Source: Bacteroidetes bacterium HGW-Bacteroidetes-5 (lineage in GTDB: Bacteria > Bacteroidota > Bacteroidia > Bacteroidales > UBA932). From it: DNA of 64,000 nucleotides. Each line of letters starts with the position of its first letter. Positions within the stretch are counted from its first letter, which is position 1. Position numbers and translations under genes: made by a program. This document shows positions 1 to 64,000 of the stretch, one piece after another. The notes beneath the pieces were generated by a model, which made no database searches, was not told the DNA's origin, and saw nothing but the letters and a program-made list of their open reading frames with translations. The stretch is taken from contig PHDC01000002.1 of NCBI GenBank assembly GCA_002842515.1, forward strand, positions 190,744 to 254,743, in the 5' to 3' direction.

Positions 1-1094
1 TCTAAGATAATTTTTTTATCAGGGTTGTCATTATTTAAATAATTTCTCAACTTTTCTTGATCAATAAAAAGCAATGCAAGTTTCTCTACTGCTTTTTGCA
101 ATAATTTTTGCTGATATAATACTTTATGGTGATTGAAAATCCAGAAGTATAAATAGTTTTTTACTTCGATTAGACTTTCTATTTCTGGTAATGATTTTTT
201 ACCAAAACAAATTGTGTAATAATTATGATCATTGTAATTTTTCGTTAATTTAATAGTTGATAATAAGCGTTCTATATTTATAGTTGTTGTATTCAATCCT
301 GTCGCCCATTTATCTCTTATTGAATAGTCAATTCTATCAGCATCTATTTCATGTCCATTTAATAAGCTAATAAAGCAATTTAATATTTGTCTTCTATATT
401 CTTCGCTTGAGGTTTTAAACTTGCATCCCAAAATCATCCTTGCAATTAGCAATGGATCCGCTACCTTATCTATTGAGAGGATGGCATTTCTGAACCCATC
501 ACTATGTAATACTAACCAAGCACTTACTAATTCATGAGAAGCAGGTGAAGTGGAAAGAAAATCAAGTTTAAACTCTTCTTTAATCTTTTTTTTGATTGAA
601 ATGAGCAATGGTAGGCTGTTAATGTACTCCTCTGATAAGTTAATTATATCATTTTTAATAGGACAGGGACTTTTCGATTTATCTTCATAATATGTTTCGA
701 AAGTATGAGAAAACGGTGCGTGCCCACAATCATGGAGCAAGCAAGCTAATTCATATACAATCTTTATATTGTCCCAAAATTTCGCTTCTTGTAAATAGGT
801 TCTTGTAACAAAATGATCTGAATAATCAATGTAATTTAGTTGATCTTCAGAGTGATCAGCAATGGTATTTGCTCTTAAGTTGTAAAAAATTTTACTGCCA
901 ATATGAAATGTCCCAATCGAGTGAATAAATCTATCGTGATGTGCACAAGGAAAGATCGAACGGGTTGAAGTTTGTTCAATTCTTTTAAGTCGTTGAAAAA
1001 GAGGAGTGTCTATTACTTTTTCGCAATAAGCTTTAGGAATTAAAATAAAACCATGTACAGCGTCTAGAAAACGCATGTAATTGATTTGCTCCAT
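1..1094 (-). CDS. HD-domain dNTP triphosphohydrolase-like protein (SAMHD1/YdhJ-type), 3' end outside window
   Basis: Missing from the ORF track (no stop in window). Manual translation from ATG 1094 is open to position 2: MEQINYMRFLDAVHG..DTPLFQRLKRIEQ..HHDRFIHSIG..ACLLHDCGHAPFSHTFE..DADRIDYSIRD..IFNHHKV. Start overlaps the upstream stop (TAATG). Confidence 0.85.
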   Translation of the reverse strand, partial: MEQINYMRFLDAVHGFILIPKAYCEKVIDTPLFQRLKRIEQTSTRSIFPCAHHDRFIHSIGTFHIGSKIFYNLRANTIADHSEDQLNYIDYSDHFVTRTYLQEAKFWDNIKIVYELACLLHDCGHAPFSHTFETYYEDKSKSPCPIKNDIINLSEEYINSLPLLISIKKKIKEEFKLDFLSTSPASHELVSAWLVLHSDGFRNAILSIDKVADPLLIARMILGCKFKTSSEEYRRQILNCFISLLNGHEIDADRIDYSIRDKWATGLNTTTINIERLLSTIKLTKNYNDHNYYTICFGKKSLPEIESLIEVKNYLYFWIFNHHKVLYQQKLLQKAVEKLALLFIDQEKLRNYLNNDNPDKKIIL

Positions 1095-1444
1095 TATTGA
1101 ATAGAAATTGATTCTATCTCAGTACAGATATAAGCTGGAATGGTTCTATTAACTAAGTCGATATTATTAATAATAACATTTTCCTTATCAAGGAGAACAA
1201 TTTCTTCATTTTGGAATTCAAAAATACCAGATCTTTGATTAATTGCATCATCAATTGTATCCCTACTTAATTGAATAATGATACCATTATTACAACTTTT
1301 TACAATTTTTGAAGAATATTCATTTAAATCAGACAGTTTAATTCTCTCTTTTTTTGATTTAGCAAAATAATTGAGAATTACTTTTTCTGTGCTTAAAACA
1401 TAACACATATATAAATGAATTATAGAGTTTAACAAACAGTCCAA
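1094..1444 (-). CDS. Small hypothetical protein (ATG at 1408 is an alternative start)
   Basis: ORF track 116 aa; TAATG coupling to the HD gene; no recognisable motif. Confidence 0.6.
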   Translation of the reverse strand: MDCLLNSIIHLYMCYVLSTEKVILNYFAKSKKERIKLSDLNEYSSKIVKSCNNGIIIQLSRDTIDDAINQRSGIFEFQNEEIVLLDKENVIINNIDLVNRTIPAYICTEIESISIQ

Positions 1445-1537
1445 AGGTAAAAATATTTTTTTAGATATTTACAAAAATTTTCTATTTTTTTGTTACTTCT
1501 GTAAAATCATTCAATCTAAATACACCTTATTGATTTT

Positions 1538-2391
1538 TCATTTCTTTTTGTGTAACTCAATTAATTTTTTAAAGTTATAATCAATAGCTATTTTATCTAT
1601 AATAGTTGTAACAACCTTAAACAATTCACTATCTTGAGAATAATCAGCTGGACAAACAAAATTAACTCTTTCTTCGGCGATTAGCTTCTCTGCAGCTGCC
1701 TTTTTTTTCTTTTAGTAGGATTATAAACTGCTATTGATCTACCTCCTTGTTGTTTAATTAATTTCATACAAGGTATATCCGTTTCTCCATCCCCAAAGTA
1801 TATCATATGCTTAAAGGGTATCGGACGTTCGATATCAGGTATAAATTCATTAACCTTTTTATTATCTTTTACAAAATCAATTCCTTTGTTAATCATAAAT
1901 AAGAACTGAGTTTTGGTCGTAAAATCCACTGCAACAGCTGGCCAGTTAGCCGCTCCTTCTGGTGAATAATAAAAAGAGCACTCATATATTCGTTTAAATT
2001 CTTTTGCAATAGAAGTTCCTTCTATGATTTCCTTTAATCCAGAAGAATTTATGTAATGCTCAATTTTTACTCCTTTACTCTTTCCATAAATATTGATTAA
2101 ATTAAACCATTCTGGTACGCCTTTAAAAAATTCTACTTTGTTTCCATATTTCTTTAATGATTTTTTTGGTAATTCAAAATTCTTATGATTAGCTTCTTCT
2201 ACCATTAACTTCATATAACATAAAATCTCACTTGCATCTTGAGACTCTTTCATGATAGTGTTTTTTCTCCAAAATTCAGCTGGGTCTAGTCCTGTTGCTT
2301 GAATAAATCCATATTCTTGCATATTACCGGGCGATAAAGTCCCATCAAAATCATAGATTAGTGCGACAGTAGGTATTTTTTTCCAAGCCAT
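1538..2391 (-). pseudogene. HAD-superfamily hydrolase with a one-base frameshift at A8 tract (plus-strand T8 1701-1708)
   Basis: YDFDGTL motif I and GDGETD motif IV. ORF stops at 1681, but adding one A gives KKKAAAEKLIAEERVNFVCPADYS..IELHKKK* ending at 1538 (284 aa). Confidence 0.8.
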
Positions 2392-2882
2392 TATCTTGTT
2401 GATTTGTAGTTATTCCAATTTGATAAAGCAAACTGTCTCATGCCTTCTCCTGGATTATACCATGGATAAAGAACTATAAACTGCTGCTCTGCTTCAGAAA
2501 AATTATCAGTACTAATTAAACCAACTTTGTGCAAATAAAGTAATCCTATAACAGCAGAACGAGAAAATCCCTGATTACAGTGTACAAAAACTTTCATACT
2601 ATTAATATTATCATGGATAGCTTTGATTGCTTCATCAATTATTGACTTTGAAATATAAGCTGGATCGGGAGCATCTACCAAATTTAATATTAGAGTATTA
2701 TCGCGAAAAGCCATTAGATATTCTGGATGATTCATAGAGGCTGCCCTGCCTTTATAACCTAAAGCATCTCGATGATATGGTTCTTTACAGGCGTGAATTA
2801 CGTACCACCCTTCTTGGTGTTTGACAATATTCTCATAATCTTCTTGAGAACCTATGTGTAAATTAGAGAAAACCTGTTTCAT
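2391..2882 (-). CDS. Dual-specificity/PTP-family phosphatase
   Basis: VHCNQGFSRS = HCxxGxSRS catalytic loop; TAATG overlap with the HAD gene. Confidence 0.8.
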   Translation of the reverse strand: MKQVFSNLHIGSQEDYENIVKHQEGWYVIHACKEPYHRDALGYKGRAASMNHPEYLMAFRDNTLILNLVDAPDPAYISKSIIDEAIKAIHDNINSMKVFVHCNQGFSRSAVIGLLYLHKVGLISTDNFSEAEQQFIVLYPWYNPGEGMRQFALSNWNNYKSTR

Positions 2883-3028
2883 TTTGTAATTATTATTTTT
2901 AATATACTACCATTATTGAGAAATAATATAATATAAAACACTACTTATTATTACATAAAGATAGATATTTTTTTTATTTTTATATATTTAAATATAAATC
3001 AAGCATATATCCAAATTAAGATCAAGTT

Positions 3029-3802
3029 AAGGTTACGGGTAAAAAGCCGCGGGCGATAATTCCGGTGCATCTCTATGGGATGCCTGCCAAAATGGATGAG
3101 ATTTTGGAGGTTGCGGGCAGATATGGTATTCCGGTGCTGGAGGATGCTGCAGAGGCTTTGGGTTCGAGGTATAAGGGGCAGTTTTGCGGTACTTTTGGGG
3201 AGTTTGCCTGTTTGTCGTTTAATGGGAATAAGATTATTACGACGTCGGGCGGGGGTGCGTTGGTTTGCAGGAGTGCAGATGAGGCTGGCGTTACTAAGTT
3301 TCTGGCTACTCAGGCTCGTGATAATGCTCCTCACTACCAGCACTCGTCTGTTGGCTATAACTACAGGCTGAGTAATATTTGTGCCGGTATTGGGCGTGGG
3401 CAGATGTTGGTTCTTAACCAACACATCGCCGCCCGCCGGGAGAACAACCAAAAATATATGCAGATGCTAAAAAACGCTCCGGGTATCTCATTCCAAGATA
3501 ACCCAACAACAGATTTCGAATCTAACAAATGGCTCACCTGCATCATAATCGACCCAAAAAAGGCCGGCTACACCCGTGAAGATCTCCGCAAAAAAATGGA
3601 TGAGCACAACATTGAAACCCGCCCCCTCTGGAAACCGATGCACCTCCAACCAATCTTCCACGAATACCCATTCTACGGCAACGGCACCAGCGAAGAACTC
3701 TTCAACCACGGCCTCTGCCTACCCTCCCACCCCACACTCACCCAAAACGACCTTCAACGCGTGGTGGAACTAACCTTGCCAAGCATCGTGGGGCATCGCT
3801 GA
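3029..3802 (+). pseudogene. 5'-truncated DegT/DnrJ/EryC1/StrS sugar aminotransferase fragment; C-terminus supplied by a repeat element
   Basis: KVTGKKPRAIIPVHLYGMPA, EDAAEALGS, SFNGNKIITTSGGG. In-frame stop at 3017-3019, so the N-terminal part is absent. Last residues LTLPSIVGHR are read from the family-A element. Confidence 0.85.
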
Positions 3803-3832
3803 TTATCAGCGATCTATTTTTTGAGCGCGTTA
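3771..3832 (+). repeat. Family-A REP-like element (TAACCTTGCCAAG...GCGCGTTA)
   Basis: Core also at 4177, 6150, 6468, 8185, 18600, 19971, 26863, 40066-40126 and 63169; internal hairpin ATCGCTGAT-T-ATCAGCGAT. Confidence 0.85.
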
Positions 3833-4005
3833 TTTAACATAACTTTTACTTGTAAGAAGAGGAGCGCACACACACCAATGGAGTTTTTGTTAAGATGCAG
3901 TTAGTTAAGTATTTGTAAGAGGTCAGCTTTTTTGTGCCTTTAAGCAATGTGTTGTTTTGTAAATACTTAACAAAAACTCCGTTGGTGTGCAAGCCGGCCA
4001 CATAA

Positions 4006-4040
4006 CCGCGAAGCGTAACACACCCGCGTAGCGGACCATA
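4006..4040 (+). repeat. GNA-triloop mini-hairpin pair
   Basis: CCGC-GAA-GCGT and CCGC-GTA-GCGG, same unit type as 17793, 26897 and 38255. Confidence 0.6.
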
Positions 4041-4058
4041 CACAAACTCCATTGGAGT

Positions 4059-4164
4059 AAAGTTATTTGCCGGTGCTTTTACGGTTATTTCCAGCTCATA
4101 GCTGCCGTCTCTGTATTGGGCCGGCAGCCGTGCTAGAATAACCTAAGCACCGGAATAACTTTCC
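4059..4164. repeat. Family-D imperfect palindromic element, copy 1
   Basis: AAAGTTATTTGCCGGTGCT...AGCACCGGAATAACTTT; near-identical copy at 4363-4472. Confidence 0.85.
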
Positions 4165-4177
4165 GGTTAGAAATGGA

Positions 4178-4349
4178 ACCTTGGCAAGGGTTGCGGACCC
4201 AATCCCGCAACGCGGTAAACACAACTGTGAAACGGACCATATGATCCCTGGGAGTTTTTTACTCTGTGCTGTTTTTCTTATGTTTAACATTTTTGGAAAA
4301 TCAAAAAAAGTAAACTCACCAAAGCTAAAATGCAAATATTCAAATCAAT
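4178..4349 (+). repeat. 172-bp direct repeat, copy 1
   Basis: Near-identical to 6151-6322; starts with a family-A variant ACCTTGGCAAGGGTTG. Confidence 0.9.
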
Positions 4350-4362
4350 GCAAATAGGAATA

Positions 4363-4472
4363 GGAAAGTTATTTGCCGGTGCTTTTTACGGTTATTTCCA
4401 GCTCATGGCTGCCTGGCTCTATGTTTGGCCGGCAGCCGCGCTAGAATAACCTAAGCACCGGAATAACTTTCC
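4363..4472. repeat. Family-D imperfect palindromic element, copy 2
   Basis: GGAAAGTTATTTGCCGGTGCT...AGCACCGGAATAACTTTCC. Confidence 0.85.
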
Positions 4473-4710
4473 TTGGCTTAACAAAAAATTTGATCAAAAA
4501 ATTGATAAATATTATTTCTTTTTATTTTTTTATTATATTTGATTTGTTGATTTACAATCATTTCAATTACTAAAAGCTTCTTAAATTCGCTCTAGTATTA
4601 ATATAATTAAACTAACCTTAATATTTTAATAAATTTAAGCTCTGTATATCTATGTATTACAATTATTTTAATATTATTTCATTAAATTAATCAACTTATA
4701 GGTTTATTTT

Positions 4711-5259
4711 ATGGAATTAATCACTATCTTTGCAGACATTTTATACACCGTGAAGTTCAATAAAAATGGAATTCACGAGTTTGCGAAGGTTTTTAACGAG
4801 TGGAGCGATCCTGAGGTGCTTTTTGATTTTTTTGAAGATAATAAGAGTGATCTAAATTCTGGTTTTTTCGGTAAAATAAGTGTAGAAGAAGCAGTTATGA
4901 TCACAATTGAAGAAGCTAAATACTTGGAAGACCTATTGATATTTTGCGGCAAAAATGGAGGCAAGACGGCTTTGGATATCTTTTTTAAACATGACTTGTA
5001 TGACTGGCCACAAATTAAAGAGTTGGTTCCAAAGAAAGGATATGGTAAACGTAAAAAATCTTGGCTTAGACTATATGCAATTGAGCTTTCAGAAGAGTGT
5101 TATGTTATAACTGGTGGAGCAATAAAGTTAACTCGAAAACTCAAGGAAAGACCACATACAAAAAAAGAGCTTAAGAAAATTGAAAAATTTATTGACTTTC
5201 TCAAAGAGAATGGTATTTATAACAATAAAGGCATAATAGAAACAATAGAATTACAATAA
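4711..5259 (+). CDS. Putative RelE/HigB-like toxin of a TAC triad
   Basis: C-terminal half SWLRLYAIEL..YVITGGAIKLT resembles RelE/Gp49-like ribonucleases; first gene before an XRE HTH and a SecB-like gene. Confidence 0.55.
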   Translation: MELITIFADILYTVKFNKNGIHEFAKVFNEWSDPEVLFDFFEDNKSDLNSGFFGKISVEEAVMITIEEAKYLEDLLIFCGKNGGKTALDIFFKHDLYDWPQIKELVPKKGYGKRKKSWLRLYAIELSEECYVITGGAIKLTRKLKERPHTKKELKKIEKFIDFLKENGIYNNKGIIETIELQ

Positions 5260-5260
5260 A

Positions 5261-5695
5261 ATGTTAGATCTTGATAAGCTCAACAAAATTTCTACTCCTG
5301 ATACAATATGGAGTAAAGATTCTGCCTTTAGGCAAGAGAACAGTGAATGGCTTCAAAAATCTGCGAAGATAGCGCTGATTGTCTTACGTGCATTAAAAGA
5401 TCAATCTATCAATCAAAAGGATCTTGCTGTATTAATGGGCGTTAAACCTCAACAAGTCAACAAAATTGTAAAGGGAAAAGAAAACCTTACTCTTGAGACT
5501 ATTTGTAAATTAGAAAAAGCACTTAATGTTAAAATTGTAGAAGTAAACATCCCTTTTACTAGAGAATTTATTGTTGAAGGCTACCAAACAAAAAGGCAGG
5601 AGTTCAAACATACATCCACTATTATTCCGTTCAAATACCCTAGTTACGATTTTGAGCTCACTGAATATGTTAGTGATTATAAAGACGCTGTTTAA
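5261..5695 (+). CDS. XRE-family HTH protein, putative HigA-like antitoxin with C-terminal extension
   Basis: INQKDLAVLMGVKPQQVNKIVKGKENLTLETICKLEKAL; aromatic-rich tail. Confidence 0.75.
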   Translation: MLDLDKLNKISTPDTIWSKDSAFRQENSEWLQKSAKIALIVLRALKDQSINQKDLAVLMGVKPQQVNKIVKGKENLTLETICKLEKALNVKIVEVNIPFTREFIVEGYQTKRQEFKHTSTIIPFKYPSYDFELTEYVSDYKDAV

Positions 5696-5709
5696 TTGGA
5701 CATCAAAAT

Positions 5710-6144
5710 ATGACAAAAAATAAAATTATTGGCTTTAGGTTGGCAAGCATCCGCACCAATGAATTCGCAACAGTTGAAGATGTTAATGCCGGCGAAGATA
5801 AAATTTCAATTAAAACGGGAGTAGGTGTAAGAATGAGTATTGAAAAATGCGTAATTTTTGTAGATACCAAATTCACATTCATTTATGACAATTGTCCGTT
5901 TATCATCCTGAACAGTGAATGTAGTTTTATTGTGGATGACAATCACTTCAAGTCATTCAAAAATGATTCCGATGACTCATATGTAATACCGAAAGACTTT
6001 ATTACACATCTAGCAGTCATAGCTGTTGGGACAGCTCGTGGAATACTCCACAGCAAAACAGAAAACACAGAATACAATAAATACTTACTACCCACAATAA
6101 ACCTCACTAAAATAATTAAAGAGGATTTGGTGGTAAAAAATTAG
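5710..6144 (+). CDS. SecB-like chaperone
   Basis: 144 aa; C-terminal HLAVIAVGTARGILHSKT..YLLPTINLTKII matches the SecB-fold LPxIN signature. Confidence 0.6.
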   Translation: MTKNKIIGFRLASIRTNEFATVEDVNAGEDKISIKTGVGVRMSIEKCVIFVDTKFTFIYDNCPFIILNSECSFIVDDNHFKSFKNDSDDSYVIPKDFITHLAVIAVGTARGILHSKTENTEYNKYLLPTINLTKIIKEDLVVKN

Positions 6145-6150
6145 AGGGAG

Positions 6151-6322
6151 ACCTTGGCAAGGGTTGTGGACCCAATCCCACAACGCGGTAAACACAACCG
6201 TGAAACGGACCATATGATCCCTAGGAGTTTTTTACTCTGTGCTGTTTTTCTTATGTTTAACATTTTTGGAAAATCAAAAAAAGTAAACTCACCAAAGCTA
6301 AAATGCAAATATTCAAATCAAT
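6151..6322 (+). repeat. 172-bp direct repeat, copy 2
   Basis: Near-identical to 4178-4349. Confidence 0.9.
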
Positions 6323-6467
6323 CCCGGCTCTATTGGATACAGTAATCAAATCCCACTTTGGATATTTGGCATGACTTATTGAGGAATGTTGGCAATTCTC
6401 CGCCGCAGGCGTAGACCGGCACCGCAGGTGCACCATTTTTACATATCCTCTAATGAGTCTTGGGAGA

Positions 6468-6505
6468 GAACCTTGCCAAGCATCGTGGGGCATCGCTGAT
6501 AATCA
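6468..6505 (+). repeat. Family-A element
   Basis: GAACCTTGCCAAGCATCGTGGGGCATCGCTGATAATCA; preceded by GCA-loop hairpins at about 6400-6432. Confidence 0.85.
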
Positions 6506-6625
6506 CTGATTTATTATTTATGCAAAATCTACTTATAAGAATTTTTGCGAATACTCTTAGCTAGCCAATTTTGAAATCAAATTTCCGCCATTTATTAAAG
6601 TAATACTTTGCCATTTCTAAAAGTT

Positions 6626-7095
6626 CCAACAGATGGCAAAAAGTACACTATCAATGCAGGATCCTGATAAATCTTCTGCATTAATGGCTACTGCGGATAC
6701 TAAGCCGTCAATTCTGCTTAAAGGTGACAATCCCAGACTTATTGATGAGTGGCAGATGGCTCCGGTATTATGGGATGCTGTACGATTTGAGGTAGATCGC
6801 CGTCAAGCAGTGGGACAATTTATTTTAACAGGTTCGGCTGTGCCTAAAGACAATGCTACGGCGCATACAGGCACTGGTAGAATTTCTCGTATGCTGATGC
6901 GTCCTATGAGTTTGTATGAATCAAAAGAGTCAAATGGAGAGGTGTCGTTAAAGGCGCTCTTTGACGGGGAGCAAGAGATTTCTGTTCGAATCACTTTGTA
7001 CACGCGATATGCGGATATATCTTCAGGCCAACGATGGTGATGTTTACCACTATCGAGATAAAAATGGCCTCGAGTCTGATATGACTGTTAGCCTT
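6626..7095 (+). pseudogene. Internally deleted AAA+ ATPase (DUF4143-type) remnant
   Basis: LIDEWQ Walker B and FILTGS present; Walker A missing. Jumps at about 6980 to C-terminal FLFESLCTRDMRIY..HYRDKNGLESD in another frame. Confidence 0.75.
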
Positions 7096-8187
7096 ATTGT
7101 CGGAACGCGTGGCGTTGGAAAGACAACAATGATGCTTCAGCATATCAGTATGAATTATGACATTAATTCGCCTTCTGTACTCTATGTCTCTTTGGATAAT
7201 TTATGGTTTTCAAGCCACTCACTGTTGGAGCTTGCAGATGAGTTTCACAAAAACGGCGGAAAAGCTCTTTTTTTGGATGAGGTGCATAAATATCCCGGAT
7301 GGTCAAGGGAGATAAAAAACATCTACGACTCTTATTCGGAGATGAAAGTCGTTTTCACGGGCTCTTCTATGCTGGATATATATAGTTCCGGTGCAGATCT
7401 TAGCCGAAGGGCAATCAAATATACTCTAAACGGTATGTCACTAAGAGAGTATCTTGATTATGAGCATAAAATCAAAATAGCACCGGTAACACTCAGTGAC
7501 TTACTAGCAGATCACATTCCGTTATCAATTGAACTGGCAAAATCTTTCCGGCCGGTTGCTATATTGAAAGAGTATCTTAAATACGGATATTTTCCATACT
7601 ATAAAGAGGACAAAGAGGGTTATTTTAACCGGGTTGCCGAAACCATCAACACAGTGATTGAAGTGGACATACCGGCAAATATAGATATTGAATATCATAC
7701 CATTATCAAAATCAAGAAGCTATTTTCCATCATCGCTGCGAGTGTTCCATTTAAACCAAACATAAGTAAACTGGCAGAACAGACTGGGACAACAAGACCA
7801 AGTCTCCTCCATTATCTTGATGCACTTGAAAAGGCTCAGGCAATACTCTTGCTGGATAAAGAAGCTACGGGTCTTAAAAGATTGGTTAAGCCAGAAAAGA
7901 TATATCTGGGCAATACCAATTATGCTTATGCCTTCTCCGGAGATAATGTTAACATTGGTAATCTGAGAGAGACTTTCATCTATTCAATGTTAAGTGCGAC
8001 AAATAAAGTCGCTTACTCAGATAAAACTGATTTTACAGTCGATGGTAAATATCATTTTGAAATAGGAGGCAAAGAGAAAAACCAAAAACAGATTTCCGGT
8101 CTCAAAGAGGCGTATATTGTTAAAGATAATATAGAGACAGGATATTTAAATCAAATACCTCTCTGGATGTTCGGGCTGCTGTATTAA
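7081..8187 (+). CDS. AAA-family ATP-binding protein, N-terminally truncated and fused to the upstream remnant
   Basis: GTRGVGKT Walker A, LFLDEVHKY Walker B, FTGSS; native N-terminus absent. Confidence 0.7.
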   Translation: MTVSLIVGTRGVGKTTMMLQHISMNYDINSPSVLYVSLDNLWFSSHSLLELADEFHKNGGKALFLDEVHKYPGWSREIKNIYDSYSEMKVVFTGSSMLDIYSSGADLSRRAIKYTLNGMSLREYLDYEHKIKIAPVTLSDLLADHIPLSIELAKSFRPVAILKEYLKYGYFPYYKEDKEGYFNRVAETINTVIEVDIPANIDIEYHTIIKIKKLFSIIAASVPFKPNISKLAEQTGTTRPSLLHYLDALEKAQAILLLDKEATGLKRLVKPEKIYLGNTNYAYAFSGDNVNIGNLRETFIYSMLSATNKVAYSDKTDFTVDGKYHFEIGGKEKNQKQISGLKEAYIVKDNIETGYLNQIPLWMFGLLY

Positions 8188-8230
8188 CCTTGCCAAGCAT
8201 CGTGGGGCTTTATTAATAAACAGCGCGTTA
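8185..8230 (+). repeat. Family-A element filling the whole gap between two convergent stop codons
   Basis: TAACCTTGCCAAGCATCGTGGGGC..CAGCGCGTTA; terminal TAA/TTA are the stops of 7081-8187 and 8228-9502. Confidence 0.85.
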
Positions 8231-9502
8231 GCTTTTTAACAACTTTGTAAGTTCCCACGCTTGAACGTGGCGTATTCCTTGATTAGATGGCATATTTACA
8301 TCGTCAAGTGATACGACAAATTTTTCGTAATTGTCTTGAATAGCCTCCAAAGAGGCGTATTCACGTCGCGCGGTTTGCTCATCTGCAAGAATATAGGCTA
8401 CTTGCAAATATATAACTCTGTCGCCTTTTTTTGCTACAAAATCGACCTCTTTATCCCGCATAGCACCCACATAAACCTCGTATCCGGTTCGGTGAAGCTC
8501 CAAATAGACGATATTCTCTAATTTGTATCCGAGGCCATAACCAAACCCGGGATAGAGATAATTCTTAAACGAAAGGTCGTTGATGTAATATTTGCAGATG
8601 CCGGAGATTGTCTCTTTGCCTCGGATGTCATAACGCTCGACCCGATGAACAAGAAACGCATCCTCTATATATCCGATGTAATTGGCAACTGTGTCGTAGG
8701 TTGTTTTGCGCCCGTTACTTTTGAAATAGTTAGCAATATTGTTTATTGACATTAAAGTTGAGGCATTGTTGACCTGATATATGAATATCTCTTCCAATAA
8801 CTTTGGGTCCTTGATGCTGTGTCGCTGAATTATATCTCTAAGCAGAACTGTATCCTTTATGGCAGATATATAGTTGCGTTTTGTCTCGTCGTTCCCAAGC
8901 TTAAAAAGTTCCGGCAATGCTCCGCTCTCCATATATTCCAGATAACTTTGTTTCCCGGGATCCTTTTTAGTTATGCCTGTATATTCAGAAAAGCTGAACG
9001 GGAGTATCTCAAAATTTACATATCGACCGGAAAGCAGTGTAGCAAGCTCTCCGGATAACATTTTTGAATTGGACCCGCTTATAAATATCTCATAACTATC
9101 TACATAATCTTGTGAATAGGAGTTTACGAATTGTTCCCACTCCCGGATGTTTTGTATTTCATCAATGAACAACCAAATTTTCCCGGTGGGTTTGAGTCTC
9201 TCTTTATATAGTTTCACCAAAGTGTCCAGCTCTTTATAGTCACTTATAAAGTCGAAATCTGTAAACTCTTTATTAATATAGAGGATATTATGCAGATTCA
9301 CTCCCTCTTCAATGAGCCGATGTGCAATTTGACGTAAAATATAACTTTTACCTACACGGCGTTGCCCGACAAGTACTTTAATCAACCTATTGCCGGTCGA
9401 ATCAAATATCTTATCTGTATAATCCTTACGAGGAAACCCAAGTTCAGGAACATTGCCATTCCAGAAATTATACTTTTCTAAAGCTGCGAATTTATCTTCC
9501 AT
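8228..9502 (-). CDS. AAA_14/DUF4143 ATP-binding protein
   Basis: GQRRVGKS, FIDEIQ, ISGSNS, KEVDFVA (PD-(D/E)xK-like C-terminus). Confidence 0.9.
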   Translation of the reverse strand: MEDKFAALEKYNFWNGNVPELGFPRKDYTDKIFDSTGNRLIKVLVGQRRVGKSYILRQIAHRLIEEGVNLHNILYINKEFTDFDFISDYKELDTLVKLYKERLKPTGKIWLFIDEIQNIREWEQFVNSYSQDYVDSYEIFISGSNSKMLSGELATLLSGRYVNFEILPFSFSEYTGITKKDPGKQSYLEYMESGALPELFKLGNDETKRNYISAIKDTVLLRDIIQRHSIKDPKLLEEIFIYQVNNASTLMSINNIANYFKSNGRKTTYDTVANYIGYIEDAFLVHRVERYDIRGKETISGICKYYINDLSFKNYLYPGFGYGLGYKLENIVYLELHRTGYEVYVGAMRDKEVDFVAKKGDRVIYLQVAYILADEQTARREYASLEAIQDNYEKFVVSLDDVNMPSNQGIRHVQAWELTKLLKS

Positions 9503-9583
9503 ACTCGAATTATTTCACACAAATATAATAATATTCTTTTATACTCGAACAATATTATAGACATCTCTTTTTTTGAGAGTTTT

Positions 9584-9690
9584 ATCTCAGAGCTGTAGTG
9601 CCAATTTGCTTAATATCACGGAATTAATATAAATACCGTATTTGATGTAAGTATTTTAAAATCTGATGTTTGGCACTACAGCTCTGAGAT
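9584..9690. repeat. Family-C inverted-repeat element (21-bp arms)
   Basis: ATCTCAGAGCTGTAGTGCCAA...TTGGCACTACAGCTCTGAGAT; relative at 27289-27394. Confidence 0.85.
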
Positions 9691-10564
9691 GAATGCTGTC
9701 ACCCAGGCAACTCCGGTCAGTGGCGTCGCCTACACCCTTGCCGGCCTCACAGGAACAACAAAAGAGGCGGTAGTAACTCTTACATCTGCGGCCACACTTA
9801 CCGCCACCAACGCCGACACTAAGGTATATATGGTTATCAACCCGGGTACACCCACCGGTAGCTGCCTTGTAGGGGTATCAACAGATGGCACCACCTGGAA
9901 ATATCTCGAAAAAGCAGTCCCTGTGGGCGGCTTTAAGCGGGGTGTCAAATATGTGGTTACAATAGACGCTGCTACGGCAACTCTTGAGAATGTAGTAGTC
10001 GGGGGTGCCGGTAAGATATGGATGGACAGAAACTTAGGAGCCACGCGGGTTGCTACAAGCAGCACCGATGCAGAAGCTTACGGAGATCTATACCAATGGG
10101 GAAGACTCTCCGATGGGCATCAGATAAGAACATCCGGAACCACAACAACATTAGCAGACTCCGATACTCCGGGACATAATAATTTTATAAGATCCTCTTC
10201 TCTACCTATCGATTGGCGCGACCCGCAAAACGACAACTTATGGCAAGGTGTGAGCGGTACCAACAACCCGTGCCCAAGCGGTTTTAGAGTTCCTACAGAA
10301 ACTGAACTAAATGATGAGCGACTAAAGTGAAGCACCAATAATCCAGCAGGGGCTTTTGACTCGCCACTTAAACTCCCCGTAGCAGGCATGCGCAACTACT
10401 CCTCTGGTTCGCTCGACTATGTTAGTTACTAAGGCATGTACTGGAGTAGTACCGTAAGCGGCTCCAACTCACGCTACCTGTTCTTCCAGAATAACTACTT
10501 CAATGCCGAAATGCAATTTCACCTCCGTGCGAATGGCTTTTCTGTTCGCTGCGTTAAGGATTAA
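9689..10564 (+). pseudogene. 5'-truncated fimbrillin-type gene with C-terminal FISUMP (Fib_succ_major)-like domain and two in-frame stops
   Basis: WMDRNLGA, GDLYQWGR, NPCPSGFRVPT; reading continues past TGA 10328-10330 and a later TAA to YWSS..GFSVRCVKD*. Confidence 0.8.
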
Positions 10565-10690
10565 CTTTGCCAGTGTTTGATGAAACTATCTGACATACAA
10601 ATATCTACAAAACCCAGTTTTCCAATATTGGAAAACTGGGTTTTGTAACCACAAGAACAACAAACACATACATCAAACACTGGCAAAGTT
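10563..10690. mobile_element. Family-B1 MITE-like element, 128 bp, 20-bp perfect TIR and central perfect palindrome
   Basis: AACTTTGCCAGTGTTTGATG...CATCAAACACTGGCAAAGTT; palindrome 10607-10646; second 128-bp copy at 38621-38748. Mobility is inferred. Confidence 0.65.
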
Positions 10691-10812
10691 CAGTTTCAAA
10701 ATCTGGCAAAGGCCATTGATGATCTGTTTTTTTTTCTTAAATTCAAAGCAATTTTGTAAATAGGGCATAAAATTGCCCTGTTTTTCCATTACCTAATAAA
10801 AAACTTATTATT

Positions 10813-10953
10813 ATGGAACTCAACTTTGAGAACGAACGCACCCCAAAAGTGTATTCACCTCCGGTAATTGAGGTGATAAATATTAAGCTTGAGAAGGGAT
10901 TTGCAGCATCTTCCGATAATTGGAATGATGGTGGTGAATGGCCCGATGAATAG
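10813..10953 (+). CDS. 46-aa peptide, putative RiPP-like precursor with YxxP leader motif
   Basis: Below the ORF-track cutoff. MELNFENERTPKVYSPPVIEVINIKLEKGFAASSDNWNDGGEWPDE*; AT-rich start context, 30 bp before the fimbrillin ATG. Confidence 0.7.
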   Translation: MELNFENERTPKVYSPPVIEVINIKLEKGFAASSDNWNDGGEWPDE

Positions 10954-10983
10954 TTGCTTTGCAGATTTTTAAATTTAAAGAAA

Positions 10984-13071
10984 ATGTTTAAAATTTCAAA
11001 AAGGAGTCTGCAATTGATAATTATCATTGTCACTCCGTTTGCTTGCGCAAAAGAGACGCAAAACAGCCCCGAAGATCCTTTGAAAAATACAATTAAAATT
11101 ATTGGTGCAGATGCATCTGCCGGTAGCGAGACTAAAACCACGCTTGATGGCTTTGTTACCTCCTGGGTTGCAGGAGATCAGGCGGGCATATTCTCTCCAA
11201 ATGCACGTCAAAGTGCCGGCGGTTCTGTTGGGGTAGCCAATCGTGTTTACACTGCGCAATCTAGTGCAACCGTATCTGATTTTACCGGTGAAATTTACTG
11301 GGGCACAGGTGCTCACAGTTTTTATGCCTACTATCCTCACGCAGCAGGTGCGTTTACGGCCGGGGTTGTCCCGGTTTCGGTACCTGCCAATCAGACTCAG
11401 GTTGGCACAAGCAGTACTCATCTATCTGCCTACGATATGATGGTAGCCACACCTGTTACAAACTTGGACCCAGGAACAGAAGATAATCCGGCTGTCGTCA
11501 ACTTGAGATTCAACCACCTTTTTGCACTGCTGGATTTTAGAATTGCCTCTATATCTGATAAAACAATCAAAGAGGTAGAACTGGTAGCTCCAGGAGGAAC
11601 CAATATTTATATCTCCGGCACTGTAGATATTACCCAGGCGACTCCCGCTTCCGGAGTCTCGTATAATATTGCAGATCCTACCGGGGGCAATAGTGTAAAA
11701 GTAACAATTACAGGAGGTCTGGACCCAACAGACGACTACAATACAACCCCGGGTGTCTTTATGATGGTTAATCCCGGCAACTATACCGGGCAAACTTTTA
11801 CAATCAACATAAAGACCAATGACGATGTAGTTTACACTCAAACCAGGGCGGGTACAGAGTTTAAACGGGGAACCCGCTATCTTGTAAAGTTCAACGATGA
11901 GCTGGGTGCCTCTCCTGTGGGTCTGGACGGAGTGGCAAACTGCTACATAATCAACCCAAGAGATCTTAAAACAACTTTTACTTTCCCAATAACTCAGAGT
12001 AATAACTACTGGTCGGTTGCACAATATGGAAATTTGCCAGCTAATGTGATTGATGCAGATGATAAATGGGTTGCTTCTGTTATTTGGCAGGAGAAGAGCA
12101 AACTTGTGACTCTGGTAGACGGAGGCATGGGTACCGGTTCCGGAGGTCAGGTAAAGGTTTTGGTAGATCCCGGTAAGTTTGGTAACGTGCTTGTTGGAAT
12201 AAAACGCGATACAGATGGTAACGGGACACCGGACGAAGGTGCCTCATATCTATGGAGCTGGCATCTTTGGATAACCAACTACAATCCTAATGACGCTGTT
12301 ACCAAGCAAGCCGGCGTTTACGCCTATCCTGTAACCGGAGGTAATGTTCACAGATACAGAGACAACGCCTATAATGTTTGGGAGACTGATTTTACAAACA
12401 GTTTTATTATGGACAGATATCTTGGTGCTGAGAGTGCAGATGTTCCATCTTATGAAGTTGACAGAGGTTACTATGGAGTACTCCACTATCAATTCGGCAG
12501 AAAGGATCCTTTTCCGGCTATTGTAAGTTTATATGATGGCTCCAATAGTTTAATACCCTCACCAATATCTTTCCTCCCCGGTCCAGTTACAAAAAATGTA
12601 GCTAACCAGAACCCAACTCAGTTTATATATGGACCTTCCAACTGGTGGAATGATGCCAGAATAGATAATACTCTTTGGCAGGGTTTCGAAGCATCAGCTT
12701 CTATAAAACCAATTCTGGACCCTTGTCCTGCCGGTTGGAGAGTGGCACAAACCAATTTACTTTGGAATGATTTTGATAATGTCAAACTTTGGATTGACAA
12801 TATGGGAACCTCATTTCATATGTGGAACTATATTACAGCCGGTGCAAAATATCCGGCTTATGGTGCTAGAGATTATTTAACTGGGAATCTCTACAGCGTC
12901 ACTTGGCAAGCAACAGTCTGGTCTGCATACTCTTTCTATAATGCTGGGAGTGTAGGTTACGGTGGAAGAAATCTTGTAACAAATGTAAGTGGAAGTCCTA
13001 GTGCCAGCACTGTGTCATTTATGAATGGTAGCCAACGCAGTAGTGGCCACTCTATAAGATGCATTAAATAA
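10984..13071 (+). CDS. Fimbrillin-family (type V pilin-like) lipoprotein with C-terminal FISUMP-like domain
   Basis: Lipoprotein signal (..VTPFAC), WVAGDQAGIF, YAYYP, YDMMVA, YLWSWHLWIT, MDRYLGA, YQFGRKDPF, DPCPAGWRV, GHSIRCIK. Confidence 0.8.
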   Translation: MFKISKRSLQLIIIIVTPFACAKETQNSPEDPLKNTIKIIGADASAGSETKTTLDGFVTSWVAGDQAGIFSPNARQSAGGSVGVANRVYTAQSSATVSDFTGEIYWGTGAHSFYAYYPHAAGAFTAGVVPVSVPANQTQVGTSSTHLSAYDMMVATPVTNLDPGTEDNPAVVNLRFNHLFALLDFRIASISDKTIKEVELVAPGGTNIYISGTVDITQATPASGVSYNIADPTGGNSVKVTITGGLDPTDDYNTTPGVFMMVNPGNYTGQTFTINIKTNDDVVYTQTRAGTEFKRGTRYLVKFNDELGASPVGLDGVANCYIINPRDLKTTFTFPITQSNNYWSVAQYGNLPANVIDADDKWVASVIWQEKSKLVTLVDGGMGTGSGGQVKVLVDPGKFGNVLVGIKRDTDGNGTPDEGASYLWSWHLWITNYNPNDAVTKQAGVYAYPVTGGNVHRYRDNAYNVWETDFTNSFIMDRYLGAESADVPSYEVDRGYYGVLHYQFGRKDPFPAIVSLYDGSNSLIPSPISFLPGPVTKNVANQNPTQFIYGPSNWWNDARIDNTLWQGFEASASIKPILDPCPAGWRVAQTNLLWNDFDNVKLWIDNMGTSFHMWNYITAGAKYPAYGARDYLTGNLYSVTWQATVWSAYSFYNAGSVGYGGRNLVTNVSGSPSASTVSFMNGSQRSSGHSIRCIK

Positions 13072-13086
13072 CAATGAGGGTTTACA

Positions 13087-13356
13087 ATGAGGATTTTACA
13101 GAATTGCAAGCTGCGTGATATTGCGGGTGAGAAGATGCTCATTGTAAAGAGCAATGGCAAGCTGGATTTCACAAAGGTGGTTTTAATGAACAGCAGTGCC
13201 CAGCTTCTTTACAATGAGCTTAAAGATAAGAGTTTTACATCTGCAGATGCTGCTGCGTTGCTTGTGAACAGCTACGGTATAGATGCTGCAGATGCAGTGC
13301 GGGACTCCTCAAATTGGCTTGAGTCTATGACCAAGGCCGGGCTGATTACTGAGTGA
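13087..13356 (+). CDS. PqqD-family RiPP recognition element (RRE)
   Basis: 89 aa; LRDIAGE..LMNSSAQLLYNEL..LLVNSYGI..D..NWLESMTKAGLI. Confidence 0.85.
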   Translation: MRILQNCKLRDIAGEKMLIVKSNGKLDFTKVVLMNSSAQLLYNELKDKSFTSADAAALLVNSYGIDAADAVRDSSNWLESMTKAGLITE

Positions 13357-13421
13357 TAACTGATTATGGCCTGGCAGATTAGCGATTATGGCCGGGCGGA
13401 TTACCGATTAAGGGATAATAT

Positions 13422-14534
13422 ATGGAGTTTACAATTACAGAGAGGAGATTACTCTATCTGGTTCGCGGGGCACTGAATGGTGTTGTCGAGGGGGGTGAGG
13501 GCGATCTTTTCTCTTCAATGTCGCACAGTGAGTGGCGCAGGCTGCTGGAAGCCGCTGCGAAGCAGGGGGTTACAGCCGTTGCTGCAGATGGTATGTGCAA
13601 GGGGGTTCGGGAGTTATTGCCAAAGGATATTGCCGTGCGATGGTTTTTGAGTGTAGATACCATTGAGAAGCGTTACCAAAGGCAGATGGAGGTTCTTGGG
13701 GAGTTGAGAGCTCTTTTTGCCAAATCACAGATTGAGGTTTTGGTGCTAAAGGGTGCCACACTCGCTGCCCTATACCCTATTAGTGAACACAGGGAGTGTG
13801 GCGATATAGATATCTTCCTGTATGAGAATTATGAGAAGGGTAATCTGGTTGTTGATAGAATGGGAATTACGGTTGACAAAAAAGGGTTTAAACACTCCAA
13901 ATTTTTCTTTAAAGGGATAGATATAGAGAATCACAAGTCGCTCCTCAATGTGGCTAATAATAGATACGACAGAGAGATAGAGAGACATCTGCGCAGGATG
14001 TTGGAAGATGGTAAGATTGAAGATTTTCATCTGCTTTTTAACATCCGCCACACCATTGTCCATTTTTTAAGTTCCGGAGTTGTTTTAAGACACTTTACAG
14101 ATCTTTATCTGCTCCTTAAACACTACTGCAGCAACCAAGAGTGTGCGGGCAGGCTGCCAGGGATTTTTGAGATTCTTTCTAAGCAGGGTCAGTTAAGGCT
14201 TTTCACCGCTTTTGTACATTTGATTAATGAGTGTTTTGACGAGACAGGGGTAGAAAAACATCTGCAAAGCTTTTACAAAGAGTGTTCAATAGAGCCTGTG
14301 GGTGAAGATGTTGCCCGCAAGATTTACGGGGATACATTTGTTAAGATCGCTAATAGGAGAGATATCTCCGATTTGTTGCAGATGAATGTTTTGCAGAGGA
14401 AGGTTGTGGGGGCTAAAAATATGATGGAGTTAAAGTGGAAATACGATCTTATTGAGAGGGGCTATTTTGCCCGTGAGTTTCTAAAGCGCATTGGATATGC
14501 ATTTAAACTATACAACCCTAAAGTCTCTCTTTAG
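13422..14534 (+). CDS. Nucleotidyltransferase family protein (NTP_transf_5 type)
   Basis: [24 protein letters not shown] motifs. Confidence 0.85.
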
Positions 14535-16143
14535 AGAGGCCAACTCTTTTTGGCCGGGCAAAGCAAAATGGGCCGTAGCCCTGCTTGCTGTTGTGGGCTC
14601 CCTGCTGGAGTTGGCCGGAGTTGCCGTTATGTTTAGGCTGCTGCTCTATGTTATAGAATCGGGTAGTTATGCTATACTTGTAGCTGCGGGCTCTCTACTT
14701 TTCTTTGCACTCAAGAACCTGGCCCTTCATAAAATACAGCTTTTTAGGAGCCGCAAGCTTCAGGAGCTATACGGCGCACACTCTGTAAGGCTCTACGAAC
14801 ACTATTTTTGTAAGGGGTTCGCTTTTATTAAAGAGCAGGGAGCCTCTGCGCTCTCGCACAATGTAAACTCTGTTTGCTACACCTTTGTTTTTGGGTATGT
14901 AAATGCAATTGTCTCTCTTCTTGGAGATTATCTGCTTATCCTGCTCATTTTTGGTGTGTTGGTTTGGGTAAATCCGATTGCTGCTATTGCAGAGATTGTG
15001 ATTTTTGTACCTATTGTCATTTTCTTTGCCGGGTTTACCTCAGAGAGGTTGCGCAGATCCGGAAAGGAGGATAATATTGCCAAGAGAAAGCAGTGGAAGA
15101 TAACTGCAGAGACCTTTCGTGGGTACCCGGATATATTAGTCGGCGGTGCTTATAGCGAGTTTTGCAGAACTTTTAAGAGTGGCATTGAGCAGATCTCCGG
15201 AAACAGATTGTATGCAGAGAGGTTGAAGAGCATCTCCGGCCGCTCTGTAGAGATGGGTATTGTGGCAGTAATTGCCGGGCTTATTGTTGTATCTGCAGTT
15301 GCCTACCCGGGAAAGCCTCTCTCCGACTTTCTGATTCCGGTTGCAGCAATTTTTACTGCCGCAACTCTTAAGTTATTACCTGCTTTTCGCTCGGTTCTAT
15401 CTAACATTAATACACTAAAAAACACCTCATTCGCTCTGGATGTGGTTCGTACCGGCATTGAGGAGCCTGCTTTAATAGAGGGTAAGCTTGAGTGTTTGGC
15501 ATTTGAATCTCTGGAGTTTAAGGGTGTAGATTTCTCTTTTGGAGATGGCAGGGAGGTGTTAAAGGGGTTTTCGATGAAGGTGGGCAAGGGCGAGCGTGTG
15601 GGCATCCGAGGACTCTCGGGGTCGGGCAAGAGTACCCTTATGCTTCTTATCCTTGGAATCTACAAACCTCAGGGTGGAGAGATTCTTCTAAACGGGGTTG
15701 GGCTGGAGTTGTACAGTCTCAAAAGTTGGCACAAGCTCACCGGGTATGTCTCTCAGGAGACCTATCTTCTGGATGCCACGCTCGCCCGCAATATCACCTT
15801 TGAGACAGATCTTATGACACCCCGGGTGCTAGAGGTTATAAAGATGGTATCGCTTGGAGATTTTGTCTCTAGGGTTGATTGGGCAGATAGCTGGAGGCCG
15901 GGTGAAGGGGGGCTGATGCTCTCCGGTGGTGAAAAACAGCGTCTGGCAATCGCACGGGCTCTCTACAAAAAAGCCGATCTGTTGCTGCTGGATGAGGCAA
16001 CATCTGCACTCGACAACGAAACCGAGCTAAAGATAATCGAGACCTTAACAGGACTAAAAAAGACAATAATAATAGTCTCTCACAGAGAGAAGATGCTTGA
16101 GATATGCAACACGATAACAGAGGTAGTGCCCATTACCACATAG
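14497..16143 (+). CDS. ABC exporter, fused TMD-NBD
   Basis: [28 protein letters not shown]; N-terminal transmembrane segments. Confidence 0.9.
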
Positions 16144-17081
16144 GTGGCATTCATATAGCTTTAGATTACCCCCACTCCCTTCCAGCCGGCTCCAGGCTGG
16201 CCGGTTTCTCCATATTCAAGCACAATCCAGCCCCTAATTCCACCCAAAACTCCACCCCAAACTCCACCCCGAATTCCATTCCAAATTCCACCCCGAATTC
16301 CATCCCAAATTCAATCCCGGACATCAATATAGAATTTCGCACAACCGACCAGCTACCCGGCGGCGGGCCCGCCGGCGGGCCGGGCACTGCGCCCGACGAC
16401 TCTCCCCTAACCTGTATGGAGGACGGCACTTACTTTATGCGGTTGAAGAACAACGGCTTGGCAGAGGGTGAAATTAGAGCCAAATTATCCGCTAAAGAGA
16501 ACAAAGTTATTTGCGACTTGGTGGGAGATATCTCTCCAGGCACTCTGGCTTTTGCACTTTGGTTAATATATGCATTTTACGGACTGGGAAAAATGAAGGT
16601 TCCTGTACACTCATCTGCAGTGGTTTGCAATAAATCTGCAATCCTCTTTCTCGGAGAGTCCGGCACCGGTAAAAGTACCCAGGTTTCTCTCTGGTTAAGG
16701 CACATTGCACAAACCAAAGCGCTCAACGACGATAGCCCCATTGTTTGCATTGATGCAGATGGAAAAGTCTATGCTCACGGCTCTCCCTGGAGCGGTAAAG
16801 GGCGGGTCTATCTTAACGAGAGTTACCCTGTGGCAGCATTTGTCCGTCTAGAACAGAGCAGCAAAAATCACATCCAAAGGTTGAACAAACTGGAGGCCTT
16901 TGTGGCTCTGTTCCCCTCTTTTCCTCCCCAGTTAACCGGGTTTGACCATTTTGAGGAGATTGCCTGCAATCTGATATCTTCATTTATAAGCGCCGTACCT
17001 GTCTACAAACTAAGCTGCCGCCCATTTGCAGATTCCGCAATCTTAACCCACTCCACAATTCTTAATAGCAGCCTGGTTTAA
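16104..17081 (+). CDS. HPr-kinase-related/PEPCK-like P-loop kinase
   Basis: [33 protein letters not shown]; contains a 12-bp VNTR at 16236-16319. Confidence 0.75.
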
Positions 17082-17094
17082 GATATATTATTTG

Positions 17095-17200
17095 AGAGTT
17101 TTAAGTGAGAGTATATGAGAGATTAAAGGAGAGTTTTAAGTGAGAGTTTTAAGTGAGAGTTTTAAGCGAGAGTTTTAAGTGAGAGTTTTAAGTGAGAAAA
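17095..17200 (+). repeat. 13-bp tandem repeat (GAGAGTTTTAAGT)
   Basis: About six copies plus degenerate units; continues as 12-bp units into the next ORF. Confidence 0.9.
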
Positions 17201-17201
17201 T

Positions 17202-17699
17202 ATGAGAGGGTTTATGAGAAAGCTTGTGAGAAAATTTGGAAGAAAACTTGTGAGAGTACTTGTTGGCAAGAGGTTGCCCAAAGGTTGCAAGGAGATAGAG
17301 AACTCCGTTGCATTCAAAATTGTTGAGGAGAGTCTTAATGAGGGTGTGCCGGTGAAGATGACCGTAAGAGGGGATAGTATGTTTCCAACTCTTGCCGGAG
17401 GTAAAGATCAAGTCACTCTTCACCCATTTACCGAGAAAGAGTCTCTCTCTGTTGGCGATGTGGTACTATTCAGATACAAAAAAGGGTATCTATTGCACAG
17501 AGTTATTGAGATACCTAATAGTGAATCAAAAATTCCCGGGGCAGACTCCCCCGTATATCTCAAAGGAGACGCACTCAACACAATCGAGATGGCAACCATA
17601 AGGGACATCCTGGCCATTGCCCACTTTAAACAACACTCCCCCACCTCCCTTTTTTGGAAAAGAACTGCCAGTGTTTTGAGAAAAGTGCTAATAATCTGA
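17202..17699 (+). CDS. S24/S26-family serine peptidase
   Basis: VRGDSMFPTL, GDVVLF, LLHRVI, LKGD; start uncertain (repeat-derived N-terminus); C-terminus read from a B2 element. Confidence 0.75.
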   Translation: MRGFMRKLVRKFGRKLVRVLVGKRLPKGCKEIENSVAFKIVEESLNEGVPVKMTVRGDSMFPTLAGGKDQVTLHPFTEKESLSVGDVVLFRYKKGYLLHRVIEIPNSESKIPGADSPVYLKGDALNTIEMATIRDILAIAHFKQHSPTSLFWKRTASVLRKVLII

Positions 17700-17784
17700 T
17701 ACTTAGAAATTCCGATTTTAATATTCTAATAGAATCCAAATTTTATATCATTGATAACCTGGCACTTACACAGAACACTGGCAG
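17665..17784. repeat. Family-B2 120-bp inverted-repeat element, diverged copy
   Basis: CTGCCAGTGTTTTG...AACACTGGCAG; same length as 26987-27106 and 38399-38518. Confidence 0.7.
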
Positions 17785-17792
17785 TTGAAATT

Positions 17793-17874
17793 CGCGCAGC
17801 AGACCACAGCCACCCGCGCAGCGGACAACACACCTGCGAAGCAGACCGCACACTGGCAAAGTTTGTTTTGTTTT
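17793..17874 (+). repeat. GNA mini-hairpin array ending in a lone B1-type arm
   Basis: CCGC-GCA-GCGG, CTGC-GAA-GCAG; CACTGGCAAAGTTT at 17861-17874. Confidence 0.7.
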
Positions 17875-17886
17875 TTGGTATTTACT

Positions 17887-17916
17887 TTTGATAATTGGAA
17901 TTTATCTCTATTTTTG
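17887..17916 (+). promoter_or_regulatory. Bacteroidota housekeeping promoter for higBA
   Basis: TTTG-N18-TATTTTTG, close to the TTTG-N19-21-TAnnTTTG consensus. Confidence 0.55.
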
Positions 17917-17932
17917 TGTGAAATTAATTTGA

Positions 17933-18226
17933 ATGAGGATAATAACTTTCCGGAGGATTATGGAGTTTTCTTTAGTTTATGCAGATGCCGATATTGCTCT
18001 GCGTGAATGGTATAAAAAAACACAAAAGGCCAATTGGAGTTGCTATGCAGATATTAAAAAGAGTTTTAACAGTGCAGATGCCGTTGGAAATAGTCGTTTT
18101 GTGTTTAATATCAAGGGCAATAGTTATCGTCTTATAGCGATTGTTTTATTTAAAATGAAAACGGTCTATATCAGGTCTATCTGCACACATAGTGATTACG
18201 ATAAGATTGATGCAGCAAATATTTAA
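17933..18226 (+). CDS. higB: HigB-family toxin
   Basis: LREWYK..ANW..DIKKSFNSAD..RFVFNIKGNSYRLIA..YIRSICTHSDYDK. Confidence 0.9.
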   Translation: MRIITFRRIMEFSLVYADADIALREWYKKTQKANWSCYADIKKSFNSADAVGNSRFVFNIKGNSYRLIAIVLFKMKTVYIRSICTHSDYDKIDAANI

Positions 18227-18236
18227 TTTTTTAGAG

Positions 18237-18602
18237 ATGGCAACAATCAAAAACATAGAGCAATACGAGAAAACCTGTGAGCGGGTTGAGGAGCTTTTAG
18301 CGGTGGTAGACAATGAAACACCGGAAAGTGACAAGAATTATATTGAGCTGGAGCTTTTATCGGGTCTGGTTTCGGAGTATGAAGATGTTTATCTAACCGT
18401 CACATCGCCAACTCTTCCGGAGGTGCTTCGTTTGAGGATGGCAGAAATGGGCTTGAATCAGAGGGGTTTAGCAGGGTTACTTAATGTGAGTCCATCCAGA
18501 GTGAGCGAATATCTCAATGGCACTTGTGAACCAACACTAAAGGTGGCTCGGGAAATGGGTAAAAAGCTCGCAATTGACCCACATATTCTTCTGGGGATAT
18601 AA
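18237..18602 (+). CDS. higA: HigA-family antitoxin (XRE HTH)
   Basis: LELLSGLVSEYE..LRLRMAEMGLNQRGLAGLLNVSPSRVSEYLNG. Confidence 0.9.
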   Translation: MATIKNIEQYEKTCERVEELLAVVDNETPESDKNYIELELLSGLVSEYEDVYLTVTSPTLPEVLRLRMAEMGLNQRGLAGLLNVSPSRVSEYLNGTCEPTLKVAREMGKKLAIDPHILLGI

Positions 18603-18620
18603 CCTTGCCAAGGGTCTATT
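18600..18620 (+). repeat. Truncated family-A element on the higA stop
   Basis: TAACCTTGCCAAGGGTC. Confidence 0.75.
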
Positions 18621-18702
18621 GATTTTCGAAAATTATTATTATCTTTAAGTTAACTTTTCCGAAATATCAATCTGCCCTCTTAATCTACAGATATTCAAGA
18701 TT

Positions 18703-20001
18703 ATGAAAAGTGACGGCGCTTCTGAGCGAAAAGAGCCTAAAGAAGATTTAAGACACGAGGCCTGTCTTAGAGATTTATTGATTGAGATTACTGCAGATTT
18801 TATAAATATCCCTCTTGAACAGGTTGATAAGAAAGTCAATTTGGCTCTTAAAAAAATGGCGCAGTTTGTCAATGCAGATCGTTCATACACCTTCGATTAC
18901 GATTGGGAGAATGATGTTTGCAACAATACTTATGAGTGGTGCGCACAAGGGATTACTCCCGAAATTGGTAATCTGCAAAATCTTCCTCTCTATGTGCTCA
19001 AGGAGTGGGTGGTAGCCCATAAAAAGGGGGAATCTATGTATATTCACAATGTTCTTGATTTGCCGGATGGGATTGGAAAAGATGTTCTTGTATCACAGGG
19101 CATTAAAAGTTTTATTACAGTTCCGATGCTCGCAGGAGAGAGGTGTATAGGTTTTGTTGGATTTGATTCTGTGAGAGATTATAGATATTACTCAGATAAC
19201 GACCAGCAGATTCTTAAGATTTTTGGTCAAGTGCTGGCAAATGTAAAGATTCGAAAAGAGATGATCGATAATCTTGTGGTGGCAATAAAAAAGGCAGAAG
19301 AGAGCAACAGACTTAAGACTGCATTTATTCAAAATATTTCACACGAAATTCGAACGCCATTGAATGGAATTCTTGGTTTCAGCCAATTGATTGTAGATGA
19401 AACCATTCCTCAAAGCGAAAGAAAGCAATATTTCAAATTAATGCAGCAAAACAGCGATCGTCTCTTGCAAACGATCAACAACATAATGGACATTTCCGAG
19501 ATAACTGCAGGGTCAATTATACCTGTGAAAGAGAGTGTACATATTGGAATGGTATTGAATGATCTCTCCGAAAATCTTATTTCTAACTGTTTAACCGGCA
19601 ATGTTAAGATAATAACAAAGATTCCTGTCGGCTACGAGGAGCTTCGCATATTGACAGATCAAAAGCTCTTTACCAAAATCTTTACACAACTACTGAGCAA
19701 TGCACAAAAGTTTACCGAAGAGGGCTCCATCACTTTTGGTTTTGAAGTATCCGATGAATTGGTAACGTTTTTTGTAAAAGATACCGGAAAAGGGATATCT
19801 GCAGATAAACTTGATTTCATCTTCAAGCCTTTTATTCAAGAAGATACCTCAATAACTCGTGCACACGAAGGGAACGGGCTTGGGCTGCCAATCGCAAAGG
19901 GGCTGGTCGAACTTCTTGGTGGCAAACTTTGGGTTGAGTCCGAGCCAAAAAAGGGGACAAATTTTTATATGACCTTGCCAAGGGTCGTGGGGCTTAGTTG
20001 A
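18703..20001 (+). CDS. GAF-domain sensor histidine kinase
   Basis: GAF region; NISHEIRTPLNGI (H-box), VKDTGKGI, GNGLGLPI; tail TLPRVVGLS read from a family-A element. Confidence 0.9.
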   Translation: MKSDGASERKEPKEDLRHEACLRDLLIEITADFINIPLEQVDKKVNLALKKMAQFVNADRSYTFDYDWENDVCNNTYEWCAQGITPEIGNLQNLPLYVLKEWVVAHKKGESMYIHNVLDLPDGIGKDVLVSQGIKSFITVPMLAGERCIGFVGFDSVRDYRYYSDNDQQILKIFGQVLANVKIRKEMIDNLVVAIKKAEESNRLKTAFIQNISHEIRTPLNGILGFSQLIVDETIPQSERKQYFKLMQQNSDRLLQTINNIMDISEITAGSIIPVKESVHIGMVLNDLSENLISNCLTGNVKIITKIPVGYEELRILTDQKLFTKIFTQLLSNAQKFTEEGSITFGFEVSDELVTFFVKDTGKGISADKLDFIFKPFIQEDTSITRAHEGNGLGLPIAKGLVELLGGKLWVESEPKKGTNFYMTLPRVVGLS

Positions 20002-20015
20002 TAGCCAGCGTGTTA
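19971..20015 (+). repeat. Family-A element overlapping the kinase 3' end
   Basis: GACCTTGCCAAGGGTCGTGGGGC..CAGCGTGTTA. Confidence 0.85.
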
Positions 20016-20162
20016 TTAATTATGTCAACTTTCAAGAAAAAAATTCTCGAAGCTACAGGTGCCTATTTACAAGAAATATAAAGTTGAACGGGCATCATCT
20101 ACACTTATAGCCACAAATTTTATAATCGATCTCCTTTTGCCAGTACTCAAATCTCAAGGATA

Positions 20163-20194
20163 TTTGTTTATTTGAAAATTATCTTATATTTTTG
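20163..20194 (+). promoter_or_regulatory. Bacteroidota housekeeping promoter
   Basis: TTTG-N20-TATTTTTG upstream of the ATPase ATG at 20264. Confidence 0.6.
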
Positions 20195-20263
20195 CAGTTG
20201 CGACACCCACATTTCGGAAACGATCGTTTCGGAAACCTGTGTTTCGAAAATAATTGATTTGAT

Positions 20264-21583
20264 ATGAGATTTTATAATAGAGAAAAAGAGATTGCCCGCC
20301 TGAATGAGATCAGGGAGCGTTCGTTACGCAATGCACAGTTTACTGTGGTAACAGGTAGACGTCGCATTGGCAAGACCCAGTTGGTGTTAAGGGTAAATAA
20401 TGATACCCCAATCCTTTATTTCTTTGTCGCTCGAAAGGCAGAGAGTTTTCTTTGTCAGGATTTTCAACAAGAGATTACCAATAAGCTTGGCGTGCCTATT
20501 CTGGGAGAGATTAACAGCTTTGGTAAGTTGTTCGAATATCTGATGCAACTCTCACAGGAACGTGCTTTTACACTGATAGTAGATGAGTTCCAAGAGTTTA
20601 TTAAGGTTGCCCCGGGAGTGTATAGCGAAATACAGCACTATTGGGATATTTACAGCCAGCATAGTAAAATAAATATTATCGTCTGTGGCTCTGTCTACTC
20701 GTTGATGTACAAAATTTTCGAAAACGAGAAAGAGCCTTTGTTCGGCAGAGCAACTGCAAAATTGAGCGTTCGGCCCTTTGAGATCGATGTTTTAAAAGAG
20801 ATTCTGGCCGATCATAATGCAAATTATACTCCCGAAGATTTATTAGCTCTATTTACGTTCACCGGAGGTGTGGCTAAATATGTACAACAATTGATGGACT
20901 CAGATGCAACTACTTGCAAACGTATGCTCAATTTCATAATACAAGAAGACTCAACCTTTTTAAACGAAGGTAAAAATATGCTCATAGATGAGTTCGGAGG
21001 TGAATATTCCACCTATTTTACCATTCTTTCTGCTATAGCTCGAGGTGAGAACACGCGTGCTAAAATTGAGGCGTTGGTAAAGCGGGAAATTGGTGGTTAC
21101 CTTACAAAGTTAGAGCAGGATTATGGGTTGATAACAAAGAAACTACCTATTTTTTCGAAAGTGGAGACAAAGAATGTTCGTTACTCAATTGAAGATAATT
21201 TTTTAATCTTTTGGTTTAGATTTATATATAAATATGGATATATACTTGAAGTTGGAAACTATGATGGTTTGAGGAGCATCATAGATCGTGATTACAAAAC
21301 TTATAGCGGGAAAATCCTTGAAAAATATTTCCACACCAAGATAATTCAATCCCAAAACATTACAAAAATAGGTGGTTATTGGAACAGAAAGGGTGAAAAC
21401 GAGATTGATTTAGTGGTGGTTAACGAGTTGAATAAAGAAGCTCAAATTATAGAGATTAAGCGAAATAATGACAATATTGACTTAGATGCCCTTAAAAATA
21501 AAGGGGCTCAAATGATTCGTGCCACCGGCGAGATGAAAGATTATCAAATATCTTACCTAGGTTTATCCTTAGAAGATTGCTAA
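20264..21583 (+). CDS. ATP-binding protein (archaeal-type ATPase with DUF234-like C-terminal domain)
   Basis: GRRRIGKT, IVDEFQEF, IVCGS, GGYWNRKGENEIDLV. Confidence 0.9.
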   Translation: MRFYNREKEIARLNEIRERSLRNAQFTVVTGRRRIGKTQLVLRVNNDTPILYFFVARKAESFLCQDFQQEITNKLGVPILGEINSFGKLFEYLMQLSQERAFTLIVDEFQEFIKVAPGVYSEIQHYWDIYSQHSKINIIVCGSVYSLMYKIFENEKEPLFGRATAKLSVRPFEIDVLKEILADHNANYTPEDLLALFTFTGGVAKYVQQLMDSDATTCKRMLNFIIQEDSTFLNEGKNMLIDEFGGEYSTYFTILSAIARGENTRAKIEALVKREIGGYLTKLEQDYGLITKKLPIFSKVETKNVRYSIEDNFLIFWFRFIYKYGYILEVGNYDGLRSIIDRDYKTYSGKILEKYFHTKIIQSQNITKIGGYWNRKGENEIDLVVVNELNKEAQIIEIKRNNDNIDLDALKNKGAQMIRATGEMKDYQISYLGLSLEDC

Positions 21584-21606
21584 CCCCCCGTAAAGAGTCA
21601 ATAAAC

Positions 21607-23907
21607 CTACCAATTAAATCGTATCCTCAAAAAGAGGTTTCGGCCGGGTTCTATACTGATTTCGCCGCGGTTGGTGGAGAGGTGGTTTGTGTAGCTTGTG
21701 TCGGTGATGTTGTCTATCCCGGCAAAGAGTTGTAGGCGGGTGGCGCCTATTGTAAACTCGCGGGTGTTGTAGAACATATCGAGGCGTAAGTATCCGGGTG
21801 TTTCGCTCTCGCCGGCGGCAATTTTGTCCTGCTTGGCTACTGCGGTTAGATGCATCTCCAGTGAACCGAACCTGTAGTTGGAGTAGCGGGCCCCTACCCC
21901 GCCTTTTAGTGGCGGTATCATAGGCAGATTGCCGGTGCTGCCCGCTACGCCGCCGGCGCCACTATCTTCTCCCATATCTTTTCCGCGTACATATGCTCCG
22001 GAGAGCATCACTGTCCAGTTGCGGTAGAGATTGTAATCCAGCTGGAAGTCGAAACCGTACAGGAGTGCTTTGCTGATGTTGGAGTTAATAAATGCCGGGA
22101 GGGTTTGGGGCTGGGAGCCGGATGTGAGTGTGTATGTGAACTCGCCGGGTATTTCGGCAATCATATTTGTGATGCTGTTAATGTAGACTCCGGCCTGCAG
22201 GGTGAAATTCTTTTTCCAAACTCGCACACCCATATCTGCAGAGTACCCCTTCTCCGGCATCAGAGCCGGGTTGCCCAGGCGTACATAGCTTCCCAGGTCT
22301 ATATATTTGAATCGCTCTTCCAGCGACGGCGCCCGGAATGAGCGGGCTACATTTAGGGAAAGATCTGTGTTGCTGTCTATTTTATAGAGGATTCCGCCGT
22401 TGGCGCTCCAGGAGATGCTACCCTCATTGCCGGCCTCAAAGGTTAGGCGCTGGGTAGATGGTGCGTCGTTTCGTACTCCGTTAAGGATAATATAATCAAC
22501 ATCATAGCCCTTTTTATTTGTTATCTGCACTCCATCTATACGGGCTCCCGTGATAATTGTGAGGCGTTTATCGAGCAGATAGTTTTCGTTTTGGATAAAG
22601 AAGCCTGCGTTGTTGGATCTTGATTCGGGGATTGGTGTCTCGCCGCGCTCGATATTGTTGGTCACAAGAGTTGTGCCGGCAGGGTTGTTGACCTTTACGG
22701 TTATAAACCTCTGGCGAGAGGTGGTAAGTTTGCGTCCCCACAAATCTGCGCCCAAAATAAGAACGTCATTTTCGGACATTTTTAGGGTCCCCTGTAGCTG
22801 AACTCCGTTTGTGAGGTGCTCTCCGGTTGGGGTCATCAATGTGGGTTCGGTAAGCTGGGTATTTCCGTTTGGAAGTGTGGCGCGCACAACTGTGTTTGGA
22901 ATAAGTGTTACATCTCTGTCTATGAACTGGTTAAAGTAGCTCAATTTGAGCGAGGTGAACACCTGCGATATCTTGGTAATCTCGTAACTTGCCGCAAAAA
23001 GGTCTCTTGAGATGTTTGAGTAGGTCGCTTCGGAAGTTAGCGGAAATGCGTCGCCGCCCGGAATTCCCACATTTGTAGATCTATTACGTTGATATTGTAT
23101 CTTAAGTAGATGGTTAGCAAATGGTTTCACGCCAATGCTTGTCCTAAAATTGTTGGTGGTAAACTGGCTGTTTGGCAAAACACCGCGTGGCGTGCGCATA
23201 TCGCCGGCGTTGGTGTAGGTCCCGCTTAGACTGAGGTACCACTTTTGCGACCCTGTGTTCACGGAGGTGTAGCCCGAGAAGAGGCTGTTTGCAGATGCAT
23301 AGCCGGAGATTACACTGCCGCCGATGTAGAGTTTATCTGCAAAGTACCCCCCTTTGGTTATGATGTTCACGATTCCGCCCATTGCTCCGGTTCCATAGAG
23401 TGAAGATTGTGCCCCCTTGATCACCTCAACTCGCTCTACATCATTCACATCCACCATACTGAGCGATGCGGTGAGGTCGGTCGCGGTCTCAACCCGGTTG
23501 CCGTCTATGAGTGTAACAAGGCGGCTCTCCCCCATCCCGCGAATGTTGATGCTTGTTGCCCAGATTCCGTCGCCTCCCATTGAGATACCAGGCTGGTTAT
23601 TAAGTACATTGGAGATTGTTTGTGAAGATCGTTTCTGATAAACTGCGCTTGTCACAATGTTGATGCTGGCCGGCAGCTCTTTGATCTTTCTCTCTACTTT
23701 TATTACTGAGACTACAACTTCGCCCAGCGCAACGGTGTCCGGCCGGGCCGTCTTGTGATTCTGGTCAATAAATTGCCCGCTTAGCGTGCTGTCCGGCCTG
23801 CTTTGATTGGTCTCTTGCCCTGCTTGGCCGGAATTTTGTCCTGACACAACAGGCAGAAGTGCGACCATACAGATGGCCGTCAAAATGGAGATCTTTGCTC
23901 TATTCAT
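21607..23907 (-). CDS. TonB-dependent receptor
   Basis: Signal peptide, plug (INIRGMG..LIDG, ERVEVIKGAQSSLYG..GGIVNIITK), C-terminal FNW. Confidence 0.9.
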   Translation of the reverse strand: MNRAKISILTAICMVALLPVVSGQNSGQAGQETNQSRPDSTLSGQFIDQNHKTARPDTVALGEVVVSVIKVERKIKELPASINIVTSAVYQKRSSQTISNVLNNQPGISMGGDGIWATSINIRGMGESRLVTLIDGNRVETATDLTASLSMVDVNDVERVEVIKGAQSSLYGTGAMGGIVNIITKGGYFADKLYIGGSVISGYASANSLFSGYTSVNTGSQKWYLSLSGTYTNAGDMRTPRGVLPNSQFTTNNFRTSIGVKPFANHLLKIQYQRNRSTNVGIPGGDAFPLTSEATYSNISRDLFAASYEITKISQVFTSLKLSYFNQFIDRDVTLIPNTVVRATLPNGNTQLTEPTLMTPTGEHLTNGVQLQGTLKMSENDVLILGADLWGRKLTTSRQRFITVKVNNPAGTTLVTNNIERGETPIPESRSNNAGFFIQNENYLLDKRLTIITGARIDGVQITNKKGYDVDYIILNGVRNDAPSTQRLTFEAGNEGSISWSANGGILYKIDSNTDLSLNVARSFRAPSLEERFKYIDLGSYVRLGNPALMPEKGYSADMGVRVWKKNFTLQAGVYINSITNMIAEIPGEFTYTLTSGSQPQTLPAFINSNISKALLYGFDFQLDYNLYRNWTVMLSGAYVRGKDMGEDSGAGGVAGSTGNLPMIPPLKGGVGARYSNYRFGSLEMHLTAVAKQDKIAAGESETPGYLRLDMFYNTREFTIGATRLQLFAGIDNITDTSYTNHLSTNRGEISIEPGRNLFLRIRFNW

Positions 23908-23912
23908 CTTAT

Positions 23913-24155
23913 CTACTTTTTTAAAAGCACCGATTTTACCTGAATTCCTTTTAAACGCCCAAGCTGGCCTGTAAGGGAACCAATCTCGTCTGTAGTACCT
24001 TCAAGAATAAGGGAGATGATGCCAAGATCATTTTTATGGGGCAAGCCTTGCCGCCCGATTATGATGTTGAAATGATTTGAGAGGATGTCGTTAAGCAGCT
24101 GAACGCTCTCGCGACTCTCAATTTGAATTATTGCTGTTCCTATTCTCTTTTCCAT
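23913..24155 (-). CDS. TM1266-family (iron-only hydrogenase system) putative regulator, ACT-like
   Basis: 80 aa; RIGTAIIQIE..LNDILS..IIGRQGLP..ISLILEG..IGSLTGQLGRLKGIQVKS. Confidence 0.75.
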   Translation of the reverse strand: MEKRIGTAIIQIESRESVQLLNDILSNHFNIIIGRQGLPHKNDLGIISLILEGTTDEIGSLTGQLGRLKGIQVKSVLLKK

Positions 24156-24309
24156 CAGGATGCCTCCGGATTAGATTGTTATTTGATTCCCCGTTAGACC
24201 TTGATAGGATTTAAACCCAAAATCGCAGTACAAATACGGTATTTATTTCGCCACAAAGTTATTGTTTTTTTTGACAAGTTATATAAATCTGATAGTTTTG
24301 TGTAAAAGT

Positions 24310-24402
24310 TATACTTTTGTGTAATGCTCATTAATATGTATAAACCTAATTTTTGTTTAAAACATATACTTTTGTGTAATGCTCATAAATATGTGTAAAC
24401 CT
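24310..24402 (+). repeat. 38-bp direct duplication (55-bp period) in a divergent promoter region
   Basis: TATACTTTTGTGTAATGCTCA..AATATGT.TAAACCT at 24310 and 24365; each copy contains TACTTTTG (TAnnTTTG). Confidence 0.8.
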
Positions 24403-24428
24403 CATCCCTTTTTGTAAAAATTTATTTT

Positions 24429-25433
24429 ATGCGTAAAATTTTCCTCTTGGCTTGTGTTGCGGTGTTGCTGTTTGGCGGATGCAGAAACGCGTCACAAAAT
24501 GCGGGGGAGGATTCCCAAATTGTAATAGCCACCCTCAAGGGGCCATCTTCAATGGGGATGATACAATTTATTGACAGCATAAGCACATCTGCACTCTCTC
24601 AAATTAAATCTGCACACTCTCAAATTAAATCTGCACACTCTCTAATTAAAATTGATATCCTTAACGAACCGATGCAGGTTCGGAAGATGATGCTGGATGG
24701 ATCTGCAGATTTTGCTATTTTGCCCACCACAATGGCCGCGCTTATGTATAACAAAGGTGTAGATTACAGGCTGATGGCCATTCCGGTTTGGGGTTCGCTC
24801 TACCTGGTTGGCAAGGACAGCACCATTACCGGCTGGGCGAATCTTAGAAACAAGAGGATAAATGTTATGGGCAGGGGGATGACTCCCGATGTTCTTTTTC
24901 GTTACTTGCTGGAAAAGAATGGTATAGATCCCGAAACCGATGTGGTTCTGGACTACAGCTTTCCGACCCATATAGATCTGGCCAACGCTGTTGCAGCCGG
25001 TATTGCAGATATGGGGGTGGTATCCGAACCGTTTGCCACTTTGGTTCTGGATAAGAACCGGGATGTTCGCACACTTTTTGACCTAAATCTCGAATGGGAC
25101 AAACTGCAGGGAGTAGCAATGGCTCAAACCGCTTTTGTGGTCAGGGAGAGCTTTTTGCGCCGGCACCCTCAAAAGGTTAAGCAAATATTATCTGCCTATC
25201 AAAGATCTTCCCTGTGGGTGAACCAAAACTTAGATAGCGCCGCCAAACTTATTGTGAAGTACGATATTTTGCCGGAACACGGGCTCGCTTTGCGCTCAAT
25301 TCCAAGGTCCAACATCCTCTTCGTGCCGGCGGCCGGCATACGCGATGGGGTAGATAGATACCTGAGAATTTTTTATGATATTAATCCAGATATAATTGGA
25401 GGAAAAATGCCGGATGAAAATTTCATTAACTAA
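24429..25433 (+). CDS. NitT/TauT-family ABC substrate-binding lipoprotein
   Basis: Lipobox FGGC; LKGPSSMG, GRGMTPD; 21-bp in-frame triplication at 24588-24650. Confidence 0.8.
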   Translation: MRKIFLLACVAVLLFGGCRNASQNAGEDSQIVIATLKGPSSMGMIQFIDSISTSALSQIKSAHSQIKSAHSLIKIDILNEPMQVRKMMLDGSADFAILPTTMAALMYNKGVDYRLMAIPVWGSLYLVGKDSTITGWANLRNKRINVMGRGMTPDVLFRYLLEKNGIDPETDVVLDYSFPTHIDLANAVAAGIADMGVVSEPFATLVLDKNRDVRTLFDLNLEWDKLQGVAMAQTAFVVRESFLRRHPQKVKQILSAYQRSSLWVNQNLDSAAKLIVKYDILPEHGLALRSIPRSNILFVPAAGIRDGVDRYLRIFYDINPDIIGGKMPDENFIN

Positions 25434-26172
25434 AAAGCACTACATATCCATTGCTTCTGTAGTTGTGATGCTCGCCATTTGGCAGAGCGCAGCCTTCTAC
25501 TTTGGCTCGGCGCTCATAGTCCCTCAGCCCAAAGATACTTTTCTGACTGTTTTTAAGCTAATTGGAGATTTAGATTTTATTCAGGTTGTGGGGGCAACAG
25601 TGCTGCGCGGGCTCTTTGGGTTTTTCATATCTGCAGTGCTGGGCCTGTTTGTAGGAGTTCTCTCCGGGTTACGACCAAATTTCAACACCTTTATCTCCCC
25701 ATTCTTGGTCACCATCCGCTCCGTTCCCGTAATCTCCCTCATCTTGTTGGCACTTATCTGGTTCAACCCCAATGTGGTACCAATCTTTATCGCAATGCTC
25801 ACAATGTTCCCTTTTATCTGCACCAATGTTGCAGATGGAATAAAGAGTGTAGATCCCAACCTTATCCAAATGGCTAATTTTTACCGGGTTGATAAAAGGA
25901 AGATTTTGCGTTGTGTATATATTCCTGCCATTATGCCCTTTATTATCAGCGGCGCTTCAAGTGCAATGGGCATCGGCTGGAGAGCAATAATTATCGGCGA
26001 GGTGCTGAGCCAGCCAAAATATGGCATCGGCACGAAGATGCAGTCAGCTCAAACCTACCTCAATGTGGAGGCCGTAATCGCCTGGACCCTTATCGCCATA
26101 ATTATCAGCTTTGCTTTTGAAAAAATTATCCGACTCTACGAAAAACGAGTTTTAAAATGGAGGGCTCAATAA
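25414..26172 (+). CDS. NitT/TauT-family ABC permease
   Basis: Hydrophobic helices; IGWRAIIIGEVL. Confidence 0.85.
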   Translation: MKISLTKKHYISIASVVVMLAIWQSAAFYFGSALIVPQPKDTFLTVFKLIGDLDFIQVVGATVLRGLFGFFISAVLGLFVGVLSGLRPNFNTFISPFLVTIRSVPVISLILLALIWFNPNVVPIFIAMLTMFPFICTNVADGIKSVDPNLIQMANFYRVDKRKILRCVYIPAIMPFIISGASSAMGIGWRAIIIGEVLSQPKYGIGTKMQSAQTYLNVEAVIAWTLIAIIISFAFEKIIRLYEKRVLKWRAQ

Positions 26173-26894
26173 TGACAAAATCAAAAGCAGGGAACTTGCA
26201 GATGGATAGCTCGCAGATGGAGAGTTCTAAGATAGATCGCTCGCATATGGGTTTGCAGATAAAAGATCTCAATAAGAGTTTTAACGGGATCACCCTCTTC
26301 AAGGATTTCAATCTCAGTTTGGCAGAGAGCACCATCACCTGCATTCTGGGCCCTTCGGGTTGCGGGAAGAGCACACTGCTCAACATTATCGGCAAAGTAA
26401 TTTTGCCCGACAGCGGCTCCCTCATTGGTTTCGATGATAAGATCTTCTCATATATTTTTCAGGAGCCGCGGCTGCTGCCCTGGAAAACGGTTCGAGGTAA
26501 TATCGAATTTGTGCTTGGCGGGAATATGTCGCCCTCTCAAAGAAGGAGTGAGGCAGATAGGCTCATTCATAAAGTTCAGTTAGAAGGTTTTGCCAACTAC
26601 TACCCCTCACAGTTGAGCGGCGGTATGCGCCAGCGTGTCTCAATTGCGCGCGCCTTCGCCTGCCACTCCGATATCATCCTGATGGACGAGCCGCTCAACG
26701 GACTGGATGCCTCCCTAAAACAGAATATGATAGAGTGGTTTTCCCAAATCTGGAAAGAGGACAGGCGCACCGTAATCTTCGTAACCCACAATGTAGACGA
26801 AGCCCAGCTACTCGGCGACGAAATCATCGTCCTAAGCAACCCACCCGTGCAAGTTGTGAAGAGAACCTTGCCAAGCATCGTGGGGCTTTCTTAA
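26172..26894 (+). CDS. NitT/TauT-family ABC ATP-binding protein
   Basis: GPSGCGKS, LSGGMRQR, LMDEP; TAATG coupling; tail TLPSIVGLS read from a family-A element. Confidence 0.9.
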   Translation: MTKSKAGNLQMDSSQMESSKIDRSHMGLQIKDLNKSFNGITLFKDFNLSLAESTITCILGPSGCGKSTLLNIIGKVILPDSGSLIGFDDKIFSYIFQEPRLLPWKTVRGNIEFVLGGNMSPSQRRSEADRLIHKVQLEGFANYYPSQLSGGMRQRVSIARAFACHSDIILMDEPLNGLDASLKQNMIEWFSQIWKEDRRTVIFVTHNVDEAQLLGDEIIVLSNPPVQVVKRTLPSIVGLS

Positions 26895-27460
26895 AACTGC
26901 GCAGCAGTAAACACAACCGCGCAGCGGACCGCAAATCCGTCTGTTATAGTTCCCCACATAACTTTTTATCCTCGGAGAATTTTCATCTGCCAGTGTTTTG
27001 TGTAAGTTGCTGTAGATTAATAGATTAATTTTTGTGTTTTTCTCAATTGCCAAAATCCCAATTTTTAAACACCTGAATACTAGCTTGTTTCACATAACAC
27101 TGCCAGTTGAATTTTCTACTATGCGGTTATGTGGTCCGTTTCACGGCTTGTGTTGTCCACTTCGTGGTTGTGTGGTCCGTTTCACGGATGTGTTGTCCAC
27201 TTCGTGGTTATGTGGTCCGTTTCACGGATGTGTTTTCCACTTCGTGGTTATGTAAAAAAAGCGCAGCCGTAAAACAGCTGCGCAAAATATCTCAGGGCTC
27301 TTGTGCCAAGACGCACATAATCAATTACTTAACCAAATTTTAATTTGCGTGTAAAACACTTAAACACAATGTTTTGGCACAAGAGCCCTGAGATGGATAC
27401 GGGCAAAGAACCCAGAGATGCGGGCAAAGAGCCCTGAGATGAAAACCTGAGATGAAAACC
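26863..27460. repeat. Composite repeat cluster: family A + GCA hairpins + B2 + GAA hairpin array + family C + short tandem units
   Basis: A 26863; GCA 26897-26934; B2 26987-27106; array 27124-27253; C 27289-27394; GGGCAAAGA(A/G)CCC(A/T)GAGAT units to about 27460. Confidence 0.85.
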
Positions 27461-27465
27461 CGCGA

Positions 27466-29016
27466 CTAATATGTCAACGAAGTGCTGGCGTGTCTGTAAA
27501 TTAGGTTTTTGGCCAGACCTGTTCCGTTATAAATTGTTTTTTCGGGAAGTATAACATCGGGAGTTGCTCCTTCGAGGTCATAAGTGCGTAAAACCCAGTT
27601 ACCGCCTTTGTTGGAGAGAACTACGAACGTATTAATCTTATAGTAGAAGTCGTAGGAGTGCTCGATGTATGTGATCTCTTCGCCGGCGGGCAGAGTGATT
27701 AGATCTCTCTTCTCTGTCTGGTTGGCCGGGTTGAAGTAGTGCACTTTGTTGTCTCCGGAAGAGTAGTATATGACAGTGTTGAATGCTGTGCTTGTGCCAC
27801 CCTTAAGAGCGAAAACTTTACCGGAGGTTACGCCTGCACTTGCAGGTATAACAAGCCCGCCGGCACCGTAGTCGTAGATGTAGCCGTATTGAATATTGCT
27901 AACGCCTATCTGCCATAGAGTGAACACATTGGTTGTTCTGTTTTTCACTATTACATAACTGCGGCCTGCAGATGTTGCATAGTAAACCTGTGTTCCCATA
28001 TAAATGAGGTCACTGTTTGTAAAGTATGCTTCGCCTACAGGGGCAAGTGTGAGTGGAGATGCTTTAACAACCGCATTTTTTACCGCTGAGTATGTTTGTG
28101 CGTGATAGCCGGCCAGTTCGCCTGCGTTATCGTCATAAACCATTACAGAACTTGACATTACGGTAGCGTTTGAGTTGAGTTTCATATTGTTCACAGGGTA
28201 TGGATAACCAAACTCGCCAACATTGGAGCCGTTGTTGTTTATAAACTGTACCGAGTTATTGTTCATCAGCATATATCCCATAGTGTTTGCCCAAACACCC
28301 TGAGGTTTTTTCACTGCCGGTTTCTCAAGAAATGCTTCATCCCAGGATTTCAGTAATTTCATACTTTCGCCGTGGTAGATTCTCATATCCTCGTCACTGC
28401 AAACCAACACTGCCGGTTTAAATGTCATTTTGGTTTTTGTTCCGTCTGCATTGACTACATAGTACGAAAATCTGTTTACTTCAAAGGTTGAGCGGATTGG
28501 CTTACCGGGAAGGTCATCGCCATTTATCTGCTTGAGGATGTTTTTGTTTATCAATCCGTTCCTGTCTACAAAATCTATATCTGTACGGCCGTTTTCATAT
28601 TTGTTTATGTAATACCCTATTCCAAAGATGCTCGAAACTGTGAGCAGGCTCTTTTTGTAAACAGATGTTTTGTTGATCTTGTCTGTGGCTTTGAAGATGA
28701 GCGTGTAGGTACCCGACAACAGTGTCACCGGATAGTCCAGCTTCTTTGTACGGCCAAGTGTGTCACAAGCAGTACCCACAACAAGTGCCGGATATGCATA
28801 CCAAACATAGTCGTAAAGGTTTTCATCTGCACCCATCGTAGGATCAATAACCAGCTTCTCCATAGAGATAGCAGAGTATGAGTCATTGATTCCGGAGACC
28901 AGAGTTGGCGCAACTTTATCTGCATCAAGGTATTCATAGTTGCCGGTGTCCTTGATACACCCAAATAGATATACTGTTAGTATAACTGCTAATATGTATT
29001 TTAATATTTGTTTCAT
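27466..29016 (-). CDS. PKD-like family lipoprotein of a SusC/D locus
   Basis: Lipobox FGC-IKDTGNYEY; position after DUF4843 gene. Confidence 0.7.
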   Translation of the reverse strand: MKQILKYILAVILTVYLFGCIKDTGNYEYLDADKVAPTLVSGINDSYSAISMEKLVIDPTMGADENLYDYVWYAYPALVVGTACDTLGRTKKLDYPVTLLSGTYTLIFKATDKINKTSVYKKSLLTVSSIFGIGYYINKYENGRTDIDFVDRNGLINKNILKQINGDDLPGKPIRSTFEVNRFSYYVVNADGTKTKMTFKPAVLVCSDEDMRIYHGESMKLLKSWDEAFLEKPAVKKPQGVWANTMGYMLMNNNSVQFINNNGSNVGEFGYPYPVNNMKLNSNATVMSSSVMVYDDNAGELAGYHAQTYSAVKNAVVKASPLTLAPVGEAYFTNSDLIYMGTQVYYATSAGRSYVIVKNRTTNVFTLWQIGVSNIQYGYIYDYGAGGLVIPASAGVTSGKVFALKGGTSTAFNTVIYYSSGDNKVHYFNPANQTEKRDLITLPAGEEITYIEHSYDFYYKINTFVVLSNKGGNWVLRTYDLEGATPDVILPEKTIYNGTGLAKNLIYRHASTSLTY

Positions 29017-29028
29017 CGTAGTTATGTA

Positions 29029-29787
29029 TTAAGGGAAAATAACTCTGGTAACTCCATCTGCCTCATAAAGAGGTCCGTTAGCCAGTTCATACTCGGCAAG
29101 TTTTGCTTTTGCCTTTAGAGCCAGATATACTCTGTAATCCGTAGTGAGAACTATATCAAAATCGCTGTACTCTACATAGTCAATTATGAACTTCATCTTA
29201 GCCTGACCCCAGGGGCCAAATATCGATAGGTAGCTGTTTGCCACATCCCAAAGAGCCGGTTTCACAGCCATTGCGGTGATTTTTACAGTGTAGTTTGTGC
29301 GATCTTTAATACCTGCCACAAAGAACTCGTTGGTTGTAATCTCCAGATCCAGCCTAAACTCAGATGTGGCCATCTCCGCAGTGCGTTTTACAATCACAGG
29401 AACGGATACAGAAACTTTGTTTGCAGGCAGAATCAGATATTTTGCAAATGCAGGATCGTTAAATGCCACATAGTGAGTACCTGCAACTGCAGATCCCGCC
29501 TCAGCAGTATTGGACTGAACAATCGGAAGGACTCTATCTTTAGCGGAAGGAACACCTGTCAATTGAACATCTACCCATACTGTATCTACAGTTACACTGC
29601 TCGCAGCAAGGAAGAAAGAGTATGAAACACTGTCTGTTTGAGGTGCCCCTTTGCTGTTGCCGGAGCCTCTGTAAAAGAATAGAGAACTCTCACCCTCAAA
29701 CCTGTTCACCACCTTCTCCTGGCACGATGAAACTCCCATCGCCAAAGCCAGGATTAAAAAACTATATTTTATTGCTTTTATCTTCAT
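29029..29787 (-). CDS. DUF4843-type lipoprotein
   Basis: Lipobox SSC; YSF..DTVWVDVQLTG..KPALWD..FGPWGQAK. Confidence 0.7.
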   Translation of the reverse strand: MKIKAIKYSFLILALAMGVSSCQEKVVNRFEGESSLFFYRGSGNSKGAPQTDSVSYSFFLAASSVTVDTVWVDVQLTGVPSAKDRVLPIVQSNTAEAGSAVAGTHYVAFNDPAFAKYLILPANKVSVSVPVIVKRTAEMATSEFRLDLEITTNEFFVAGIKDRTNYTVKITAMAVKPALWDVANSYLSIFGPWGQAKMKFIIDYVEYSDFDIVLTTDYRVYLALKAKAKLAEYELANGPLYEADGVTRVIFP

Positions 29788-29798
29788 AATTATAATGT

Positions 29799-31271
29799 TT
29801 ATTCGAACATTGATTGTGATTCCGGAATTGGCAGTTTATAGGCAGATTCGGTTACCACTTTGGCTACAGGCCAAGTGAACTTATTGTAATTGTGCCTTTT
29901 ATAGAAGAAGAACATCTGCCCCTCTCCGTAAAACTCTTTGCGGTACTCCTTCTCCAGTCTCTCCTTAATAGCTGTTGCAGATGTCAGGGTTCCGTCAATG
30001 GATGGATCTAAAACTCTGGCTATGCGATAGTCGCGGAAAAGCAGTTCGCTGCCACACTCTGTAGCTATAAAGTACATCTCTGCCAATCTTATGAGCGGGA
30101 TGTCTTTAACTGCGGTCTTACTGTCGGTGTCGTTGTACTTCTTGAAAAAGTTGAAGTTACCTGCCAAAGGAATAACTCTTAACTCCCATAGACGGTTGCT
30201 TCTGTAACGGATATCCGAAGTGTGCAGTGTAGATTCGAAAGCGGTGTTGAGATAGGTTGTAGTTTGGGTGTAGGCGGTGTTGTTGTTGAAAAATACAGAG
30301 GTGAGTGTCTGGGTAGAGAGCGTGTTGCTCACTGCGAAGATGTGCTCAGTTGGGAATGTAAGCTGCCCGTTGTTGGCTGCCGTTTCACTGCCCAGTGTAA
30401 ATTTCGCTGTTCCATCGCTGTTTTTTGCATTTATTACAGCCAAAGCATTTTCCAGTGCCTGTACATTATCTCCTCTCCATAGGTAGTAACGAGCCTTTGT
30501 GGCCTTCACTGCATAGTAATTGAACCTTACCTGACGGAAAAAGTGGTACTCATCTGCAGGATAAGGCTTTGTTTTATCTATTCCGGCTAGTGTAGACGGA
30601 GAGTTTAAAACTGCATTAGAGTAGGTAAGAATTGGATCTGCACTTAAAAGCTCTTCGGCCTGGTTTAGATCTGCCAAAATATTGTCCAAAACCTCCTGAT
30701 AGCTGTTGGCTATTAGTTTGTTCGGGTCTTTTGTAACAGTTTTTACATAAGGAATAGCTTTATTGGTAAGCACTATACTGCCCGGAACACTTCCCCAAAA
30801 ACGGAGAACCTCCAGGTGCAAAAAGGCACGTAAACCAAGCGCTTCTCCTTTGATAACCTCGTAGTTACCATTGGCAAACATATCTTTTTTCGAGTCGATA
30901 TCTTCCAGTATTGAATTGATATTCAATATTGTTTGATAATATTGAAGCCACACAGCCTCAAACATGTTTTTACTTGTGGTTTGGGTGTAGTCAAAGCTGC
31001 TCAAGTATGCAGATATTGTTCCTGTTACAGGTGTCCAGTGTTGGGAGATAAGTTCCGGCAGCACCATTGTGGTATTCAACCCATAAAGTGACGGGGTTGC
31101 CATTCTTATGTAGGATCCTATGAGTACATCTTTAAACCCCTGCTCATTCTCGAAAATGGCATTTTTGCGAATCTCCAGCTCGGGCTGAATATCGAGCCAC
31201 TTATTACACGAGGTAAGGGATAAAACTGCGATAAATATTATTAAATATATCCTTTTCATCTTCATTCTCAT
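29799..31271 (-). CDS. RagB/SusD-family lipoprotein
   Basis: SCNKWLDIQP, GEALGLRAFLHL, IPLIRLAEMYFI, EYRKEFYGEGQ. Confidence 0.9.
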   Translation of the reverse strand: MRMKMKRIYLIIFIAVLSLTSCNKWLDIQPELEIRKNAIFENEQGFKDVLIGSYIRMATPSLYGLNTTMVLPELISQHWTPVTGTISAYLSSFDYTQTTSKNMFEAVWLQYYQTILNINSILEDIDSKKDMFANGNYEVIKGEALGLRAFLHLEVLRFWGSVPGSIVLTNKAIPYVKTVTKDPNKLIANSYQEVLDNILADLNQAEELLSADPILTYSNAVLNSPSTLAGIDKTKPYPADEYHFFRQVRFNYYAVKATKARYYLWRGDNVQALENALAVINAKNSDGTAKFTLGSETAANNGQLTFPTEHIFAVSNTLSTQTLTSVFFNNNTAYTQTTTYLNTAFESTLHTSDIRYRSNRLWELRVIPLAGNFNFFKKYNDTDSKTAVKDIPLIRLAEMYFIATECGSELLFRDYRIARVLDPSIDGTLTSATAIKERLEKEYRKEFYGEGQMFFFYKRHNYNKFTWPVAKVVTESAYKLPIPESQSMFE

Positions 31272-31291
31272 TGATTAATTAGTAATTACCG

Positions 31292-34200
31292 TTAAAATCT
31301 TGCAGTTAACGAGAGAGAAAACTTCCGGGCAAACGGATAGTAAAGGCCCCTCTCCTGCTTTATGGTTGAGATGTAAAACAGATCTTCTGCATATAAACCA
31401 AGCGACAGGTAATCCATTTTCAGACTCTTTTTAAGCCACTCTGTACTGAATTCATAGTTGATATTCAATGAATTGAGGTTTATGGCATTCTCTTTCATAA
31501 CAAAACGTGACGAAGCGTAAGTGGCATTGAAGTCTCTTATGTTTTTGAAACTTGCAACATCACCCGGATTTTGCCAACGCTCATAAAGCGCTCTTTTATC
31601 CAGATTTCCCCACGGATTGTTTACCTGCCTTGAGAGACTGATGTTTTCTACTTTGTCCACAAGACTTTGGTTGTAGATGTAACCACCTACACGGTAAGAC
31701 ATTGTAGCGTTTAGTGTAATGTTTTTCCATCTGAATGTGGTTCTTAGGTTACCCCAGATCTTCGGCTCATTCACACCGCTCGGAACTTTGTCCTGTGCAT
31801 TCCAGGTGTAAACTCTCTCACCCAATCTGTTTAGGAAGAGCTCTTGCCCTGTTGCCGGGTCTATGCCAAGTGAGCGAACAACAAATATGGTGTTCATAGA
31901 TTGCCCCTCCTGATAAAGGAAACTTGGGTTTGGACCTGCATCTTTCATAAGCTCTGAGTTCAAAAACTCGAGTGCATTGGAGATTTTAAGAATCTTGTTC
32001 ACATTGTGAGCCATATTTCCTCCTATAGACCAGGTGATTCGCTTGTTCATATCACGAATCAGAAATACGTTTGCATCAACCTCTACTCCTCTGTTTCTCA
32101 CCTCTCCTATGTTTGCTTTATAGCTTTGGAAACCTCCCGCTGTAGGCAGATTTATATCTGTAAGCAGATCTTCGGTTAATTTGTTGTAGTAGTCTACATT
32201 CAAGCGGATGCGACCGTCAAAGAGTGAGGTCTCTACTCCAATGTTGGTGTGTTTGGTCTTCTGCCACGAGAGGTCGGGGTTACCGAGTCCAATCATATAG
32301 GCTCCGTTCCAGAATTTATAACTCTCCTGGCCAAAATATTTGTAAGTTGTGAGTGCCTGGTATGAGCTAAAGTTTTGAGAACCTGTCGTTCCGTAAGACA
32401 GGCGCAGACGCAGTGAGTTGATTGCACTCAGTTTGCTGATGAATTTTTCGTTGTGAACATTCCATCCAAACCCCGCCGACCAGAACGGTGCTGTACGGTC
32501 ATTGCTTCCGAATTTTGATGACCCCTCTATCTTGCCCGAGAAATCGGCAAAGTAGCGTCTGTCATAAGTGTAGTTAACATTGAGAATAGTTCCGATTCTT
32601 CTTGAATGTTGTTCACTGCTAAAAGGTTTGCCCAGTGAATAGGCTCCGGCCATTCCCAGGTTTTTCATATTTGATGCCGAGAATCCTCTGCCCTGAACTG
32701 AGTAGCTCTCGTTGAGATCTTCTGCAATGTTTGCGCTCAATCCTGAGTACAACTGGTGAACCTCATTGAATGTCTTCTTGTAGTTTAGGGTTGCAGATCC
32801 TTCGTAAGAGAACTGATAACCTGTTGTGTATGTGTAGCTTCCGCGCATATTGAAGTTCTCTCCGGTATAGTCACCTGTGTCAAAACTTGTGTGGTCGCGT
32901 GAAAGATATTTGTCTGTACGGCTCTGTTGGTTTGAAACTCCAAAATTACCTCTGAACATAAAGTCTTTGTTGATTTGCCACTCGACTGCAAAATTGTTCT
33001 GGATGCTGGTGTAGCTTCCGTCGTCGCGAGTTGGCAGGGTGGCATTGTATAGTGGGTTTCCCACTCTTTGCGGAGTGTTTGAAGATGCCGGAGGATCTGA
33101 GATCATCTTCTTAAGGTGACCTTCACTATCGTATGGTGTGTAGAGCGGATTTGCCGTAGTGTACTCAGAGAAATCGCCATATGGGGAGTTTCTGTTTCTG
33201 TTGTGCAGAATAGTGAGGTCGTTCTGGAATTTAAGGTTTTTCAATGTGTATTGGAAGAAGAGGTTACCCGAAAAGTTGTTGCGGGAAGACTCCTTCATTA
33301 CACCTAAAATGTTGTTGTAAGATATGCTACCTGCGTAGTTAAAGTTATCTGCACCACCATCTACCCTTACACTGTGTCTGTTACCCACTCCTGTTCTTAC
33401 AGGGTATTTTAGCCAGTAGGTGTCTACTCCTCTCTCAAGTTCAATTAAGCGCTGGTTGTATAGCTCCTGCAGATTTTGGTTGGTAGGATTGTAAATTGAG
33501 TTAAACAGGCCTGCAGCCTTCTCATACTGAAGCTTCTCGCTTGCATTCATAAGATTGTAAGAGGCAAAATCGGGGGCCTCAATACTGATACCGCCCCTGT
33601 AGCTCACTCTTAATCTGCCTGCTGCAGGTCTTTTGAGTGTTATAACCACAATTCCGTTTGCTCCTCGTGAGCCGTACATTGCAGTTGCGCTGGCATCCTT
33701 TAGAAGGGTGATGCTCTCTACAAGCTCTTCGTCCATATCCATTACCCTCTGTACCGACACTTCGAAACCGTCCATTATAAAGAGAGGCATATTGGCATTG
33801 CTCTGCACACTTGTCTGCTCCTGAAGGTTACGAACATTTACATCCATACTGGTGCGTCCGCGAATTGTGATATCGGGCATTTTATTTGGGTCAGATCCAA
33901 ACTCCAGATTATCTATTAAGTTGAAACTTGGGTCTATGTTTCTGATTGAGATTAGAATATTGCGATTGCCGGATGCTTTTAACTCTTTGTCGGAGATTGT
34001 TGTGAGCGCTCCTGTGTAGCTCTCTCTGGATTTGTTGAAGATACCCGTAACCACAACCTGGTTAATAGACATCTCATCATCTTCCAGACTCACTGTTACC
34101 GAGCTCTTCCCTGCGATACTCACATCACGACTCTTCTTTCCCATAAAGGATACCGTGAGAGTTGTCCTGCCGAAAGGTACATTTAACTCAAAGCTGCCAT

Positions 34201-34696
34201 CTTCATTTGTAACAACGCCAACTTGAGTTCCCTTAACCATAACGGCTGCTCCGGGCAGTGGTAGACCATCTGCTTCGGTAACAACTCCGGTAATTTTTAC
34301 CGGTTTTTGATCTGCAATGTTTTGTTGTGCCACCTTCTTCGGGCCTATGACCACAACATTCTCCTCAAGAGAGTATGTAAAGGCTTTGCCCTCAAGTACA
34401 AGATCCATCAGGCGTTTGATTGTGGCATTTGCCACATTTACGCTCACCTTGCCGATAGCTCGTGCGGTCTCTGTGCTGTACATAAAGGTGTAGTCTGTTT
34501 GCGATTCAACATCGCGAACAATCTCTTCAAACGAAATATTTTGCTTGTTGATGCTGATTTGCCGGGTGTTCTGCGCGTTTAGTTGAAGCGAAGTTAGTCC
34601 GGTTAAAAAGAGCATTGCAACAGTACAAAATAAATTTCTGGCAGTTAAGTGGGAATATTTACCCACTAAAGTACGCTTAATCCACTTTTTATTCAT
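31292..34696 (-). CDS. SusC/RagA TonB-dependent transporter with N-terminal STN extension
   Basis: PLFIMDGFEV, LKDASATAMYGSRGANGIVVIT, DLSWQKT; C-terminal F. Confidence 0.95.
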   Translation of the reverse strand: MNKKWIKRTLVGKYSHLTARNLFCTVAMLFLTGLTSLQLNAQNTRQISINKQNISFEEIVRDVESQTDYTFMYSTETARAIGKVSVNVANATIKRLMDLVLEGKAFTYSLEENVVVIGPKKVAQQNIADQKPVKITGVVTEADGLPLPGAAVMVKGTQVGVVTNEDGSFELNVPFGRTTLTVSFMGKKSRDVSIAGKSSVTVSLEDDEMSINQVVVTGIFNKSRESYTGALTTISDKELKASGNRNILISIRNIDPSFNLIDNLEFGSDPNKMPDITIRGRTSMDVNVRNLQEQTSVQSNANMPLFIMDGFEVSVQRVMDMDEELVESITLLKDASATAMYGSRGANGIVVITLKRPAAGRLRVSYRGGISIEAPDFASYNLMNASEKLQYEKAAGLFNSIYNPTNQNLQELYNQRLIELERGVDTYWLKYPVRTGVGNRHSVRVDGGADNFNYAGSISYNNILGVMKESSRNNFSGNLFFQYTLKNLKFQNDLTILHNRNRNSPYGDFSEYTTANPLYTPYDSEGHLKKMISDPPASSNTPQRVGNPLYNATLPTRDDGSYTSIQNNFAVEWQINKDFMFRGNFGVSNQQSRTDKYLSRDHTSFDTGDYTGENFNMRGSYTYTTGYQFSYEGSATLNYKKTFNEVHQLYSGLSANIAEDLNESYSVQGRGFSASNMKNLGMAGAYSLGKPFSSEQHSRRIGTILNVNYTYDRRYFADFSGKIEGSSKFGSNDRTAPFWSAGFGWNVHNEKFISKLSAINSLRLRLSYGTTGSQNFSSYQALTTYKYFGQESYKFWNGAYMIGLGNPDLSWQKTKHTNIGVETSLFDGRIRLNVDYYNKLTEDLLTDINLPTAGGFQSYKANIGEVRNRGVEVDANVFLIRDMNKRITWSIGGNMAHNVNKILKISNALEFLNSELMKDAGPNPSFLYQEGQSMNTIFVVRSLGIDPATGQELFLNRLGERVYTWNAQDKVPSGVNEPKIWGNLRTTFRWKNITLNATMSYRVGGYIYNQSLVDKVENISLSRQVNNPWGNLDKRALYERWQNPGDVASFKNIRDFNATYASSRFVMKENAINLNSLNINYEFSTEWLKKSLKMDYLSLGLYAEDLFYISTIKQERGLYYPFARKFSLSLTARF

Positions 34697-34781
34697 ACAT
34701 TTAATGTTTGGGTTAGATGGGTTCTAAAACTGTTTTCTTTGCTGGAGCCGGTTTGAGGAAAAGAACCCGTTATATCCTCTA

Positions 34782-34837
34782 ACCGCTCATTTAACCGAAG
34801 TTCCTGGCCGAAAATCGGTTAAGTGGGTGGTTTTTTT
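34782..34837 (+). terminator. 17-bp hairpin plus T7 in the fecR-susC spacer, terminator polarity antisense to the operon
   Basis: ACCGCTCATTTAACCGA / TCGGTTAAGTGGGTGGT pair fully with G-U wobble on the plus strand, followed by TTTTTTT. Confidence 0.55.
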
Positions 34838-34848
34838 ATGGAGAGTTG

Positions 34849-36090
34849 CTATCTCCCCGGTAAGATTGTTACTTTTTTATCTGAAACATCAAACCGAAGC
34901 TCGCCTGTCTTCTCCATAAGATTCATCAGACGATTGAAGCTATCTGTACGAGGTAGTTTAAACCTGAATTTTTTATCTTTTAGGGCACTATCTTCATAGC
35001 TATATTCAAACCCGAACCAAAGGCTAAACTCCCTCATTATCTCATCCAGGCTTCTGTTATCGAATATAAACATTCCGTTGGCCCTCTCGCTATATATGGA
35101 GGCCTCCAGATTCTCTACTGAAATCTGCGAATTTGCACGATTAAAGATGGCCATCTGGTTCGGAACCAGCTCTGTGCTGTTCATCAGCACCTTACCGGAA
35201 ACCAGAACAGTCTCTATTGTGGGCTCATTACTATATGCCCTTATGTTAAAGCTTGTACCAAGCACAACCACAGATGCCCCGCCGGCATTAATATTAAATG
35301 GTCGCCCGCTATCTTTTTGCACATCAAAATAACCCTCCCCTACCAGTGTCACTGAGCGCTCCGTAGAGCCGAAAAACGAAGGAAACTGAAGCTCAGACTC
35401 CGGATAAAGAATAACTTTCGTACCATCTTCCAGAGTGATAGTGTGTGTAGACCCGCTGGAAACCTTTATTTTATAAATCTCCGCAACAGCCTTTTCCACC
35501 TCTCCCTTATCTGCAACTAAAGCCTGATTGCCAAGAATGCTCTTTATATCTGTCTTCTCCTTGAGCACTACACTCTCCCCCGTCGGAAACTCCAGCACCG
35601 TCTCATTTGCAAGCAGCGTAATAGTCTCCTTCGAATTAACATACCCCGAACGCAACCAATAACCCCCCACCGAAAGCGATGCAACCACCGCAAAAATTGC
35701 CGCATACCTCATCAACCCCCTCCCAAAACCAAACCCGGCACGCCTTGAACGCCCAAAACTTACCTCCGAACGCCCTAAACTCACTTCCGATTGCCCTAAA
35801 CTTACTTCCGAATCTCCCACTCTTAACTCCCTTTGGGAGATATTTCTCTCTACAACCGCCCAAACCTTTTTCCCAGCCTCAATTTCCGTCGCATCTGCAA
35901 CCGTAGAAGCATCTGCAACTTCAAAACTTTTTGCTACTTCGGTGGTGACCTTTTTGAGAATTTCATCTACATTCAAACCGTTCTCCTTTGCCAGTGAAGC
36001 GAGCTCTCGCCTCTCCTCATCCGAGATGGTTTTCAGTGCCAGTTTTGCTATCAGCCGGGCAACTCTCGTGGAGTCGTAATATCTTCTCAT
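34849..36090 (-). CDS. FecR-family anti-sigma factor
   Basis: TM segment RYAAIFAVV; LEDGTKVILYPESEL.FP..F..ER.V.LVGEGYFDV; VLGTSFN. Confidence 0.9.
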   Translation of the reverse strand: MRRYYDSTRVARLIAKLALKTISDEERRELASLAKENGLNVDEILKKVTTEVAKSFEVADASTVADATEIEAGKKVWAVVERNISQRELRVGDSEVSLGQSEVSLGRSEVSFGRSRRAGFGFGRGLMRYAAIFAVVASLSVGGYWLRSGYVNSKETITLLANETVLEFPTGESVVLKEKTDIKSILGNQALVADKGEVEKAVAEIYKIKVSSGSTHTITLEDGTKVILYPESELQFPSFFGSTERSVTLVGEGYFDVQKDSGRPFNINAGGASVVVLGTSFNIRAYSNEPTIETVLVSGKVLMNSTELVPNQMAIFNRANSQISVENLEASIYSERANGMFIFDNRSLDEIMREFSLWFGFEYSYEDSALKDKKFRFKLPRTDSFNRLMNLMEKTGELRFDVSDKKVTILPGR

Positions 36091-36239
36091 AGCTTTATAT
36101 TTTCGTTTATAGTATACAATTTCTAAATCTTAATTTCTAAAACTTGATTGAGATCAGCAATATCTGTTGAAAAGCCTTCAATCTATATATTAATCCACAA
36201 ATCGGCAAAAGGTATTACTTTGTCAAAAAAATATTTTTA

Positions 36240-36327
36240 TTGGAGATGATTAATTGATCAATTGATTTATTGGTTGGAGATGATTAATTGATCAATTGAT
36301 TTATTGGTTGAAGATGATTAATTGATC
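36240..36327. repeat. 34-bp tandem repeat (2.6 copies) with AATTGATCAATT palindrome in a divergent promoter region
   Basis: TTGGAGATGATTAATTGATCAATTGATTTATTGG at 36240 and 36274, partial at 36308. Confidence 0.85.
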
Positions 36328-36455
36328 TTTTGGTTGAAGATATCTTTTGTGAAAAACCCAAATTTTTGCGCAAAAATATGATGTTATAATAAAAAGTCTA
36401 ATTTTGTGAGTGAAATTATTAATGTGAAATCTACAATTTTATACACTCTCTCGCT

Positions 36456-36995
36456 ATGGAGGAGTTAGTACTGAGGTTTAGAGAGGGAGATGAACGCTCT
36501 TTTGAAAAATTGTTCTGGGCTTTCTTCCCTGCCGGGCGTCGTTTTGTTAAGGGCTTCCTTATTGATGATGATGCGGCAGAGGATATTCTTCAGGAGGTGT
36601 TTATCCAGATGTGGAACAAACGAGAGAGCTTCAACAGCGAATCGCATTTCAAGGCATATTTTTATAAATCTCTGAGAAACAACAGTGTAAAACGCATTGT
36701 GCGTAGCAAACACCCGCTCAATCTTGATGAAATTGGTAACAAAGAGAGTGAAGATCTTTTCGCAAGAATTACCGAAATAGAGCTCAACCGCGAGATTATG
36801 CGTGCCGTCTCACAACTTCCGCAAAAACGCCGGCAAATTATTCTTCTCTCCATCTCCGGAATGAGTTCAGAACAGATTGCCGACGCTCTCAATATTTCGA
36901 TTAATACAGTCAAAAGTCAAAAAACTAAAGCTTACAGCTCCCTTCGTCAAGAGCTTAAAGATATCAGCAGCTTTATGCTCCTGCTTTGCCTCTAA
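36456..36995 (+). CDS. ECF RNA polymerase sigma-70 factor
   Basis: AEDILQEVFIQMW; region 4 LPQKRRQIILL..IADALNISINTVKSQK. Confidence 0.9.
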   Translation: MEELVLRFREGDERSFEKLFWAFFPAGRRFVKGFLIDDDAAEDILQEVFIQMWNKRESFNSESHFKAYFYKSLRNNSVKRIVRSKHPLNLDEIGNKESEDLFARITEIELNREIMRAVSQLPQKRRQIILLSISGMSSEQIADALNISINTVKSQKTKAYSSLRQELKDISSFMLLLCL

Positions 36996-37037
36996 CTAAG
37001 TTTTCTACCTACTATTGCTACTTATAGTGCTACTTTA

Positions 37038-37106
37038 GCAACACCGGTTGCGTTACTTTTGCAATACCGGTTGCGTTACTTTTGCAATACCGGTTGCGTT
37101 ACTTTT
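37038..37106. repeat. 23-bp tandem triplication overlapping the thioredoxin gene stop
   Basis: GCAA(C/T)ACCGGTTGCGTTACTTTT x3. Confidence 0.9.
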
Positions 37107-38158
37107 AAATGTTTTTCAAGCGCTTTCGTTGCACTCTCAATAACTTTATCGTTTTTCACAAGTGCAATAATTTCTTCTGTTTGCTGCTTAGTCCACAAAT
37201 CTAATAATGAAGGTATTGCAAAGTATAAAAATCTATCCATCTCATTACTCTCAATCTTCGGGGCAACCTCTTTAATTAAACTAAACAGGGAGTTGGCACC
37301 CTCTTTAGAGATGTAGGTTTTAACGGCAGCTTGATAAACAGGTAAGATTTTATCATTTTTAAGATTCAGCAAAGCTAGTTGTCTGTTCTTCTCTTCAAAA
37401 TCTGCAAAATTTGGTACTCTCTGTTTTCCGATGATGCCGGCATAGTAGGCCTCATATTTCTTTTTCATTACCAGATCTATCTTGTCGCGACCAACTTTAG
37501 TGCGAAATTTTTCGAGATTATCTGTCAGGAATTTTCCTCTTGCAGATTCTAATCTGGCATAGTCATCGTAAAGAAACATACACTCTTCGCAAATCCTCTC
37601 ATCTTCTGTTAGCGAGCTCTCAAATTGGTTTATCAACTCAGTTACATCTGCAGTATAGGTAGCTTGCAAAGCCATTATATAGCTGGCAACCAATTTCTTA
37701 TCCCTCTCACCCGAGTTGTAACGCTTTTGTAATGTTCCGAATGCTTTCTCGGGATTAAATGACTCCTCAATCTTGTCGATAAAGGCCAACCCTAATACTC
37801 CACCTGCAAACATATGGAGCAATTTCCCGTCTCCATCAAGAATTACGAATGTCGGATAGGCTTTTATTCCAAATTTTTCTTTTACAGCCGGTCCTTCAAC
37901 TCCCTTTTCTGCATTTAATTTCAAGCTAATGAATTTTGGATTAAAATAATCTCCCATCTCTTTCATCGGATAGATCTCTTTATCCATCATTTTGCACGGG
38001 CCGCACCAATCTGTGTAGCTGTCTATAAACACAAATTTGTTTTCGGCTTTTGCTTTTGCAATTGCCTCATTTAAAGTTAACTCCTGGAAATTAATACCTT
38101 GAGCCCCTGCCCCCACCGATATGAACACGACGAATAGCATCAAAAAGAATCTTTTCAT
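37076..38158 (-). CDS. Exported thioredoxin-family protein
   Basis: Signal peptide; FIDSYTDWCGPCKMM. Confidence 0.85.
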   Translation of the reverse strand: MKRFFLMLFVVFISVGAGAQGINFQELTLNEAIAKAKAENKFVFIDSYTDWCGPCKMMDKEIYPMKEMGDYFNPKFISLKLNAEKGVEGPAVKEKFGIKAYPTFVILDGDGKLLHMFAGGVLGLAFIDKIEESFNPEKAFGTLQKRYNSGERDKKLVASYIMALQATYTADVTELINQFESSLTEDERICEECMFLYDDYARLESARGKFLTDNLEKFRTKVGRDKIDLVMKKKYEAYYAGIIGKQRVPNFADFEEKNRQLALLNLKNDKILPVYQAAVKTYISKEGANSLFSLIKEVAPKIESNEMDRFLYFAIPSLLDLWTKQQTEEIIALVKNDKVIESATKALEKHLKVTQPVLQK

Positions 38159-38232
38159 TTTTATTATTTAATTAATGATTTCACCTATTAATATCCAGCA
38201 AATGCCAAAAGGTGTTACCACCCAGAGATAAT

Positions 38233-38748
38233 ATCTCAAAGCTCTGAGATGAAACTGCGCAGCAGACCGCAAACCTGCGCAGCAGAAAACACAACCGCGC
38301 AGCGGACCGCAAAACTGCGCAGCAGTAAACACAACCGCGCAGCGGACCGCAAACCTGCGCAGCAGTAAACACAACCGCGCAGCGGACCGCATTTTCATCT
38401 GCCAGTGTTTTGTGTAAGTTACTGTAGATTAATAGATTAATTTTTGTGTTTTTCTCAATTGCCAGAATCCCAATTTTTAAACACCTGTAAACCAGTCTGT
38501 TTCACATAACACTGCCAGTTGAATTTTCCGCTGTGTTGTCCACTTCGTGGTTATGTGGTCCGTTTCACGGCCTGTGTTGTCCACTTCGTGGTTATGTAAA
38601 AAAAGCGCAGCAGAAAAAAAAACTTTGCCAGTGTTTGATGTAAGGCATTGTTAATCTTGTAATTGCAAAAGGCAGTTTTCCAAATATGGAAAACTGGGAT
38701 TTACAATCTATTGACCTCCATTATATTTCATCAAACTCTGGCAAAGTT
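38233..38748. repeat. Composite repeat cluster: C-remnant + GCA hairpin array + B2 + GAA array + B1
   Basis: ATCTCA..TGAGAT 38233-38250; array 38255-38390; 38391-38528 near-identical to 26979-27116; array 38530-38597; B1 38621-38748. Confidence 0.85.
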
Positions 38749-38750
38749 TA

Positions 38751-38782
38751 TTTGGTTTATAAAATAAACTTATTTATATTTG
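38751..38782 (+). promoter_or_regulatory. Bacteroidota housekeeping promoter abutting the B1 element
   Basis: TTTG-N20-TATATTTG. Confidence 0.6.
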
Positions 38783-38911
38783 CATCGTGCAACAGATATT
38801 AAAAGCAGTGAGCATCTGCAAATAGTTCAGTTGCACTTTTTTAGGGCATTTTGGTTTATTTTATAAACTTATTTACAAATCAATACTAATCAAAATTGAA
38901 CAGAAAATAAT

Positions 38912-39090
38912 GAACAAAACCTGAAAAAAAAATGAAAAAATCCTGAACAAAACCTGAATAAATCCTGAATAAATCCTGAATAAATCCTGAATAAAACCTG
39001 TACAAAACCTGAAAAAAAAATGAAAAAATCCTGTACAAAACCTGAAAAAAAAATGAAAAAATCCTGAACAAAACCTGAATAAAAATTAAA
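38912..39090 (+). repeat. A-rich VNTR (AAA(A/T)CCTGAA-based 11-bp units with higher-order repeats)
   Basis: Repeated AAATCCTGAAT and AAAACCTGAAAAAAAAATGAAAAAATCCTG blocks. Confidence 0.85.
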
Positions 39091-39106
39091 CAAAAAAATC
39101 AAGATT

Positions 39107-39748
39107 ATGGAAGAGAAAAATTTATCAAAAAACGAAAGTCTGGAGCTGATTGCCCGGATGATTAAGGAGACTCGCAACAGTATGGAGCGGGGTGGCGGCA
39201 ACATTTATCTGCTTTGGGGGTATTTGTGGCTGGTTGTGGCTTTGACTATTTATGGGCTTTTGCTTTATACAGGCGATTATAGGGCTACTTGGTTGTGGTT
39301 TGCGATGCCGCTTGTTGGTTATCCTGTAATGTATTTTATGTTAAAGAACAGAAAAAGAAGAGCCACAACTTTTGTAGAGGCTGTGATTTCCAAGATTTGG
39401 ATTGTGATTGGAGTTTGTGCCCTGCTGCTATCGCTCTTTATGTTTGTGAACCACAACGCTTTCCCTATTATGTTTATTATGGCGCTTCTAATTAACGCCG
39501 GAGTGGCTATGAGCGGTTTGGTTATTAAATTTAAGCCAACTATTATAGCCGGGTTTGTGGGGATTCTTTTGAGTTTCTCTCTGCTGCTTATTCCGGGGAT
39601 TAATCAGATTTTGGTGTTTGCTGCCTTTTCTGTTATTATGCTCATCATTCCGGGTCATATTCTCAATGCGGCCAGCCGAAAAGCCATTGCGGCCGGCCTG
39701 GATGCTACAGAGAGTAGTTCAAAGAGTAATAAGGTGAGCAATGTTTAA
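39107..39748 (+). CDS. Multi-pass membrane protein
   Basis: About six hydrophobic segments; ESLELIARMI N-terminus; paired with a wHTH gene. Confidence 0.8.
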   Translation: MEEKNLSKNESLELIARMIKETRNSMERGGGNIYLLWGYLWLVVALTIYGLLLYTGDYRATWLWFAMPLVGYPVMYFMLKNRKRRATTFVEAVISKIWIVIGVCALLLSLFMFVNHNAFPIMFIMALLINAGVAMSGLVIKFKPTIIAGFVGILLSFSLLLIPGINQILVFAAFSVIMLIIPGHILNAASRKAIAAGLDATESSSKSNKVSNV

Positions 39749-40022
39749 AGAGTTGGACCCGCTGCTGCATTCGCAATTGCGGTTGGCAGTAATGTCTTTG
39801 CTCATTTCGCTTGAGGAGGCAGATTTTGTATATCTGCGGGAGAAGAGTGGTGCGACGGCCGGCAACCTGAGTGTTCAGCTTGAAAAGCTTGCACAGGCAC
39901 AATACATTGAGGTAGACAAGGGCTACTCCGGCAAACGCCCGCGCACAACCTGCCGCATAACTCCCGCCGGCCGCGCCGCATTTGAGGTTTATGTAGATGC
40001 TTTGCGCAGTTACACGGAGTGA
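39741..40022 (+). CDS. Winged-helix transcriptional regulator (MarR/ArsR-like, HTH_34 type)
   Basis: LHSQLRLAVMSLL..TAGNLSVQLEKL..YIEVDK..RTTCRITPAGRAAFEVYV. Confidence 0.85.
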   Translation: MFKELDPLLHSQLRLAVMSLLISLEEADFVYLREKSGATAGNLSVQLEKLAQAQYIEVDKGYSGKRPRTTCRITPAGRAAFEVYVDALRSYTE

Positions 40023-40065
40023 TCGAAGCTTATGTAGATGCTTTGCGCAGTTACACGGAATAGTC

Positions 40066-40126
40066 TGCCAAGGGTTGTGGGACTTTGCTGATAATCAGCA
40101 AAGTCCCACAACCCTTGGCAAGGTTA
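40066..40126. repeat. Full palindromic family-A element (27-bp perfect arms, 1-nt centre) between convergent genes
   Basis: TGCCAAGGGTTGTGGGACTTTGCTGAT-A-ATCAGCAAAGTCCCACAACCCTTGGCA; overlaps the stop at 40124. Confidence 0.9.
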
Positions 40127-42286
40127 CAGGGCAAAACGCCAGATTAGTTTTGCAAGGATGGTTGTGCGTGTGAGTTTTAGGGTGTTGTTTGCTGTGTCAA
40201 TATTTTGATTCACGACAAAGTAGAAGAAACTGCCTATTTTTGGAATCCAGTTTATCCGATAGTTTAGAATTACCTCATCGTCTTCATTGTTCCACTGAGC
40301 AAAGAGCGATGAGTTTAGTTTTGGGTTCAATGCGTAATTTACTCTTCCTCCAAATTCATTTACCTTGAAATCTCCCTGCGGCAAATCCAGAGTGTTGTGA
40401 CTCCAGTCTAAACCTAAGCTTAGGTGTCTGTTCAGGCTCAGGTTAAGGTACATCTCAATGTTAGATCTTTTTCCGGTATAGAAGCTTCCTGCTTCAAATT
40501 CTACCCCTGCATTGAGGTTTCTGCCGTCAAACGAGTGAAACTCTGCACTGAAATTGTTGTCGTTGTATTGGCCTTTTGGAATAACTACGCCATCTATAAG
40601 AGGGAAATCTTCGTGAGGGTTATCCTGAGTAAACTCATAATTAAGTCCAAAATAGTCTCCGCTGCTGAAATTGATCCCGAATGGTCTTACATCCAGTGAG
40701 AAAGTCTCGGCAAGACCTGTTTTATCATTAATAAAATACTCAAGATCATATAATTGAAATGAAAATGAGCGTATATAGCTTGGCATCTTCTTAAACCTTG
40801 GTTCAAATTCAAGCTCTGAGTAGATTCGCTTAAAATTGGAACGGTTAACAAACCCCAGAGTCGGATTAAAATTCTCTTGAATGGAATTAATTCCGGCATT
40901 AAAACTCCAGATATCGTTGGGGTAAAACAGGAAAAAATGATAAGTTGCGTTATCCTTGTTCTTTGCAGATTCCTGCCCCGGATTATCTAAAGTGATTGCT
41001 CCGGAAAAGCCGGCCATTAAGTTTTTGTCCCCCAGAAACTTTGATGTTTTGTATGTGAAGTCTGTTCCATATGTGGCGCTGTATTTGCCGTTACTGAATT
41101 TTTGAGTCGATATAAATCCAATCCCGGACTCTTCGAATATGTCCTGTTTAATCCTGATAATGGATGAGTTAGAACTACTTATACCCTTAAGAGCAGCCGT
41201 CTGTAGATTCATTATCCCAATACTGGTCTTTCCAATCTTGCCAAAAAGCCTCCCTCCCCCAATTATCGGAATTACAGACTCCTCCTCGATACCGATTCTT
41301 CGGCTATAAAAAAGCCGTGCAGATGAAACACTCATATCAAAGTAGCTGCTCCCCTCCAGAAAGAACTGTCTCTTCTCCGGGTAGTAGATAGAGAACCTGG
41401 AGAGGTTAACCTCTCTGCGGTCAGATTCAACCTGAGCAAAGTCGGTGTTGAGGGTAAAGTTGAGCTTCATCGTGGGGCTGATATCGTAGTTGACCTCCCC
41501 TCCTATTTTGAAGGCAGAATTTGTAAATCCATATTGTCTCTCTATTCCGGTGGTTATGTATGGGGTGATCTCAACTCTATCCTTCTGCTTAATATCTCTA
41601 ATACCCTCCAGTTTGCCACTTTGAGAAATATTGTCAATGCTGTAACTGCGAGACCATCCCTGCCAGCGAACCTGCTCATTCTTTCTGCGAATATTTCTCT
41701 CAAAGTTAACCGACCACTTTTGAATGCTATCCCTCTTAAACTTTAGGGTAGAGAATGGAATTGCAAACTCTGCATACCAACCATTTTGGTCACGAGTAAC
41801 CCTAACATCCCACACTCCGTTCCAGTCTTTATTGAATCTGCCGCCATCTCCTCCAAGCCACACATCTGCCATCGCCCCGTTTGGATTAGTTATAAAGAGA
41901 TATCCGTTTCGATTATCGTTAAAGGGGGATATCATAATCTCGATATCGTCGTCGCCCGACCAGTTAAAATCTCTGGACATCTCCTTTGCAGATATCCTGC
42001 CTGGCTCAGAGTCAAAACACCACACTCCAAAATAGATGTTGTGTGTATCATAAAGGACAGCCACTTTTGTCTGCTCTGTAGGTTGCCCCCCCTCCGATGG
42101 CTCACGTTGAGTAAAATTGGTTATTGGAAAAGCACTTTGCCACACTCTCTTTTTCAAATCTCCGTCTATGTGAATTGGTTCAGCCACTCTTGCGGCCTTA
42201 AGTGTATCGGGAATTGAAGTTTGAGATTTTAATGAATTAAAATAAAACAGCACAAATGCAAATATTACAAGATTTCGAATAACCAT
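40124..42286 (-). CDS. Outer-membrane protein with CBM9-like N-terminus and DUF5916-like barrel
   Basis: IHIDGDL..W..FTQREP..TKVAVLYD; NTDFAQVESD, PEKRQFFLEG; C-terminal aromatic. Confidence 0.8.
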   Translation of the reverse strand: MVIRNLVIFAFVLFYFNSLKSQTSIPDTLKAARVAEPIHIDGDLKKRVWQSAFPITNFTQREPSEGGQPTEQTKVAVLYDTHNIYFGVWCFDSEPGRISAKEMSRDFNWSGDDDIEIMISPFNDNRNGYLFITNPNGAMADVWLGGDGGRFNKDWNGVWDVRVTRDQNGWYAEFAIPFSTLKFKRDSIQKWSVNFERNIRRKNEQVRWQGWSRSYSIDNISQSGKLEGIRDIKQKDRVEITPYITTGIERQYGFTNSAFKIGGEVNYDISPTMKLNFTLNTDFAQVESDRREVNLSRFSIYYPEKRQFFLEGSSYFDMSVSSARLFYSRRIGIEEESVIPIIGGGRLFGKIGKTSIGIMNLQTAALKGISSSNSSIIRIKQDIFEESGIGFISTQKFSNGKYSATYGTDFTYKTSKFLGDKNLMAGFSGAITLDNPGQESAKNKDNATYHFFLFYPNDIWSFNAGINSIQENFNPTLGFVNRSNFKRIYSELEFEPRFKKMPSYIRSFSFQLYDLEYFINDKTGLAETFSLDVRPFGINFSSGDYFGLNYEFTQDNPHEDFPLIDGVVIPKGQYNDNNFSAEFHSFDGRNLNAGVEFEAGSFYTGKRSNIEMYLNLSLNRHLSLGLDWSHNTLDLPQGDFKVNEFGGRVNYALNPKLNSSLFAQWNNEDDEVILNYRINWIPKIGSFFYFVVNQNIDTANNTLKLTRTTILAKLIWRFAL

Positions 42287-42510
42287 ATTTCTGATTCAAT
42301 TATAAATATAGATTTACACAACTATACAAATATAGAAAGAAGAAACACAATACATTCGATTGAAATATTTGCAAATAAAAAATATTTTATCTAAATTTCG
42401 CTCGTTCTGTCTTGAAGAGTTTAAGTGTCAGTAAACTGTAGCAGGAGTTACTTTTCACCACACCACAACCAGTACCGGTTTTAGAGAGGCTTTATATAAA
42501 ATTTATATAT

Positions 42511-45480
42511 ATGAAAAAGCTTTTCATTAAACGGGGTTGCTTGGCAACTCTTGTTGTTTTGCTATTTGTTATTGTTACCGGGTGCATAAAAAATGAACCC
42601 GCAATTGAAGATCCTGTTTCTCCGGTTGGAAAGATCCCAAGCGGGTTTAACTGGAAAACTGTAAAAGAGCTGGATTGCAATATCTCTGTGAGTTCTGTAA
42701 ATGGAATTTCGGATAATGCACTTAGGGTTATCCGTATTTACAACAACTCTGCTCTTGGCAACCCTTCGCTTATCTGCACTGGAGGTGCAAAACCGGGATC
42801 TCCCTTTATCATAAAATTATCTTTAGGTATTTCAATACCGTCTCTTTTCATTGAGGAGTTATTACCTAACGGTGTAATTAATCTGCATAAAGTAGATATA
42901 ACCGGGTCTTCATTAAATATAACCCTCACAACTGTTTCCGGCACATCCGGCGCAGCAAACACAAAATCTGCCTCGAACAGCCAATTATCTGTTATCATAA
43001 AATCTAATTCGATTGCGCTTAATGCAGATCCTATTGATAATGACGGAGATGGAGTTATGTCAGGTGTTGATGTAGACGATAATGACCCAACTGTAGCTTT
43101 TTACTGGGCATTTCCTTCGTTAGAGAGAATGGGCTCCTTAGCTTTTGAAGATATGTGGCCGGTTACGGGAGATTACGATGTGAATGATTTGGTTCTGGAT
43201 TTTAGGCTTATAGGATATATGAACAGTTCAAATTTGGTTACAAAGTTTAAGTTGGATTATGTTTTAAAAGCAGCAGGATGCACTTACGATTTGGCGGCTG
43301 CATTTCAGATGGATAGATTAAATGCCTCAGATGTACAATCTGTTTCAGGACAAAACATCTCCGGAACATCTCCATTCTCGGTTAACGCCAATGGAACTGA
43401 ATCCGGAGTTAACCTTGCCGTGATTCCTCTGTTTAATAATCAAAGAGACATAGTCACCTACAGCCACTTTTTTAACACAATGAACGGAACCTTTGTTACT
43501 CCGCCAAGATTAAGTGTAGATGTTAGATTAAATACTCCTATTTCTCCGTCCTATATCTCTTTTTACGATTTTAACTTCTTTATCGTTCCCAACTTCAAAA
43601 GAGGATGTGAAATACATCTGCCTACATACAAAGGAACCTCCAAATTTGACGCTTCTTTGGCAAATGGATATAATTTAGACCCTAATGACTGTTTTAAAAA
43701 CAGCGACGGGATGATGTGGGGAATATTATTTTGGGAAATTTTTAACTACCCATCCGAAAGAAGCAAAATTACAAGTGCATACACAAATTTTTCTGCCTGG
43801 GCTATGTCCGGCGGTACCACCAACGGTTGGTGGTTTAGGGCATCTCCGGAAAATGTAAACCCGGACTACCTATACCATCCCGGTTATGTTCCAATCGTGA
43901 ATAGCAATACTATAGTTTTCAACCCAAACAAGAGTTATGGATTGGTTACAGATATCGAGGGGAATGAGTACAAAACAATTATGATAAACTCACGGGAGTT
44001 TATGGCTCAAAATTTAAGGACTAAAAAATATAGCAATGGCGATTATATAGGCACCACAACTCCCCCTAATCTGGATATCAGTACATTAATATCACCTAAA
44101 TTCCAGTGGGCCTATAACGGAGATGAGAGCTACGCTCCGGATTACGGGCGGCTATATACACCGGCAGCGGTGACTGATAGCAGGGGTCTCTGTCCAAAGG
44201 GGTGGAGAGTTCCAACCACCGGTGAATGGATAGAGTGTATCTATAACTATTTGGGAGAAAATTTTACAGGCGGAGATCTATGGAACTGCCTGAAGGAGGT
44301 TGGCACAACTCACTGGAGAACAACTACCTCCCAAGTTACCAATGAGACCGGCTTTACAGTACTCCCGGCCGGGTACAGATACTCTACCTACTTTGAAGCA
44401 CTGGGTTATTATTTTGAATTGTGGCTTCTTTCACTTAACAATGGCACTTTGAAGGCAACTATCACCGGTTCGATCGGCAGTTATCCGGCTGATGGTTATG
44501 GCTTTTCAGTTAGATGTATTAAAGGGGAGCCACTCAATCTAACAGGCTTGACTACAAGGGAGGTGGGGAATATAACTCCATCCTACTTCGAGAGTGGAGG
44601 AGAGTATAGCCAATCTTTTAATGATGTTACGGAGTTTGGAGTGTGTTGGGGTAAAACCATTAATCCTACCATTGCAAATAATGTTCTCAGTTCGTTAAGA
44701 GGAATGGCATATCGTTCTTTTGACGGTAGTTTTACTGCTGCACTAAGAAATGACTACTCCAACCCAAATGAGATGGTAACTCCGGGCAGTAAATACTATG
44801 TAAGAGCTTTTGTAAAAACATCAGGTGGAACTACATACGGCAATAATGTCACTTTTACCGCACACAACGGGCAGAAACAATTTAACCCAAGCCTTACATA
44901 CGGTACTGTTAAAGATATTGATAATAACGAGTACAAAACTATTCCTATCGGTAGTCAAATATGGATGGCAGAGAATCTGCAAACTACAAAGTATAGTAAT
45001 GGAGATCTTATTGGTACTACCACCACTCTTACCCAACCTCTGGTCTATACAGATGTCAATAAATATCAGTGGACATACTTTAACAGCTCTTTGTATGCCG
45101 GTATATACGGCAGAGTTTACACCTGGGACGCTGCTTCGGATGCCCGAGGTATCTGCCCGACAGGTTGGCACCTCCCTTCAATTGCAGATTGGGAGCAGTT
45201 ATTCACACATCTTGGCCTAAATGCATACTATAAACTGAGCGAGTCAAGTAATAATATCTGGATTTTAAACAATGCCGGAAACAACAGCAGTGGATTTACT
45301 GCCATACCAAATGGACTCAGAGCTCCGGAGGGTTATTTCTTTATGTTAGATAGGGCCTACTGGTGGAGCTCCAACTCATCTTCACCGAGTGTTGCCACAT
45401 ACTACAATATTAGCCCTTGGTCAAGAAGTGGCGAATTTTCAAAGAGTTACGCAACTGCTGTTAGATGTGTTAAGGATTAA
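42511..45480 (+). CDS. LruC/DUF4842-type lipoprotein fused to two FISUMP-like domains
   Basis: Lipobox TGC; LAFEDMWPVTGDYDVNDLV; two DI(E/D)xNxYKT..WMAxNL..CPxGW..VRCxK units. Confidence 0.75.
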   Translation: MKKLFIKRGCLATLVVLLFVIVTGCIKNEPAIEDPVSPVGKIPSGFNWKTVKELDCNISVSSVNGISDNALRVIRIYNNSALGNPSLICTGGAKPGSPFIIKLSLGISIPSLFIEELLPNGVINLHKVDITGSSLNITLTTVSGTSGAANTKSASNSQLSVIIKSNSIALNADPIDNDGDGVMSGVDVDDNDPTVAFYWAFPSLERMGSLAFEDMWPVTGDYDVNDLVLDFRLIGYMNSSNLVTKFKLDYVLKAAGCTYDLAAAFQMDRLNASDVQSVSGQNISGTSPFSVNANGTESGVNLAVIPLFNNQRDIVTYSHFFNTMNGTFVTPPRLSVDVRLNTPISPSYISFYDFNFFIVPNFKRGCEIHLPTYKGTSKFDASLANGYNLDPNDCFKNSDGMMWGILFWEIFNYPSERSKITSAYTNFSAWAMSGGTTNGWWFRASPENVNPDYLYHPGYVPIVNSNTIVFNPNKSYGLVTDIEGNEYKTIMINSREFMAQNLRTKKYSNGDYIGTTTPPNLDISTLISPKFQWAYNGDESYAPDYGRLYTPAAVTDSRGLCPKGWRVPTTGEWIECIYNYLGENFTGGDLWNCLKEVGTTHWRTTTSQVTNETGFTVLPAGYRYSTYFEALGYYFELWLLSLNNGTLKATITGSIGSYPADGYGFSVRCIKGEPLNLTGLTTREVGNITPSYFESGGEYSQSFNDVTEFGVCWGKTINPTIANNVLSSLRGMAYRSFDGSFTAALRNDYSNPNEMVTPGSKYYVRAFVKTSGGTTYGNNVTFTAHNGQKQFNPSLTYGTVKDIDNNEYKTIPIGSQIWMAENLQTTKYSNGDLIGTTTTLTQPLVYTDVNKYQWTYFNSSLYAGIYGRVYTWDAASDARGICPTGWHLPSIADWEQLFTHLGLNAYYKLSESSNNIWILNNAGNNSSGFTAIPNGLRAPEGYFFMLDRAYWWSSNSSSPSVATYYNISPWSRSGEFSKSYATAVRCVKD

Positions 45481-45517
45481 AAAGTTACCTTAAATAGATT
45501 AAAAAGTTACCTTAAAT
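45475..45517. repeat. 21-bp duplication spanning two convergent stop codons
   Basis: GATTAAAAAGTTACCTTAAAT at 45475 and 45497. Confidence 0.85.
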
Positions 45518-46695
45518 GTAACTCCACCGGTGGTGTAAATCATATTCTTGGTTGCTAATCCGGAGACAGGAATTTTCATAAACGGCTCAATGCTAAGGTT
45601 TAACTTTGGCGTGAGCCTCTGTTCAACTCCAAATACAAGATTAACCCGGCCTCCAATGTCAAAAGCACTGGATGGTGATCCTGAGCTGGTTGTTACCCTC
45701 TCTACAGTCTCCAACCTATAGGTACTAATATACTCATCTCCGTCAAATGAGGTGTTCTCACGAAGTAGTTGAGTTCTGGTTGTGGTTGTGTAATTTTCGC
45801 TCAGGTATGCCAGTGCACTTAGACCGGCTCCCACATAGTAACTTGTTTTTTTATAAGAGGTTATCTTCCAGGTTATGTTTATGGGGATATCCAGGTTGGT
45901 TAGGGAGGCTATAGTTTGATAGGACGGCACGGCAGCATTCCTTGGAGAGCTTCGTTCGTCTACATTTGAGTGTTCGAGAGAAACTCCGGTGGAAATCTGT
46001 AGTTTTTTAGAAAGTGGGATCTCTACATTTACTCCACCGGAGTAGTTAAAGGCAGATGCGTCTGCGGTGGTGTTAAACCCCGGAGCCACATTTACCCCGA
46101 TTCTCACCCTTCGCTCCGACCCTAGTTTTGAGTCTTTTCGTGAGGTTTTGGGGGAAGATTCGGTTGTTGATAGTGAATTGAGCTGAGTTAATGGTTGGTT
46201 ATTGTATTGGTTAGTTGGTTGTTTCTGAGTTTGGGGTTGAGATTCAGTCACGGCTGCTGCCTTGACCTCTACTGCCTCTTTTTTCTCTGTATTCTGAGCA
46301 ATAATGTTGGTTGAACTTACTGCTGTTTTGGTTGAACTGCCGGCAGAGGCGGGGGAAACCTTAGCTTGCCCCATTACTGAAATCGAACTTGGTTGTGATT
46401 CCGCCACAACAGTTACCTGCCCGGGCACTTCGTTCACAATTTGCTGTGGAGTTTCAATCACTTTAACCGGCTCTTTTTGAGCTGTAAGCCCTTCCGGTAA
46501 TGGTTGGTTAAGGGTTCCGATAATAATCAGCCCCAACAGGATTGCAGCGGCAACTCCGGAAGCAGAGAGCCTGTATATGAGAGCTTTTCGCTTTCTCTTA
46601 GATGTAAAAGTCTCCCAAGCCCCCTCAATGTAACTCTCCTCGTGGCCGTTTAGAGCCTCTTTAATCACTTCCCCTATCTCTTTTTCCTTACTCAT
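45499..46695 (-). CDS. Outer-membrane beta-barrel protein with N-terminal putative anti-sigma segment
   Basis: Short cytoplasmic N-terminus, one TM helix, low-complexity linker, beta-strand C-half ending in F; follows an ECF sigma. Confidence 0.65.
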   Translation of the reverse strand: MSKEKEIGEVIKEALNGHEESYIEGAWETFTSKRKRKALIYRLSASGVAAAILLGLIIIGTLNQPLPEGLTAQKEPVKVIETPQQIVNEVPGQVTVVAESQPSSISVMGQAKVSPASAGSSTKTAVSSTNIIAQNTEKKEAVEVKAAAVTESQPQTQKQPTNQYNNQPLTQLNSLSTTESSPKTSRKDSKLGSERRVRIGVNVAPGFNTTADASAFNYSGGVNVEIPLSKKLQISTGVSLEHSNVDERSSPRNAAVPSYQTIASLTNLDIPINITWKITSYKKTSYYVGAGLSALAYLSENYTTTTRTQLLRENTSFDGDEYISTYRLETVERVTTSSGSPSSAFDIGGRVNLVFGVEQRLTPKLNLSIEPFMKIPVSGLATKNMIYTTGGVTFKVTF

Positions 46696-46717
46696 ATTGC
46701 TTAAAAGCTTTTTTATA

Positions 46718-47266
46718 TTAGTCGTTAATATGTTTGTTATACAATTCCCGCATCTGCTTTCTGGCTCTTGTGAGGTAAACTCTGGAGGAGCTTGCGGGAA
46801 TCTTTAGTTTTGCAGCTATCTCGTCGTGACTGTAACCCTCAATATCATAAAGACAAAAAACGGTTTTATAAGTGTGTGGCAGACAGTTTAACAGCTTCAT
46901 AATGTCTTGGGCAGTCAGGCAGCTGATTGGCCCGGGCGCGGTGTCCTGGATGGCGACGGAGTCGGTCTCTTTGAAATCAATCCTGCGGTTTTTCTTCCTA
47001 AACTTGTCAATCGCAGTGTTAATAACAATCTTTCTTAACCATCCTTTAAAGGGCTGTGAAATATCAAATTTTTTAATCTCCGAGAACACCTTTAAAAAGC
47101 TGTCGTCAACTACTTCAATAGCATCATTTCGGTCGGTGCTGTACAAAAGAGCTACAGTCAAAGCATAACCAAAATACTTTTTATATAACAGCTCCTGAGC
47201 CTTATCATCCATCCGGATGCAACCCCGAACTACTGATTCTAAATTGTCGTAGTTACTGTATGCCAC
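46718..47266 (-). CDS. ECF RNA polymerase sigma-70 factor
   Basis: AQELLYKKY, FKGWLRKIVINTAID, LYDIEGYSHDEIA. Confidence 0.9.
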   Translation of the reverse strand: MAYSNYDNLESVVRGCIRMDDKAQELLYKKYFGYALTVALLYSTDRNDAIEVVDDSFLKVFSEIKKFDISQPFKGWLRKIVINTAIDKFRKKNRRIDFKETDSVAIQDTAPGPISCLTAQDIMKLLNCLPHTYKTVFCLYDIEGYSHDEIAAKLKIPASSSRVYLTRARKQMRELYNKHIND

Positions 47267-47289
47267 ACAAATATATTTGGAACGTAAAT

Positions 47290-48339
47290 TTAGTTTACAG
47301 TTTTAAGTTTAACAACATATTTTACTATGGAGTATGGTAAAACCTCCGAAGTAATCACTTTATCTCTTAGCAAATCTGCCCTTGCTTTTTGCGGAATTAT
47401 GCAAAGGCTTTGCTTAAACGCTATGCTTGAAGGCATTATAAGCACTGCAGTACCTCCCGCCTTCATCAACCTGAGCGACTCCTCAAGACCCTCTACTGCC
47501 TGGCCATTGCCAATATAAAACATCACATCCTCCACGCTCTTGATTATTGTATCATTAAGGTAAGATCTTGTAAAATCTACCTTAACCCTATCTCCGCTAA
47601 ATGGTTTCTCACCTGCGCCGGGGATGCTGTCTACAAAGCAAAGTCCCGACGGGTATTGCATAAACGATTCATATCTTGCAGATGCGAAGCTGAAAATTGA
47701 ATCTCTCTCAATATCGTCTATCTGAGTTTGCGTCTGAACGCCAACCACCTCTATTTCAATTATTAGATTGCTGTTTACAGGCAGATACGATGTACTGTAA
47801 TTCCCGTAAGCCAGGTAGGATGGCATATAAAAGCGATACCTCTGGCCGACACTCATAAGTTTAATACCGTAGTCGAGCCCTTCGGGGATAATCGTCTGGC
47901 TCAGCAGACGGAATTTTGCGGGATCCGCTTTTGGTGCAGCACCACTACCCACCCCTTCGTTACTCTCAATTACGGTTCCGTTGAGCAGAGATATTGTGTA
48001 GTAAAAGCTGACTATATCGTTTTGCATTAATCCGGGTGCCGGATAAGTATTGCTTTGAATTGCACCTGTACCTGTATGTGCAGAACCTGCCTGTGCGCTA
48101 CTGTTGAGGGTTATGCCGGATAAAGGTAAATAATAGAAACCGGCACTATGCCTTTGTGCCTGAATATTATTGTCTGACAAATACTTGCCAATAATCTCAT
48201 CGTCTATCTTCTGCTGTTTTGCGTAGTCACTCTCCAACCCAGAACACGAAACTGCCACCAGCCCGCCCACTACAAAACTAAAAACAAATAAAGCCGAACT
48301 TAAAACTCTCCTTGAAACGGAACTTGAAAAACTCTTCAT
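47290..48339 (-). CDS. Two-domain FKBP-type peptidyl-prolyl isomerase lipoprotein
   Basis: IIPEGLDYGIKLM..YMPSYLAYG; second domain QAVEGLEESL; lipobox VSC. Confidence 0.85.
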   Translation of the reverse strand: MKSFSSSVSRRVLSSALFVFSFVVGGLVAVSCSGLESDYAKQQKIDDEIIGKYLSDNNIQAQRHSAGFYYLPLSGITLNSSAQAGSAHTGTGAIQSNTYPAPGLMQNDIVSFYYTISLLNGTVIESNEGVGSGAAPKADPAKFRLLSQTIIPEGLDYGIKLMSVGQRYRFYMPSYLAYGNYSTSYLPVNSNLIIEIEVVGVQTQTQIDDIERDSIFSFASARYESFMQYPSGLCFVDSIPGAGEKPFSGDRVKVDFTRSYLNDTIIKSVEDVMFYIGNGQAVEGLEESLRLMKAGGTAVLIMPSSIAFKQSLCIIPQKARADLLRDKVITSEVLPYSIVKYVVKLKTVN

Positions 48340-48540
48340 AACAAAAATGGAAATTTAATAGAATTAATAACTTGATAAATAAATTTAAAACAAAACCGGT
48401 AAAGAACTTGAAGAATTATTCGAATAAATCTACATACTATACGCACACCACATTCAAAATGCTACAACTCAAGCAGAGTTTGTCTAAGAAAAAAATTATC
48501 ACTACACTTGTACGCAGTAATCCGGTATATTCATAGTAAA

Positions 48541-49116
48541 ATGTCACTTGACACAAGTAGTAAGGAGTTTATTACCGCTCTAAAGAGTGGCAGCGAAGCT
48601 GCATATACCCAACTATTTAACCAATTCAACCTGAGCCTCTGCTCATATGCCTACAGAATTCTCAACGACAATAACGAAGCGAAGGAGATTGTTCACATTA
48701 CCTTTTGTAAGATATGGGATAGCAGAAAAACTATTGAGATAAACGAATCTCTTAGTGCATATCTTTATAAATCTGTCTACAATAATAGCATCTCCCTTCT
48801 CAGGAAAAAGAGGCAGCACGCAAAATATGTAGATAACGGGCTTGTAGATCTCTATTTTAACAGGATTGTCCAAAATCCGCACGCAGAACTTAAACTTATC
48901 GACTCCGAAAGCCGGAAAATCATTCTATCTGCAATTGATGAGCTGCCTGCCAGGTGCAGGGAGATATTTATTCAATGTAAAATCAATGGTCACACCTATC
49001 CTAAGGTGGCAGAAGAGCTTAAAATATCAGTAAAAACCGTAGAGACGCAGATGTCAATTGCACTCAGCAGGCTTAGAAGAAAATTGGACTGGTTGCTGAT
49101 CTTAATTTTACCTTAA
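48541..49116 (+). CDS. ECF RNA polymerase sigma-70 factor
   Basis: AYTQLF..AKEIVHITFCKIW; LPARCREIF..ELKISVKTVETQM. Confidence 0.9.
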   Translation: MSLDTSSKEFITALKSGSEAAYTQLFNQFNLSLCSYAYRILNDNNEAKEIVHITFCKIWDSRKTIEINESLSAYLYKSVYNNSISLLRKKRQHAKYVDNGLVDLYFNRIVQNPHAELKLIDSESRKIILSAIDELPARCREIFIQCKINGHTYPKVAEELKISVKTVETQMSIALSRLRRKLDWLLILILP

Positions 49117-49181
49117 TTTATTTTCTTTTGCTTTAAGGGTGTTTTGAATATTTTGCGTCATAACTTTTAGAACAACTAAAA

Positions 49182-50330
49182 ATGATGCAGAAAACAGAAC
49201 GCTCCGCTATTGACAGCCTATTGGCTGCAATTCTTAACGGAGATCCAACTAACGAACAGATCATTCAATTCAATGAATGGATAAAGGACTATAAGAACGA
49301 GCTTTACTTCGACAGATTCAAGGAGATGTGGCACGTCTCTGTAGATAAAGAGTACATAAGAGTCAACACAGGGTTGCAAAATCCCGGCAGGCTCATAGAT
49401 TATATAAAAAGGTCCCGCCAGAGAGAGAGATTAAGAAGAGTCACCACTTGGTCAATGGCAGCAGCAGCTTCTCTTGTACTTATCTTTACTGCAACTCACT
49501 TTATCACTAAACAGTATAATGACTCAATAAACAGTGCAGATTTTAAAATGTTGAGCTACTCTGCAGACTCTGTAAAGGTAGAGCTCAATAACGGCCAACT
49601 GGTGAGAAGGGTTAAGAGTGAGGGGAGCTCAATCACTAATCTGGAAGATAAAATTGCAGCCAAGGGTAACGAACCCATTGCAGTTCAAGCAAAAACCTAT
49701 AATACAGTCTCAACACCTTCGGGAGAGAGGGTGGCAATGGTTCTTTCAGATGGAACTGTTGTCTATTTGACCTCCAACTCATATCTTAAATACCCGTCAA
49801 CTTTTGAAAAGGATAAACGCGAAGTGACCCTGGTGGGTCGTGCATATTTTGAGGTAAAGAAATCTAAAATTCCATTTATTGTAAACACATCGGATATGAA
49901 TATTGAGGTTCTGGGTACCTCTTTCGATGTAGAATCCAGAAACAGCGGCTCCAGCGCATCGGTAATTCTGGTGGAGGGGTCGGTTAAGGTCTTTGCAGAG
50001 GGGCGTAGCAAGGTTATCTTCCCGGATGAGCAGATTAGCCTGCACAGGCAGACCAAAGAGATTACAGTGAAAAATGTAGATTCAAGACTGCTCACAATGT
50101 GGAAAGATGGTGTATTAATAGTTCACGGACAGTCATTTCCGGAGGTGGTTGAGAGCCTGTCGTCGTGGTATGGAGTTAAGATCGTTAACAGGACTAATGT
50201 CTCGGAGTATGAGAAGTTCAACGGAAGGTTTGACCGCGAAGATATTGAAGCCGCCATTAAGGCCGTATGTATAAGTGCTGCAATTAAATACCGGATAGAA
50301 GACGGCAAATTGATTCTGGAAAACATATAA
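49182..50330 (+). CDS. FecR-family anti-sigma factor
   Basis: MAAAASL TM; LSDGTVVYL..LKYP..F..REV.LVGRAYFEV; VLGTSFDV. Confidence 0.9.
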   Translation: MMQKTERSAIDSLLAAILNGDPTNEQIIQFNEWIKDYKNELYFDRFKEMWHVSVDKEYIRVNTGLQNPGRLIDYIKRSRQRERLRRVTTWSMAAAASLVLIFTATHFITKQYNDSINSADFKMLSYSADSVKVELNNGQLVRRVKSEGSSITNLEDKIAAKGNEPIAVQAKTYNTVSTPSGERVAMVLSDGTVVYLTSNSYLKYPSTFEKDKREVTLVGRAYFEVKKSKIPFIVNTSDMNIEVLGTSFDVESRNSGSSASVILVEGSVKVFAEGRSKVIFPDEQISLHRQTKEITVKNVDSRLLTMWKDGVLIVHGQSFPEVVESLSSWYGVKIVNRTNVSEYEKFNGRFDREDIEAAIKAVCISAAIKYRIEDGKLILENI

Positions 50331-50381
50331 CCCAATAATATAGATCCAATAAAGTAAACCCAATTTAACTTAACTAATACT

Positions 50382-53300
50382 ATGAACAAAATTTTCGCTT
50401 TGCGGCATCCTCTGTTTTTGCCGTTGTTGTGCATCCTGCTCTTGTCCGGGAAGCTCTACGGAGCACCTCAGCAAGAGACAATAACACTAAGCCTTAAAGA
50501 GGCAACGATTACTCAGTTCTTTAAAGGGATTGAAAATCAGACTACTTATAAATTCTTTTATAAAGACTCGCAGGTCGAGAGTGCGCCATCTATAACAGTA
50601 GAGGCAAAAAATTTACCCCTTGAAGATGTGCTTAAAAGTGTCTTTGAAAAGACCAGCCTCTCTTATGAGATCACCGGAAATCAAATCGTGATTAAAGAGA
50701 GAGTTAGTGCAGATAAAAAGATCATTAAGATATCCGGTTTAGTCACGGATGTAAAAAAAGAGGCACTTCCGGGGGTTGGAGTAATTCTGCTGGGGACCAA
50801 AAAAGGTGTCTATACAGATGATAAGGGTGAATTTACCCTTGATGTTCCGGTTGAGAGCAGCACATCAAGCATCAACTTTAGGATGATTGGGATGAACGAT
50901 ATCACTGTCGCTCTGGATGGCAGAGCTTTTTACCAGATTACGATGCAGGAGAGTACAAACCTGCTTTCTGATGTTGTTGTTACAGGTATTGTAGATAAGA
51001 GGGCAGAGAGTTTTACCGGTTCGGTATCTTCGATCTCCGCTAAAGATATTTTAAGAGCAGGAAACAAGAATGTGTTTGAGTCACTCAAAAACATAGACCC
51101 CTCTCTGTATATTATGGATAATCTTCAAAACGGATCAAACCCTAATGCACTACCAGGAATGGAGCTCAGAGGAACATCTAGTTTCCCTGTAGATAATAAT
51201 CTGGGAGTGAATATTAAAGGAAACTACGGCAATATCCCCAACACACCTCTGTTTATACTTGATGGTTTCGAAACCACTGTAGAGAGAATTATGGATATGG
51301 ATATGAACAGAATAGAGAGTGTAACCATTCTTAAGGATGCATCTGCAAAGGCCCTTTATGGCTCAAAAGCTGCAAACGGAGTTGTGGTTATTGAGACCAA
51401 GAAGCTAAAAGGCAACCAGCAGAGGGTAACCTATACCGGAAGTATGGATATCTCTATGCCGGATCTCACCAGTTATAACCTTACAAACTCTGCCGAAAAA
51501 CTTGAAGTTGAGAGAATTGAAGGCGTTTACACCTTCCCTAATAATATTGAAATTCAACTGGAGGCAAATAAGCTTTACAACACCCGCAAGAAATTAATTG
51601 AAGAGGGGCTGGATACCTACTGGTTGGCCAAGCCGCTCAGAGTGGGAGTTGGATCAAAACATAATGTAAACATAGAGCTGGGAGACAGCAGAAGTCTCAA
51701 GGGAGTTGCAGATTTTACATACAACACCGTGAGTGGTGTAATGAAGGAGTCCTTCAGAAGAAATATCTCGGGGAGCGTTAACCTCTCATACAGGTATAAG
51801 AATGTAATATTCAGAAACATTATGACCGCTGTGAGCAACTTTGGTCAGGAGAGTCCATATGGCAATTTTGGTAATTATGCCAGAATGAATCCATACTGGA
51901 GAAGTAATGACCCAGCAACCGGTCTGTTAATCAGATGGGCAGAGCCGGGAACATTTACCCCAAACCCAATGTACGACGCAACTATCGGAACAAGCATCAC
52001 ATCCAGCTACCTGGATTTCCAAAATAACTTCTATGTTGAGTACAGGCCTACACAATTTATTAAAGTGGCAGGCCGAGTTGGTGTATCTGCAAAAAGAAGC
52101 GGGGCAGATGAGTTCTTGCCATCCAACCACTCCAAATACTCAAACAGCAGCTATATGCAAAACGAAGAGCTTAAGATGAGAAGAGGCTCCTACAGATTGG
52201 ATAATGGTAAAAGCAGCAGCTTCTCCGGCGATGTAAACGCAACATATACAAGGGATATAGACAAACATTTTATATCTGCCTATGTAGGTGCTTTTGTTTC
52301 GGAGAGTTCATACGCTGCCTATGTAAACAGAGCAGAGGGCTTCCCCAACAACCAGGCGGCAGATATCACTTTTGCCCGTCAATATGCCCAGGGAACAAGA
52401 CCGGTGGGTCTCTCCTCTCTAAACAGAGAGCTAAGTTTTCTCTCTACAGTTAACTACTCATACGACAACAGGTATCTTGTAGATGCCACTTACAGGTTAA
52501 GCGCATCTTCACTCTACGGTAAGGATAACAGATGGGCACCGGGCTGGAGTTTAGGTATCGGCTGGAATGTCCATAACGAGCGTTTCTTTATGAACTCAAA
52601 CCTCATTAAACAGCTCAAATTTAGAGGATCTGTCGGGGTGACCGGTAACCAGAACTTCAATACAAGTTATGCAGTCGGTACATATCAATATTTCACCCAA
52701 TACAACTACAACGGCCTTACAGGTTCATACCTGTTTAACCTGCCAAACCCTCAGTTAAAGTGGGAGCAGAAGAAAGACTACAATGTGGGTGTAGATGCCA
52801 CAATAGGTGAATTCAGACTGAAAGCAGACTACTACGATAGCTACACAGAGAATATGGTTACAGATGTATCTGTTTCTACAACAACCGGTTTCAATATGGT
52901 TAAAGATAATCTCGGTTTGGTTAGAAACAGAGGTATCGAGATTAACGCAAATATAAACCTATGGCAAAAAGAGAGTGGTTTTATGAATATCTACGGTTCG
53001 GTTGCCTCTAATACTAACAGGATTGTAAGACTATCTGAGAGTATGAGAACCTACAATGCTATTCAGGAGAAAGAGGCTGCAGATAAAGGGAACAACAAAC
53101 CGGTGCTTAAGTATAACGACGGAATGTCTATGAACTCTATCTGGGCTGTAAGGTCTTTAGGAATTGACCCTATGAACGGTCAGGAGATCTACCTTAAACA
53201 AGATGGTTCAAGAACCTATGTTTACGATCCCCTGGACCTGGTTGTGGTTGGTGACGACAGAGCAAAGGCAAGAGGTCATTTCGGCTTTACAGCTGAGTAC

Positions 53301-53741
53301 AAAGGGTTCGGTTTTAGCACAACTTTCCGCTATTCTGTAGGAGGTCAGGCATATAACCAAACATTGGTGGACAGAGTAGAGAATATTAATATTATCGATA
53401 ATGTAGATAAAAGGGTGCTCTCGGGCAGATGGCAAACTCCGGGGCAGATTGCAAACTTTAAAAGGCTTGGGATGTTCCAGTACGAGGGTGATCCTCTGGC
53501 GCGTCAGGAGATGACAAGACCAACCAGCAGGTTCGTTCAGGATGTGAATGAACTCACCTGGGGAACGGCCTCTTTGTACTACGATTTTCCTAAGTCTATA
53601 ATTGACAATTGGAGAGTTCAGAGAATGAGACTATCTCTTTATATGGACGACATCCTTAAAATCTCGTCAATTGTGACAGAGAGAGGATTAAATTATCCCT
53701 TTGCAAGAACAGTATCTTGCTCATTATCTATTACTTTTTAA
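50382..53741 (+). CDS. SusC/RagA TonB-dependent transporter with STN extension
   Basis: PLFILDGFE, LKDASAKALYGSKAANGVVVI, LKWEQK; C-terminal F. Confidence 0.95.
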   Translation: MNKIFALRHPLFLPLLCILLLSGKLYGAPQQETITLSLKEATITQFFKGIENQTTYKFFYKDSQVESAPSITVEAKNLPLEDVLKSVFEKTSLSYEITGNQIVIKERVSADKKIIKISGLVTDVKKEALPGVGVILLGTKKGVYTDDKGEFTLDVPVESSTSSINFRMIGMNDITVALDGRAFYQITMQESTNLLSDVVVTGIVDKRAESFTGSVSSISAKDILRAGNKNVFESLKNIDPSLYIMDNLQNGSNPNALPGMELRGTSSFPVDNNLGVNIKGNYGNIPNTPLFILDGFETTVERIMDMDMNRIESVTILKDASAKALYGSKAANGVVVIETKKLKGNQQRVTYTGSMDISMPDLTSYNLTNSAEKLEVERIEGVYTFPNNIEIQLEANKLYNTRKKLIEEGLDTYWLAKPLRVGVGSKHNVNIELGDSRSLKGVADFTYNTVSGVMKESFRRNISGSVNLSYRYKNVIFRNIMTAVSNFGQESPYGNFGNYARMNPYWRSNDPATGLLIRWAEPGTFTPNPMYDATIGTSITSSYLDFQNNFYVEYRPTQFIKVAGRVGVSAKRSGADEFLPSNHSKYSNSSYMQNEELKMRRGSYRLDNGKSSSFSGDVNATYTRDIDKHFISAYVGAFVSESSYAAYVNRAEGFPNNQAADITFARQYAQGTRPVGLSSLNRELSFLSTVNYSYDNRYLVDATYRLSASSLYGKDNRWAPGWSLGIGWNVHNERFFMNSNLIKQLKFRGSVGVTGNQNFNTSYAVGTYQYFTQYNYNGLTGSYLFNLPNPQLKWEQKKDYNVGVDATIGEFRLKADYYDSYTENMVTDVSVSTTTGFNMVKDNLGLVRNRGIEINANINLWQKESGFMNIYGSVASNTNRIVRLSESMRTYNAIQEKEAADKGNNKPVLKYNDGMSMNSIWAVRSLGIDPMNGQEIYLKQDGSRTYVYDPLDLVVVGDDRAKARGHFGFTAEYKGFGFSTTFRYSVGGQAYNQTLVDRVENINIIDNVDKRVLSGRWQTPGQIANFKRLGMFQYEGDPLARQEMTRPTSRFVQDVNELTWGTASLYYDFPKSIIDNWRVQRMRLSLYMDDILKISSIVTERGLNYPFARTVSCSLSITF

Positions 53742-53751
53742 TTAGAGTGTT

Positions 53752-55242
53752 ATGAAAAATATAATAAAAACCGCAATTTTATCACTCAGCCTTCTGCTTG
53801 GCTCTTGCAGCGAATGGCTGGATGTGACACCACCTTCTCAAATCAGAGAGGAGGCTCAGTTCAGCTCCATAGACGGATTTCAGCAGGCCTTAGTGGGTTG
53901 CTATATAGCGATGACCAGCGATTCTCTCTACGGAAGAGTCCTTACCTGGTCTACAATAGAGTTGATGGCAGGTCAGTTTGTGACCCTGCAGGCATCTTCA
54001 AATAATGACTACAACATTTCTCAGTACAACTACACATCATCTAACGCTATCAAATACATAGACGGAGTGTGGGGTAAGGCATACAATGTTATCTCCAATG
54101 TGAACAACGCTCTTAAATATATTGAGATTAACAAAAATATTCTGGACCACGTAAACTACTCTGTGATCAAAGGCGAGCTCCTTGCAATAAGGGCCTTTAT
54201 TCATTTCGATCTTATGAGACTTTACGGATTGGGAAATCTTAAATCCAGAGCAGATCTCACATCAAAGTTTGCCATACCTTATGTAACAAATCTGGCTAAG
54301 GAGATGACTCCACAGCTTACCTATAAACAGACAATTGACCTTATGGCCAAAGACCTGAATGATGCCCTGGTACTTCTGGAGATAGACCCTGTTACAAAAC
54401 TGCACCCTGCATCTTACTATACAGAGGTTAACATAGACGGTTTCTTCAATTACCGCCAAAACAGGTTTAACTACTATGCAACCAGTCTGCTGCTTGCGAA
54501 AGTTTATATGTGGGAAGGGAGCAGCGAGAGTATTAACAAAGCTCTTGTTCTTGCAAATAAGGTCATTAACGAAAGTGAGTCGAAAGGGCTTACTTCTTGG
54601 GCAACCAGCACAAGCGTAACAGATGACATTGTTATGAAATCTGAACACCTTATGTCGTTAAATACCCAAAATCTCACCGCCAGAACTGCAGATTATTTCA
54701 AACTGGAGATTATTGCAGCCAGTGATATTAAAGCTCAATATGTTTCTAATAACAGAGTTATGAGCGTATATGAGGCAGAGACAATTGGCGGTACAGACTT
54801 CCGTTTCTCTAAGCTTTTTATTCCCAATTCAGTAACACTGGATGGAAAAAACGCATTCACACCGCTTAAATTCTTTGGCACAGCCAGCAATAAGATCTCT
54901 AACAACTACATTCCGCTTATGAGAATGCCTGAGGCGTATTATATAGCAAGTGAGTGTATGGTTAAAAAGAGCACTCCGGATATACCGGGTGCACTCAATT
55001 TATTGAATATAGTAAGGCAAAAAAGAGGTATCACTGCAGATATTGCAACTTCAGATGCCAATGTTGTGATGAACGAAATAGTAAAGGAGTATGCAAAGGA
55101 GTTCTATTGCGAGGGTGTAATGTTCTTTTTGTACAAACGATTAGGTATTGAGAGTATACCGGGGTACAACGGAACAGCCACAGATGCAATTTATGTATTG
55201 CCCTACCCTTCTACAGAGTTGCAAATGGGAAGAAAACAGTAA
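53752..55242 (+). CDS. RagB/SusD-family lipoprotein
   Basis: SCSEWLDVTP, GELLAIRAFIHFDL, IPLMRMPEAYYI, EYAKEFYCEG. Confidence 0.9.
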   Translation: MKNIIKTAILSLSLLLGSCSEWLDVTPPSQIREEAQFSSIDGFQQALVGCYIAMTSDSLYGRVLTWSTIELMAGQFVTLQASSNNDYNISQYNYTSSNAIKYIDGVWGKAYNVISNVNNALKYIEINKNILDHVNYSVIKGELLAIRAFIHFDLMRLYGLGNLKSRADLTSKFAIPYVTNLAKEMTPQLTYKQTIDLMAKDLNDALVLLEIDPVTKLHPASYYTEVNIDGFFNYRQNRFNYYATSLLLAKVYMWEGSSESINKALVLANKVINESESKGLTSWATSTSVTDDIVMKSEHLMSLNTQNLTARTADYFKLEIIAASDIKAQYVSNNRVMSVYEAETIGGTDFRFSKLFIPNSVTLDGKNAFTPLKFFGTASNKISNNYIPLMRMPEAYYIASECMVKKSTPDIPGALNLLNIVRQKRGITADIATSDANVVMNEIVKEYAKEFYCEGVMFFLYKRLGIESIPGYNGTATDAIYVLPYPSTELQMGRKQ

Positions 55243-55262
55243 TTTTTTAAAAATTGAGATTT

Positions 55263-56126
55263 ATGAAATTCAAAATAAATATTTTGCTTTTAATTATGAT
55301 ACTCCTTTCTGCAGCAGGATGCCAAAAGGATGAGATCATAGTATTTGATGTAAACGACAGTGGAGTAATGTTTCCCGGAGCAGGTGATGCTAAGACCTAC
55401 AAAGGGTACAACTCTGCAGATCAAATCTATTATGTGAATGAGTCATTTTTAAATGTTCCTCTTTCACAGGTGAAGTACATAGTGGATTTTCCGGTAAGAG
55501 TATCGGGAGACACGGTAAGCAGAGACAGGGTAATTGGATACGAAGTTGTAGCCCAGATGACCGATGCACTCAATACACAATATAAGATTGTAGATGCAAT
55601 AATCCCTGCAGGTGAATATTACGGAAGGATCCGTTTTGAACTTACCAGAGATGTGGCACTGGACAACGCCTCCGTTAAGGTGGGCATTAAGCTCAAAGAT
55701 TCCGACGACCTTAAGGTTGGCTCTAACGAATATTGCAAAGGTGTTCTTACCTGGAGTAATATGTTGGCAAAGTTTCCTTCGTCGTCTTCTTATACAAGAA
55801 CATACAACTGTATAATACTATCTCCACTTACCAAAACCAGTACGGTAATTACATACTACAGTCCAAATGCCCATAAGGCAATTCTGGAGGCACTGGGATG
55901 GCCGTTAAACTACTGGCCTACATATACCAGCGGCTTTGCAGACCCGGGTACAGGAACCAGCGCTGTCTTTGGAGTTTACTACACCGACCTCTATGCTCAA
56001 AAGCTTAAAACCTATCTTGATGCATATGCACTTGCCAACGGAGGCGAGAGATTAAAACATAATGCCGGCACAGATATCGGAAAAGATATCCAGCCTAGAG
56101 TAACAGGTGCTGTGTACATTCCCTAA
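55263..56126 (+). CDS. DUF4843-type lipoprotein
   Basis: Lipobox AGC; position after susD; PVRVSG..DR.IGYEV. Confidence 0.6.
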   Translation: MKFKINILLLIMILLSAAGCQKDEIIVFDVNDSGVMFPGAGDAKTYKGYNSADQIYYVNESFLNVPLSQVKYIVDFPVRVSGDTVSRDRVIGYEVVAQMTDALNTQYKIVDAIIPAGEYYGRIRFELTRDVALDNASVKVGIKLKDSDDLKVGSNEYCKGVLTWSNMLAKFPSSSSYTRTYNCIILSPLTKTSTVITYYSPNAHKAILEALGWPLNYWPTYTSGFADPGTGTSAVFGVYYTDLYAQKLKTYLDAYALANGGERLKHNAGTDIGKDIQPRVTGAVYIP

Positions 56127-56145
56127 TTTTTAAACTAAGATTACA

Positions 56146-57750
56146 ATGAAAAGAAAAATATATAATTCTATCGTATTGCTCCTTGCAGTTGTGCTTTTGA
56201 GCCACTGCTATGTAGACAAATCGGGTTTGGACACCTCCAAAATAGACGAAATAACTATTGAAGCTCCCGGTATGAGCTCAATCCTAAGGGTTGAATATTT
56301 AGAGGAGGTAACATTTGACCCCACTGTTAAGATGGGAACCAATACCAATCCGGCCGATGTTACCTATAAATGGGAGATAAATCAGACCCCGGGATCTACA
56401 GATCTGGTAGAGATTGGAACCGCTAAAGTATTAAAGACGACAATTAAGAATAAGATACTATCTGCAGCTTACACTTTAGTCTTTACTGCTACAGATGCCA
56501 AACACGGTATTGATTATCAAAAAAGCTGGCCTCTCTATGTGAGCAGCTCATTCCGCGAAGGGATTGTGGTTGCAGATACAAAAGATGGAAGCACATCTGA
56601 CCTTTCTCTTATTATGGATAATGATATAACATCTACCTACAGTGCAGGTGTTAAGATTAAATATAATATATGGAAGAGTGCAACAGGGAGCTCCCATCCG
56701 GCACTTGTGAAAAATCTTACTTACACACTTCACAAACCTAGTTCTGTTCTTACAAAAAATGTAATTACAGCTATTTTTGAGAACAAGGATATATCTATGT
56801 TCGATTGTGAAAACTACTCTTTGTATAAGGACGCGTCTCAGATTTTCCCTGCTAAAGGTGCAAGTTTCGACCCTCAGGCTTTTTATACAATCAACAACGC
56901 TACCTGGATTCTTGTAGCCAATAATATGGCCTATCTCTTTGCGAATAACCAGGGTATCACTTCGTTTCTGCTACCGGCATCGGGACTTAACTATGTAGAT
57001 AACGCCGTAATGGTTGCAGATAACAGCGCCGGCGCAGGTCCTTACGCATTTTGGTACAACAACAACACCGGCAGGTTCTACAACATCTCAATGACCTTTA
57101 CAACTCCTGCCAGCGGCGGTGAATATACAACTCAAGGTGTGTTTAACCCGACCAATGTTCCGGACAGAAGAATGGTTGCGGGTGATGTCTCAATAGACGG
57201 TGTTAGCCCTACAATGCTGCTTAAAAATAGCGTAACCGGGAACTATGAGCTATACTCAATATCTTTCTCGTTTTACGATGTAAACTGGAATATGACTCCA
57301 TCAACTCCTAAGTTGAAAGTTGAGCTTCCGGTAGCACTTACCTCAATTTTAAACTCTGCAGTATCTGTCTTCTTTAATATGTTTGACCCTATTATGTATG
57401 TCGCAACACCTTCCAAAATTTATGCAGTGAACTTTGGTGGTGGAGTTGTATCGTACAGCGAGAAGTACTCTGCACCTGCAGGTGAGACCATTACAAAGGC
57501 AAAACTGTTTGTTCAGGGTAGATATCGTCTTAACAGAAAGGATTACAATGAGACAAGCGGCCCAATCTATGAGCCTGCACTCGCTTTAAACACAAAAGCT
57601 GTTGTGGTTGCAACCTCAAAAGCGGCTTTCCAGGGAGATGTTTATGTGATTCCTTTTGGAGCTTCGGGAACAGGCGATCTTAATGCATCACAAGCTAAAA
57701 AATATACAGGATTCGGTAAAATACTCGATTTTACAATCCAAGGACAATAA
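56146..57750 (+). CDS. PKD-like family lipoprotein
   Basis: Lipobox SHC-YVDKS; YKWEIN; parallels 27466-29016. Confidence 0.65.
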   Translation: MKRKIYNSIVLLLAVVLLSHCYVDKSGLDTSKIDEITIEAPGMSSILRVEYLEEVTFDPTVKMGTNTNPADVTYKWEINQTPGSTDLVEIGTAKVLKTTIKNKILSAAYTLVFTATDAKHGIDYQKSWPLYVSSSFREGIVVADTKDGSTSDLSLIMDNDITSTYSAGVKIKYNIWKSATGSSHPALVKNLTYTLHKPSSVLTKNVITAIFENKDISMFDCENYSLYKDASQIFPAKGASFDPQAFYTINNATWILVANNMAYLFANNQGITSFLLPASGLNYVDNAVMVADNSAGAGPYAFWYNNNTGRFYNISMTFTTPASGGEYTTQGVFNPTNVPDRRMVAGDVSIDGVSPTMLLKNSVTGNYELYSISFSFYDVNWNMTPSTPKLKVELPVALTSILNSAVSVFFNMFDPIMYVATPSKIYAVNFGGGVVSYSEKYSAPAGETITKAKLFVQGRYRLNRKDYNETSGPIYEPALALNTKAVVVATSKAAFQGDVYVIPFGASGTGDLNASQAKKYTGFGKILDFTIQGQ

Positions 57751-57763
57751 ATAAAAATTCTAA

Positions 57764-60385
57764 ATGAGAAAGATTTTCGTACTAAGTACCCTGATTATGT
57801 TTACCTGCGGGCTTTATGCATCTGCCAACATAAATCCGGTAAAACAAGAGAAGAAAAAGACAGAGAAAGAGATTGAGACAGCAAAAAAAGACTCTCTGGA
57901 CGCCTTCGACAAGTTATTCAAAGAGAAACACGAAACCGCCAGGGGAATGTTCACTCTTCATAAGATTAAAGAGAAGCTCTATTTCGAAATACCGATAAAG
58001 ATGATGGGTAAAGAGATGCTGATTGCCTCTTCTGTAACTGAGACCAGCGATAATGCCAACGGTATTGTCGGGGGCAAGACAGACCCGATTCATATTCTAT
58101 TCACAAAATCGGGAGAGAGTGTGCAGTTGAGAAGAGTAAACAGCGACGTTATCACAGATAATATGAGTTCCAATATTGCAAAGGCAATCAAAAAAAGCAA
58201 TATCGGCTCTATTATGAAAAATATGAAGATTGAGGCCTACTCTAAGGACAGCTCTGCTGTTATTGTAGATATGACCGGCTTTTTTGTAGGTGATAACAAA
58301 GATCTTACACCATTTGACAAATATAGCCAGTACACAATGTTTAACGGATTTAAGAGAACCGAGACTTTCCAGCAGGATAAATCCTATCTTGGAAATATCA
58401 AATCTTTTAGCGACAATATTGTGGTTACCAGTACTCTGAGCTATAATTATACTCTAACGGATGTTGCTACCAACAAAAACATTGTAAAGGATGAGCCGTT
58501 CACCTGTATTGCTTCCAGGTCAATTGTTTTGTTGAAAGAGACTCCTGTAAAACCAAGGTTTGCAGACTACAGAGTAGCGATATTCAACACCGGAAAGTAT
58601 CTCTTTGGGGAGAGAGAGCAATCTTCCAAAGTGATCTACTATGCAAACAGATGGAATCTGGAGCCGAAAGATATTGAAGCCTATAAAGCAGGTAAGCTTG
58701 TTGAGCCCGTTAATCCTATCATTTTTTATGTGGACAACAACTTTCCCGAAAAGTGGAGACCATTCATCAAAGAGGGTGTTGAGCAATGGAATGAACTTTT
58801 CGAGCAGATAGGTTTCAAAAATGCTATTCAGGCTCTGGATTTCCCTCTTAACGATCCCGAATTTGACCCGGATAACATTAAATACTCTTGTGTAAGATAT
58901 GCTCCAATAGGGATTCAGAATGCAATGGGTCCATCTTGGGTAGACCCAAGATCGGGCGAGATAATCAATGCATCTGTATATCTCTATCACGATATTATCA
59001 AGTTGTTAAATAACTGGATGTTTGTTCAGATATCTCCGGCCAATAAGAGGTTGCAGCAGAAGGGCCTCCCGGAGGATATTTTGAGTGATGGTATTCGTTA
59101 TGTTGTAGCTCACGAAGTTGGTCACTGTCTTGGTTTTATGCACAATATGAGTGCATCGAGCGTAATTCCGGTAGACTCTTTAAGATCTGCACATTTCACC
59201 AACACAACAGGTACCACAACCTCCATTATGGACTATGCCCGCTTCAACTATGTTGCGCAGCCGGGAGATATGGAGAGGGGCGTTAAGCTTACACCTCCAA
59301 GATTTGGCGAGTATGACAGGTTTATGATTAAGTGGAACTACAAGTACTATCCAAGTTTTGAAGATCCGGCAAAAGAGAGTGAATATCTATCCAATATGGT
59401 TAGTGAGGCTATTAAGACACCTGTTTACAGGTACGGTAAGCAGCTCTCCTACCCTCTTGACCCAAGATCTCAGACAGAAGACCTTGGAGATGATGCTATT
59501 AAAGCATCTGAATATGGTATCAAAAATCTTAAATATCTCATCTCAAACTACAACTCGTGGGTAGAGAAGAGTGACGAAGATTTTTCTTACAGAAGTGAAA
59601 TTTATGACGGTATTGTTTTCCAGTATATTAGGTACATTAATCACGTGTTTGCAAACGTTGGCGGAATCTATCTTAACGAAGTAAAAGTGGGCGATAAAAT
59701 GGTTCCTTTCGAGAGTGTCGAGAGGGAGAAACAGAAGGCCTCTCTGGAATTCATTATGAAGCAGATTAGTGAGCTTAGCTGGTTTGAAAATGAGACTCTC
59801 AGGAACAATCTCACTATTATGGGCTCGGCTACTAATCTGCTCCAAACCGTTCTTGCCAAAGCAGTAATCTCTGCCCCGTCAAAAGTTATGTTATCTGCAA
59901 TGAACTCAAAAAATCCTTACGATTTCTTTGAGTGTTCAGATGATGTTTTCAGTTTTGTGTGGAGAGCTGCAATGGATAAAAAAGAGCTGACTCCTATCGA
60001 TAAATTTATTCAGACAGAGTATTTGAATATGGTTTTGAGTTCGGGCAACCCTGCTAAACTGATGGGTGGAGTTGGAGCTGCCGGAGATATGTTTGATATC
60101 CTGCGTAAAGTTGACACTCAATCCAGATTCTCGAAGATGATTAATATGAGGGAAGCAATGGAGTTCACGACACAAACAGAAGAGGGTTTCTCGCCTGTTG
60201 CAGGTTATGGAGTCCCTTCTACCAAGTTTAGCATAGTTTTTAACACAGAGAGCAACCACTACAGGTATGTTGTTAAAACTAAAGAGCTGCTGGAGTCAAT
60301 GAAAAAATCAAGAGTAAGTAAAGAGGATAAAATCCATTACGAACTACTGTTGAAAAAAGTAAATTCTTCTTTTAAAGTACAATAG
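57764..60385 (+). CDS. Zinc-dependent metalloprotease (DUF5117/DUF4953-type)
   Basis: HEVGHCLGFMH (HExxHxxGxxH) at 59111-59143; SIMDY Met-turn; VDPRSGEI. Confidence 0.9.
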   Translation: MRKIFVLSTLIMFTCGLYASANINPVKQEKKKTEKEIETAKKDSLDAFDKLFKEKHETARGMFTLHKIKEKLYFEIPIKMMGKEMLIASSVTETSDNANGIVGGKTDPIHILFTKSGESVQLRRVNSDVITDNMSSNIAKAIKKSNIGSIMKNMKIEAYSKDSSAVIVDMTGFFVGDNKDLTPFDKYSQYTMFNGFKRTETFQQDKSYLGNIKSFSDNIVVTSTLSYNYTLTDVATNKNIVKDEPFTCIASRSIVLLKETPVKPRFADYRVAIFNTGKYLFGEREQSSKVIYYANRWNLEPKDIEAYKAGKLVEPVNPIIFYVDNNFPEKWRPFIKEGVEQWNELFEQIGFKNAIQALDFPLNDPEFDPDNIKYSCVRYAPIGIQNAMGPSWVDPRSGEIINASVYLYHDIIKLLNNWMFVQISPANKRLQQKGLPEDILSDGIRYVVAHEVGHCLGFMHNMSASSVIPVDSLRSAHFTNTTGTTTSIMDYARFNYVAQPGDMERGVKLTPPRFGEYDRFMIKWNYKYYPSFEDPAKESEYLSNMVSEAIKTPVYRYGKQLSYPLDPRSQTEDLGDDAIKASEYGIKNLKYLISNYNSWVEKSDEDFSYRSEIYDGIVFQYIRYINHVFANVGGIYLNEVKVGDKMVPFESVEREKQKASLEFIMKQISELSWFENETLRNNLTIMGSATNLLQTVLAKAVISAPSKVMLSAMNSKNPYDFFECSDDVFSFVWRAAMDKKELTPIDKFIQTEYLNMVLSSGNPAKLMGGVGAAGDMFDILRKVDTQSRFSKMINMREAMEFTTQTEEGFSPVAGYGVPSTKFSIVFNTESNHYRYVVKTKELLESMKKSRVSKEDKIHYELLLKKVNSSFKVQ

Positions 60386-60396
60386 CCAACACAAGA

Positions 60397-63171
60397 ATGA
60401 AAATGATAAAGAAAATATTAGTTCCGGCGCTTATCTCTTGTTGCGTTATTGTATTTAGTACCATAAGCTCAAACGCCCAAAGCACAAAAGTAAAAAGTAC
60501 AAGTACCACCCAAGCAAATAGCACGGTCAAAAAAGCAGACAGTACCGCTAAGCTTACCCCTTACCAGAAGCTTTTCAACAAGAAGAAGAGTGTGAAAACA
60601 TCTACAGGTATAATTACGCTTCATATTGTAGATGGTAAATTATATTTTGAACTTCCTGTTAAGTTAGTAGATAAGAGCTTTTTAATGAGCTCTCTGGTAG
60701 ATAATGTGAGTAATATGAGTCTAAGCTATGCGGGGCAAAGGGCAGCAAGATCTCAGCACATCTGTTTTACAAAGACAGATTCGCTGGTGCAGATACGCCT
60801 GGTACCGATTACTAAGATTGTAGATTCTCAGGATAGCGGAATTCAGGAGGCTGTGAACAGAAGTTCGTTGCCTTCTGTATTGGTATCCAAACCGATACTG
60901 GCCTTTAACGCAGATAGCAGTGCAGTCGTTTTTGACGCAACATCGTTTTTTGTCTCAGACAGCAAGTACATCGGCACCTTGAATGCCTCCTCATTTGGTG
61001 GATTTATCCAAAAGGTATCTACATTCAGTAAAGAGCTGAGCGCGCTAAAAGATGTGGAGTCCTATGAAAACAATGTTGCTGTGATAAGCGATATGACATA
61101 TACCTTCAAAACCTTCTTCCTGGGAATGGAGTCGGGTGGAGCAGAGTATGCCACAGTTGAGCTTAGAACCACTCTTACCCTTTTACCCCAGGAGAGATTC
61201 CGTCACCGTTACGGTGACTACAGGATTGGTACTTCAGTAACTGAGTTTGAGAAGTTCGACAGCAAAATTCAGGGTTCAGAGTTAAATTACCTTGCCAACA
61301 GATGGAGGCTTGAGCCTAAGGATGCAAACATATTTCAACTTGGAGGGCTGACAGAGCCGAAAAAACAGATTGTGTTTTATATAGATACTCTGTTTGTTCC
61401 TGAGTGGAGAGAGGCCATAAAGAGGGGATTGCTTAAATGGAATGATGCTTTTGAAAAAATTGGTTTTAAAGATGTTATCCTGGTATACGACTTTCCGTCA
61501 AAATCACAGGACCCTAAGTTCAGTGCGGGAAATATCGCTTACAATTGTGTGCGCTATGCGCAGACACCATCACGGAACATTGCAAGACAAATTAACATTG
61601 ACCCAAGAAGTGGTGAGATTTTAAGTGCTTCAATTCTCTTCTTTCGTGACTCTCCGGTAACCCTGCAAAGGGAGCGTATCTATCAGACCGCTGCTGTTGA
61701 GCCGGGTGTTAGGGGATATGAGCTTCCTCAAGATCTTATGTGCTCTTCCATAGAGATGGCAATGATGAGGGAGATGGGCTTTTGTCTGGGTTTGACTGCA
61801 AATCTGGCCGGATCTTCCTGGATGGATGTAGACTCTTTGAGATCTGCAACATTTACACAAAGGGAGGGGATTACCTCCTCTGTAATGGATCAAATCAGGT
61901 ATAACTATATTGCCCAACCGGGTGATATTGAGAAGGGTGTCAAGTTGGCTGCAGATAATTTGGGTGTTTACGACTACTATGCAATCAAGTGGCTCTATAA
62001 ACCTATATTTAAAGCCAAGACGCCTGCTGCCGAGGTTGCGGTTCTAAAGGAGATGATATCCGAAAAGATTAATGACCCTCGTTACTTCTATGGAAAAGAG
62101 CAAAGCTGGAGTGCATATTTTGACCCTCGCTCGGTTATTGAAGATTTGGGTAACGATAAGATTAAGGCTGCCAAATATGGGATCAACACTCTTAAATATG
62201 TGGCTGAGAATGCCGCAAAGTGGGTAAATAAAGATGAGGCAGATGAGTCCTACAGAGAGCTCTTCATAGACTTTATCTTCCTTAAACTTTACGACTACTA
62301 CAGGAGTGTAATGGTTAACATCGGTGGTATTGAGATAAACCGGAAATATGAGGGTGACCCTATGCCCTCCTATAAGGTGCTGGACCGCAAGATTCAAAAG
62401 GAGAGTCTTCTTTATATGCTTAACCAGAGTGAAGATCTTGCCTGGGTAGACAATAAAGATCTGCTTTTAATGAGTGGAATGAATCCAAACTTCTCCAGCT
62501 ATCTGGCAAACAACCTTGTCAAACTCGCTTTCCAGCGTGTGGCGATGGTTGCATTTGCGCAAAATGTGAATGCCGGGCAAAATGCTCCCGGGCAAAATGC
62601 TACAGGTCAGAATCCTGCCGGGCAAAATACTATAGGCCAAAATCCTGCCGGGCCGTATACATTAGATGAGATGTTTACAGACCTCACAGCGTTCTCTCTT
62701 AAAAATATGAACAAAGGGTTGGACCCTACTGAGGCGCAAATAGCAACTCTCTTTAACACTGCTCAATTTCTTCTCGCAAATTCGAACCTGCCTATCGTAA
62801 TAAAAGCCAAAGAGAAGAACAAGGCAGCCTTCCAGTTTGTAGAGGATAATAACTTTATCTCCTACAATAACTTAAGAGCAAAATGCTTTCCTGACGAAAA
62901 TATCTGGGAACCGGGTAATGAAAACACCTGGGAACCGGTTAACGGAACAGATAATTTTGATTTGGCAAACATAGGTTCCACAGGAGCAGGTTTTGAGCAA
63001 CTCGTCTCCCTTAAATTCCTTATAAACCGGGACTACTCCGATGTTTACTACAAACATCTATTAGAGTTGAGAGCTAAACTTAAAATCTGCCTTAAAAAAG
63101 CAAAATCCCAAAGCTCAAAAGATAGAATCGGTTACCTGATGCTCTCCATAGACAAAGGGATAGGGGAATAA
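60397..63171 (+). CDS. Metalloprotease paralogue lacking all three zinc-ligand histidines
   Basis: Same fold markers (IDPRSGEIL, SVMDQ, EDLGND) but motif reads REMGFCLGLTA at 61768-61800. Confidence 0.85.
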   Translation: MKMIKKILVPALISCCVIVFSTISSNAQSTKVKSTSTTQANSTVKKADSTAKLTPYQKLFNKKKSVKTSTGIITLHIVDGKLYFELPVKLVDKSFLMSSLVDNVSNMSLSYAGQRAARSQHICFTKTDSLVQIRLVPITKIVDSQDSGIQEAVNRSSLPSVLVSKPILAFNADSSAVVFDATSFFVSDSKYIGTLNASSFGGFIQKVSTFSKELSALKDVESYENNVAVISDMTYTFKTFFLGMESGGAEYATVELRTTLTLLPQERFRHRYGDYRIGTSVTEFEKFDSKIQGSELNYLANRWRLEPKDANIFQLGGLTEPKKQIVFYIDTLFVPEWREAIKRGLLKWNDAFEKIGFKDVILVYDFPSKSQDPKFSAGNIAYNCVRYAQTPSRNIARQINIDPRSGEILSASILFFRDSPVTLQRERIYQTAAVEPGVRGYELPQDLMCSSIEMAMMREMGFCLGLTANLAGSSWMDVDSLRSATFTQREGITSSVMDQIRYNYIAQPGDIEKGVKLAADNLGVYDYYAIKWLYKPIFKAKTPAAEVAVLKEMISEKINDPRYFYGKEQSWSAYFDPRSVIEDLGNDKIKAAKYGINTLKYVAENAAKWVNKDEADESYRELFIDFIFLKLYDYYRSVMVNIGGIEINRKYEGDPMPSYKVLDRKIQKESLLYMLNQSEDLAWVDNKDLLLMSGMNPNFSSYLANNLVKLAFQRVAMVAFAQNVNAGQNAPGQNATGQNPAGQNTIGQNPAGPYTLDEMFTDLTAFSLKNMNKGLDPTEAQIATLFNTAQFLLANSNLPIVIKAKEKNKAAFQFVEDNNFISYNNLRAKCFPDENIWEPGNENTWEPVNGTDNFDLANIGSTGAGFEQLVSLKFLINRDYSDVYYKHLLELRAKLKICLKKAKSQSSKDRIGYLMLSIDKGIGE

Positions 63172-63205
63172 CCTTGCCAAGGGTCGTGGGGCATTGTTGA
63201 TAATC
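63169..63205 (+). repeat. Family-A element on the stop codon
   Basis: TAACCTTGCCAAGGGTCGTGGGGCATTGTTGATAATC. Confidence 0.85.
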
Positions 63206-63237
63206 TGTGACTTAGCTATATAATGGTTATGTAGCTT

Positions 63238-63276
63238 GGCTCGGCAAGTGGTTAGACTTGCCGGGCCTATTTTTTT
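63238..63276 (+). terminator. Intrinsic terminator after the second SusC locus
   Basis: GGCTCGGCAAGT-GGTTAG-ACTTGCCGGGCC followed by TATTTTTTT. Confidence 0.75.
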
Positions 63277-63301
63277 CACTAAATTTGAAAAAACTTTACC
63301 T

Positions 63302-64000
63302 ATGAAAAAGATCACAAACATTTGCTGCATTGGTGCCGGCTACGTAGGTGGCCCAACAATGGCGGTAATCGCTTCCAACTGTCCGGAGATAAAGGTTACA
63401 GTTGTTGATGTTAATACTCAGAGAATTGCAGATTGGAATGGTGCAGACCTGGAGAATCTTCCCATTTACGAGCCCGGGCTCAAGGAGATTGTCTCTGCGG
63501 TAAGAGGCAAAAACCTCTTCTTTTCAACTGATATTGAGGAGGGCATCAAACAGGCGCAAATGATTTTCATATCGGTTAACACACCTACAAAAACCTACGG
63601 CAAGGGCAAGGGAATGGCGGCAGACCTAAAATATATAGAGCTATGTGCAAGGCAGATAGCATCTGTAGCCGATGAGGAGAAGATTATTGTGGAGAAGAGT
63701 ACAATCCCGGTGCGTACTGCACAGACTATCAAGACTATTCTGGAAAATACAGGCAATAAAATCAAGTTCCAGATTCTCTCTAACCCGGAGTTTCTGGCAG
63801 AGGGAACTGCTATTAACGATCTGCAAAATGCAGACAGGATGCTCATTGGCGGCGACCACTCTACCGAGGAGGGTCGTAAAGCGATTGATTCGCTTGCGGC
63901 CATCTATGAGAGGTGGCTCCCTGCAGAGAGAATCATCAAGACAAATCTTTGGTCAAGTGAACTCTCTAAACTTACCGCAAACGCTTTTCTGGCCCAGAGG
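63302..64000 (+). CDS. ugd: UDP-glucose 6-dehydrogenase, 3' end outside window
   Basis: Missing from the ORF track. [58 protein letters not shown]. Confidence 0.95.

Follow-up and report, generated by a model that had tools for sequence, protein, structure and literature searches.

C/A-rich synonymous tails at repeat-bearing gene ends and GRINS-like skew tracts in a Bacteroidales genome

The genome of a groundwater Bacteroidales bacterium (41% GC) contains stretches of ordinary coding DNA in which the free codon positions are driven towards G and T or towards C and A, and the 64,000-nucleotide stretch analysed here, referred to as the window, appears to hold single-copy tracts of this kind, about 200-750 bp long, that resemble the skews described for GRINS. 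The most regular and reproducible case is a C/A-rich synonymous tail at the 3' end of a gene whose stop codon abuts either a short repeat, element A, or intergenic repeats of other kinds. These tails have a median length of 126 codons (65-250 codons in the regular subclass), consist mainly of C in place of T, and leave the first and second codon positions unaltered. Twenty-two of about 240 raw skew segments genome-wide fall within the window, a roughly four-fold enrichment, and the genome's segments group into three islands. As their cause we tentatively favor a process of substitution or repair that is strand-asymmetric and acts locally, at repeat-bearing gene junctions.

A sharp flip between the two kinds of tract is found on the plus strand in a 5'-truncated DegT/DnrJ/EryC1 aminotransferase fragment (frame open 3020-3802; Pfam PF01041, profile positions 109-357 of 360). 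The original prediction that G/T-rich synonymous sites here give way to C/A-rich ones is borne out by third-position counts of A7 C15 G52 T57 in 3020-3412 (84% G/T; G/T fraction at third positions, GT3, 0.83-0.84) and A33 C65 G18 T13 in 3413-3799 (about 23% G/T; GT3 0.23). The flip persists at four-fold sites, where 53 of 63 are G or T in the first block (A2 C8 G26 T27, with A almost absent) and 41 of 54 are C or A in the second (A12 C29 G7 T6). The change-point lies 128 codons upstream of the stop (2dLL 94), and the stop codon is overlapped by an element A copy on the plus strand (3774-3815) comprising CCTTGCCAAGCATCGTGGG, a short stem-loop, and a T-run. Codon positions 1 and 2 are also shifted (GT12 0.55 vs 0.37), and base counts give GC and TA skews of +0.33 and +0.20 in 3040-3410 and of -0.36 and -0.36 in 3420-3770. 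The flip falls on a recombination breakpoint, at which nucleotide identity to the ortholog in genome G010 drops from 93-97% to 53-83%.

This coincidence, together with the higher identity of the G/T-rich block than of core proteins (only 81-90% identical to those of G010), the three islands, and a low-divergence block of 1.7 kb around the repeats downstream of ddl, is what would be expected if the skewed stretches had been recombined from donors already so composed, with the repeats serving as homology anchors and no local process operating in this genome. We consider this improbable, since it merely shifts the question of origin to the donor; moreover, DegT orthologs are G/T-rich throughout the genus, to varying degrees, and the core genes ddl and nqrF keep their tails across species despite synonymous turnover elsewhere.

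Genome-wide, the tails follow a consistent course. In successive 20-codon steps back from the stop, GT3 is 0.35, 0.27, 0.35, 0.39, 0.41, and 0.47, G/T content at positions 1 and 2 is flat, and the skew, which lies on one side only, decays over about 300 bp. The average four-fold composition is C 0.39, T 0.17, A 0.29, and G 0.15, against C 0.19, T 0.32, A 0.32, and G 0.16, a transition-like shift in which purine content is about constant. The association with repeats is graded: GT3 of the last 60 codons is 0.515 where no repeat lies downstream and falls to 0.482, 0.443, and 0.404 as repeat depth rises; it is 0.40 with element A (p=7e-9) and 0.463, a weaker tail, with repeats other than element A (p=4e-4). 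When genes are ranked by the C/A-richness of their last 80 codons, seven of the top ten end at element A, as do only 27 of all 1787 genes with 200 codons or more. Strict third-position C/A tracts number 19 where 1.3 are expected, 14 of them abutting a stop codon, and C rises to 0.60 in the strongest while A falls to 0.28 and G to 0.05; strict G/T tracts number 13 against 3.3 expected. These mirror-image G/T tracts are found at a distance from gene ends, and in non-coding DNA too, as in the G-rich spacer that follows an element at C1:1786358. Synonymous divergence is lower within the tails, and in other genomes of the genus a tail recurs, weakly, around copies of element A.

Several general causes were rejected. 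Chance is ruled out by shuffles and genome percentiles, and amino-acid composition does not explain the tails, whose positions 1 and 2 are flat and whose skew remains at four-fold degenerate sites. A general effect of gene starts or ends is contradicted by GT3 and four-fold G/T that are flat, genome-wide, against distance to start and stop codons. Operon ends and convergent gene ends without repeats have no effect (GT3 0.503-0.517). The chromosomal replication skew, about ±3% in GT3, is too weak, the ribosomal-protein cluster has a genome-like four-fold composition that speaks against translational codon optimisation, and recoding from the mRNA 3' end by a reverse transcriptase of the DGR type was discarded because no RVT_1 match was found in the genome.

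Within the window, nearly all of the regions originally listed as skewed are so at four-fold sites as well, and their keto skew over all nucleotides exceeds the 0.1-1% tails of the genome. Element A, CCTTGCCAAG..TCGTGGG, has 53 copies in the genome, seven of them in the window, and its consensus, ggaGAtAA CCTTGCCAAGcaTCGTGGG GCTTTGtTGATtAtcAGc, comprises a conserved 19-mer head and a short stem; an Rfam search of the window gave no match for it, and a known RNA family was thereby set aside. On the plus strand, copies end gene 26157-26894 (copy at 26866-26884), in which a tail of 100 codons occupies 26592-26891 (GT3 0.35 vs 0.57 in the body), and directly follow gene 60397-63171 (copy at 63172-63190), whose tail of 125 codons occupies 62794-63168 (GT3 0.37 vs 0.58). 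Gene 18703-20001, overlapped at its end by a copy at 19973-19991, has a borderline tail (2dLL 10.5), and gene 7009-8187, with a copy at its stop (8188-8206), has no significant C/A tail (GT3 0.65 in the body and 0.52 in the tail; 2dLL 4.9). A further plus-strand copy (6471-6489) has no long open reading frame abutting it.

The full palindromic version of the element (40066-40123; 26-bp stem, -34 kcal/mol, z -12.5; minus-strand head at 40105-40123) lies between two convergent C/A-tailed genes. Upstream of it, the small plus-strand gene 39741-40022 is C/A-rich over 39900-40022 (GT3 0.19; G or T at 2 of 17 four-fold sites in 39900-39980), and on its other side the minus-strand gene 40124-42286 has a coding-strand C/A-rich tail of 151 codons at 40127-40579 (GT3 0.37 vs 0.55 in the body; 1 of 12 four-fold sites G or T in 40140-40200). 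It is this arrangement that looks, on the plus strand, like a miniature origin.

A strong coding-strand tail is also found in the minus-strand gene 21607-23907 (21610-22150; 14 of 93 four-fold sites G or T, positions 1 and 2 normal), which has no downstream repeat, so tails can occur without one. The end of the plus-strand gene 17202-17699 is likewise C/A-rich (17540-17650; GT3 0.19, 1 of 18 four-fold sites G or T). G/T-rich tracts on the coding strand occur over codons 87-149 of the minus-strand gene 34849-36090 (35638-35831, a linker and membrane helix; positions 1 and 2 G/T 0.71, 28 of 35 four-fold sites) and in the plus-strand membrane protein gene 39107-39748 (39180-39342; positions 1 and 2 0.65, 20 of 25 four-fold sites). 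In three regions (35640-35830, 39190-39330, and 48230-48340) positions 1 and 2 are strongly G/T-rich too (0.65-0.74). Since each encodes a membrane helix or a linker, amino-acid composition contributes in part to their skew. Tandem repeats occupy 38217-38376 and 38875-39137. The plus-strand polarity that had been proposed to hold irrespective of coding strand is equivalent to a coding-strand pattern in which genes are C/A-rich at the 3' end and G/T-rich in their 5' or central portions.

The original prediction went further and treated each boundary as a miniature replication origin, at which nicking and strand displacement from hairpin elements would expose single strands on both sides to deamination (C>T and A>G). 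The repeat association on which this rests is upheld, the tail being much weaker at boundaries free of elements; furthermore, the sign of the skew fits G/T enrichment of the strand whose 5'>3' direction leads outward from the element, the genome contains Y1-HUH nuclease genes, and individual sites, at C1:1786358 and the ddl junction, are C/A-rich to the left and G/T-rich to the right. The average effect, however, is one-sided. Keto skew is -0.13 upstream of element A and about 0 downstream, with no symmetric change of sign, and the nine genes that begin just past an element have a GT3 of 0.576 vs 0.529 (p=0.13). The right-hand G/T half is thus not significant and the miniature origin is not established; its appearance can be attributed to two convergent tails meeting, or to a tail meeting a G/T-rich gene. 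Hairpin formation is poor for most copies of element A (fold z about 0 to -0.8), 40066-40120 being the only strong one, and the flanks of the hairpin-rich F2 MITE (about 20 copies) have no mean skew, which also rejects palindromic MITEs in general as the cause. Tails that occur without an element, and a C enrichment greater than C>T and A>G changes on the opposite strand could give, make this mechanism distinctly improbable.

Three genes in the genome encode RAYT-like Y1-HUH proteins, one of them next to a tail-bearing copy of element A. These Y1_Tnp proteins pass the Pfam cut-off and have REP-associated tyrosine transposase as their best family match, with scores below the NCBIfam RAYT cut-off (34-56 vs 80 bits); the gene at C2:136727-137584 is flanked by element A on one side only. 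A role for such a nuclease at the tails may be envisaged.

Comparison of orthologs gives two results that disagree on whether the tails depend on repeats. Among ddl orthologs, the tail is found only in the five to six species with downstream repeats, and the tail, the repeats, and the tail of the next gene form the 1.7-kb block, which is 95-100% identical to genome G009, compared with 85-92% identity in the flanks around it. In nqrF, by comparison, most species have the tail, among them species in which a plain terminator and no element A follows the gene, and in some it runs on into C/A-rich non-coding DNA. These nqrF tails indicate that the repeat is not necessary and may merely accumulate at such sites. 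In the alignment of the nqrF tail, A/C differences between clades are as many as T/C differences, although their polarity is uncertain as the two outgroups may be sisters. Both tails were kept while other synonymous sites turned over, which points to a persistent force in the lineage.

Selection on mRNA ends, the alternative offered in the original prediction, is still a live rival and the main one. A C-rich stretch poor in G and U would make the RNA unpairable, and at the end of a transcription unit it might provide a putative Rho loading (rut-like) site or a platform for a single-stranded RNA binder, or might allow the repeat or terminator that follows to form its structure unhindered, the repeats being merely tolerated or useful as pausing or stabilizing hairpins. 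The tails adjoin the stop codon and, with very few exceptions, share the orientation of the gene, which makes DNA polarity and RNA polarity inseparable; C lies far above G (0.39 vs 0.15 on average, 0.60 vs 0.05 in strict tracts) and replaces A as well as T, the nqrF tail is retained in most species of the genus regardless of downstream sequence, and synonymous divergence is reduced. Nevertheless, operon and convergent ends in general have no tail, the G/T tracts, the 84% G/T block of DegT, and the G-rich non-coding spacers are left unexplained, and average tails lose T far more than A, a difference not expected from selection for C alone. Near-saturation across at least 100 codons also seems too much for a rut site, and ribosomal-protein genes have no preference for C-ending codons, so translational selection is not involved. 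On balance we regard selection on mRNA ends as possible, if rather unlikely.

The closest precedent is GRINS, defined as duplicated regions (>500 bp, >80% identity) with an intense local G+T versus C+A skew in functional coding DNA, mainly in Streptomyces polyketide synthase genes, and presented there without a mechanism (Nivina 2021, PNAS, PMC8256042, as excerpted). In both systems the sign switches abruptly within 1 kb, third codon positions are the most skewed with a measurable pull on amino-acid composition, and there is a tie to unusually high sequence identity or gene conversion. The DegT blocks exceed the 0.15 threshold for mean absolute GC and TA skews, as does 25% of the genome, and the threshold is thus not discriminating at 41% GC. 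GC and TA skews share their sign in the named tracts and are negatively correlated genome-wide (r -0.27; -0.45 in windows with |GC skew| >0.3), indicating that intense skews in this genome are mostly of the purine/pyrimidine type and keto/amino tracts a minority. Strict membership is rejected on duplication: a search among 885 candidate regions found no second copy of at least 500 nt at ≥80% identity, and for one region a copy of 322 nt. The tracts described here are instead single-copy, in ordinary genes of a Bacteroidales genome, with a regular position and polarity beside short gene-end repeats, an arrangement not described in the excerpted text of PMC8256042.

Like REP and REPIN sequences with their RAYT (Y1-HUH) proteins, element A is a short repeated extragenic element found just past stop codons, with some copies as paired palindromes, in a genome encoding three RAYT-like proteins. 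The GTAG or CGTC tetranucleotide conserved in REP heads, according to the excerpted text of PMC3733652, is not present in the element A consensus. Most of its copies are, unlike REPs, poor hairpins, the protein matches lie below the curated cut-off, and the literature searched contains no report of codon skew beside REPs. The axis of the skew is also that of replication-associated strand asymmetry, including that of vertebrate mitochondrial DNA, in which one strand is enriched in G+T and the other in C+A, read as mutation from single-strand exposure. Those asymmetries differ from the present tracts, which are a few hundred bp long, one-sided, and track gene orientation rather than replichore. 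Finally, rut sites, described as C>G-biased in the excerpted text of PMC13650167, are C-rich, G-poor, weakly structured RNA segments near transcription-unit ends, and the tails have this bias, Rho-dependent termination here being only putative. In contrast to rut sites, the tails lie within coding sequence, are depleted of U too, are missing at most operon ends, and have mirror-image G/T counterparts.

In the local process that we favor, persistent strand-asymmetric substitution would make the free positions of coding-strand codons G/T-rich or C/A-rich, shifting amino acids to a lesser extent. Its most likely cause would lie at the DNA level, with recombination or repair tracts beginning at repeat-bearing junctions and entering the gene end, where the newly made or exposed antisense strand, which extends 5'>3' outward from the junction, would gain A>G-type changes. 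Mosaic exchange between species would then spread and juxtapose tracts, yielding abrupt flips such as that in DegT. A mutational rather than selective origin is suggested by the G/T tracts that lie off gene ends and in non-coding DNA, for which selection on RNA ends is inadequate. Against it count the strongest tracts, where C at 0.60 and A at 0.28 represent a C excess beyond what transitions yield, and the low synonymous divergence of the tails, which constraint also fits. Whether REP-like gene-end repeats, possibly serviced by RAYT-like HUH proteins, mark a chronic strand-specific mutagenesis or repair that recodes a few hundred adjacent bases of ordinary genes, and is the engine of GRINS-type skews and widespread in bacteria, is a broader conjecture that we hold to be doubtful.

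If the tails are mutational, they would represent a natural position- and strand-specific mutation process in bacteria acting over a few hundred bases, with consequences for codon-usage models, for the detection of recombination and horizontal transfer, and for dN/dS estimates, and the GRINS phenomenon would gain a concrete anchor point and an experimental handle. If they are selected, they would constitute an unusually strong synonymous-site signal at the 3' ends of Bacteroidales mRNAs and candidate Rho loading sites. Under either reading, the C/A tail tied to a repeat is simple and countable, and a search for it can be extended to other genomes.

A 5'-truncated DegT/DnrJ/EryC1 aminotransferase ORF in the window, the DegT fragment, ends in 30 bases that recur at many gene ends and define a short repeat, element A, with the consensus ggaGAtAA-CCTTGCCAAG(CA/GG)TCGTGGG-GCTTTGYTGATWATCAGC. 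The window occupies C2:190744-254743 of the source genome (G000; five contigs, 2.82 Mb, 41% GC), which carries 53 copies, 7 of them inside the window. Copies nearly always begin directly after a TAA stop codon or supply it and are co-oriented with the gene. In the simple ORF-based call used for all analyses (2,297 ORFs), genes ending at element A have a G/T share at third codon positions (GT3) that, counted back from the stop in 20-codon steps, is 0.38, 0.31, 0.40, 0.41, 0.43 and 0.47. Four-fold sites follow the same pattern. Amino-acid composition does not account for this C/A tail, as the first two codon positions remain constant at 0.46-0.51. Of the 1787 genes that are 200 codons or longer, only 27 end at element A, but these include seven of the ten whose last 80 codons have the lowest GT3 (Mann-Whitney p=4e-9). 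The tail is individually significant in 14 of 29 genes ending at element A, with a median length of 126 codons (range 65-249). A copy of element A sits immediately at the end of the gene for ribosomal protein S3 (contig C1:1375801-1376628, minus strand), which encodes a long C-terminal extension rich in Arg, Asn and Gly and has a GT3 of 0.24 in its last 78 codons.

The original prediction had placed C/A-rich DNA to the left and G/T-rich DNA to the right of many intergenic sites, each boundary behaving like a miniature origin, and it was borne out in part. What is solid is the synonymous C/A tail, which is linked to the element and lies on one side only. Nucleotide-level skew is -0.13 over the 200 nt upstream of element A, falling to 0 by about 350 nt, and is about 0 downstream; on the right-hand side, nine genes have a GT3 of 0.576 versus 0.529, a difference that is not significant (p=0.13). 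The bidirectional picture was thus not established, and its appearance arises from two other situations: two convergent genes that both have tails, as at 39900-40022 and 40127-40579 around the palindrome at 40066-40120, or a tail followed by a G/T-rich gene. That palindrome is the only element A copy with a strong hairpin, most copies folding weakly, and no Rfam family matched within the window. Nicking at hairpins followed by deamination, the specific mechanism first proposed, is the least probable of the explanations considered here and is unlikely.

The plus-strand polarity, said to hold irrespective of coding strand, reduces arithmetically to coding-strand C/A at gene 3' ends and G/T further 5', and this trend is confined to a subset of genes. 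Genome-wide, GT3 is 0.51-0.53 in all 20-codon bins, whether counted from the start or from the stop, and four-fold sites show no slope either, so that no general gene-boundary trend exists. A strict third-position scan recovered 19 C/A tracts versus 1.3 expected from within-gene shuffles, 14 of which end at most 18 codons from the stop, and 13 G/T tracts versus 3.3 expected, scattered along genes. When genes are scored for repeats of any kind in the first 150 nt after the stop, tail strength is graded with repeat depth (last-60-codon GT3 of 0.515, 0.482, 0.443 and 0.404 as depth rises), and repeats other than element A alone give 0.463 (p=4e-4). Boundaries with long spacers or convergent neighbours and no repeats show no effect (0.503-0.517). 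The flanks of F2, a MITE of ~141 bp with a strong internal palindrome (cccagttttccaaatatggaaaactggg) and terminal inverted repeats (CTTTGCCAGTGTTTGATG), show no mean skew; F2 lies at 38619-38760 and about 20 further places in the genome, often beside element A.

Raw skew segments, of which 22 of about 240 fall in the window, are grouped in three islands (C2:95-255 kb, C1:760-850 kb and C1:1760-1865 kb), and the element A effect is present within and outside them. Across the genome as a whole the correlation between GC skew and TA skew is negative (r = -0.27), so keto/amino tracts constitute a minority class. Predicted skewed regions other than the DegT fragment have whole-nucleotide keto skews within the genome's extreme 0.1-1%, and almost all remain skewed at four-fold sites. 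For some there is another partial explanation: membrane helices or linkers, with a G/T share of 0.65-0.74 at positions 1+2, are encoded at 35640-35830, 39190-39330 and 48230-48340, and tandem repeats at 38217-38376 and 38875-39137 also contribute. These two arrays (units like ctgcgcagcagaccgcaaac and aaacctgaataaatcctgaa) are themselves two raw C/A segments. At C2:160000-200000, a stretch that begins left of the window and runs into it, plus-strand GT3 shifts from low (44-50%) to high (49-58%) in plus- and minus-strand genes alike. This change of the weak chromosome-scale skew resembles that at an origin or terminus.

The DegT fragment (open frame 3020-3802, matching Pfam PF01041 positions 109-357 of 360) bears out the predicted synonymous flip, with third positions A7 C15 G52 T57 to 3412 and A33 C65 G18 T13 thereafter. 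Four-fold sites are G/T at 53 of 63 before and C/A at 41 of 54 after, A being nearly gone from the G/T block (A2 C8 G26 T27), and the switch is sharp (change-point 128 codons ahead of the stop, 2dLL 94). Orthologs in the genus are likewise G/T-rich; in the related genome G010 the share reaches 97% over a 90-codon stretch. Nucleotide identity to G010 is 93-97% over the first 130 aligned codons and 53-83% beyond the flip, where 31 of 106 amino acids differ. Because identity drops at the flip and core proteins of the two genomes are just 81-90% identical, the flip is a recombination breakpoint that joins two tracts of different history. Import of DNA that was already skewed is an improbable explanation for the tracts at large, if slightly less so than hairpin nicking. 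Very AT-rich DNA (2883-3020) truncates the gene on its 5' side, the 260-codon frame staying open; the homologous locus of G010 carries a wecA-like gene on the same contig as a more complete DegT frame, open for 337 codons.

Relatives sharing element A are MAGs such as "Bacteroidetes bacterium HGW-Bacteroidetes-8", and around copies in other genomes of the genus the tail recurs in weaker form (GT3 0.45, 0.35 and 0.44 versus 0.50-0.57; four-fold C 0.28 and T 0.22 versus 0.20 and 0.31). Three exact copies lie on LBTE01000004.1 (L054, L066), labelled 'candidate division TM6 bacterium GW2011_GWF2_37_49', which suggests a mis-binned Bacteroidales contig or transfer. The ddl tail (last-80 GT3 0.21-0.34) is confined to the five or six species whose ddl is followed by repeats, be it element A, a TIR-MITE or an F2-like element; in the roughly 22 repeat-free species the value is 0.45-0.71. 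Between G000 and G009, the ddl tail, the repeats and the convergent gene's tail form a 1.7-kb block of 95-100% identity with flanks of 85-92%, and synonymous divergence in the tail-bearing clade plateaus at a lower level in the tail (0.33 versus 0.52). Four genomes (G014, G019, G041 and G042; L038-L041) have an in-frame ddl insertion, roughly 20-120 codons long, that follows residue 218 or so, giving split matches and ORFs of 359-449 aa. The nqrF tail (0.14-0.39) is present in most species whatever follows the gene: element A, a different repeat, a plain terminator, or non-coding DNA rich in C/A. Element A is therefore not necessary; the tails can be old site-specific features where repeats come and go. 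C/A-only repeats (caccaacacgccaacatcgcaccaac...) make up the non-coding DNA after nqrF at L093 (G042) and L084/L085, and in G042 third positions are C/A-rich over the whole gene.

At four-fold sites the genome background is A 0.32, C 0.19, G 0.16 and T 0.32. Average tails (A 0.29, C 0.39, G 0.15, T 0.17) reflect essentially a replacement of T by C with purine content unchanged, and C/(C+T) at two-fold sites is 0.64 versus 0.40. Selection for C-rich, unstructured mRNA ends is a possible, second-ranked explanation. Codon optimisation was rejected because ribosomal-protein genes have genome-like composition. The strictest C/A tracts (A 0.28, C 0.60, G 0.05, T 0.06) have C above and A below what pure transitions could yield; G/T tracts (A 0.09, C 0.08, G 0.45, T 0.39) are near the transition expectation.

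No reverse transcriptase was found in the genome. Three Y1-HUH (IS200/RAYT-like) paralogs of 257-319 aa (C1:1991741-1992514; C2:136727-137584, minus strand; C1:1380554-1381513) have HUH and Y..NP motifs and a common C-terminal extension (..SFRQ(L/I)(S/A)..). They score over the Pfam Y1_Tnp cut-off and under the curated NCBIfam RAYT cut-off, REP-associated tyrosine transposase being their best named match. One is adjacent to a copy of element A, and the gene upstream of that copy has a tail.

We found no literature description of codon skew flanking REP-like repeats, and the literature citing GRINS concerns polyketide synthases only. GRINS (PMC8256042) are the closest published description, sharing with the tracts here intense GC and TA skews within coding DNA that change sign abruptly, a signal strongest at third positions, altered amino-acid use and a link to gene conversion. 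The two skews are correlated in GRINS, and in the named tracts here they have the same sign. By that paper's definition GRINS are duplicates exceeding 500 bp, and since no skewed region here has a second copy of that size, these tracts are not GRINS in the strict sense. The reading that we tentatively favour, ahead of selection on mRNA ends, is that strand-asymmetric substitution or repair at the DNA level, tied to recombination at repeat-bearing junctions, may generate the tails.

Follow-up and report, generated by a model that had tools for sequence, protein, structure and literature searches.

The repeat family that recurs across a 64,000-nt stretch of a groundwater Bacteroidales genome (G000; the whole stretch is here called the window) is probably the non-autonomous companion of one vertically inherited HUH/Y1 transposase, similar to REP elements or 'solo TIRs'. 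Family A, as we refer to it, is a REP/TIR-type family tied to a RAYT/TIRYT transposase, and its donation of stop codons to neighbouring genes follows a pattern already described for GTAG REPs. The family-A unit was ~48-50 nt long, with the consensus (T/G)AACCTTGCCAAG(CA/GG)TCGTGGGGC, behind which come a weak hairpin and a TTTAG tail. It comprised a 5' tag, (T/G)AAC; a strongly conserved, non-palindromic core of 20 nt, CTTGCCAAG(CA/GG)TCGTGGGGC; a short, poorly kept hairpin with the consensus TTGCTGATAATCAGCAA; and a 3' tail of TTTAG or TTTAA. TAAC tags were found in 35 copies, GAAC in 13 and other NAAC tags in 6, and the GTAG tag (GT[AG]G) of classical REPs was absent from family-A copies. Stop codons lay in all three frames within the unit (TAA in the tag, TGA at +29, and TAG or TAA at +25 or +46-52), and in 4-6 copies the right end offered a TAA to a convergent gene. 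Copies were arranged as singles, as tandems 44-62 nt apart and as inverted doublets. The consensus holds an 8-bp inverted repeat, yet covariation in the hairpin was weak (65.8% of cells paired vs 62.8% in shuffles), and five of six window copies folded no better than shuffles, with single-copy z-scores from -2.3 to +1.5. In G066, the variant core AACCTTGCCAAGGTT makes a 6-bp hairpin by itself. Single copies had no terminal inverted repeats, and no Rfam family matched family A. The missing GTAG tag and the failure of most single copies to fold better than shuffled sequence speak against a classical REP.

Ten copies were recognized within the window, eight of them canonical or truncated and two variant (Table 1), and a copy was present at every one of the ten places named by an earlier, sequence-only reading of this DNA. 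ACCTTGCCAAG, allowing at most one mismatch, occurred 13 times against 1.37 expected, a count reached in none of 100 shuffles; a match at 61289, inside a gene, was a chance occurrence and not a family-A copy. The two variant copies belong to a subfamily, ACCTTGGCAAGGGTTG(C/T)GGAC, that is the predominant type in G003 and G010. The palindrome reported at 40066-40126 indeed has perfect 27-nt arms and folded as DNA at -34.2 kcal/mol (z -14). This inverted doublet was also found in G005 and G009, and in G005 a paired change has altered both arms, from GCTGAT/ATCAGC to GCAGAT/ATCTGC. The GCG(C/T)GTTA ends attributed to three copies were likewise there, at 3771, 8185 and 19970.

Table 1. Family-A copies in the window (positions counted from its first letter) and enzyme genes in G000 and related genomes.
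Feature	Location	Strand	Details
Canonical copy	3771..3819	+	TAA tag, core, 8-bp hairpin ATCGCTGAT/ATCAGCGAT; fold -8.7 kcal/mol, z -2.3; ORF 3065..3802 (DegT-like C-terminus) enters in frame 2, gains TLPSIVGHR, stop TGA 3800-3802
Variant copy	4176..4211	+	GAACCTTGGCAAGGGTTGCGGAC and hairpin GTTGCGG..CCGCAAC; start of 172-bp direct repeat 4178-4349
Second variant copy	6149..6184	+	Start of 172-bp direct repeat 6151-6322
Canonical copy, GAA type (GGGAGAGAACC leader)	6468..6517	+	Intergenic; no long ORF ending inside
Canonical copy between convergent genes	8185..8232	+	TAA 8185-8187 is stop of ORF 6961..8187; at right end, TTA 8228-8230 is TAA stop of minus-strand ORF 8228..9502
Truncated copy	18600..18625	+	TAACCTTGCCAAGGGTC, unrelated sequence after; TAA is stop of ORF 18192..18602; nhmmer E 0.021
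Canonical copy, TGA tag	19970..20017	+	GTTA-type end; histidine-kinase-like ORF 18703..20001 enters in frame 2 (TLPRVVGLS), stop TGA 19999-20001
Truncated copy, GAA type	26863..26895	+	Ends after 33 nt at array of 20-nt mini-hairpin units; ORF 26157..26894 enters in frame 2 (TLPSIVGLS), stop TAA 26892-26894
Inverted doublet, REPIN-like	40064..40126	-	Two facing cores, one shared hairpin, perfect 27-nt arms; TAA (complement of 40124-40126) is stop of minus-strand ORF 40124..42286
Canonical copy	63169..63216	+	TAA is stop of 924-aa ORF 60397..63171; orthologous copy in G005
Candidate cognate transposase gene, G000	C2:136730-137611		294 aa, Y1/HUH, single-copy; 54 kb upstream of window
Enzyme gene, G003	416..1510		Repeat copies at 383(+) and 1640(-), either side
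Enzyme gene, G066	1162..2067		Two (+) copies on one side, three (-) on the other
Enzyme gene, G010			Inverted repeat pair ~100 nt upstream
Enzyme gene, G000, G005 and G044			One copy 33 nt past stop; other beyond rplU-rpmA

The sequence-only reading had also noticed that the TAA of TAAC serves as a gene's stop codon in four window copies, and that both ends of the copy at 8185-8230 are stops of convergent genes; we found both to be so, and three further ORFs, at the copies 3771, 19970 and 26863, entered the element in the ACC-TTG-CCA frame and stopped at +29. As the family-A unit begins with TAA, it often supplies a gene's stop codon. In G000, ORFs of 97 aa or more terminated in frame at the leading TAA of 18 copies, and at 11 further copies an ORF entered the element for 25-54 nt and stopped inside it; by frame, gene ends used frame 0 in 18 copies, frame 1 in 3 and frame 2 in 5-6. 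Of the TAA-type copies, 51% had the TAA as a stop, whereas a TAA placed at random within the first 60 nt of a gene tail would be one in 22% of cases. About half of all copies in this genome overlapped gene ends; 24 of 55 were not at gene ends, and two were inside long open frames. The genes concerned were functionally unrelated (SodA, Pgk, NqrF-like, histidine kinase, ABC ATPase and SusC-neighbourhood proteins), most copies followed conserved housekeeping genes with syntenic neighbours in related species, and in a cluster of small ORFs at C2:98.7-101.1 kb each ORF ended in a copy. Many copies filled precisely the gap separating the stop codon from a canonical terminator hairpin with its T-run (C1:1633184, 1375804, 1679159 and C2:98737), and such copies are therefore transcribed with the gene.

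Compared with four element-free orthologues, the element shortened SodA by 4 aa, the protein at C1:765254 by at least 3 aa and that at C2:499788 by 1 aa; overall, the native C-terminus was cut by 1-4 residues in at least three of seven testable genes. The TAA tag was also retained in copies where it is not a stop. Since the TAA arrives with the element, the proposed 'stop-codon-coupled targeting', in which stop codons would be actively sought, is unsupported: judged by these comparisons, the element appears to supply a stop codon rather than to seek one. The expected enrichment at stop codons held for frame-0 use in G000, but coupling was weak in sister lineages with 87-117 copies, and selection after insertion explains the frame-0 enrichment as well as targeting does.

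We called copies genome-wide with nhmmer (E<1e-3). G000 had ~55 copies, 31 on C2 (a 507-kb contig), 26 on C1 and 1 on C4, showing that the family is not confined to the window. Of the 52 genomes of the genus, 7 carried family A, and a scan of 185,579 species genomes gave no other occurrence, which bears out the suggestion of a lineage-specific REP-like family. The six sister genomes carried 9-117 copies each; in G066 and G003 most of the family stood in intergenic arrays, tandem or inverted, and was little coupled to stop codons.

No cognate enzyme is encoded in the window, as had been stated, but a search for a Y1/HUH transposase flanked by family-A copies found a RAYT-like one on the same contig. 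Its translation contains the catalytic motifs NHVH (DNHVHLQV), corresponding to HUH, and YILKNP (YILKNPVKA), with the tyrosine. The protein matched Pfam Y1_Tnp at 29.3 bits (cut-off 23) and, weakly, NCBIfam NF047646 REP_Tyr_transpos (34.2 bits, E 2e-8; equivalog cut-off 80), and is thus related to NF047646 proteins but outside that equivalog. Homologues are named 'REP element-mobilizing transposase RayT' in source databases. The enzyme has a long C-terminal extension; its last 150 aa had no Pfam match, and PF08299 (Bac_DnaA_C) occurs in two distant homologues. Orthologues with at least 60% identity were present in six of the seven repeat-bearing genus genomes and in none of the 45 repeat-free ones. 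Part of this co-distribution could stem from common descent, should the seven genomes make up a single subclade. The six enzymes formed one clade (support 97/99), with one orthologue per genome, near rplU-rpmA in all. Inverted family-A copies flanked the enzyme gene on one or both sides in all six genomes, although in G000 one of the two flanking copies was 2.3 kb away. The repeat stays beside the enzyme gene despite differing gene order among the genomes, and the Y1 transposase was the only gene bracketed by inverted family-A copies. The REP-like family and the HUH/Y1 link of the original interpretation thus stand, and its stop-codon-coupled targeting is not supported as worded.

Comparison of close relatives revealed both loss and gain. 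G009, the closest relative (~95% identical to G000), lacked C2:136645-137722, so that an element and the whole enzyme gene were gone, with the deletion breakpoint at the element's first base. In the same genome, elements were lost or internally deleted at five sites kept in G000 and the outgroup G044; these deletion alleles retained TAAC or TAACC at the junction, and one empty allele read CGA-CATTAA-AGGCC against the filled CGA-GGGGAACC...CTATTT-AGGCC. An in-frame intragenic copy at C2:151346 was found only in G000 and was read as a recent gain. Among orthologous copies of G000 and G005, cores were 94% identical, whereas the coding DNA upstream reached 84% and the DNA downstream 72%, and in G044 a recognizable core was kept at 13-14 of 15 sites with spanning flanks. 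Such conservation suggests that retained copies may be useful to the host or may be kept uniform by the enzyme. The contrast between the core and the neighbouring intergenic DNA speaks against a purely selfish element.

By analogy with IS200/IS605 and the TnpA-REP of Escherichia coli, the enzyme would bind the core on single-stranded DNA and would cut and join beside the tag; we infer both the cutting by this enzyme and its position. Cutting and joining would multiply, delete and invert units, giving singles, tandems and inverted doublets. Insertion on the last few codons of a gene, or their replacement, would do almost no damage, because the unit starts with TAA and has stops in the other two frames. 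The copies that survive would then be those between the coding end and the terminator, with the element's TAA becoming the stop in frame 0, and placement at gene ends would probably reflect selection rather than targeting.

The position of many copies between stop and terminator would also suit a 3'-UTR RNA module selected by the host, acting as an mRNA stabilizer, as a processing or protein-binding site, or as a brake on terminating ribosomes. The transposase would then matter only for the historical spread, and an RNA-binding factor would read the core as the ribosome reaches the stop. REPs of E. coli within ~15 nt of a stop codon are reported to stall ribosomes and lower expression (Liang, Rudd and Deutscher 2015). 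The persistence of the core in G005 and G044 fits this reading, as does the shared orientation of gene-end copies and genes, which follows from the construction of the count. However, the family has no Rfam match, its hairpin is almost without covariation and most copies do not fold, many copies lie away from gene ends, those in G066 and G003 are mostly in intergenic arrays, and the genes served have no function in common. We therefore regard an RNA role as possible, and somewhat doubtful, as the primary explanation.

Two further readings were considered. On the first, family A would be a MITE belonging to a DDE transposon, such as an IS5/Harbinger-like one, that duplicates a TAA/TTA target, and the left TAA and right TTA(G/A) would be target-site duplications; this would account for the 5' TAA and 3' TTTAA/TTTAG of many copies and for the tandem at C2:144776/144820, where the second unit starts at the TAA ending the first. 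Yet single copies are without terminal inverted repeats, the right TTAG/TTAA is unlike the left TAA in most copies, the G009 empty allele lacks a simple duplication, and the sole gene bracketed by inverted copies encodes a Y1 transposase, which together make a MITE very improbable. The idea that copies are attC-like gene-cassette sites (TAAC ... GTTA serving as inverse core and core sites) moved by an integron-type tyrosine recombinase draws on the start that overlaps a stop codon, as in many attC sites, on the GTTA ends in the window and on the small-ORF cluster. It is close to refuted: no integron integrase passed the cut-off (the best TIGR02249 match, 88.5 bits vs a cut-off of 265, is at the generic Xer-type level seen in 14 of 14 control genomes), single copies are not R''-L''/L'-R' palindromes, and copies share the orientation of their genes on either strand and are spread across two large contigs, mostly after housekeeping genes in conserved synteny.

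The companion-repeat reading finds its closest parallels among REP/REPIN-RAYT systems (Nunvar 2010, PMC2817692; Bertels and Rainey 2011, PMC3116915; E. coli TnpA-REP structure, PMC3479197), in which RAYT genes are flanked by their own repeat family (PMC2817692, PMC6006769). Both comprise a short extragenic repeat dispersed in tens to hundreds of copies, which stand alone, in tandem or as inverted doublets, and a cognate single-copy Y1/HUH transposase with inverted copies on its flanks; in both, the enzyme is inherited vertically, enzyme and repeat are co-distributed family by family, and the repeat decays after loss of the enzyme. Family A differs in its (T/G)AAC tag in place of GTAG, in the non-palindromic nature of its best-conserved 20 nt in G000 and the lack of a stable hairpin in most singles, in the long C-terminal extension of its enzyme and its score of 34 bits vs the NCBIfam RayT cut-off of 80, and in a host from the Bacteroidales rather than the Proteobacteria. 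TIR-flanked RAYT-like genes whose TIRs form repeat families are known (PMC3733652); these TIRtrons or TIRYTs (Di Nocera 2013, PMC3733652) correspond to TnpA-Y1 subclass 2.1 (Quentin 2018, PMC6006769) and to RAYT group 1 of Bertels. Like our enzyme, they are long RAYT-like proteins, well above the 150-aa core in length, with NHVH and Y...NP motifs and a C-terminal extension, their genes are flanked by terminal inverted repeats unlike classical REPs, and in some species the TIRs are moderately abundant families of singles, dimers and clusters. In contrast, the GGGGWSAS of many TIRYT TIRs is absent from family A, where the core has GGGGC(T/A)T (GGGGCTTT or GGGGCATC) or, in G003, GTGGACC, and the C-terminal HTH (Bac_DnaA_C, HTH_23 or HTH_28-like) was undetected by Pfam in our enzyme. 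Motifs and length would place the enzyme in subclass 2.1; Quentin et al. found no REP-like sequences adjoining subclass 2.1 genes (PMC6006769), whereas family A reaches 55-117 copies.

Termini of GTAG REPs also give stop codons to flanking ORFs, and some REPs are intragenic (Di Nocera 2013, PMC3733652). In both families a stop in the conserved terminal tag (TAG in theirs, TAA in family A) ends the neighbouring ORF and some copies are translated wholly inside ORFs; family A differs in its stops in three frames, its right-end TAA for convergent genes and the large share of copies overlapping gene ends. With IS200/IS605 elements (IS608, ISDra2) and their miniature derivatives, family A shares the HUH/Y1 enzyme, a conserved tetranucleotide adjoining the element's 5' end (in IS608, TTAC is target and cleavage site) and, in G009, deletion junctions that keep this tag. 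It differs in having no paired subterminal hairpins, no detectable replication-strand bias of the IS200/IS605 kind, and an enzyme that is single-copy, syntenic and not IS-like.

A tRNA gene may have been the source of the repeat. The first 13-16 nt of family A (TAACCTTGCCAAGG(TT)) were identical to the anticodon arm of tRNA-Gly(GCC), which was the best match among 36 tRNAs for the consensus of every lineage. This tRNA gene lay within ~1.5 kb of a paralogous RAYT gene in six genomes; in G000 it was ~220 nt beyond the 3' end of that gene, on the opposite strand. It is conceivable, though rather unlikely, that family A is a REP-type repeat that arose from a tRNA gene and was later domesticated to serve as a prefabricated gene-end module, a reading that draws on the stops in three frames of one strand with TAA on the other, the core identity between relatives and the loss of copies together with the transposase. 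If so, the enzyme-repeat pair would be a maintained gene-capping system, giving genes a stop and a 3' tag recognized by protein or as RNA, and not junk.

For annotation, gene callers add 9-16 false residues (TLPSIVGLS, NLAKHRGA and others) where an ORF enters the element and may misjudge true C-termini, and family-A repeats break short-read assemblies. REP/RAYT systems are well studied in Proteobacteria and hardly in Bacteroidota, and few repeat families have been linked to the long RAYT-like proteins that bear an HTH (TIRYT, subclass 2.1). This uncultured groundwater Bacteroidales clade offers a clean comparative series, in which six genomes combine the enzyme with 9-117 copies of lineage-specific variants of one repeat, one has lost the enzyme recently and is losing copies, and 45 have neither. 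If the conservation of the core reflects a host function, it would be direct evidence that RAYT-repeat systems are kept for their usefulness.

With at most one mismatch, the 11-mer ACCTTGCCAAG has 13 occurrences in the window where 1.37 would be expected, and sequence inspection and a repeat finder placed a copy of family A at each of the ten sites listed in the sequence-only reading. The family also extends genome-wide: a profile built on the clear copies matched about 55 copies at E<1e-3 in the 2.8-Mb assembly of HGW-Bacteroidetes-5 (G000), with 31 on C2 (the 507-kb contig to which the window belongs), 26 on C1 and 1 on C4. Family A is real, above chance and genome-wide. With the copies in fixed register, information content was near-maximal from -2 to +21, (T/G)AA-CCTTGCCAAG-(CA/GG)T-CGTGGGGC, and moderate over the next 25 nt (consensus TTTGYTGATWATCAG..A.TTAG), with a unit length of about 48-50 nt. 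Units were found as singles, as tandems spaced 44-62 nt with a purine-rich leader, AAACGGRGAGAA, before the second unit, and as one perfect inverted doublet with a folding energy of -34 kcal/mol. Of six single copies tested in the window, five folded no better than shuffles, covariation in the family's hairpin was weak to marginal, and the core in a related genome, G066 (AACCTTGCCAAGGTT), is itself a hairpin. TIRYTs are RAYT-like genes with flanking TIRs that are able to form repeat families (PMC3733652), and family A in G000 resembles the "solo TIRs" of such a gene more closely than it does the classical palindromic REPs. A lagging-strand signature was absent on C1, where plus-strand copies dominated both sides (8:3 and 9:4) of turning points set by cumulative GC skew near 0.14 and 1.62 Mb.

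We traced three frames upstream and downstream of each copy. The TAA of the tag was the in-frame stop codon in 18 copies, closing open frames of 97-931 codons, and in 11 further copies a long frame entered the element and stopped within it: 5-6 were entered through frame 2 (ACC-TTG-CCA, giving TLP(S/R)(I/V)VGLS), with the stop at +29 or +35, 3 through frame 1 (AAC-CTT-GCC, giving NLAK...), with the stop at +25 to +49, and 2, of the GAA type, through frame 0. Long open frames contained 2 copies, and about 24 were intergenic. Stops were present in all three frames of the element, and in 4-6 copies, one of them in the window, the conserved TTA of the tail, read on the opposite strand, closed a convergent gene as its TAA stop. 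As a textbook terminator hairpin and T-run then follows many copies, the element is located between stop codon and terminator. An element-encoded conserved C-terminal peptide was rejected, because most copies have the TAA ahead of the core and all three frames are used. One CAA-tag copy outside the window lies within a long ORF, in frame, and its translation reads QPWQGSWGNAGNQQ.

For 25 proteins ending at or in a copy, the C-terminal 60 residues were compared with orthologues from four genomes of the genus that are complete and free of the element. The last residue was identical in G000 and all orthologues for an NqrF-like protein (C2:118309, ...FDDFGG) and for the protein at C2:230869, and Pgk was one residue longer in G000. 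SodA ended ...SARFE where all four orthologues had ...(Y/F)E-xIVK, and was four residues shorter; the protein at C1:765254 was without SFL (at least 3 residues missing), and that at C2:499788 lacked one residue. In the frame-1 and frame-2 cases 9-16 element-encoded residues replaced 1-7 native ones, and at C1:1394624, a GAA-type copy, the gene no longer had its native TGA and the protein gained 11 residues. Since an in-frame TAA cannot pre-exist within a coding region, the TAA is supplied by the element itself, which landed 0 to about 5 codons ahead of the native stop; the comparison speaks against a general rule by which the element inserts behind a stop codon. The sequence-only reading had proposed stop-codon-coupled targeting. 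The coupling stood, with TAA as the stop codon in 18 of 35 TAA-type copies (51%) against 22% under a null model of a random TAA in the first 60 nt of gene tail, an excess that is real, not extreme. The element's own TAA accounts for it, rather than any demonstrated targeting; selection for harmless insertions is the simplest reason for the coupling.

A Pfam Y1_Tnp search across the genus gave three weak matches in G000, among them a gene on the minus strand of C2, 54 kb upstream of the window, which proved to be a Y1/HUH transposase gene flanked by copies, as the sequence-only reading had proposed to look for: it lies between two inverted family-A copies, and no other repeat was enriched around it. 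The 294-aa enzyme has the motifs DNHVHLQV (HUH) and YILKNPVKA (class-2 Y...NP), exceeds the Pfam cut-off and matches the NCBIfam RayT model below its cut-off; homologues are named "REP element-mobilizing transposase RayT" in source databases, two distant ones carry Bac_DnaA_C, and a PDB sequence search gave no useful match. Known RAYT genes are flanked by their own REP family (PMC2817692). In G003, inverted copies lay on both sides of the orthologous gene, within 35-130 nt; in G066, two copies flanked one end of the gene and three the other end; and in G010 an inverted pair stood just upstream. All these loci are near rplU-rpmA with differing gene order, so the link between enzyme and repeat is more than frozen synteny.

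Among the 52 genomes of the genus, orthologues of at least 60% identity occurred only in G005 (96%), G044 (95%), G010 (65%), G003 (63%) and G066 (60%), and the repeat was confined to these five, G000 and G009. Copies numbered about 117 in G003 and about 87 in G066, each with its own core variant. The six enzymes formed one clade (97/99 support). In a scan of one genome per species across 185,579 species, the core (19 specified bases) was confined to this clade of genomes. Another match to the core, LBTE01000004.1 (57.5 kb), was deposited under candidate division TM6 bacterium GW2011_GWF2_37_49; with 97-99% identity to part of C1 and the same family-A copies, it is thus a Bacteroidales contig mis-binned into a TM6 genome. 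One of its copies differs from G000 in the tag alone (TAA vs GAA at C1:1791848). A contig of a different MAG, Bacteroidetes bacterium GWF2_33_38 (MEOF01000023.1), matched the window over 400 nt at 95.6% identity, covering the end of a DegT-like gene and the 3771 element; a 2.9-kb stretch of that contig has 36% G+C against about 41% here, which suggests a recent transfer of this piece.

The majority of G005 and G044 copies were orthologous to G000 copies, and family A is therefore old. In G009, the closest relative of G000 (flanks 92-99% identical), 340 nt of other repeats stood in place of an element and the whole enzyme gene, with the breakpoint exactly at the first base of the element. Other G009 elements were absent or internally deleted; as G000 and the outgroup G044 both retain them, these are losses. 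TAAC, TAACC or TAACCTTG was left at the junction in three G009 deletion alleles, which hints at cutting adjacent to the tag. The in-frame intragenic copy at C2:151346 was found in G000 alone, absent from G009 and G044, and is a recent gain by intragenic insertion. The empty sites looked for in relatives did not materialize: no pre-insertion site with clean boundaries was found, the G009 empties being losses by parsimony. At C1:517782 a candidate empty site between G000 and G005 kept both outer ends of a doublet and was rejected, being a deletion remnant and no pre-insertion site. The REPIN-RAYT literature predicts repeat decay alongside enzyme loss (PMC3116915; bioRxiv 10.1101/2021.07.10.451892), and G009, a single fragmented MAG, would fit this prediction.

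When orthologous copies of G000 and G005 were compared, the 24-nt tag plus core was 94% identical, the 150 nt upstream (mostly coding) 84%, the hairpin part 82% and the 100 nt downstream 72%. Orthologues had lineage-specific variants of individual copies in common (e.g., GGGTAG at C2:83416), so copies were inherited, not re-seeded, and ascertainment bias is small because 13-14 of 15 G044 sites with spanning flanks had a recognisable core. The core is constrained, by host function, enzyme-driven maintenance, or both. This constraint is the main reason for keeping an RNA- or host-level role as a live alternative, one compatible with a transposase-linked origin; RNAalifold found no convincing structure in the family-A consensus, and an Rfam scan of the window had no match. 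An integron reading was rejected, as no IntI was found.

The first 13-16 nt of family A (TAACCTTGCCAAGG; TAACCTTGCCAAGGTT in G066) match the anticodon arm of tRNA-Gly(GCC) exactly, a likeness that concerns all family-A cores (e.g., window 63169-63184), and of 36 tRNAs this one was the best hit for each of the four lineage consensus sequences. In six genomes a paralogous RAYT gene is found no more than about 1.5 kb away from it; in G000 the tRNA gene is on the strand opposite to that paralogue, about 220 nt past its 3' end. The repeat could have arisen from a tRNA fragment, or the likeness could be mimicry. The tRNA-linked paralogue was rejected as parent of the enzyme, the two falling in separate clades of a tree without a resolved sister group. 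An 11.5-kb window segment with a SusC/SusD-like pair is edged by 20-nt mini-hairpin arrays and 145-bp direct repeats; G009 lacks it and joins a truncated element at 26895 directly to 38355. Each array unit has a mini-hairpin of GCGAAGC/GCGCAGC/GTGAAAC type, and arrays often begin directly 3' of a family-A core, in joint mosaics that resemble BIMEs. Palindromes of a third family, AACTTTGCCAGTGTTTGATG, adjoin family-A cores at four sites and also occur upstream of a second RAYT paralogue, about 100 nt away, and a TTCATCTCAGAGCT repeat is close to a third. A separate repeat family may belong to each paralogue. Each of the two 172-bp direct repeats enclosing a three-gene cluster opens with a family-A copy of the variant type seen in G003 and G010, the only two copies of that variant in G000.

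Features of G000 by location (C1, C2, contigs; window, positions within the 64,000-nt stretch of C2)
Feature	Location
Perfect inverted doublet	window 40066-40126
Tail TTA as convergent stop	window 8228-8230
Enzyme gene (minus)	C2:136730-137611
Copies flanking enzyme gene	C2:136644(+), 139988(-)
Replaced in G009	C2:136645-137722
Absent or internally deleted in G009	C1:1394624, C2:274885, C2:276527, C1:1679018/1679159
CAA-tag copy in ORF	C2:151296-151346
Match to LBTE01000004.1	C1:1786359-1796841
Match to MEOF01000023.1	window 3468-3873
tRNA-Gly(GCC)	C1:1381736-1381809
Second RAYT paralogue	C1:1380731-1381501
Third RAYT paralogue	C1:1991768
SusC/SusD-like segment	window 26895-38355
145-bp direct repeats	window 26979-27123, 38391-38535
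20-nt-unit arrays, window	26895-26980, 27108-27267, 38253-38391, 38532-38611
20-nt-unit arrays, elsewhere	C1:840620, C1:1833170, C2:109260
AACTTTGCCAGTGTTTGATG palindromes	window 10560-10690, 38616-38753; C1:1380517-1380642
172-bp direct repeats	window 4178-4349, 6151-6322
Three-gene cluster	window 4711-6144

Among known systems, a GTAG tag donates stop codons and REPs can be intragenic (PMC3733652); Y1 subclass 2.1 proteins have NHVH, are long with a C-terminal HTH, and had "no REP-like sequences identified", and subclasses 2.4 and 2.6 are Bacteroidetes-rich (PMC6006769). Family A and its enzyme are the same kind of repeat-transposase system as RAYT/TIRYT, but differ from known RAYT, REP and TIRYT examples in the TAAC tag, non-palindromic core, all-frame stops, host phylum and enzyme subtype. 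Family A is most likely the companion repeat of a transposase of RAYT/TIRYT type.

Follow-up and report, generated by a model that had tools for sequence, protein, structure and literature searches.

REP and BIME repeats (PMC3116915, PMC3733652, PMC3479197) are short extragenic palindromic units in lineage-specific families, which cluster with other conserved motifs after gene 3' ends and between convergent or tandem genes. The hairpin arrays described here resembled them in each of these respects, and RAYT-like genes flanked by related repeat families were present in the same genome. The GTAG or CGTC tag of REPs (PMC3733652) was however absent from the units, in which the columns flanking the stem were A/C-rich and variable (110 units), and the stem was 4 bp with a fixed 3-nt loop compared with published stems of 5-13 bp (GTAG) or 8-9 bp (CGTC) (PMC3733652). 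REPs also alternate in orientation while the units here ran head-to-tail along a single strand at intervals of exactly 20 nt, were limited to about 50 per genome and did not flank any RAYT-like gene. TIRYT genes and TIRtrons (Di Nocera et al. 2013, PMC3733652) are RAYT-like genes within long inverted repeats that themselves form moderately abundant families. The likeness in this case concerned the neighbours of the arrays rather than the hairpin units, as the elements B1, B2 and family C were doublets of 105-140 bp with inverted ends of 22-30 nt, family C bracketed one RAYT-like gene and a B2-like copy abutted another; mobilisation by RAYT-like enzymes is putative.

The BrickBuilt MITE of Porphyromonas gingivalis (Klein et al. 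2015, PMC4596501) is likewise found in Bacteroidales, is always intergenic, varies in repeat number between strains and combines a minisatellite with segments bearing inverted repeats. Its 23-nt repeat is internal, flanked by a leader and a tail, and has no reported hairpin rule, whereas the 20-nt arrays were located beyond the inverted ends of B2 and B1 and also occurred without them. Homology to BrickBuilt was ruled out by this difference in architecture and by the lack of sequence similarity. Almost every unit was built around the d(GCGNAGC) mini-hairpin (Hirao and colleagues; PMC13037366, PMC3201870), a motif regarded as a physico-chemical curiosity and known as single copies from phage origins, ssiA and N4 promoters; no description of genomic tandem arrays of it was found in the searchable literature. 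IS200/IS605 elements, and derivatives of them that lack genes, end in small hairpins that a Y1 HUH enzyme reads on one strand, as might also apply to the units, and their activity is tied to the lagging-strand template (PMC6006769). They carry one imperfect hairpin per end on the same strand instead of phased arrays, and no IS200/IS605 element with hairpins of the unit type was found.

The window, a stretch of 64,000 nucleotides from Bacteroidetes bacterium HGW-Bacteroidetes-5 (GCA_002842515.1, PHDC01000002.1:190744-254743), contained about 30 units, each exactly 20 nt long and arranged in tandem arrays of 2-7. Each unit consisted of an 11-nt hairpin (4-bp GC-rich stem and G-N-A loop) followed by a 9-nt A/C-rich linker, and two unit types in alternation produced a 40-nt super-period. 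Mini-hairpin arrays had been noted in a first-pass annotation with a periodicity of about 20 nt; every site listed there was present and the spacing was exactly 20 nt. The hairpin features and the neighbouring elements were as follows.

4006-4035, plus strand: hairpin dyad of 2 units, the first two bases short
4203-4243, plus strand: degenerate dyad, loop AAC followed by a unit with a T-G wobble
6183-6213, plus strand: degenerate dyad within copy 2 of a 172-bp direct repeat
6401-6431, plus strand: atypical pair of GCA-loop hairpins 19 nt apart, linker not A/C-rich
17793-17844, plus strand: array of 3 units, the first truncated
26866-26889, plus strand: copy of a 3'-end motif (53 in the genome) that supplies the last codons of an ABC-transporter gene
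26897-26927, plus strand: cluster A left dyad, 2 units
26980-27125, plus strand: B2 copy A, doublet of about 140 bp with inverted ends of about 30 nt
27116-27247, minus strand: cluster A right array, 7 units, of which 6 intact (two alternating stem types) and 1 degenerate
27261-27283, minus strand: terminator-like hairpin, 10 pairs and a T7 run, between a minus-strand gene and the minus-strand array
27289-27395, unstranded: family-C doublet with 22-nt inverted arms; other copies of this family flank a RAYT-like gene in the genome
38255-38385, plus strand: cluster B left array, 7 units with two stem types in alternation
38392-38530, plus strand: B2 copy B, 95% identical to copy A
38540-38591, minus strand: cluster B right array, 3 units
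38620-38750, unstranded: B1, a doublet of 125 bp whose inverted ends measure 24 nt, with a terminator-like palindrome at its centre

Family membership of the hairpins at 6401-6431 was doubtful. The degenerate dyad at 4203-4243 sat in copy 1 of the 172-bp direct repeat and was followed by a B4-type end. A two-unit pattern that did not require complementarity matched 14 times in the window compared with 0 times in 100 dinucleotide shuffles, and the same pattern reversed as a control gave 0 matches in 52 genomes of the genus and 1 match in 401 genomes of the order. The host genome carried about 18 arrays and about 50 units in total, all intergenic, which is at the low end of the copy numbers of published REP families. 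No tRNA genes were found in the window.

The analysis of stem covariation covered 110 distinct units, drawn from metagenomes and five related genomes. Watson-Crick pairs occupied 97.7% of stem positions, compared with 16-27% when the partner was slid by -2, -1, +1, +2 or +3 and 67% after a slide of -3, the latter via an alternative GCGC register. The observed pairing was matched by none of 2000 shuffles, and 181 of 190 units were fully paired. Four stem types were identified that differed by compensated changes only, and the left and right arrays of one element, about 65% alike, had six stem differences that made up three compensated pairs. The first loop position was G (94%) or A (6%), the second was C, A, T or G and the third was A. 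In a metagenome scan that left the first unit wholly free, 40 of the 41 related matches were paired with a G-N-A loop. The earlier observation that stems covary while the loop stays G-N-A was therefore borne out in the larger set of units, and the pairing pattern supports a hairpin under constraint.

The closing pair was mostly C-G, and the exact GC-GNA-GC core was present in the two commonest stem types while two variant stems retained part of it. Among GCNNNGC fragments the mini-hairpin is formed by G-N-A loops only (PMC13037366), and the DNA form is very stable while its RNA counterpart is much weaker (PMC13037366, PMC3201870). The features conserved in the units are those that these experiments found to be needed for a very stable DNA mini-hairpin, so it appears reasonable that the hairpins would be read in single-stranded DNA. 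Nearest-neighbour folding of DNA favoured pairing between units over local hairpins in the GCA-type array and was uninformative as a test of local hairpins in such arrays, as the model contains no bonus term for the G-N-A loop.

We consider it somewhat better than an even chance that the arrays are mini-hairpin minisatellite modules of a selfish intergenic mosaic comparable to enterobacterial REP/BIME clusters, amplified by hairpin-driven slippage and used as junctions for the doublets. The 20-nt non-coding module would be a DNA mini-hairpin of the GCGNAGC type with an A/C-rich linker, tandemly repeated in the manner of a minisatellite. The mosaic is restricted to a small subclade within a genus of uncultured groundwater Bacteroidales, and its other blocks are the doublets B1, B2 and family C, a B4-type element and the abundant motif at gene 3' ends. 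B1, B2 and family C resemble the TIR or REPIN elements that partner RAYT-like HUH tyrosine transposases, and may be such elements. The strand with G-N-A usually coincides with the coding strand of the gene upstream, and wherever it becomes single-stranded, as in a transcription bubble or when it is the lagging-strand template, each of its units would fold into a very stable mini-hairpin. Hairpin formation could then drive slippage and unequal exchange, with arrays growing and shrinking by steps of 20 or 40 nt, and stems would stay paired if amplification were limited to hairpin-competent variants. The hairpin site may also be a preferred junction or landing place for the adjoining doublets, possibly via a HUH enzyme acting on single-stranded DNA. 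If such hairpins do form in DNA, this would be a natural use, as a genomic repeat unit, of an ultra-stable mini-hairpin otherwise regarded as an in-vitro curiosity. The arrays also offer a test bed for how hairpin stability drives the expansion of bacterial repeats.

Array length varied between genomes, with 8, 7 and 2 units at one orthologous locus, and the cluster arrays had 7 units compared with 4 in the sister species at each of two arrays. Such differences between strains would also be expected of a neutral hairpin minisatellite, in which the units are slippage products that have no reader and are under no selection, and the stems are kept by template-switch (quasipalindrome-correcting) mutation that alters both arms at once. 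Perfect hairpins are known to arise and persist through template switching (PMC8794818, PMC7202029), and the few compensated stem types were each amplified by duplication and so reflect few independent events. Similar 20-nt arrays with the same hairpin and unrelated linkers in Verrucomicrobiota and Polyangiaceae genomes suggest a general mutational route. Template switching does not, however, explain why G and A are fixed in the loop while the middle base drifts, why strand polarity follows the upstream genes, or why the A/C-rich linker is fixed and the arrays are placed repeatedly within a few bases of element ends. We regard the neutral origin as unlikely; were it correct, the arrays would be useful only as hypervariable strain markers.

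In 16 of the 18 arrays of this genome, and at about 12 of 16 independent loci in relatives, G-N-A lay on the same strand as the coding sequence of the adjacent upstream gene. The arrays were intergenic and downstream of co-oriented genes, and divergent spacers, which hold promoters only, were avoided. The first-pass annotation had linked strand polarity to GC skew; the match to positive GC skew was weak (12 of 16, in a draft genome) and the direction of the upstream gene was the clearer predictor. Several arrays came straight after a 3'-end motif that overlapped stop codons. This placement is what would be expected of an RNA-level element in 3' untranslated regions, where the hairpins block 3' exonucleases or act as a sponge for an RNA-binding protein. 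Against this, the terminator-like hairpin of cluster A stood between the minus-strand gene and its array, and the corresponding minus array in the sister genome was not downstream of any minus-strand gene. Stem intermediates of the G-U type were no commoner than C-A mismatches. No window match was obtained with Rfam 15 (including Acido-Lenti-1) at the gathering score and nothing credible was found over either cluster at E <= 1, and identity with a known RNA family was rejected on this basis. An RNA-level role is in our estimation quite unlikely.

Both B2 copies in the window carried a plus-strand array on the left and a minus-strand array on the right, in agreement with the opposite-strand layout first described, and the orthologue in the sister species had the same arrangement. 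The layout did not hold elsewhere. Roughly half of about 26 B2 copies surveyed in four genomes were without an array, left-end arrays occurred in both orientations, and symmetry about B2 was therefore ruled out as a general arrangement. The array at 17793-17844 had a B2-like copy in reverse orientation (17663-17790) on one side and the remnant of a B1 end on the other, and its G-N-A pointed outward from B2, the reverse of the two main copies. Right-end arrays, where present, always had one orientation, and this uniformity together with the inverted arrays within 5-17 nt of the B2 ends in both window copies and the orthologue would fit subterminal transposase-binding repeats of a composite B2 transposon, read as duplex and inverted at the ends as in Tn7 or Mu. 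Arrays were however also found without B2 beside B1, family C or B4, and were gained, lost and resized independently of B2, while the covarying stems favour structure over base-specific recognition of duplex DNA. The subterminal-repeat reading of the arrays around B2 was largely refuted, and we consider it extremely improbable.

In line with the proposed mosaic of interchangeable modules, units were joined to B1, B2, family C, B4 and the 3'-end motif, and the order of these modules was variable. The canonical dyad was a recurrent connector, located 3-15 nt from the ends of B1, B2, family-C and B4 elements at many loci in four genomes. At a single site, three species carried either B1, a dyad with B2, or a dyad with a B2-like element; at another orthologous locus B2 and B1 were present without an array; and a B1 located beside a dyad in this genome was missing from the same site in a sister genome. 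About 18 full copies of B1 were present in the genome. B1 ends as those of a full-length insertion sequence were also considered, and no such element was found in this genome.

HUH enzymes had been suggested as readers of the hairpins, and three RAYT-like HUH transposase genes were present in the genome. None had hairpin units within 300 nt, so that the search for a RAYT or IS200-like gene flanked by arrays, as had been proposed, returned no example. Their flanks held instead family C, or B1 and B2-like elements. One gene lay between two family-C doublets, in this genome as in a sister genome, and close orthologues of this type were found only in G005 (93% identity), G066 and G002. Another, in four genomes, adjoined a tRNA gene and had a B2-like doublet, or the remnant of one, directly 3'. 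This flanking matches the published pattern in which RAYT and TIRYT genes are flanked by their own repeats (PMC3733652, PMC3116915). RAYT-like genes were near-universal in the genus (47 of 52 genomes) and arrays were rare (5 of 52), so no phyletic link was apparent and no specific enzyme was tied to the arrays. The system is a tractable test bed for which enzyme, if any, moves REP-like elements outside Proteobacteria.

The array family was absent from 400 other genomes drawn from the order. Within the genus it was confined to genomes carrying B1 (5 of 7 with B1 compared with 0 of 45 without), and the co-occurrence of arrays with B1 and B2 is confounded by the shared ancestry of the five genomes. 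A DNA structure useful to the host, in which mini-hairpins every two helical turns exclude SSB, attract primase or polymerase, or bind gyrase or nucleoid proteins, is opposed by the rarity of the arrays in the genus and the order, by a copy number and position that differ between close strains, by the total of only about 18 arrays per genome and by the lack of any unit k-mer with Chi-like strand skew. The exact 20-nt phasing and the weak bias to the strand of positive GC skew are consistent with such a function, gyrase or nucleoid-protein binding has been proposed for BIMEs, and mini-hairpins of the d(GCGNAGC) type bind SSB poorly and are present at primase and N4 polymerase start sites (PMC13037366). 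A host function was nevertheless judged very unlikely. A Chi-like recombination signal was rejected, as no 6- to 8-mer of the units was more than 64% on the leading strand.

A loop-free scan for four units in 185,579 species genomes returned mostly unrelated 20-nt tandem repeats of high-GC bacteria, and the relevant matches were those in Bacteroidales and two look-alikes. Given the versions with unrelated linkers in Verrucomicrobiota and Polyangiaceae, it is conceivable, although we regard it as unlikely, that phased d(GCGNAGC) arrays constitute a recurrent, undescribed class of prokaryotic repeat that provides strand-specific signals in single-stranded DNA, either as a landing or processing site for HUH-mobilised doublets or in replication or priming. 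The dyad pattern had 0 matches in 2.9 million viral contigs, and a phage origin was rejected. The arrays mark sites of gene and repeat-module swapping between close species, and an 11-kb SusC/D polysaccharide-utilisation block located between the two clusters in the window was missing from the sister species.

Arrays of hairpin units were found at each of the sites listed in the first-pass annotation, including one atypical pair. The units are exactly 20 nt long. An 11-nt hairpin, with a GC-rich stem of 4 bp closing a 3-nt loop, precedes a 9-nt linker that is nearly all A and C on the strand carrying the G-N-A loop. Tandem Repeats Finder returned periods of 20 and 40 nt, the longer one because two unit types alternate. 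Approximately 18 arrays of 2 to 8 units are spread across the genome (G000), a 2.82-Mb draft of five contigs at 41% GC in which the window occupies C2:190744-254743. SusC/D-type loci are present in the window, and records of relatives in the same genus are labelled groundwater or uncultured Bacteroidales. The divergent units in the window were:

4203-4243, degenerate dyad (two units) inside a 172-bp direct repeat
6183-6213, degenerate dyad inside a 172-bp direct repeat
6401-6431, atypical hairpin pair with 19-nt spacing and a differing linker

A two-unit pattern with the stems fixed only as purine/pyrimidine classes was used for counting and gave 14 matches in the window compared to none in 100 shuffles. 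The reversed two-unit pattern served as a control and gave no matches in the 52 genomes of the genus and one in 401 genomes of the order.

In total, 190 units were gathered from 66 distinct arrays of G000, four sister species, one Paludibacteraceae genome and 34 metagenome contigs, and full Watson-Crick pairing was present in 181 of them. When 110 distinct units were compared, pairing was seen in 97.7% of the stem cells, as against 16-27% when the stem partners were slid by -2, -1, +1, +2 or +3, while a slide of -3 left 67% paired via an alternative GCGC register. The observed pairing was reached in none of 2000 column shuffles. The stems fall into four paired types, with compensated changes at pairs 2-10, 3-9 and 4-8 separating them. 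Within one cluster, left-array and right-array dyads (40 nt) were only ~65% alike, with all six stem differences amounting to three compensated pairs. Since the units share descent, few independent events are represented, at least three compensated changes. The first loop base was G (94%) or A (6%), the second was any base and the third was A, as set by the collecting pattern. When one unit was left wholly free in a metagenome scan, the stem was paired and the loop was G-N-A in 40 of the 41 related matches. The earlier claim that the stems covary while the loop stays G-N-A was upheld. Template-switch mutation can keep hairpin stems perfect with no selection needed (PMC8794818), but it leaves the loop rule, the linker and the strand polarity of the arrays unexplained.

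At their core the two most frequent units have GCGNAGC, the mini-hairpin DNA motif. Of all 64 GCNNNGC fragments, solely those with G-N-A loops formed the mini-hairpin, and GCGNAGC DNA melts at ~76 C, withstands 3' exonuclease and is poorly bound by SSB, while the RNA counterpart of a related 8-mer melts at 39 C (PMC13037366). Mini-hairpin stability also relies on a C-G closing pair (PMC3201870). The units follow this rule, with G and A fixed, the middle base free and the closing pair mostly C-G, and T-G wobble intermediates were not commoner than C-A mismatches. On these sequence grounds we lean towards a structure formed at the DNA level, to which the loop rule and the lack of an excess of wobbles over C-A mismatches point without proving it. 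A nearest-neighbour DNA model, which has no G-N-A term, recovered local hairpins for the GAA-type array and preferred between-unit pairing for the GCA-type array.

A BLAST of the two array-B2-array clusters of the window, cluster A (near 26897-27247) and cluster B (near 38255-38591), against the genome revealed a dispersed repeat family. The modules included a B4-type element and the following:

B2, doublet of ~140 bp with inverted ends of ~30 nt, ~10 copies in G000 and 4-16 in three sister genomes
B1, 125-bp doublet, inverted ends of 24 nt, terminator-like palindrome in the centre, ~18 full copies
Family C, 107-bp doublet (seen at window 27289-27395), ~10 copies
3'-end motif, 19 nt (e.g. window 26866-26889, 6471-6489 and 3774-3792), 53 copies genome-wide

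The ends of B1 and B2 have a common core. The B1 palindrome at window 38620-38750 is flanked by T runs on both strands in the manner of a bidirectional terminator, and three contig ends of the assembly fall within B1 copies. Copies of the 3'-end motif, which marks at least 53 genes, are nearly all sense-oriented, lie immediately after or overlap stop codons and are usually followed by a hairpin with a 9-bp stem; convergent gene pairs bear the motif on both strands. The first 12 bases of the motif presumably resemble the anticodon arm of tRNA-Gly(GCC). A canonical dyad recurred at numerous loci of four genomes, placed 3-15 nt from the ends of B1, B2, family C, the B4-type element and the 3'-end motif.

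The best-supported reading of the arrays is a REP/BIME-like mosaic with a DNA mini-hairpin minisatellite as its palindromic unit. Hairpins arising on an exposed strand would make the arrays expand and contract, and doublet elements nearby could use the hairpin site as a junction. The units differ from those of the REP super-families in their tag, their stem length and the absence of a flanked RAYT (REP-associated tyrosine transposase) gene, and for these reasons the element would be classed outside the described REP families, although it resembles REP/BIME in its working.

Unit number varied between close genomes. At one locus G000 has 8 units, several metagenome contigs have 7 and a further contig has 2; each of the two large cluster arrays numbers 7 units in G000 versus 4 in the sister genome G009. 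A B1 copy located 5 nt past a dyad in G000 is precisely missing in G009, and a clean present/absent polymorphism of B1 between sister species was found at G000:C2:109297-109425 (compared with sequence L090). One intergenic site holds B1 in G000, a dyad and B2 in G009, and a dyad and a B2-like element in a third genome, G043. Upstream of cluster A lies an ABC-transporter gene (window 26248-26894, compared with L075:1-720) whose end in G000 and G009 is formed by the 3'-end motif; in G043 the gene is ~30 codons longer, the extension is unrelated sequence, the motif is missing and another module set lies behind the gene. With the longer G043 gene lacking the motif, the motif and dyad appear to have taken the place of the original 3' end of the gene in G000 and G009.

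An 11-kb SusC/D block (window 27254-38254) with family-C-like sequence at its edges separates the two duplicated B2-plus-array clusters in G000. The block is missing at the orthologous site of G009 (L032:3600-4100), where the modules of clusters A and B are adjacent. Duplicated arrays enclose an inserted segment at G000:C1:840500-842700 as well. There, a B2 copy and a 428-aa minus-strand gene have an array of 8 units on one side and one of 4 units on the other, and the same B4-type element comes after both arrays. Just upstream of the gene at 39107 is an A-rich tandem repeat with an 11-nt unit and ~16 copies (window 38911-39084), which also occurs, in shorter form, in the G009 orthologue.

The arrays had been described as lying on opposite strands either side of B2. 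This layout was seen at both window copies, which are paralogues with 95% identity, and at the orthologous cluster of G009, but was not general over ~26 distinct B2 copies, roughly half of which have no array. Arrays at the right end of B2 had one constant orientation and those at the left end had both, with the loops reading outward from B2 at window 17793 and C1:842480. At one orthologous locus B2 stands alone in G043 versus B2, an array and B1 in G000 and G009. The direction of the upstream gene was a better predictor of array strand than the B2 layout. In 16 of the 18 G000 arrays the G-N-A strand has the sense of the nearest upstream gene, and among relatives rough ORF calls gave the same at ~12 of 16 independent loci. 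Spacers between divergent genes are largely avoided, as only two of the 18 arrays sit behind an opposite-strand gene; both are second copies of duplicated arrays. Cluster A is flanked by convergent genes and its two arrays are therefore on opposite strands. The proposed match to skew polarity was partial, with 12 of 16 arrays fitting the cumulative GC skew of the draft assembly; the four discordant arrays agree with gene direction, and the sample is too small to part the two effects. An RNA role is suggested by the orientation of the arrays in gene sense, but a strong terminator-like hairpin separates the gene from the array in cluster A, and the G009 arrangement and the DNA-type loop rule also weaken this view.

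Three Y1-HUH proteins of 260-320 aa are encoded in G000, each with REP-associated tyrosine transposase as its best NCBIfam match, under the equivalog cut-off. RAYT-like genes were present, but no hairpin unit was located within 300 nt of any of the three. One of them (G000:C1:1991576-1992604; L057/L095) has family-C doublets on both sides, as does its 93% orthologue in sister genome G005 (L096) in an identical layout, by analogy a Bacteroidales counterpart of REPIN/RAYT or TIRtron organisation. A second (G000:C1:1380517-1381600; L059/L060; also L062, L063 and L065) is next to a tRNA gene. At or just past the stop codon of this second RAYT-like gene a B2-like doublet or right-end remnant begins, and on the 5' side there is B1 or an end fragment. 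These flanks are common to four genomes at one syntenic locus, although the protein of G000 is only ~54% identical to those of the other genomes. B1/B2-like flanks were absent from homologues in genomes without B1 or B2. RAYT or TIRYT genes are flanked by their own repeat families (PMC3733652; PMC3116915), a pattern that the family-C and B2-like/B1 flanks fit. RAYT-like genes were found in 47 of the 52 genomes of the genus and therefore no particular enzyme is tied to the arrays.

Of the 52 genomes of the genus, five have arrays; a sample of 400 further genomes covering 148 families of the order had none, and nor did any viral contig searched. B2 was found in four of the five array-bearing genomes and B1 in all five and two more. 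In one Paludibacteraceae genome there is an array of 8 units whose A/C-rich linker differs. The same GCA-loop hairpin occurs in 20-nt tandem arrays with unrelated linkers in a Verrucomicrobiota MAG (L045) and a Polyangiaceae MAG (L048), and the former array adjoins other short tandem repeats.

Follow-up and report, generated by a model that had tools for sequence, protein, structure and literature searches.

The closest described systems are the linear polyphosphorylated peptide (LPP) clusters (lppA-K-B-S-D-N; Paenibacillus alginolyticus DSM5050), which were described in May 2026 and called restricted to Bacillota (Popov et al., Nat Commun 2026, PMC13381572). LppB binds the YxxP motif of the leader, and it has been shown experimentally that LppK polyphosphorylates Ser3 of the core and that LppS and LppB together remove the leader (PMC13381572). 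The precursors have the leader consensus YxxPxVLxHQxIxFETxxS and a variable C-terminus, and their function was left unknown by the describers (PMC13381572). Supplementary Data 2 of that work defines the LPP core by five models: PF05402 (PqqD), PF14907 (NTP_transf_5), TIGR02228, TIGR02203 (the transporter model) and TIGR04249, the last of which is labelled 'HprK kinase' together with TIGR04352 and TIGR04355 (PMC13381572). Only two Bacteroidota peptidases are in the LPP data set, both fused to ABC pumps and with no kinase recorded (PMC13381572).

We analysed a 64,000-nt window of Bacteroidetes bacterium HGW-Bacteroidetes-5 (GCA_002842515.1 PHDC01000002.1:190744-254743) and studied its part 10813-17699. 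The initial annotation had reported seven ORFs here, and all seven were recovered in place, closely spaced on the plus strand:

10605-10648, strand., strong hairpin with a 20-bp stem, upstream of the precursor gene
10813-10953, +, putative 46-aa precursor peptide gene (ORF MELNFENERTPKVYSPPVIEVINIKLEKGFAASSDNWNDGGEWPDE; family homologues)
10954/10984-13071, +, fimbrillin-like surface lipoprotein (PF13149, 80 bits)
13087-13356, +, PqqD-type RiPP recognition element (RRE), LppB-like (PF05402, 30 bits, above cut-off)
13422-14534, +, nucleotidyltransferase-fold enzyme, LppN-like (PF14907, 120 bits against a cut-off of 31)
14491-16143, +, MsbA-like ABC exporter, LppD-like (TIGR02203, 204 bits; PF00005)
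16104-17081, +, HprK/PEPCK-type P-loop kinase-like protein of the ScmC family, LppK-like (TIGR04249, E 2e-8)
17202-17699, +, soluble archaeal/SipW-type S26 peptidase, LppS-like candidate leader peptidase (TIGR02228, E 2e-7)

The lipoprotein stop is separated from the PqqD start by 15 nt. The ABC gene overlaps its neighbours on both sides, the nucleotidyltransferase gene by 44 nt and the kinase gene by 40 nt. The hairpin reads as a terminator on the minus strand and as the left boundary of the unit. By analogy with the LPP clusters, we consider it quite likely that 10813-17699 forms one operon-like unit for an LPP-type RiPP pathway in a Bacteroidales bacterium.

The six-part logic is shared with LPP clusters, and the five models that define them are the best matches of the five enzymes. 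Thus, the proposal of an undescribed system did not survive for the enzyme set, which had been reported as LPP, in Bacillota only (PMC13381572). This likeness suggests that the cluster is very probably a Bacteroidales version of the LPP pathway.

The peptidase gave TIGR02228 as its top NCBIfam match (31.2 bits, under the curated cut-off of 51.85). It shares the GxSMxP Ser box, the HR box with the general-base His, and the GD box with SipW/archaeal-type signal peptidase I, but it has no transmembrane anchor. From the alignment, S59, H99 and E129 are the candidate catalytic residues. Among 65 homologues, G57, S59, M60, P62, H99, R100 and G122 were invariant, and D123 and E129 were retained in 97-98% (E129: 97%). 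BLASTP against LppS gave 28% identity (E 1e-6) and aligned S59/H99 with LppS S29/H68; E129 lies six residues past the GD box, in the same placing as LppS D93. As in the LPP clusters, an archaeal-type S26 peptidase with a putative Ser/His/acidic triad and no membrane anchor is therefore co-localised with an RRE. Because of the analogy with LppS, we expect its substrate to be a leader presented by the RRE in the cytoplasm, and not Sec signal peptides.

The discrete PqqD-like protein aligned with LppB at 95.8% probability (hhalign); the RRE fold is common to many RiPP classes, so its presence is necessary and not specific. The AF2 model of the PqqD homologue from locus L171 (pLDDT ~95) found its best PDB matches in the lasso B1 proteins TbiB1/TfuB1 with bound leader peptides (TM 0.74-0.79). 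In the natural read-through peptide-PqqD fusion of the same locus, AF2 did not dock the peptide, which was modelled as a helix with a pLDDT of 60-69. The nucleotidyltransferase-fold enzyme carries a GDIDI motif, and the exporter, with TIGR02203 as its top match, has permease and ATPase fused and no C39 peptidase domain. The candidate HprK-like kinase is recognised by its sub-cut-off TIGR04249 match and by weak matches to the PEPCK/HprK-superfamily P-loop. Its motifs FLGxSGTGKS (Walker A), LNDD and PWSGK are invariant among homologues, and a PNS(T/I) repeat at 16226-16312 forms a lineage-specific insertion. A ScmC-model kinase partnered with a PqqD homologue is also found in the SynChlorMet cassette (ScmC, TIGR04249). 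In contrast to that cassette, the window has no radical SAM/SPASM enzymes, and its kinase scores far under the curated equivalog cut-off (33.8 against 125 bits).

The phosphorylated lasso clusters of paeninodin and pseudomycoidin also share a discrete B1-type RRE for a [Y/W]xxP leader, an HprK-like Ser kinase, a PF14907 enzyme and an ABC exporter. This raised the question of whether the locus is a decayed, non-functional cluster of that type that has lost its cyclase and B2 protease. The lasso B1 proteins are the nearest structural relatives of the PqqD protein, and phosphorylated lasso clusters use kinase, PF14907 and pump genes for tailoring (PMC13381572). However, the cyclase-free five-gene set is conserved, in shuffled order, in more than 500 species representatives, and the peptidase keeps its Ser and His invariant and its acidic residue nearly so. 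The peptide tail has, in our reading, no obvious ring-forming architecture. As initially annotated, neither an Asn-synthetase-like lasso cyclase nor a transglutaminase-type B2 protease was found among the ORFs of the cluster and its flanks, and the S26 peptidase stands in their place; both were also missing from 80 homologous loci, which were mapped by BLAST against the window's proteins. Across the genome, PF13471 gave one 21-bit match on another contig, below the cut-off, leaving no B2-type match above it. Decay of a lasso cluster is thus highly improbable. LPP clusters likewise need no macrolactam cyclase or B2 protease, and, unlike in the lasso systems, leader removal by an S26 serine peptidase and a linear product are predicted here.

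The 46-aa peptide has the leader Y14-x-x-P17-x-I-E-V...E27-K-G-F-A-x-S33, followed by an acidic, Trp-containing tail. Pfam and NCBIfam profile searches with it gave no match at E<=10, and database copies of the family carry only the name "hypothetical protein". The family motif Y-x-x-P-x-I-E-V-x-E-I-x-V-E-K-G-F-A-x-S, followed by a hypervariable acidic/Gly tail, was found in 60 distinct peptides across many Bacteroidales families. Five homologues with 78-87% identity occur in other metagenomes and differ from the window's peptide by one in-frame codon. In the DNA comparison with locus L006, identity is 87% over the ORF but only 45% over the segment 41-150 nt upstream. Because of these homologues, this conservation and the shared motif, we regard the ORF, on sequence grounds, as more than chance.

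The ORF could still be untranslated, its conserved DNA serving to regulate the lipoprotein gene and the cassette having its substrate elsewhere. The closest relative, L002, fits such a role, with an ORF 90% identical and upstream DNA 94.5% identical. Against it, what is conserved across families is the amino-acid sequence, encoded by very different DNA, and frame, start and stop are preserved with a similar length (33-60 aa). Indels within the ORF are in frame, whereas 1-nt indels appear just past the stop, and no Pfam or NCBIfam family is required to explain the ORF. We therefore judge an untranslated element very unlikely. RNA contigs from four wastewater metatranscriptomes start ~140 nt upstream of the peptide ORF of a Bacteroides intestinalis-type homologue and cross it into the lipoprotein gene.

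Comparing the precursor with LppA, we find an N-terminal YxxPx[V/I] leader, a conserved Ser about 18-19 residues past the Tyr and a hypervariable tail in both. The leader then diverges, with E-V-x-E-I-x-V-E-K-G-F-A-x-S here against V-L-x-H-Q-x-I-x-F-E-T-x-x-S in LPP. hhalign gave a probability of 3.6%, with only 12 columns aligned and the HQxIxFET part absent. From Tyr to Ser there are 19 residues in this family against 18 in LppA, and the Phe-to-Ser distance is 3 against 5. Since the peptides are unalignable outside the generic YxxPx[IV] block and differ in spacing, the LppA cleavage site is not transferable. By sequence, the precursor has the same architecture as LppA and belongs to a different precursor family. 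The cores also differ, those of this family being short (about 10-25 aa), acidic and often ending in W/F/Y, against 45-aa basic Gly/Asn/Pro-rich cores in LPP. Precursors here are multi-copy (1-12 per genome), dispersed and each placed with a pilin-like lipoprotein gene, in contrast to LPP precursors, which lie within capsule loci. The order of the cassette genes is shuffled, unlike in LPP clusters, and the PF14907 gene or PqqD is absent from some Bacteroidales cassettes. Some Bacteroides loci also hold a Wzz-like protein.

The initial annotation had called for a check of peptide-cassette co-occurrence and neighbourhood, and both point to a link. Among 201 genomes of the order, 7 had peptide and kinase, 1 the peptide only, 3 the kinase only and 190 neither (Fisher p = 4e-10). 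Peptides were present in seven of eight further cassette genomes, and three or four cassette genomes had no detected peptide. A peptide gene lies within about 10 kb in 17 of 80 cassette loci, and it adjoins the cassette in several families, distant ones included. It is directly ahead of the kinase gene in genome G158 and of the PqqD gene in L171, both without an intervening lipoprotein gene, and sits inside the cassette in L110. Most peptide copies are far from any cassette, and a genome's 1-12 scattered precursor genes, each with its pilin-like lipoprotein gene, appear to be served by one cassette.

The lipoprotein at 10984-13071 has a lipobox signal (MFKISKRSLQLIIIIVTPFAC; ...TPFAC), a type V pilin-like N-terminal half (Mfa_like_1) and a FISUMP-like C-terminal half. 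Using Foldseek, the AF2 model of the N-half matched Bacteroides 'cell adhesion' proteins and FimA/Mfa pilins (BACUNI_00621, BF1858, FimA, Mfa2-4), with E 2e-11 to 1e-5 for the Bacteroides adhesin-like proteins, FimA and Mfa3. In signal, domain and predicted fold it therefore resembles the type V pilins/fimbrillins of the FimA/Mfa (PF13149) lipoproteins of Bacteroidales; it differs from them in its large FISUMP-like C-half and in the RiPP-type precursor gene ahead of it. A long ORF follows the peptide gene in 47 of 57 copies at a median gap of 22 nt. In most cases this ORF encodes a lipoprotein whose N-domain is type V pilin-like, and 41 of the 47 have a lipobox. Thus, the pilin-like lipoprotein gene is the regular downstream partner of the precursor, wherever the copy sits in the genome, and the initial picture of a pathway simply built around a pilin gene gives way to a conserved pairing for nearly every precursor. 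We found no such pairing of a RiPP-type precursor gene with a pilin-like lipoprotein gene in the literature searched.

The same pairing raised the question of whether the small ORF serves the lipoprotein alone, as an upstream ORF with a regulatory role or as a peptide that donates a strand to the pilin-like domain or chaperones it, with the cassette an occasional neighbour acting on another substrate. Besides the short gap, the lipoboxes and the distance of most copies from cassettes, this agrees with peptide-lipoprotein pairs that have no cassette within 10 kb (L006) or none in the genome (G194), with the amphipathic, beta-strand-like character of the conserved peptide part, and with an in-frame peptide-lipoprotein fusion in one MAG (L196). 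However, peptide and cassette co-occur very strongly across genomes, and G158 and L171 have the peptide directly ahead of the cassette without a lipoprotein gene. Both LppB and the structurally closest RREs bind the Y-x-x-P motif, which is invariant in the peptides. In an AF2 model of a read-through peptide-lipoprotein fusion, the peptide had a pLDDT of ~30, so no docking is predicted. The peptide also lacks a signal peptide, and it would therefore need a dedicated exporter to reach a surface lipoprotein. On balance, service to the lipoprotein alone is rather unlikely, and the 46-aa gene very probably encodes the substrate of the five adjoining enzymes.

The ORF is thus likely, given the LPP analogy, the co-occurrence and the adjacency, to encode the precursor of a linear RiPP made by a cyclase-free, RRE-dependent pathway. 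This part of the initial proposal was supported by comparison, while its novelty and the role it gave the pilin were not supported. We propose that the peptide would be translated and that its YSPPVIEV segment would be bound by the PqqD protein as an added beta-strand, as in the lpp analogy. The P-loop kinase would phosphorylate, probably repeatedly, the nearly invariant Ser/Thr of G-F-A-x-S (S33). The PqqD protein would present the leader end to the soluble Ser/His S26 peptidase, which would cleave within or just beside G-F-A-x-S. The PF14907 enzyme may attach a further group to the phosphate, and the MsbA-like pump would export a short acidic product (about ASSDNWNDGGEWPDE). The coupling of every precursor gene to a gene for a type V pilin-like lipoprotein makes it probable that product and lipoprotein act jointly at the cell surface. 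A surface role is also indicated by the capsule-locus link in Bacillota, taken with the lipoprotein link and the Wzz-like protein in Bacteroidales.

More tentatively, LPP-type peptides of Bacteroidales might be dedicated partners of type V pilin-like lipoproteins, the pairs being matured in trans by one cassette and the exported phospho-peptide, possibly further decorated, binding, capping, anchoring or otherwise modifying its cognate lipoprotein at the cell surface. Such a partnership, in which every lipoprotein gene would have its own precursor gene and a genome could hold as many as twelve pairs, is possible and somewhat doubtful. If true, it would offer a first way into the function of LPPs and add a new layer to surface-adhesin biology in gut Alistipes and Bacteroides. 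The LPP enzyme set is in any case widespread in Bacteroidales, beyond the restriction to Bacillota stated previously (PMC13381572), and the previously missing Bacteroidales substrates would be this small peptide family outside Pfam and NCBIfam. The role of LPPs becomes directly testable in genetically tractable gut anaerobes; the cassette carriers include the cultured human-gut species Alistipes putredinis and Bacteroides intestinalis.

The initial annotation placed seven co-oriented ORFs at 10813-17699, and we find them at the positions and in the order that it gave.

Genes of the cluster (co-oriented; best profile match)
10813-10953: 46-aa peptide; no profile match
10954-13071, probable start ATG 10984: lipoprotein with signal MFKISKRSLQLIIIIVTPFAC; PF13149 Mfa_like_1, 80 bits
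13087-13356: PqqD; PF05402, 30 bits
13422-14534: nucleotidyltransferase; PF14907 NTP_transf_5, 120 bits
14491-16143: ABC exporter; TIGR02203 MsbA-like, 204 bits
16104-17081: kinase-like protein; TIGR04249 ScmC, E 2e-8, 33.8 bits, under cut-off
17202-17699: S26-like peptidase; TIGR02228 archaeal-type signal peptidase I, E 2e-7, under cut-off

The genes abut or overlap, by 44 nt between the nucleotidyltransferase and the ABC exporter and by 40 nt between the exporter and the kinase-like gene. A hairpin with a 20-bp stem (10605-10648) lies at the end of the gene preceding the peptide ORF.

Searching Pfam and NCBIfam with ten diverse peptides, we obtained no match at E≤10. Comparison of homologues indicates that the small ORF represents a real, conserved gene family. 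Five 45-aa homologues with 78-87% identity were found in other metagenomes, all just upstream of an approximately 710-aa Mfa-like gene. Against the locus L006, the DNA of the ORF is 87% identical, while the stretch 41-150 nt upstream is 45% identical, and one in-frame codon is the sole length difference. Against the closest relative (L002), the ORF shows 90% nucleotide identity and the promoter-proximal upstream DNA a higher value, 94.5%; the changes are concentrated in the peptide tail, as would be expected of a diversifying core. Two 521-aa Mfa-like/FISUMP genes in the related contig L003 are preceded by peptides of a second subfamily, MDTKSTKDTALFKEVCSIGGPYEPPCIEVVEIYVEKGFANSTNDLEEEEW. Performing profile searches of whole genomes, we collected 60 distinct peptides spread over many families of Bacteroidales, with the consensus Y-x-x-P-x-[IVL]-E-[VI]-x-E-[VI]-x-V-E-K-G-F-A-x-S. 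The Y, the P, and one E are invariant family-wide and the G is nearly invariant; the consensus S is nearly invariant in a smaller alignment of 14 peptides. The tail is hypervariable, about 10-25 residues long and rich in Gly, Asp, Glu, and Pro, and its last residue is often W, F, or Y. Six weak matches in the genome G137 (L074, L080, L086, L089, L091, and L093) are of a different small-peptide type, M-K-x-Y-x-K-P-x-I-E-V-I ... RRR-x-S-x-W-D-E-Y-E, with no lipoprotein gene downstream. They may constitute another precursor subfamily; the cassette of that genome is kinase-S26-PqqD-ABC, without a PF14907 gene.

A single TAG (10951-10953) parts the peptide ORF from the lipoprotein frame in the window. 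Read-through of this codon as a biological event was rejected. The two ORFs lie in differing frames in homologues and 1-nt indels occur past the stop, and thus the peptide and the lipoprotein are separate genes. In an Odoribacter sp. MAG (L196), the two stand in one open frame (…QVEQGFALSPPKGTGSDMPWGN-MVFMIMLLLSSC…), either by loss of the stop codon or by an assembly error.

We checked whether the peptide travels with the enzymes in an even sample of 201 genomes from the order, counting peptides at E≤1e-3 and close kinase homologues at E<1e-20. The peptide was present in 7 genomes with a close kinase homologue and in 1 without; it was absent from 3 with such a homologue and from 190 without (Fisher p = 4e-10). 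It was found in 7 of 8 further cassette genomes and, with about 10 kb fetched per side, at 17 of 80 cassette loci. Homologous cassettes devoid of any such peptide had been named beforehand as a finding that would speak against the precursor; instead, peptides occur both at cassette loci and in cassette genomes. Genome G158 encodes the peptide MKKLYTSPEIEVVEVIEYGFAASEPLGRSKVSQSFEEEEF 38 nt ahead of a kinase-S26-PqqD-nucleotidyltransferase-ABC set, and no lipoprotein gene intervenes. At other loci the peptide directly precedes PqqD (L171), the cassette encloses a peptide-lipoprotein pair (L110), or four peptides surround one cassette (L099).

The initial annotation regarded the pathway as its best candidate for an undescribed system, which does not hold, since the enzyme set is described in the paper on linear polyphosphorylated peptides (LPPs) (Popov et al. 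2026, PMC13381572). LPPs were defined in Bacillota, to which they are said to be restricted; Bacteroidota entered that data set with only two peptidases, which are fused to ABC pumps, the kinase and precursor being unrecorded (PMC13381572). The core gene set comprises lppA (precursor), lppK (HprK-like kinase), lppB (RRE), lppS (SipW-like peptidase), lppD (MsbA-like pump), and lppN (NTP transferase). LppK adds one to four phosphates to core Ser3, and LppS, whose catalytic residues are S29, H68, and D93, cuts after T-1 only on a leader presented by LppB. In the heterologous host, LppN was silent (PMC13381572). The domain table of the same paper lists PqqD, NTP_transf_5, TIGR02228, TIGR02203, and TIGR04249/TIGR04352 (PMC13381572), the very models that best match the five enzymes of the window. 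The window peptidase is 28% identical to LppS (E 1e-6), aligned across the Ser and His boxes, and the window RRE matches LppB profiles with 95.8% probability.

The precursors differ. The window peptide and LppA have the YxxPx[VI] block alone in common (hhalign probability 3.6%). LppA reads YxxPxVLxHQxIxFET|xxS, followed by a long basic, Gly/Asn-rich core, whereas the window-type leader reads ...EVxEIxVEKGFAxS and its core is short and acidic. The Tyr-to-Ser spacing is similar, at 19 residues in the window precursor versus 18 in LppA. Because the position of the Phe differs, the LppA cleavage site is not transferable to the window precursor. In this cluster the LPP pathway takes a Bacteroidales form, with a precursor family of its own. 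Our searches of the literature on PF14907, ScmC, and Bacteroidales RiPP mining did not turn up this system. What is new here is the genetic coupling of LPP-type precursors to pilin-like lipoproteins.

Performing an alignment-based search of GTDB species representatives, we obtained more than 526 relatives of the kinase-like protein, nearly all from Bacteroidales; the carriers include Alistipes (among them A. putredinis DSM 17216), Bacteroides intestinalis, Mediterranea, Odoribacter, Muribaculaceae, and Prolixibacteraceae. In gene maps of the best 80 loci, the core is ABC-kinase-S26, joined usually by PqqD and often by the PF14907 gene, and the gene order is shuffled. All of 65 S26 homologues share the GxSMxP box, the HR box, and the GD-box G, and the GD-box D and an acidic residue six positions on are kept in 97-98%; the corresponding window residues are S59, H99, G122-D123, and E129. 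As judged from these residues, the pattern is archaeal/SipW-type, with His as the predicted base. No membrane anchor is visible in the S26 protein. The kinase-like proteins retain FLGxSGTGKS, LNDD, and PWSGK, and the kinase profile matched only PEPCK P-loops in the PDB. The AF2 model of a PqqD homologue (L171; pLDDT ~95) has as its best PDB neighbours two lasso B1 proteins, TbiB1 and TfuB1, in crystal structures that include their YxxP leaders (TM 0.74-0.79). LppB (9X8Z) was absent from the sequence profile search of the PDB and from the top 50 fold-search matches, and sequence searches of the PDB returned no match for the nucleotidyltransferase or the lipoprotein.

It is quite probable, in our estimate, that the 46-aa ORF is the substrate of the cassette and that the pathway works like that of the LPPs. 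The comparison lends support to the mechanism first proposed for this cluster, in which a linear peptide would be bound by the RRE, phosphorylated, cleaved, and exported. By analogy with LPPs, PqqD would bind the YSPPVIEV segment, and the kinase would then phosphorylate the near-invariant Ser/Thr of GFAxS (S33). The S26 enzyme would cleave within or beside GFAxS, the PF14907 enzyme might extend the phosphate, and the ABC pump would export the product. We also modelled the L171 peptide and PqqD, which share a frame, as a read-through fusion with four stops as Gly (AF2). The RRE was confident and the peptide came out as an undocked helix (pLDDT 60-69), in a model where the junk linker itself folded into strands and no alignment rows covered the peptide.

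The pathway had been thought to be wrapped around a pilin gene. However, the pilin-like gene is the regular partner of the precursor: 47 of 57 evaluable peptides are followed by an ORF of at least 200 aa that starts at -80 to +150 nt (median gap 22 nt). A lipobox is present in 41 of these 47 ORFs, and 28 are detectable homologues of the Mfa-like N-domain of the window protein. The C-terminal halves differ (FISUMP, FGE-sulfatase-like, BspA-type LRR, and others). In its AF2 model, the window lipoprotein resembles Bacteroides 'cell adhesion' proteins, FimA, and Mfa2-4. Between 1 and 12 pairs occur per genome, most of them a long way from the one cassette; G006 has 12, the congeneric G152 has 4, and A. 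putredinis has 4. This pairing suggests that the product may act together with the paired surface lipoproteins. A role of the peptide as donor strand or chaperone of the pilin-like domain was also considered. Modelling of the natural read-through fusion (TAG 10951-10953 as Gly, 752 aa, 40-row alignment) did not support it, the peptide having a pLDDT of ~30 (AF2).

Searching for the window's own sequence in RNA data, we found none; it occurs only in DNA runs, which come from groundwater and bioreactor metagenomes. In the case of the B. intestinalis-type homologue (L111), contigs from four wastewater metatranscriptomes start at about 4093-4111 or slightly downstream, where a TAnnTTTG-like box, GAAATTTG, lies at 4099-4106. 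These contigs cover the peptide ORF (4248-4367) and reach the 5′ part of the lipoprotein gene, leaving the upstream DNA uncovered. They are consistent with peptide-lipoprotein co-transcription, though such contigs may contain DNA.

In Bacteroides intestinalis (L111 7004-8104) and Mediterranea (L135 3988-5178), the lipoprotein gene is separated from the ABC-kinase-S26 genes by one for a Wzz/polysaccharide co-polymerase (PCP)-like membrane protein. This arrangement recalls the association of LPP clusters with capsule loci in Bacilli. A gene for an Rce1/CPBP-type intramembrane protease stands between two peptide-lipoprotein pairs in L002 (1548-2327) and L003 (5572-6351), the window's closest metagenomic relatives, and is not in the window. 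The window holds a 5′-truncated and frameshifted copy of the 521-aa Mfa-like/FISUMP lipoprotein gene (9689-10564), whose intact L003 counterparts each have their own upstream peptide gene; a minus-strand ATPase gene (8228-9502) replaces the 5′ part and any peptide gene of this copy. Elsewhere in the same genome, a second PF14907 gene (G000:C2:307491-308354, 100 bits) had no further cassette gene detected alongside by BLAST. A 6.4-kb contig labelled Faecalibacterium prausnitzii (L112) carries a PqqD-nucleotidyltransferase-ABC-kinase set 39% identical to Bacteroidales ones and is probably mis-binned.

Several tandem repeats mark the 3′ part of the cluster. In the kinase-like gene, a 12-nt repeat (16226-16312, 7.2 copies) encodes 29 residues of PNS(T/I) repeats, which are followed by a Gly/Pro-rich stretch; this insertion is absent from all nine other kinase homologues aligned. 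Two further repeats lie at 17093-17263. The kinase-S26 gap is filled by a 13-nt repeat (8.4 copies, TGAGAGTTTTAAG), and the 5′ end of the S26 ORF is itself a 12-nt repeat (4.1 copies) encoding KLVRKFGRKLVR, so the start of this ORF is only provisional. Directly 3′ of the cluster, a HigB-like/XRE-HTH toxin-antitoxin-like pair (17933-18602) is kept at the same position in L002, where Pfam assigns HigB_toxin and HTH_3.
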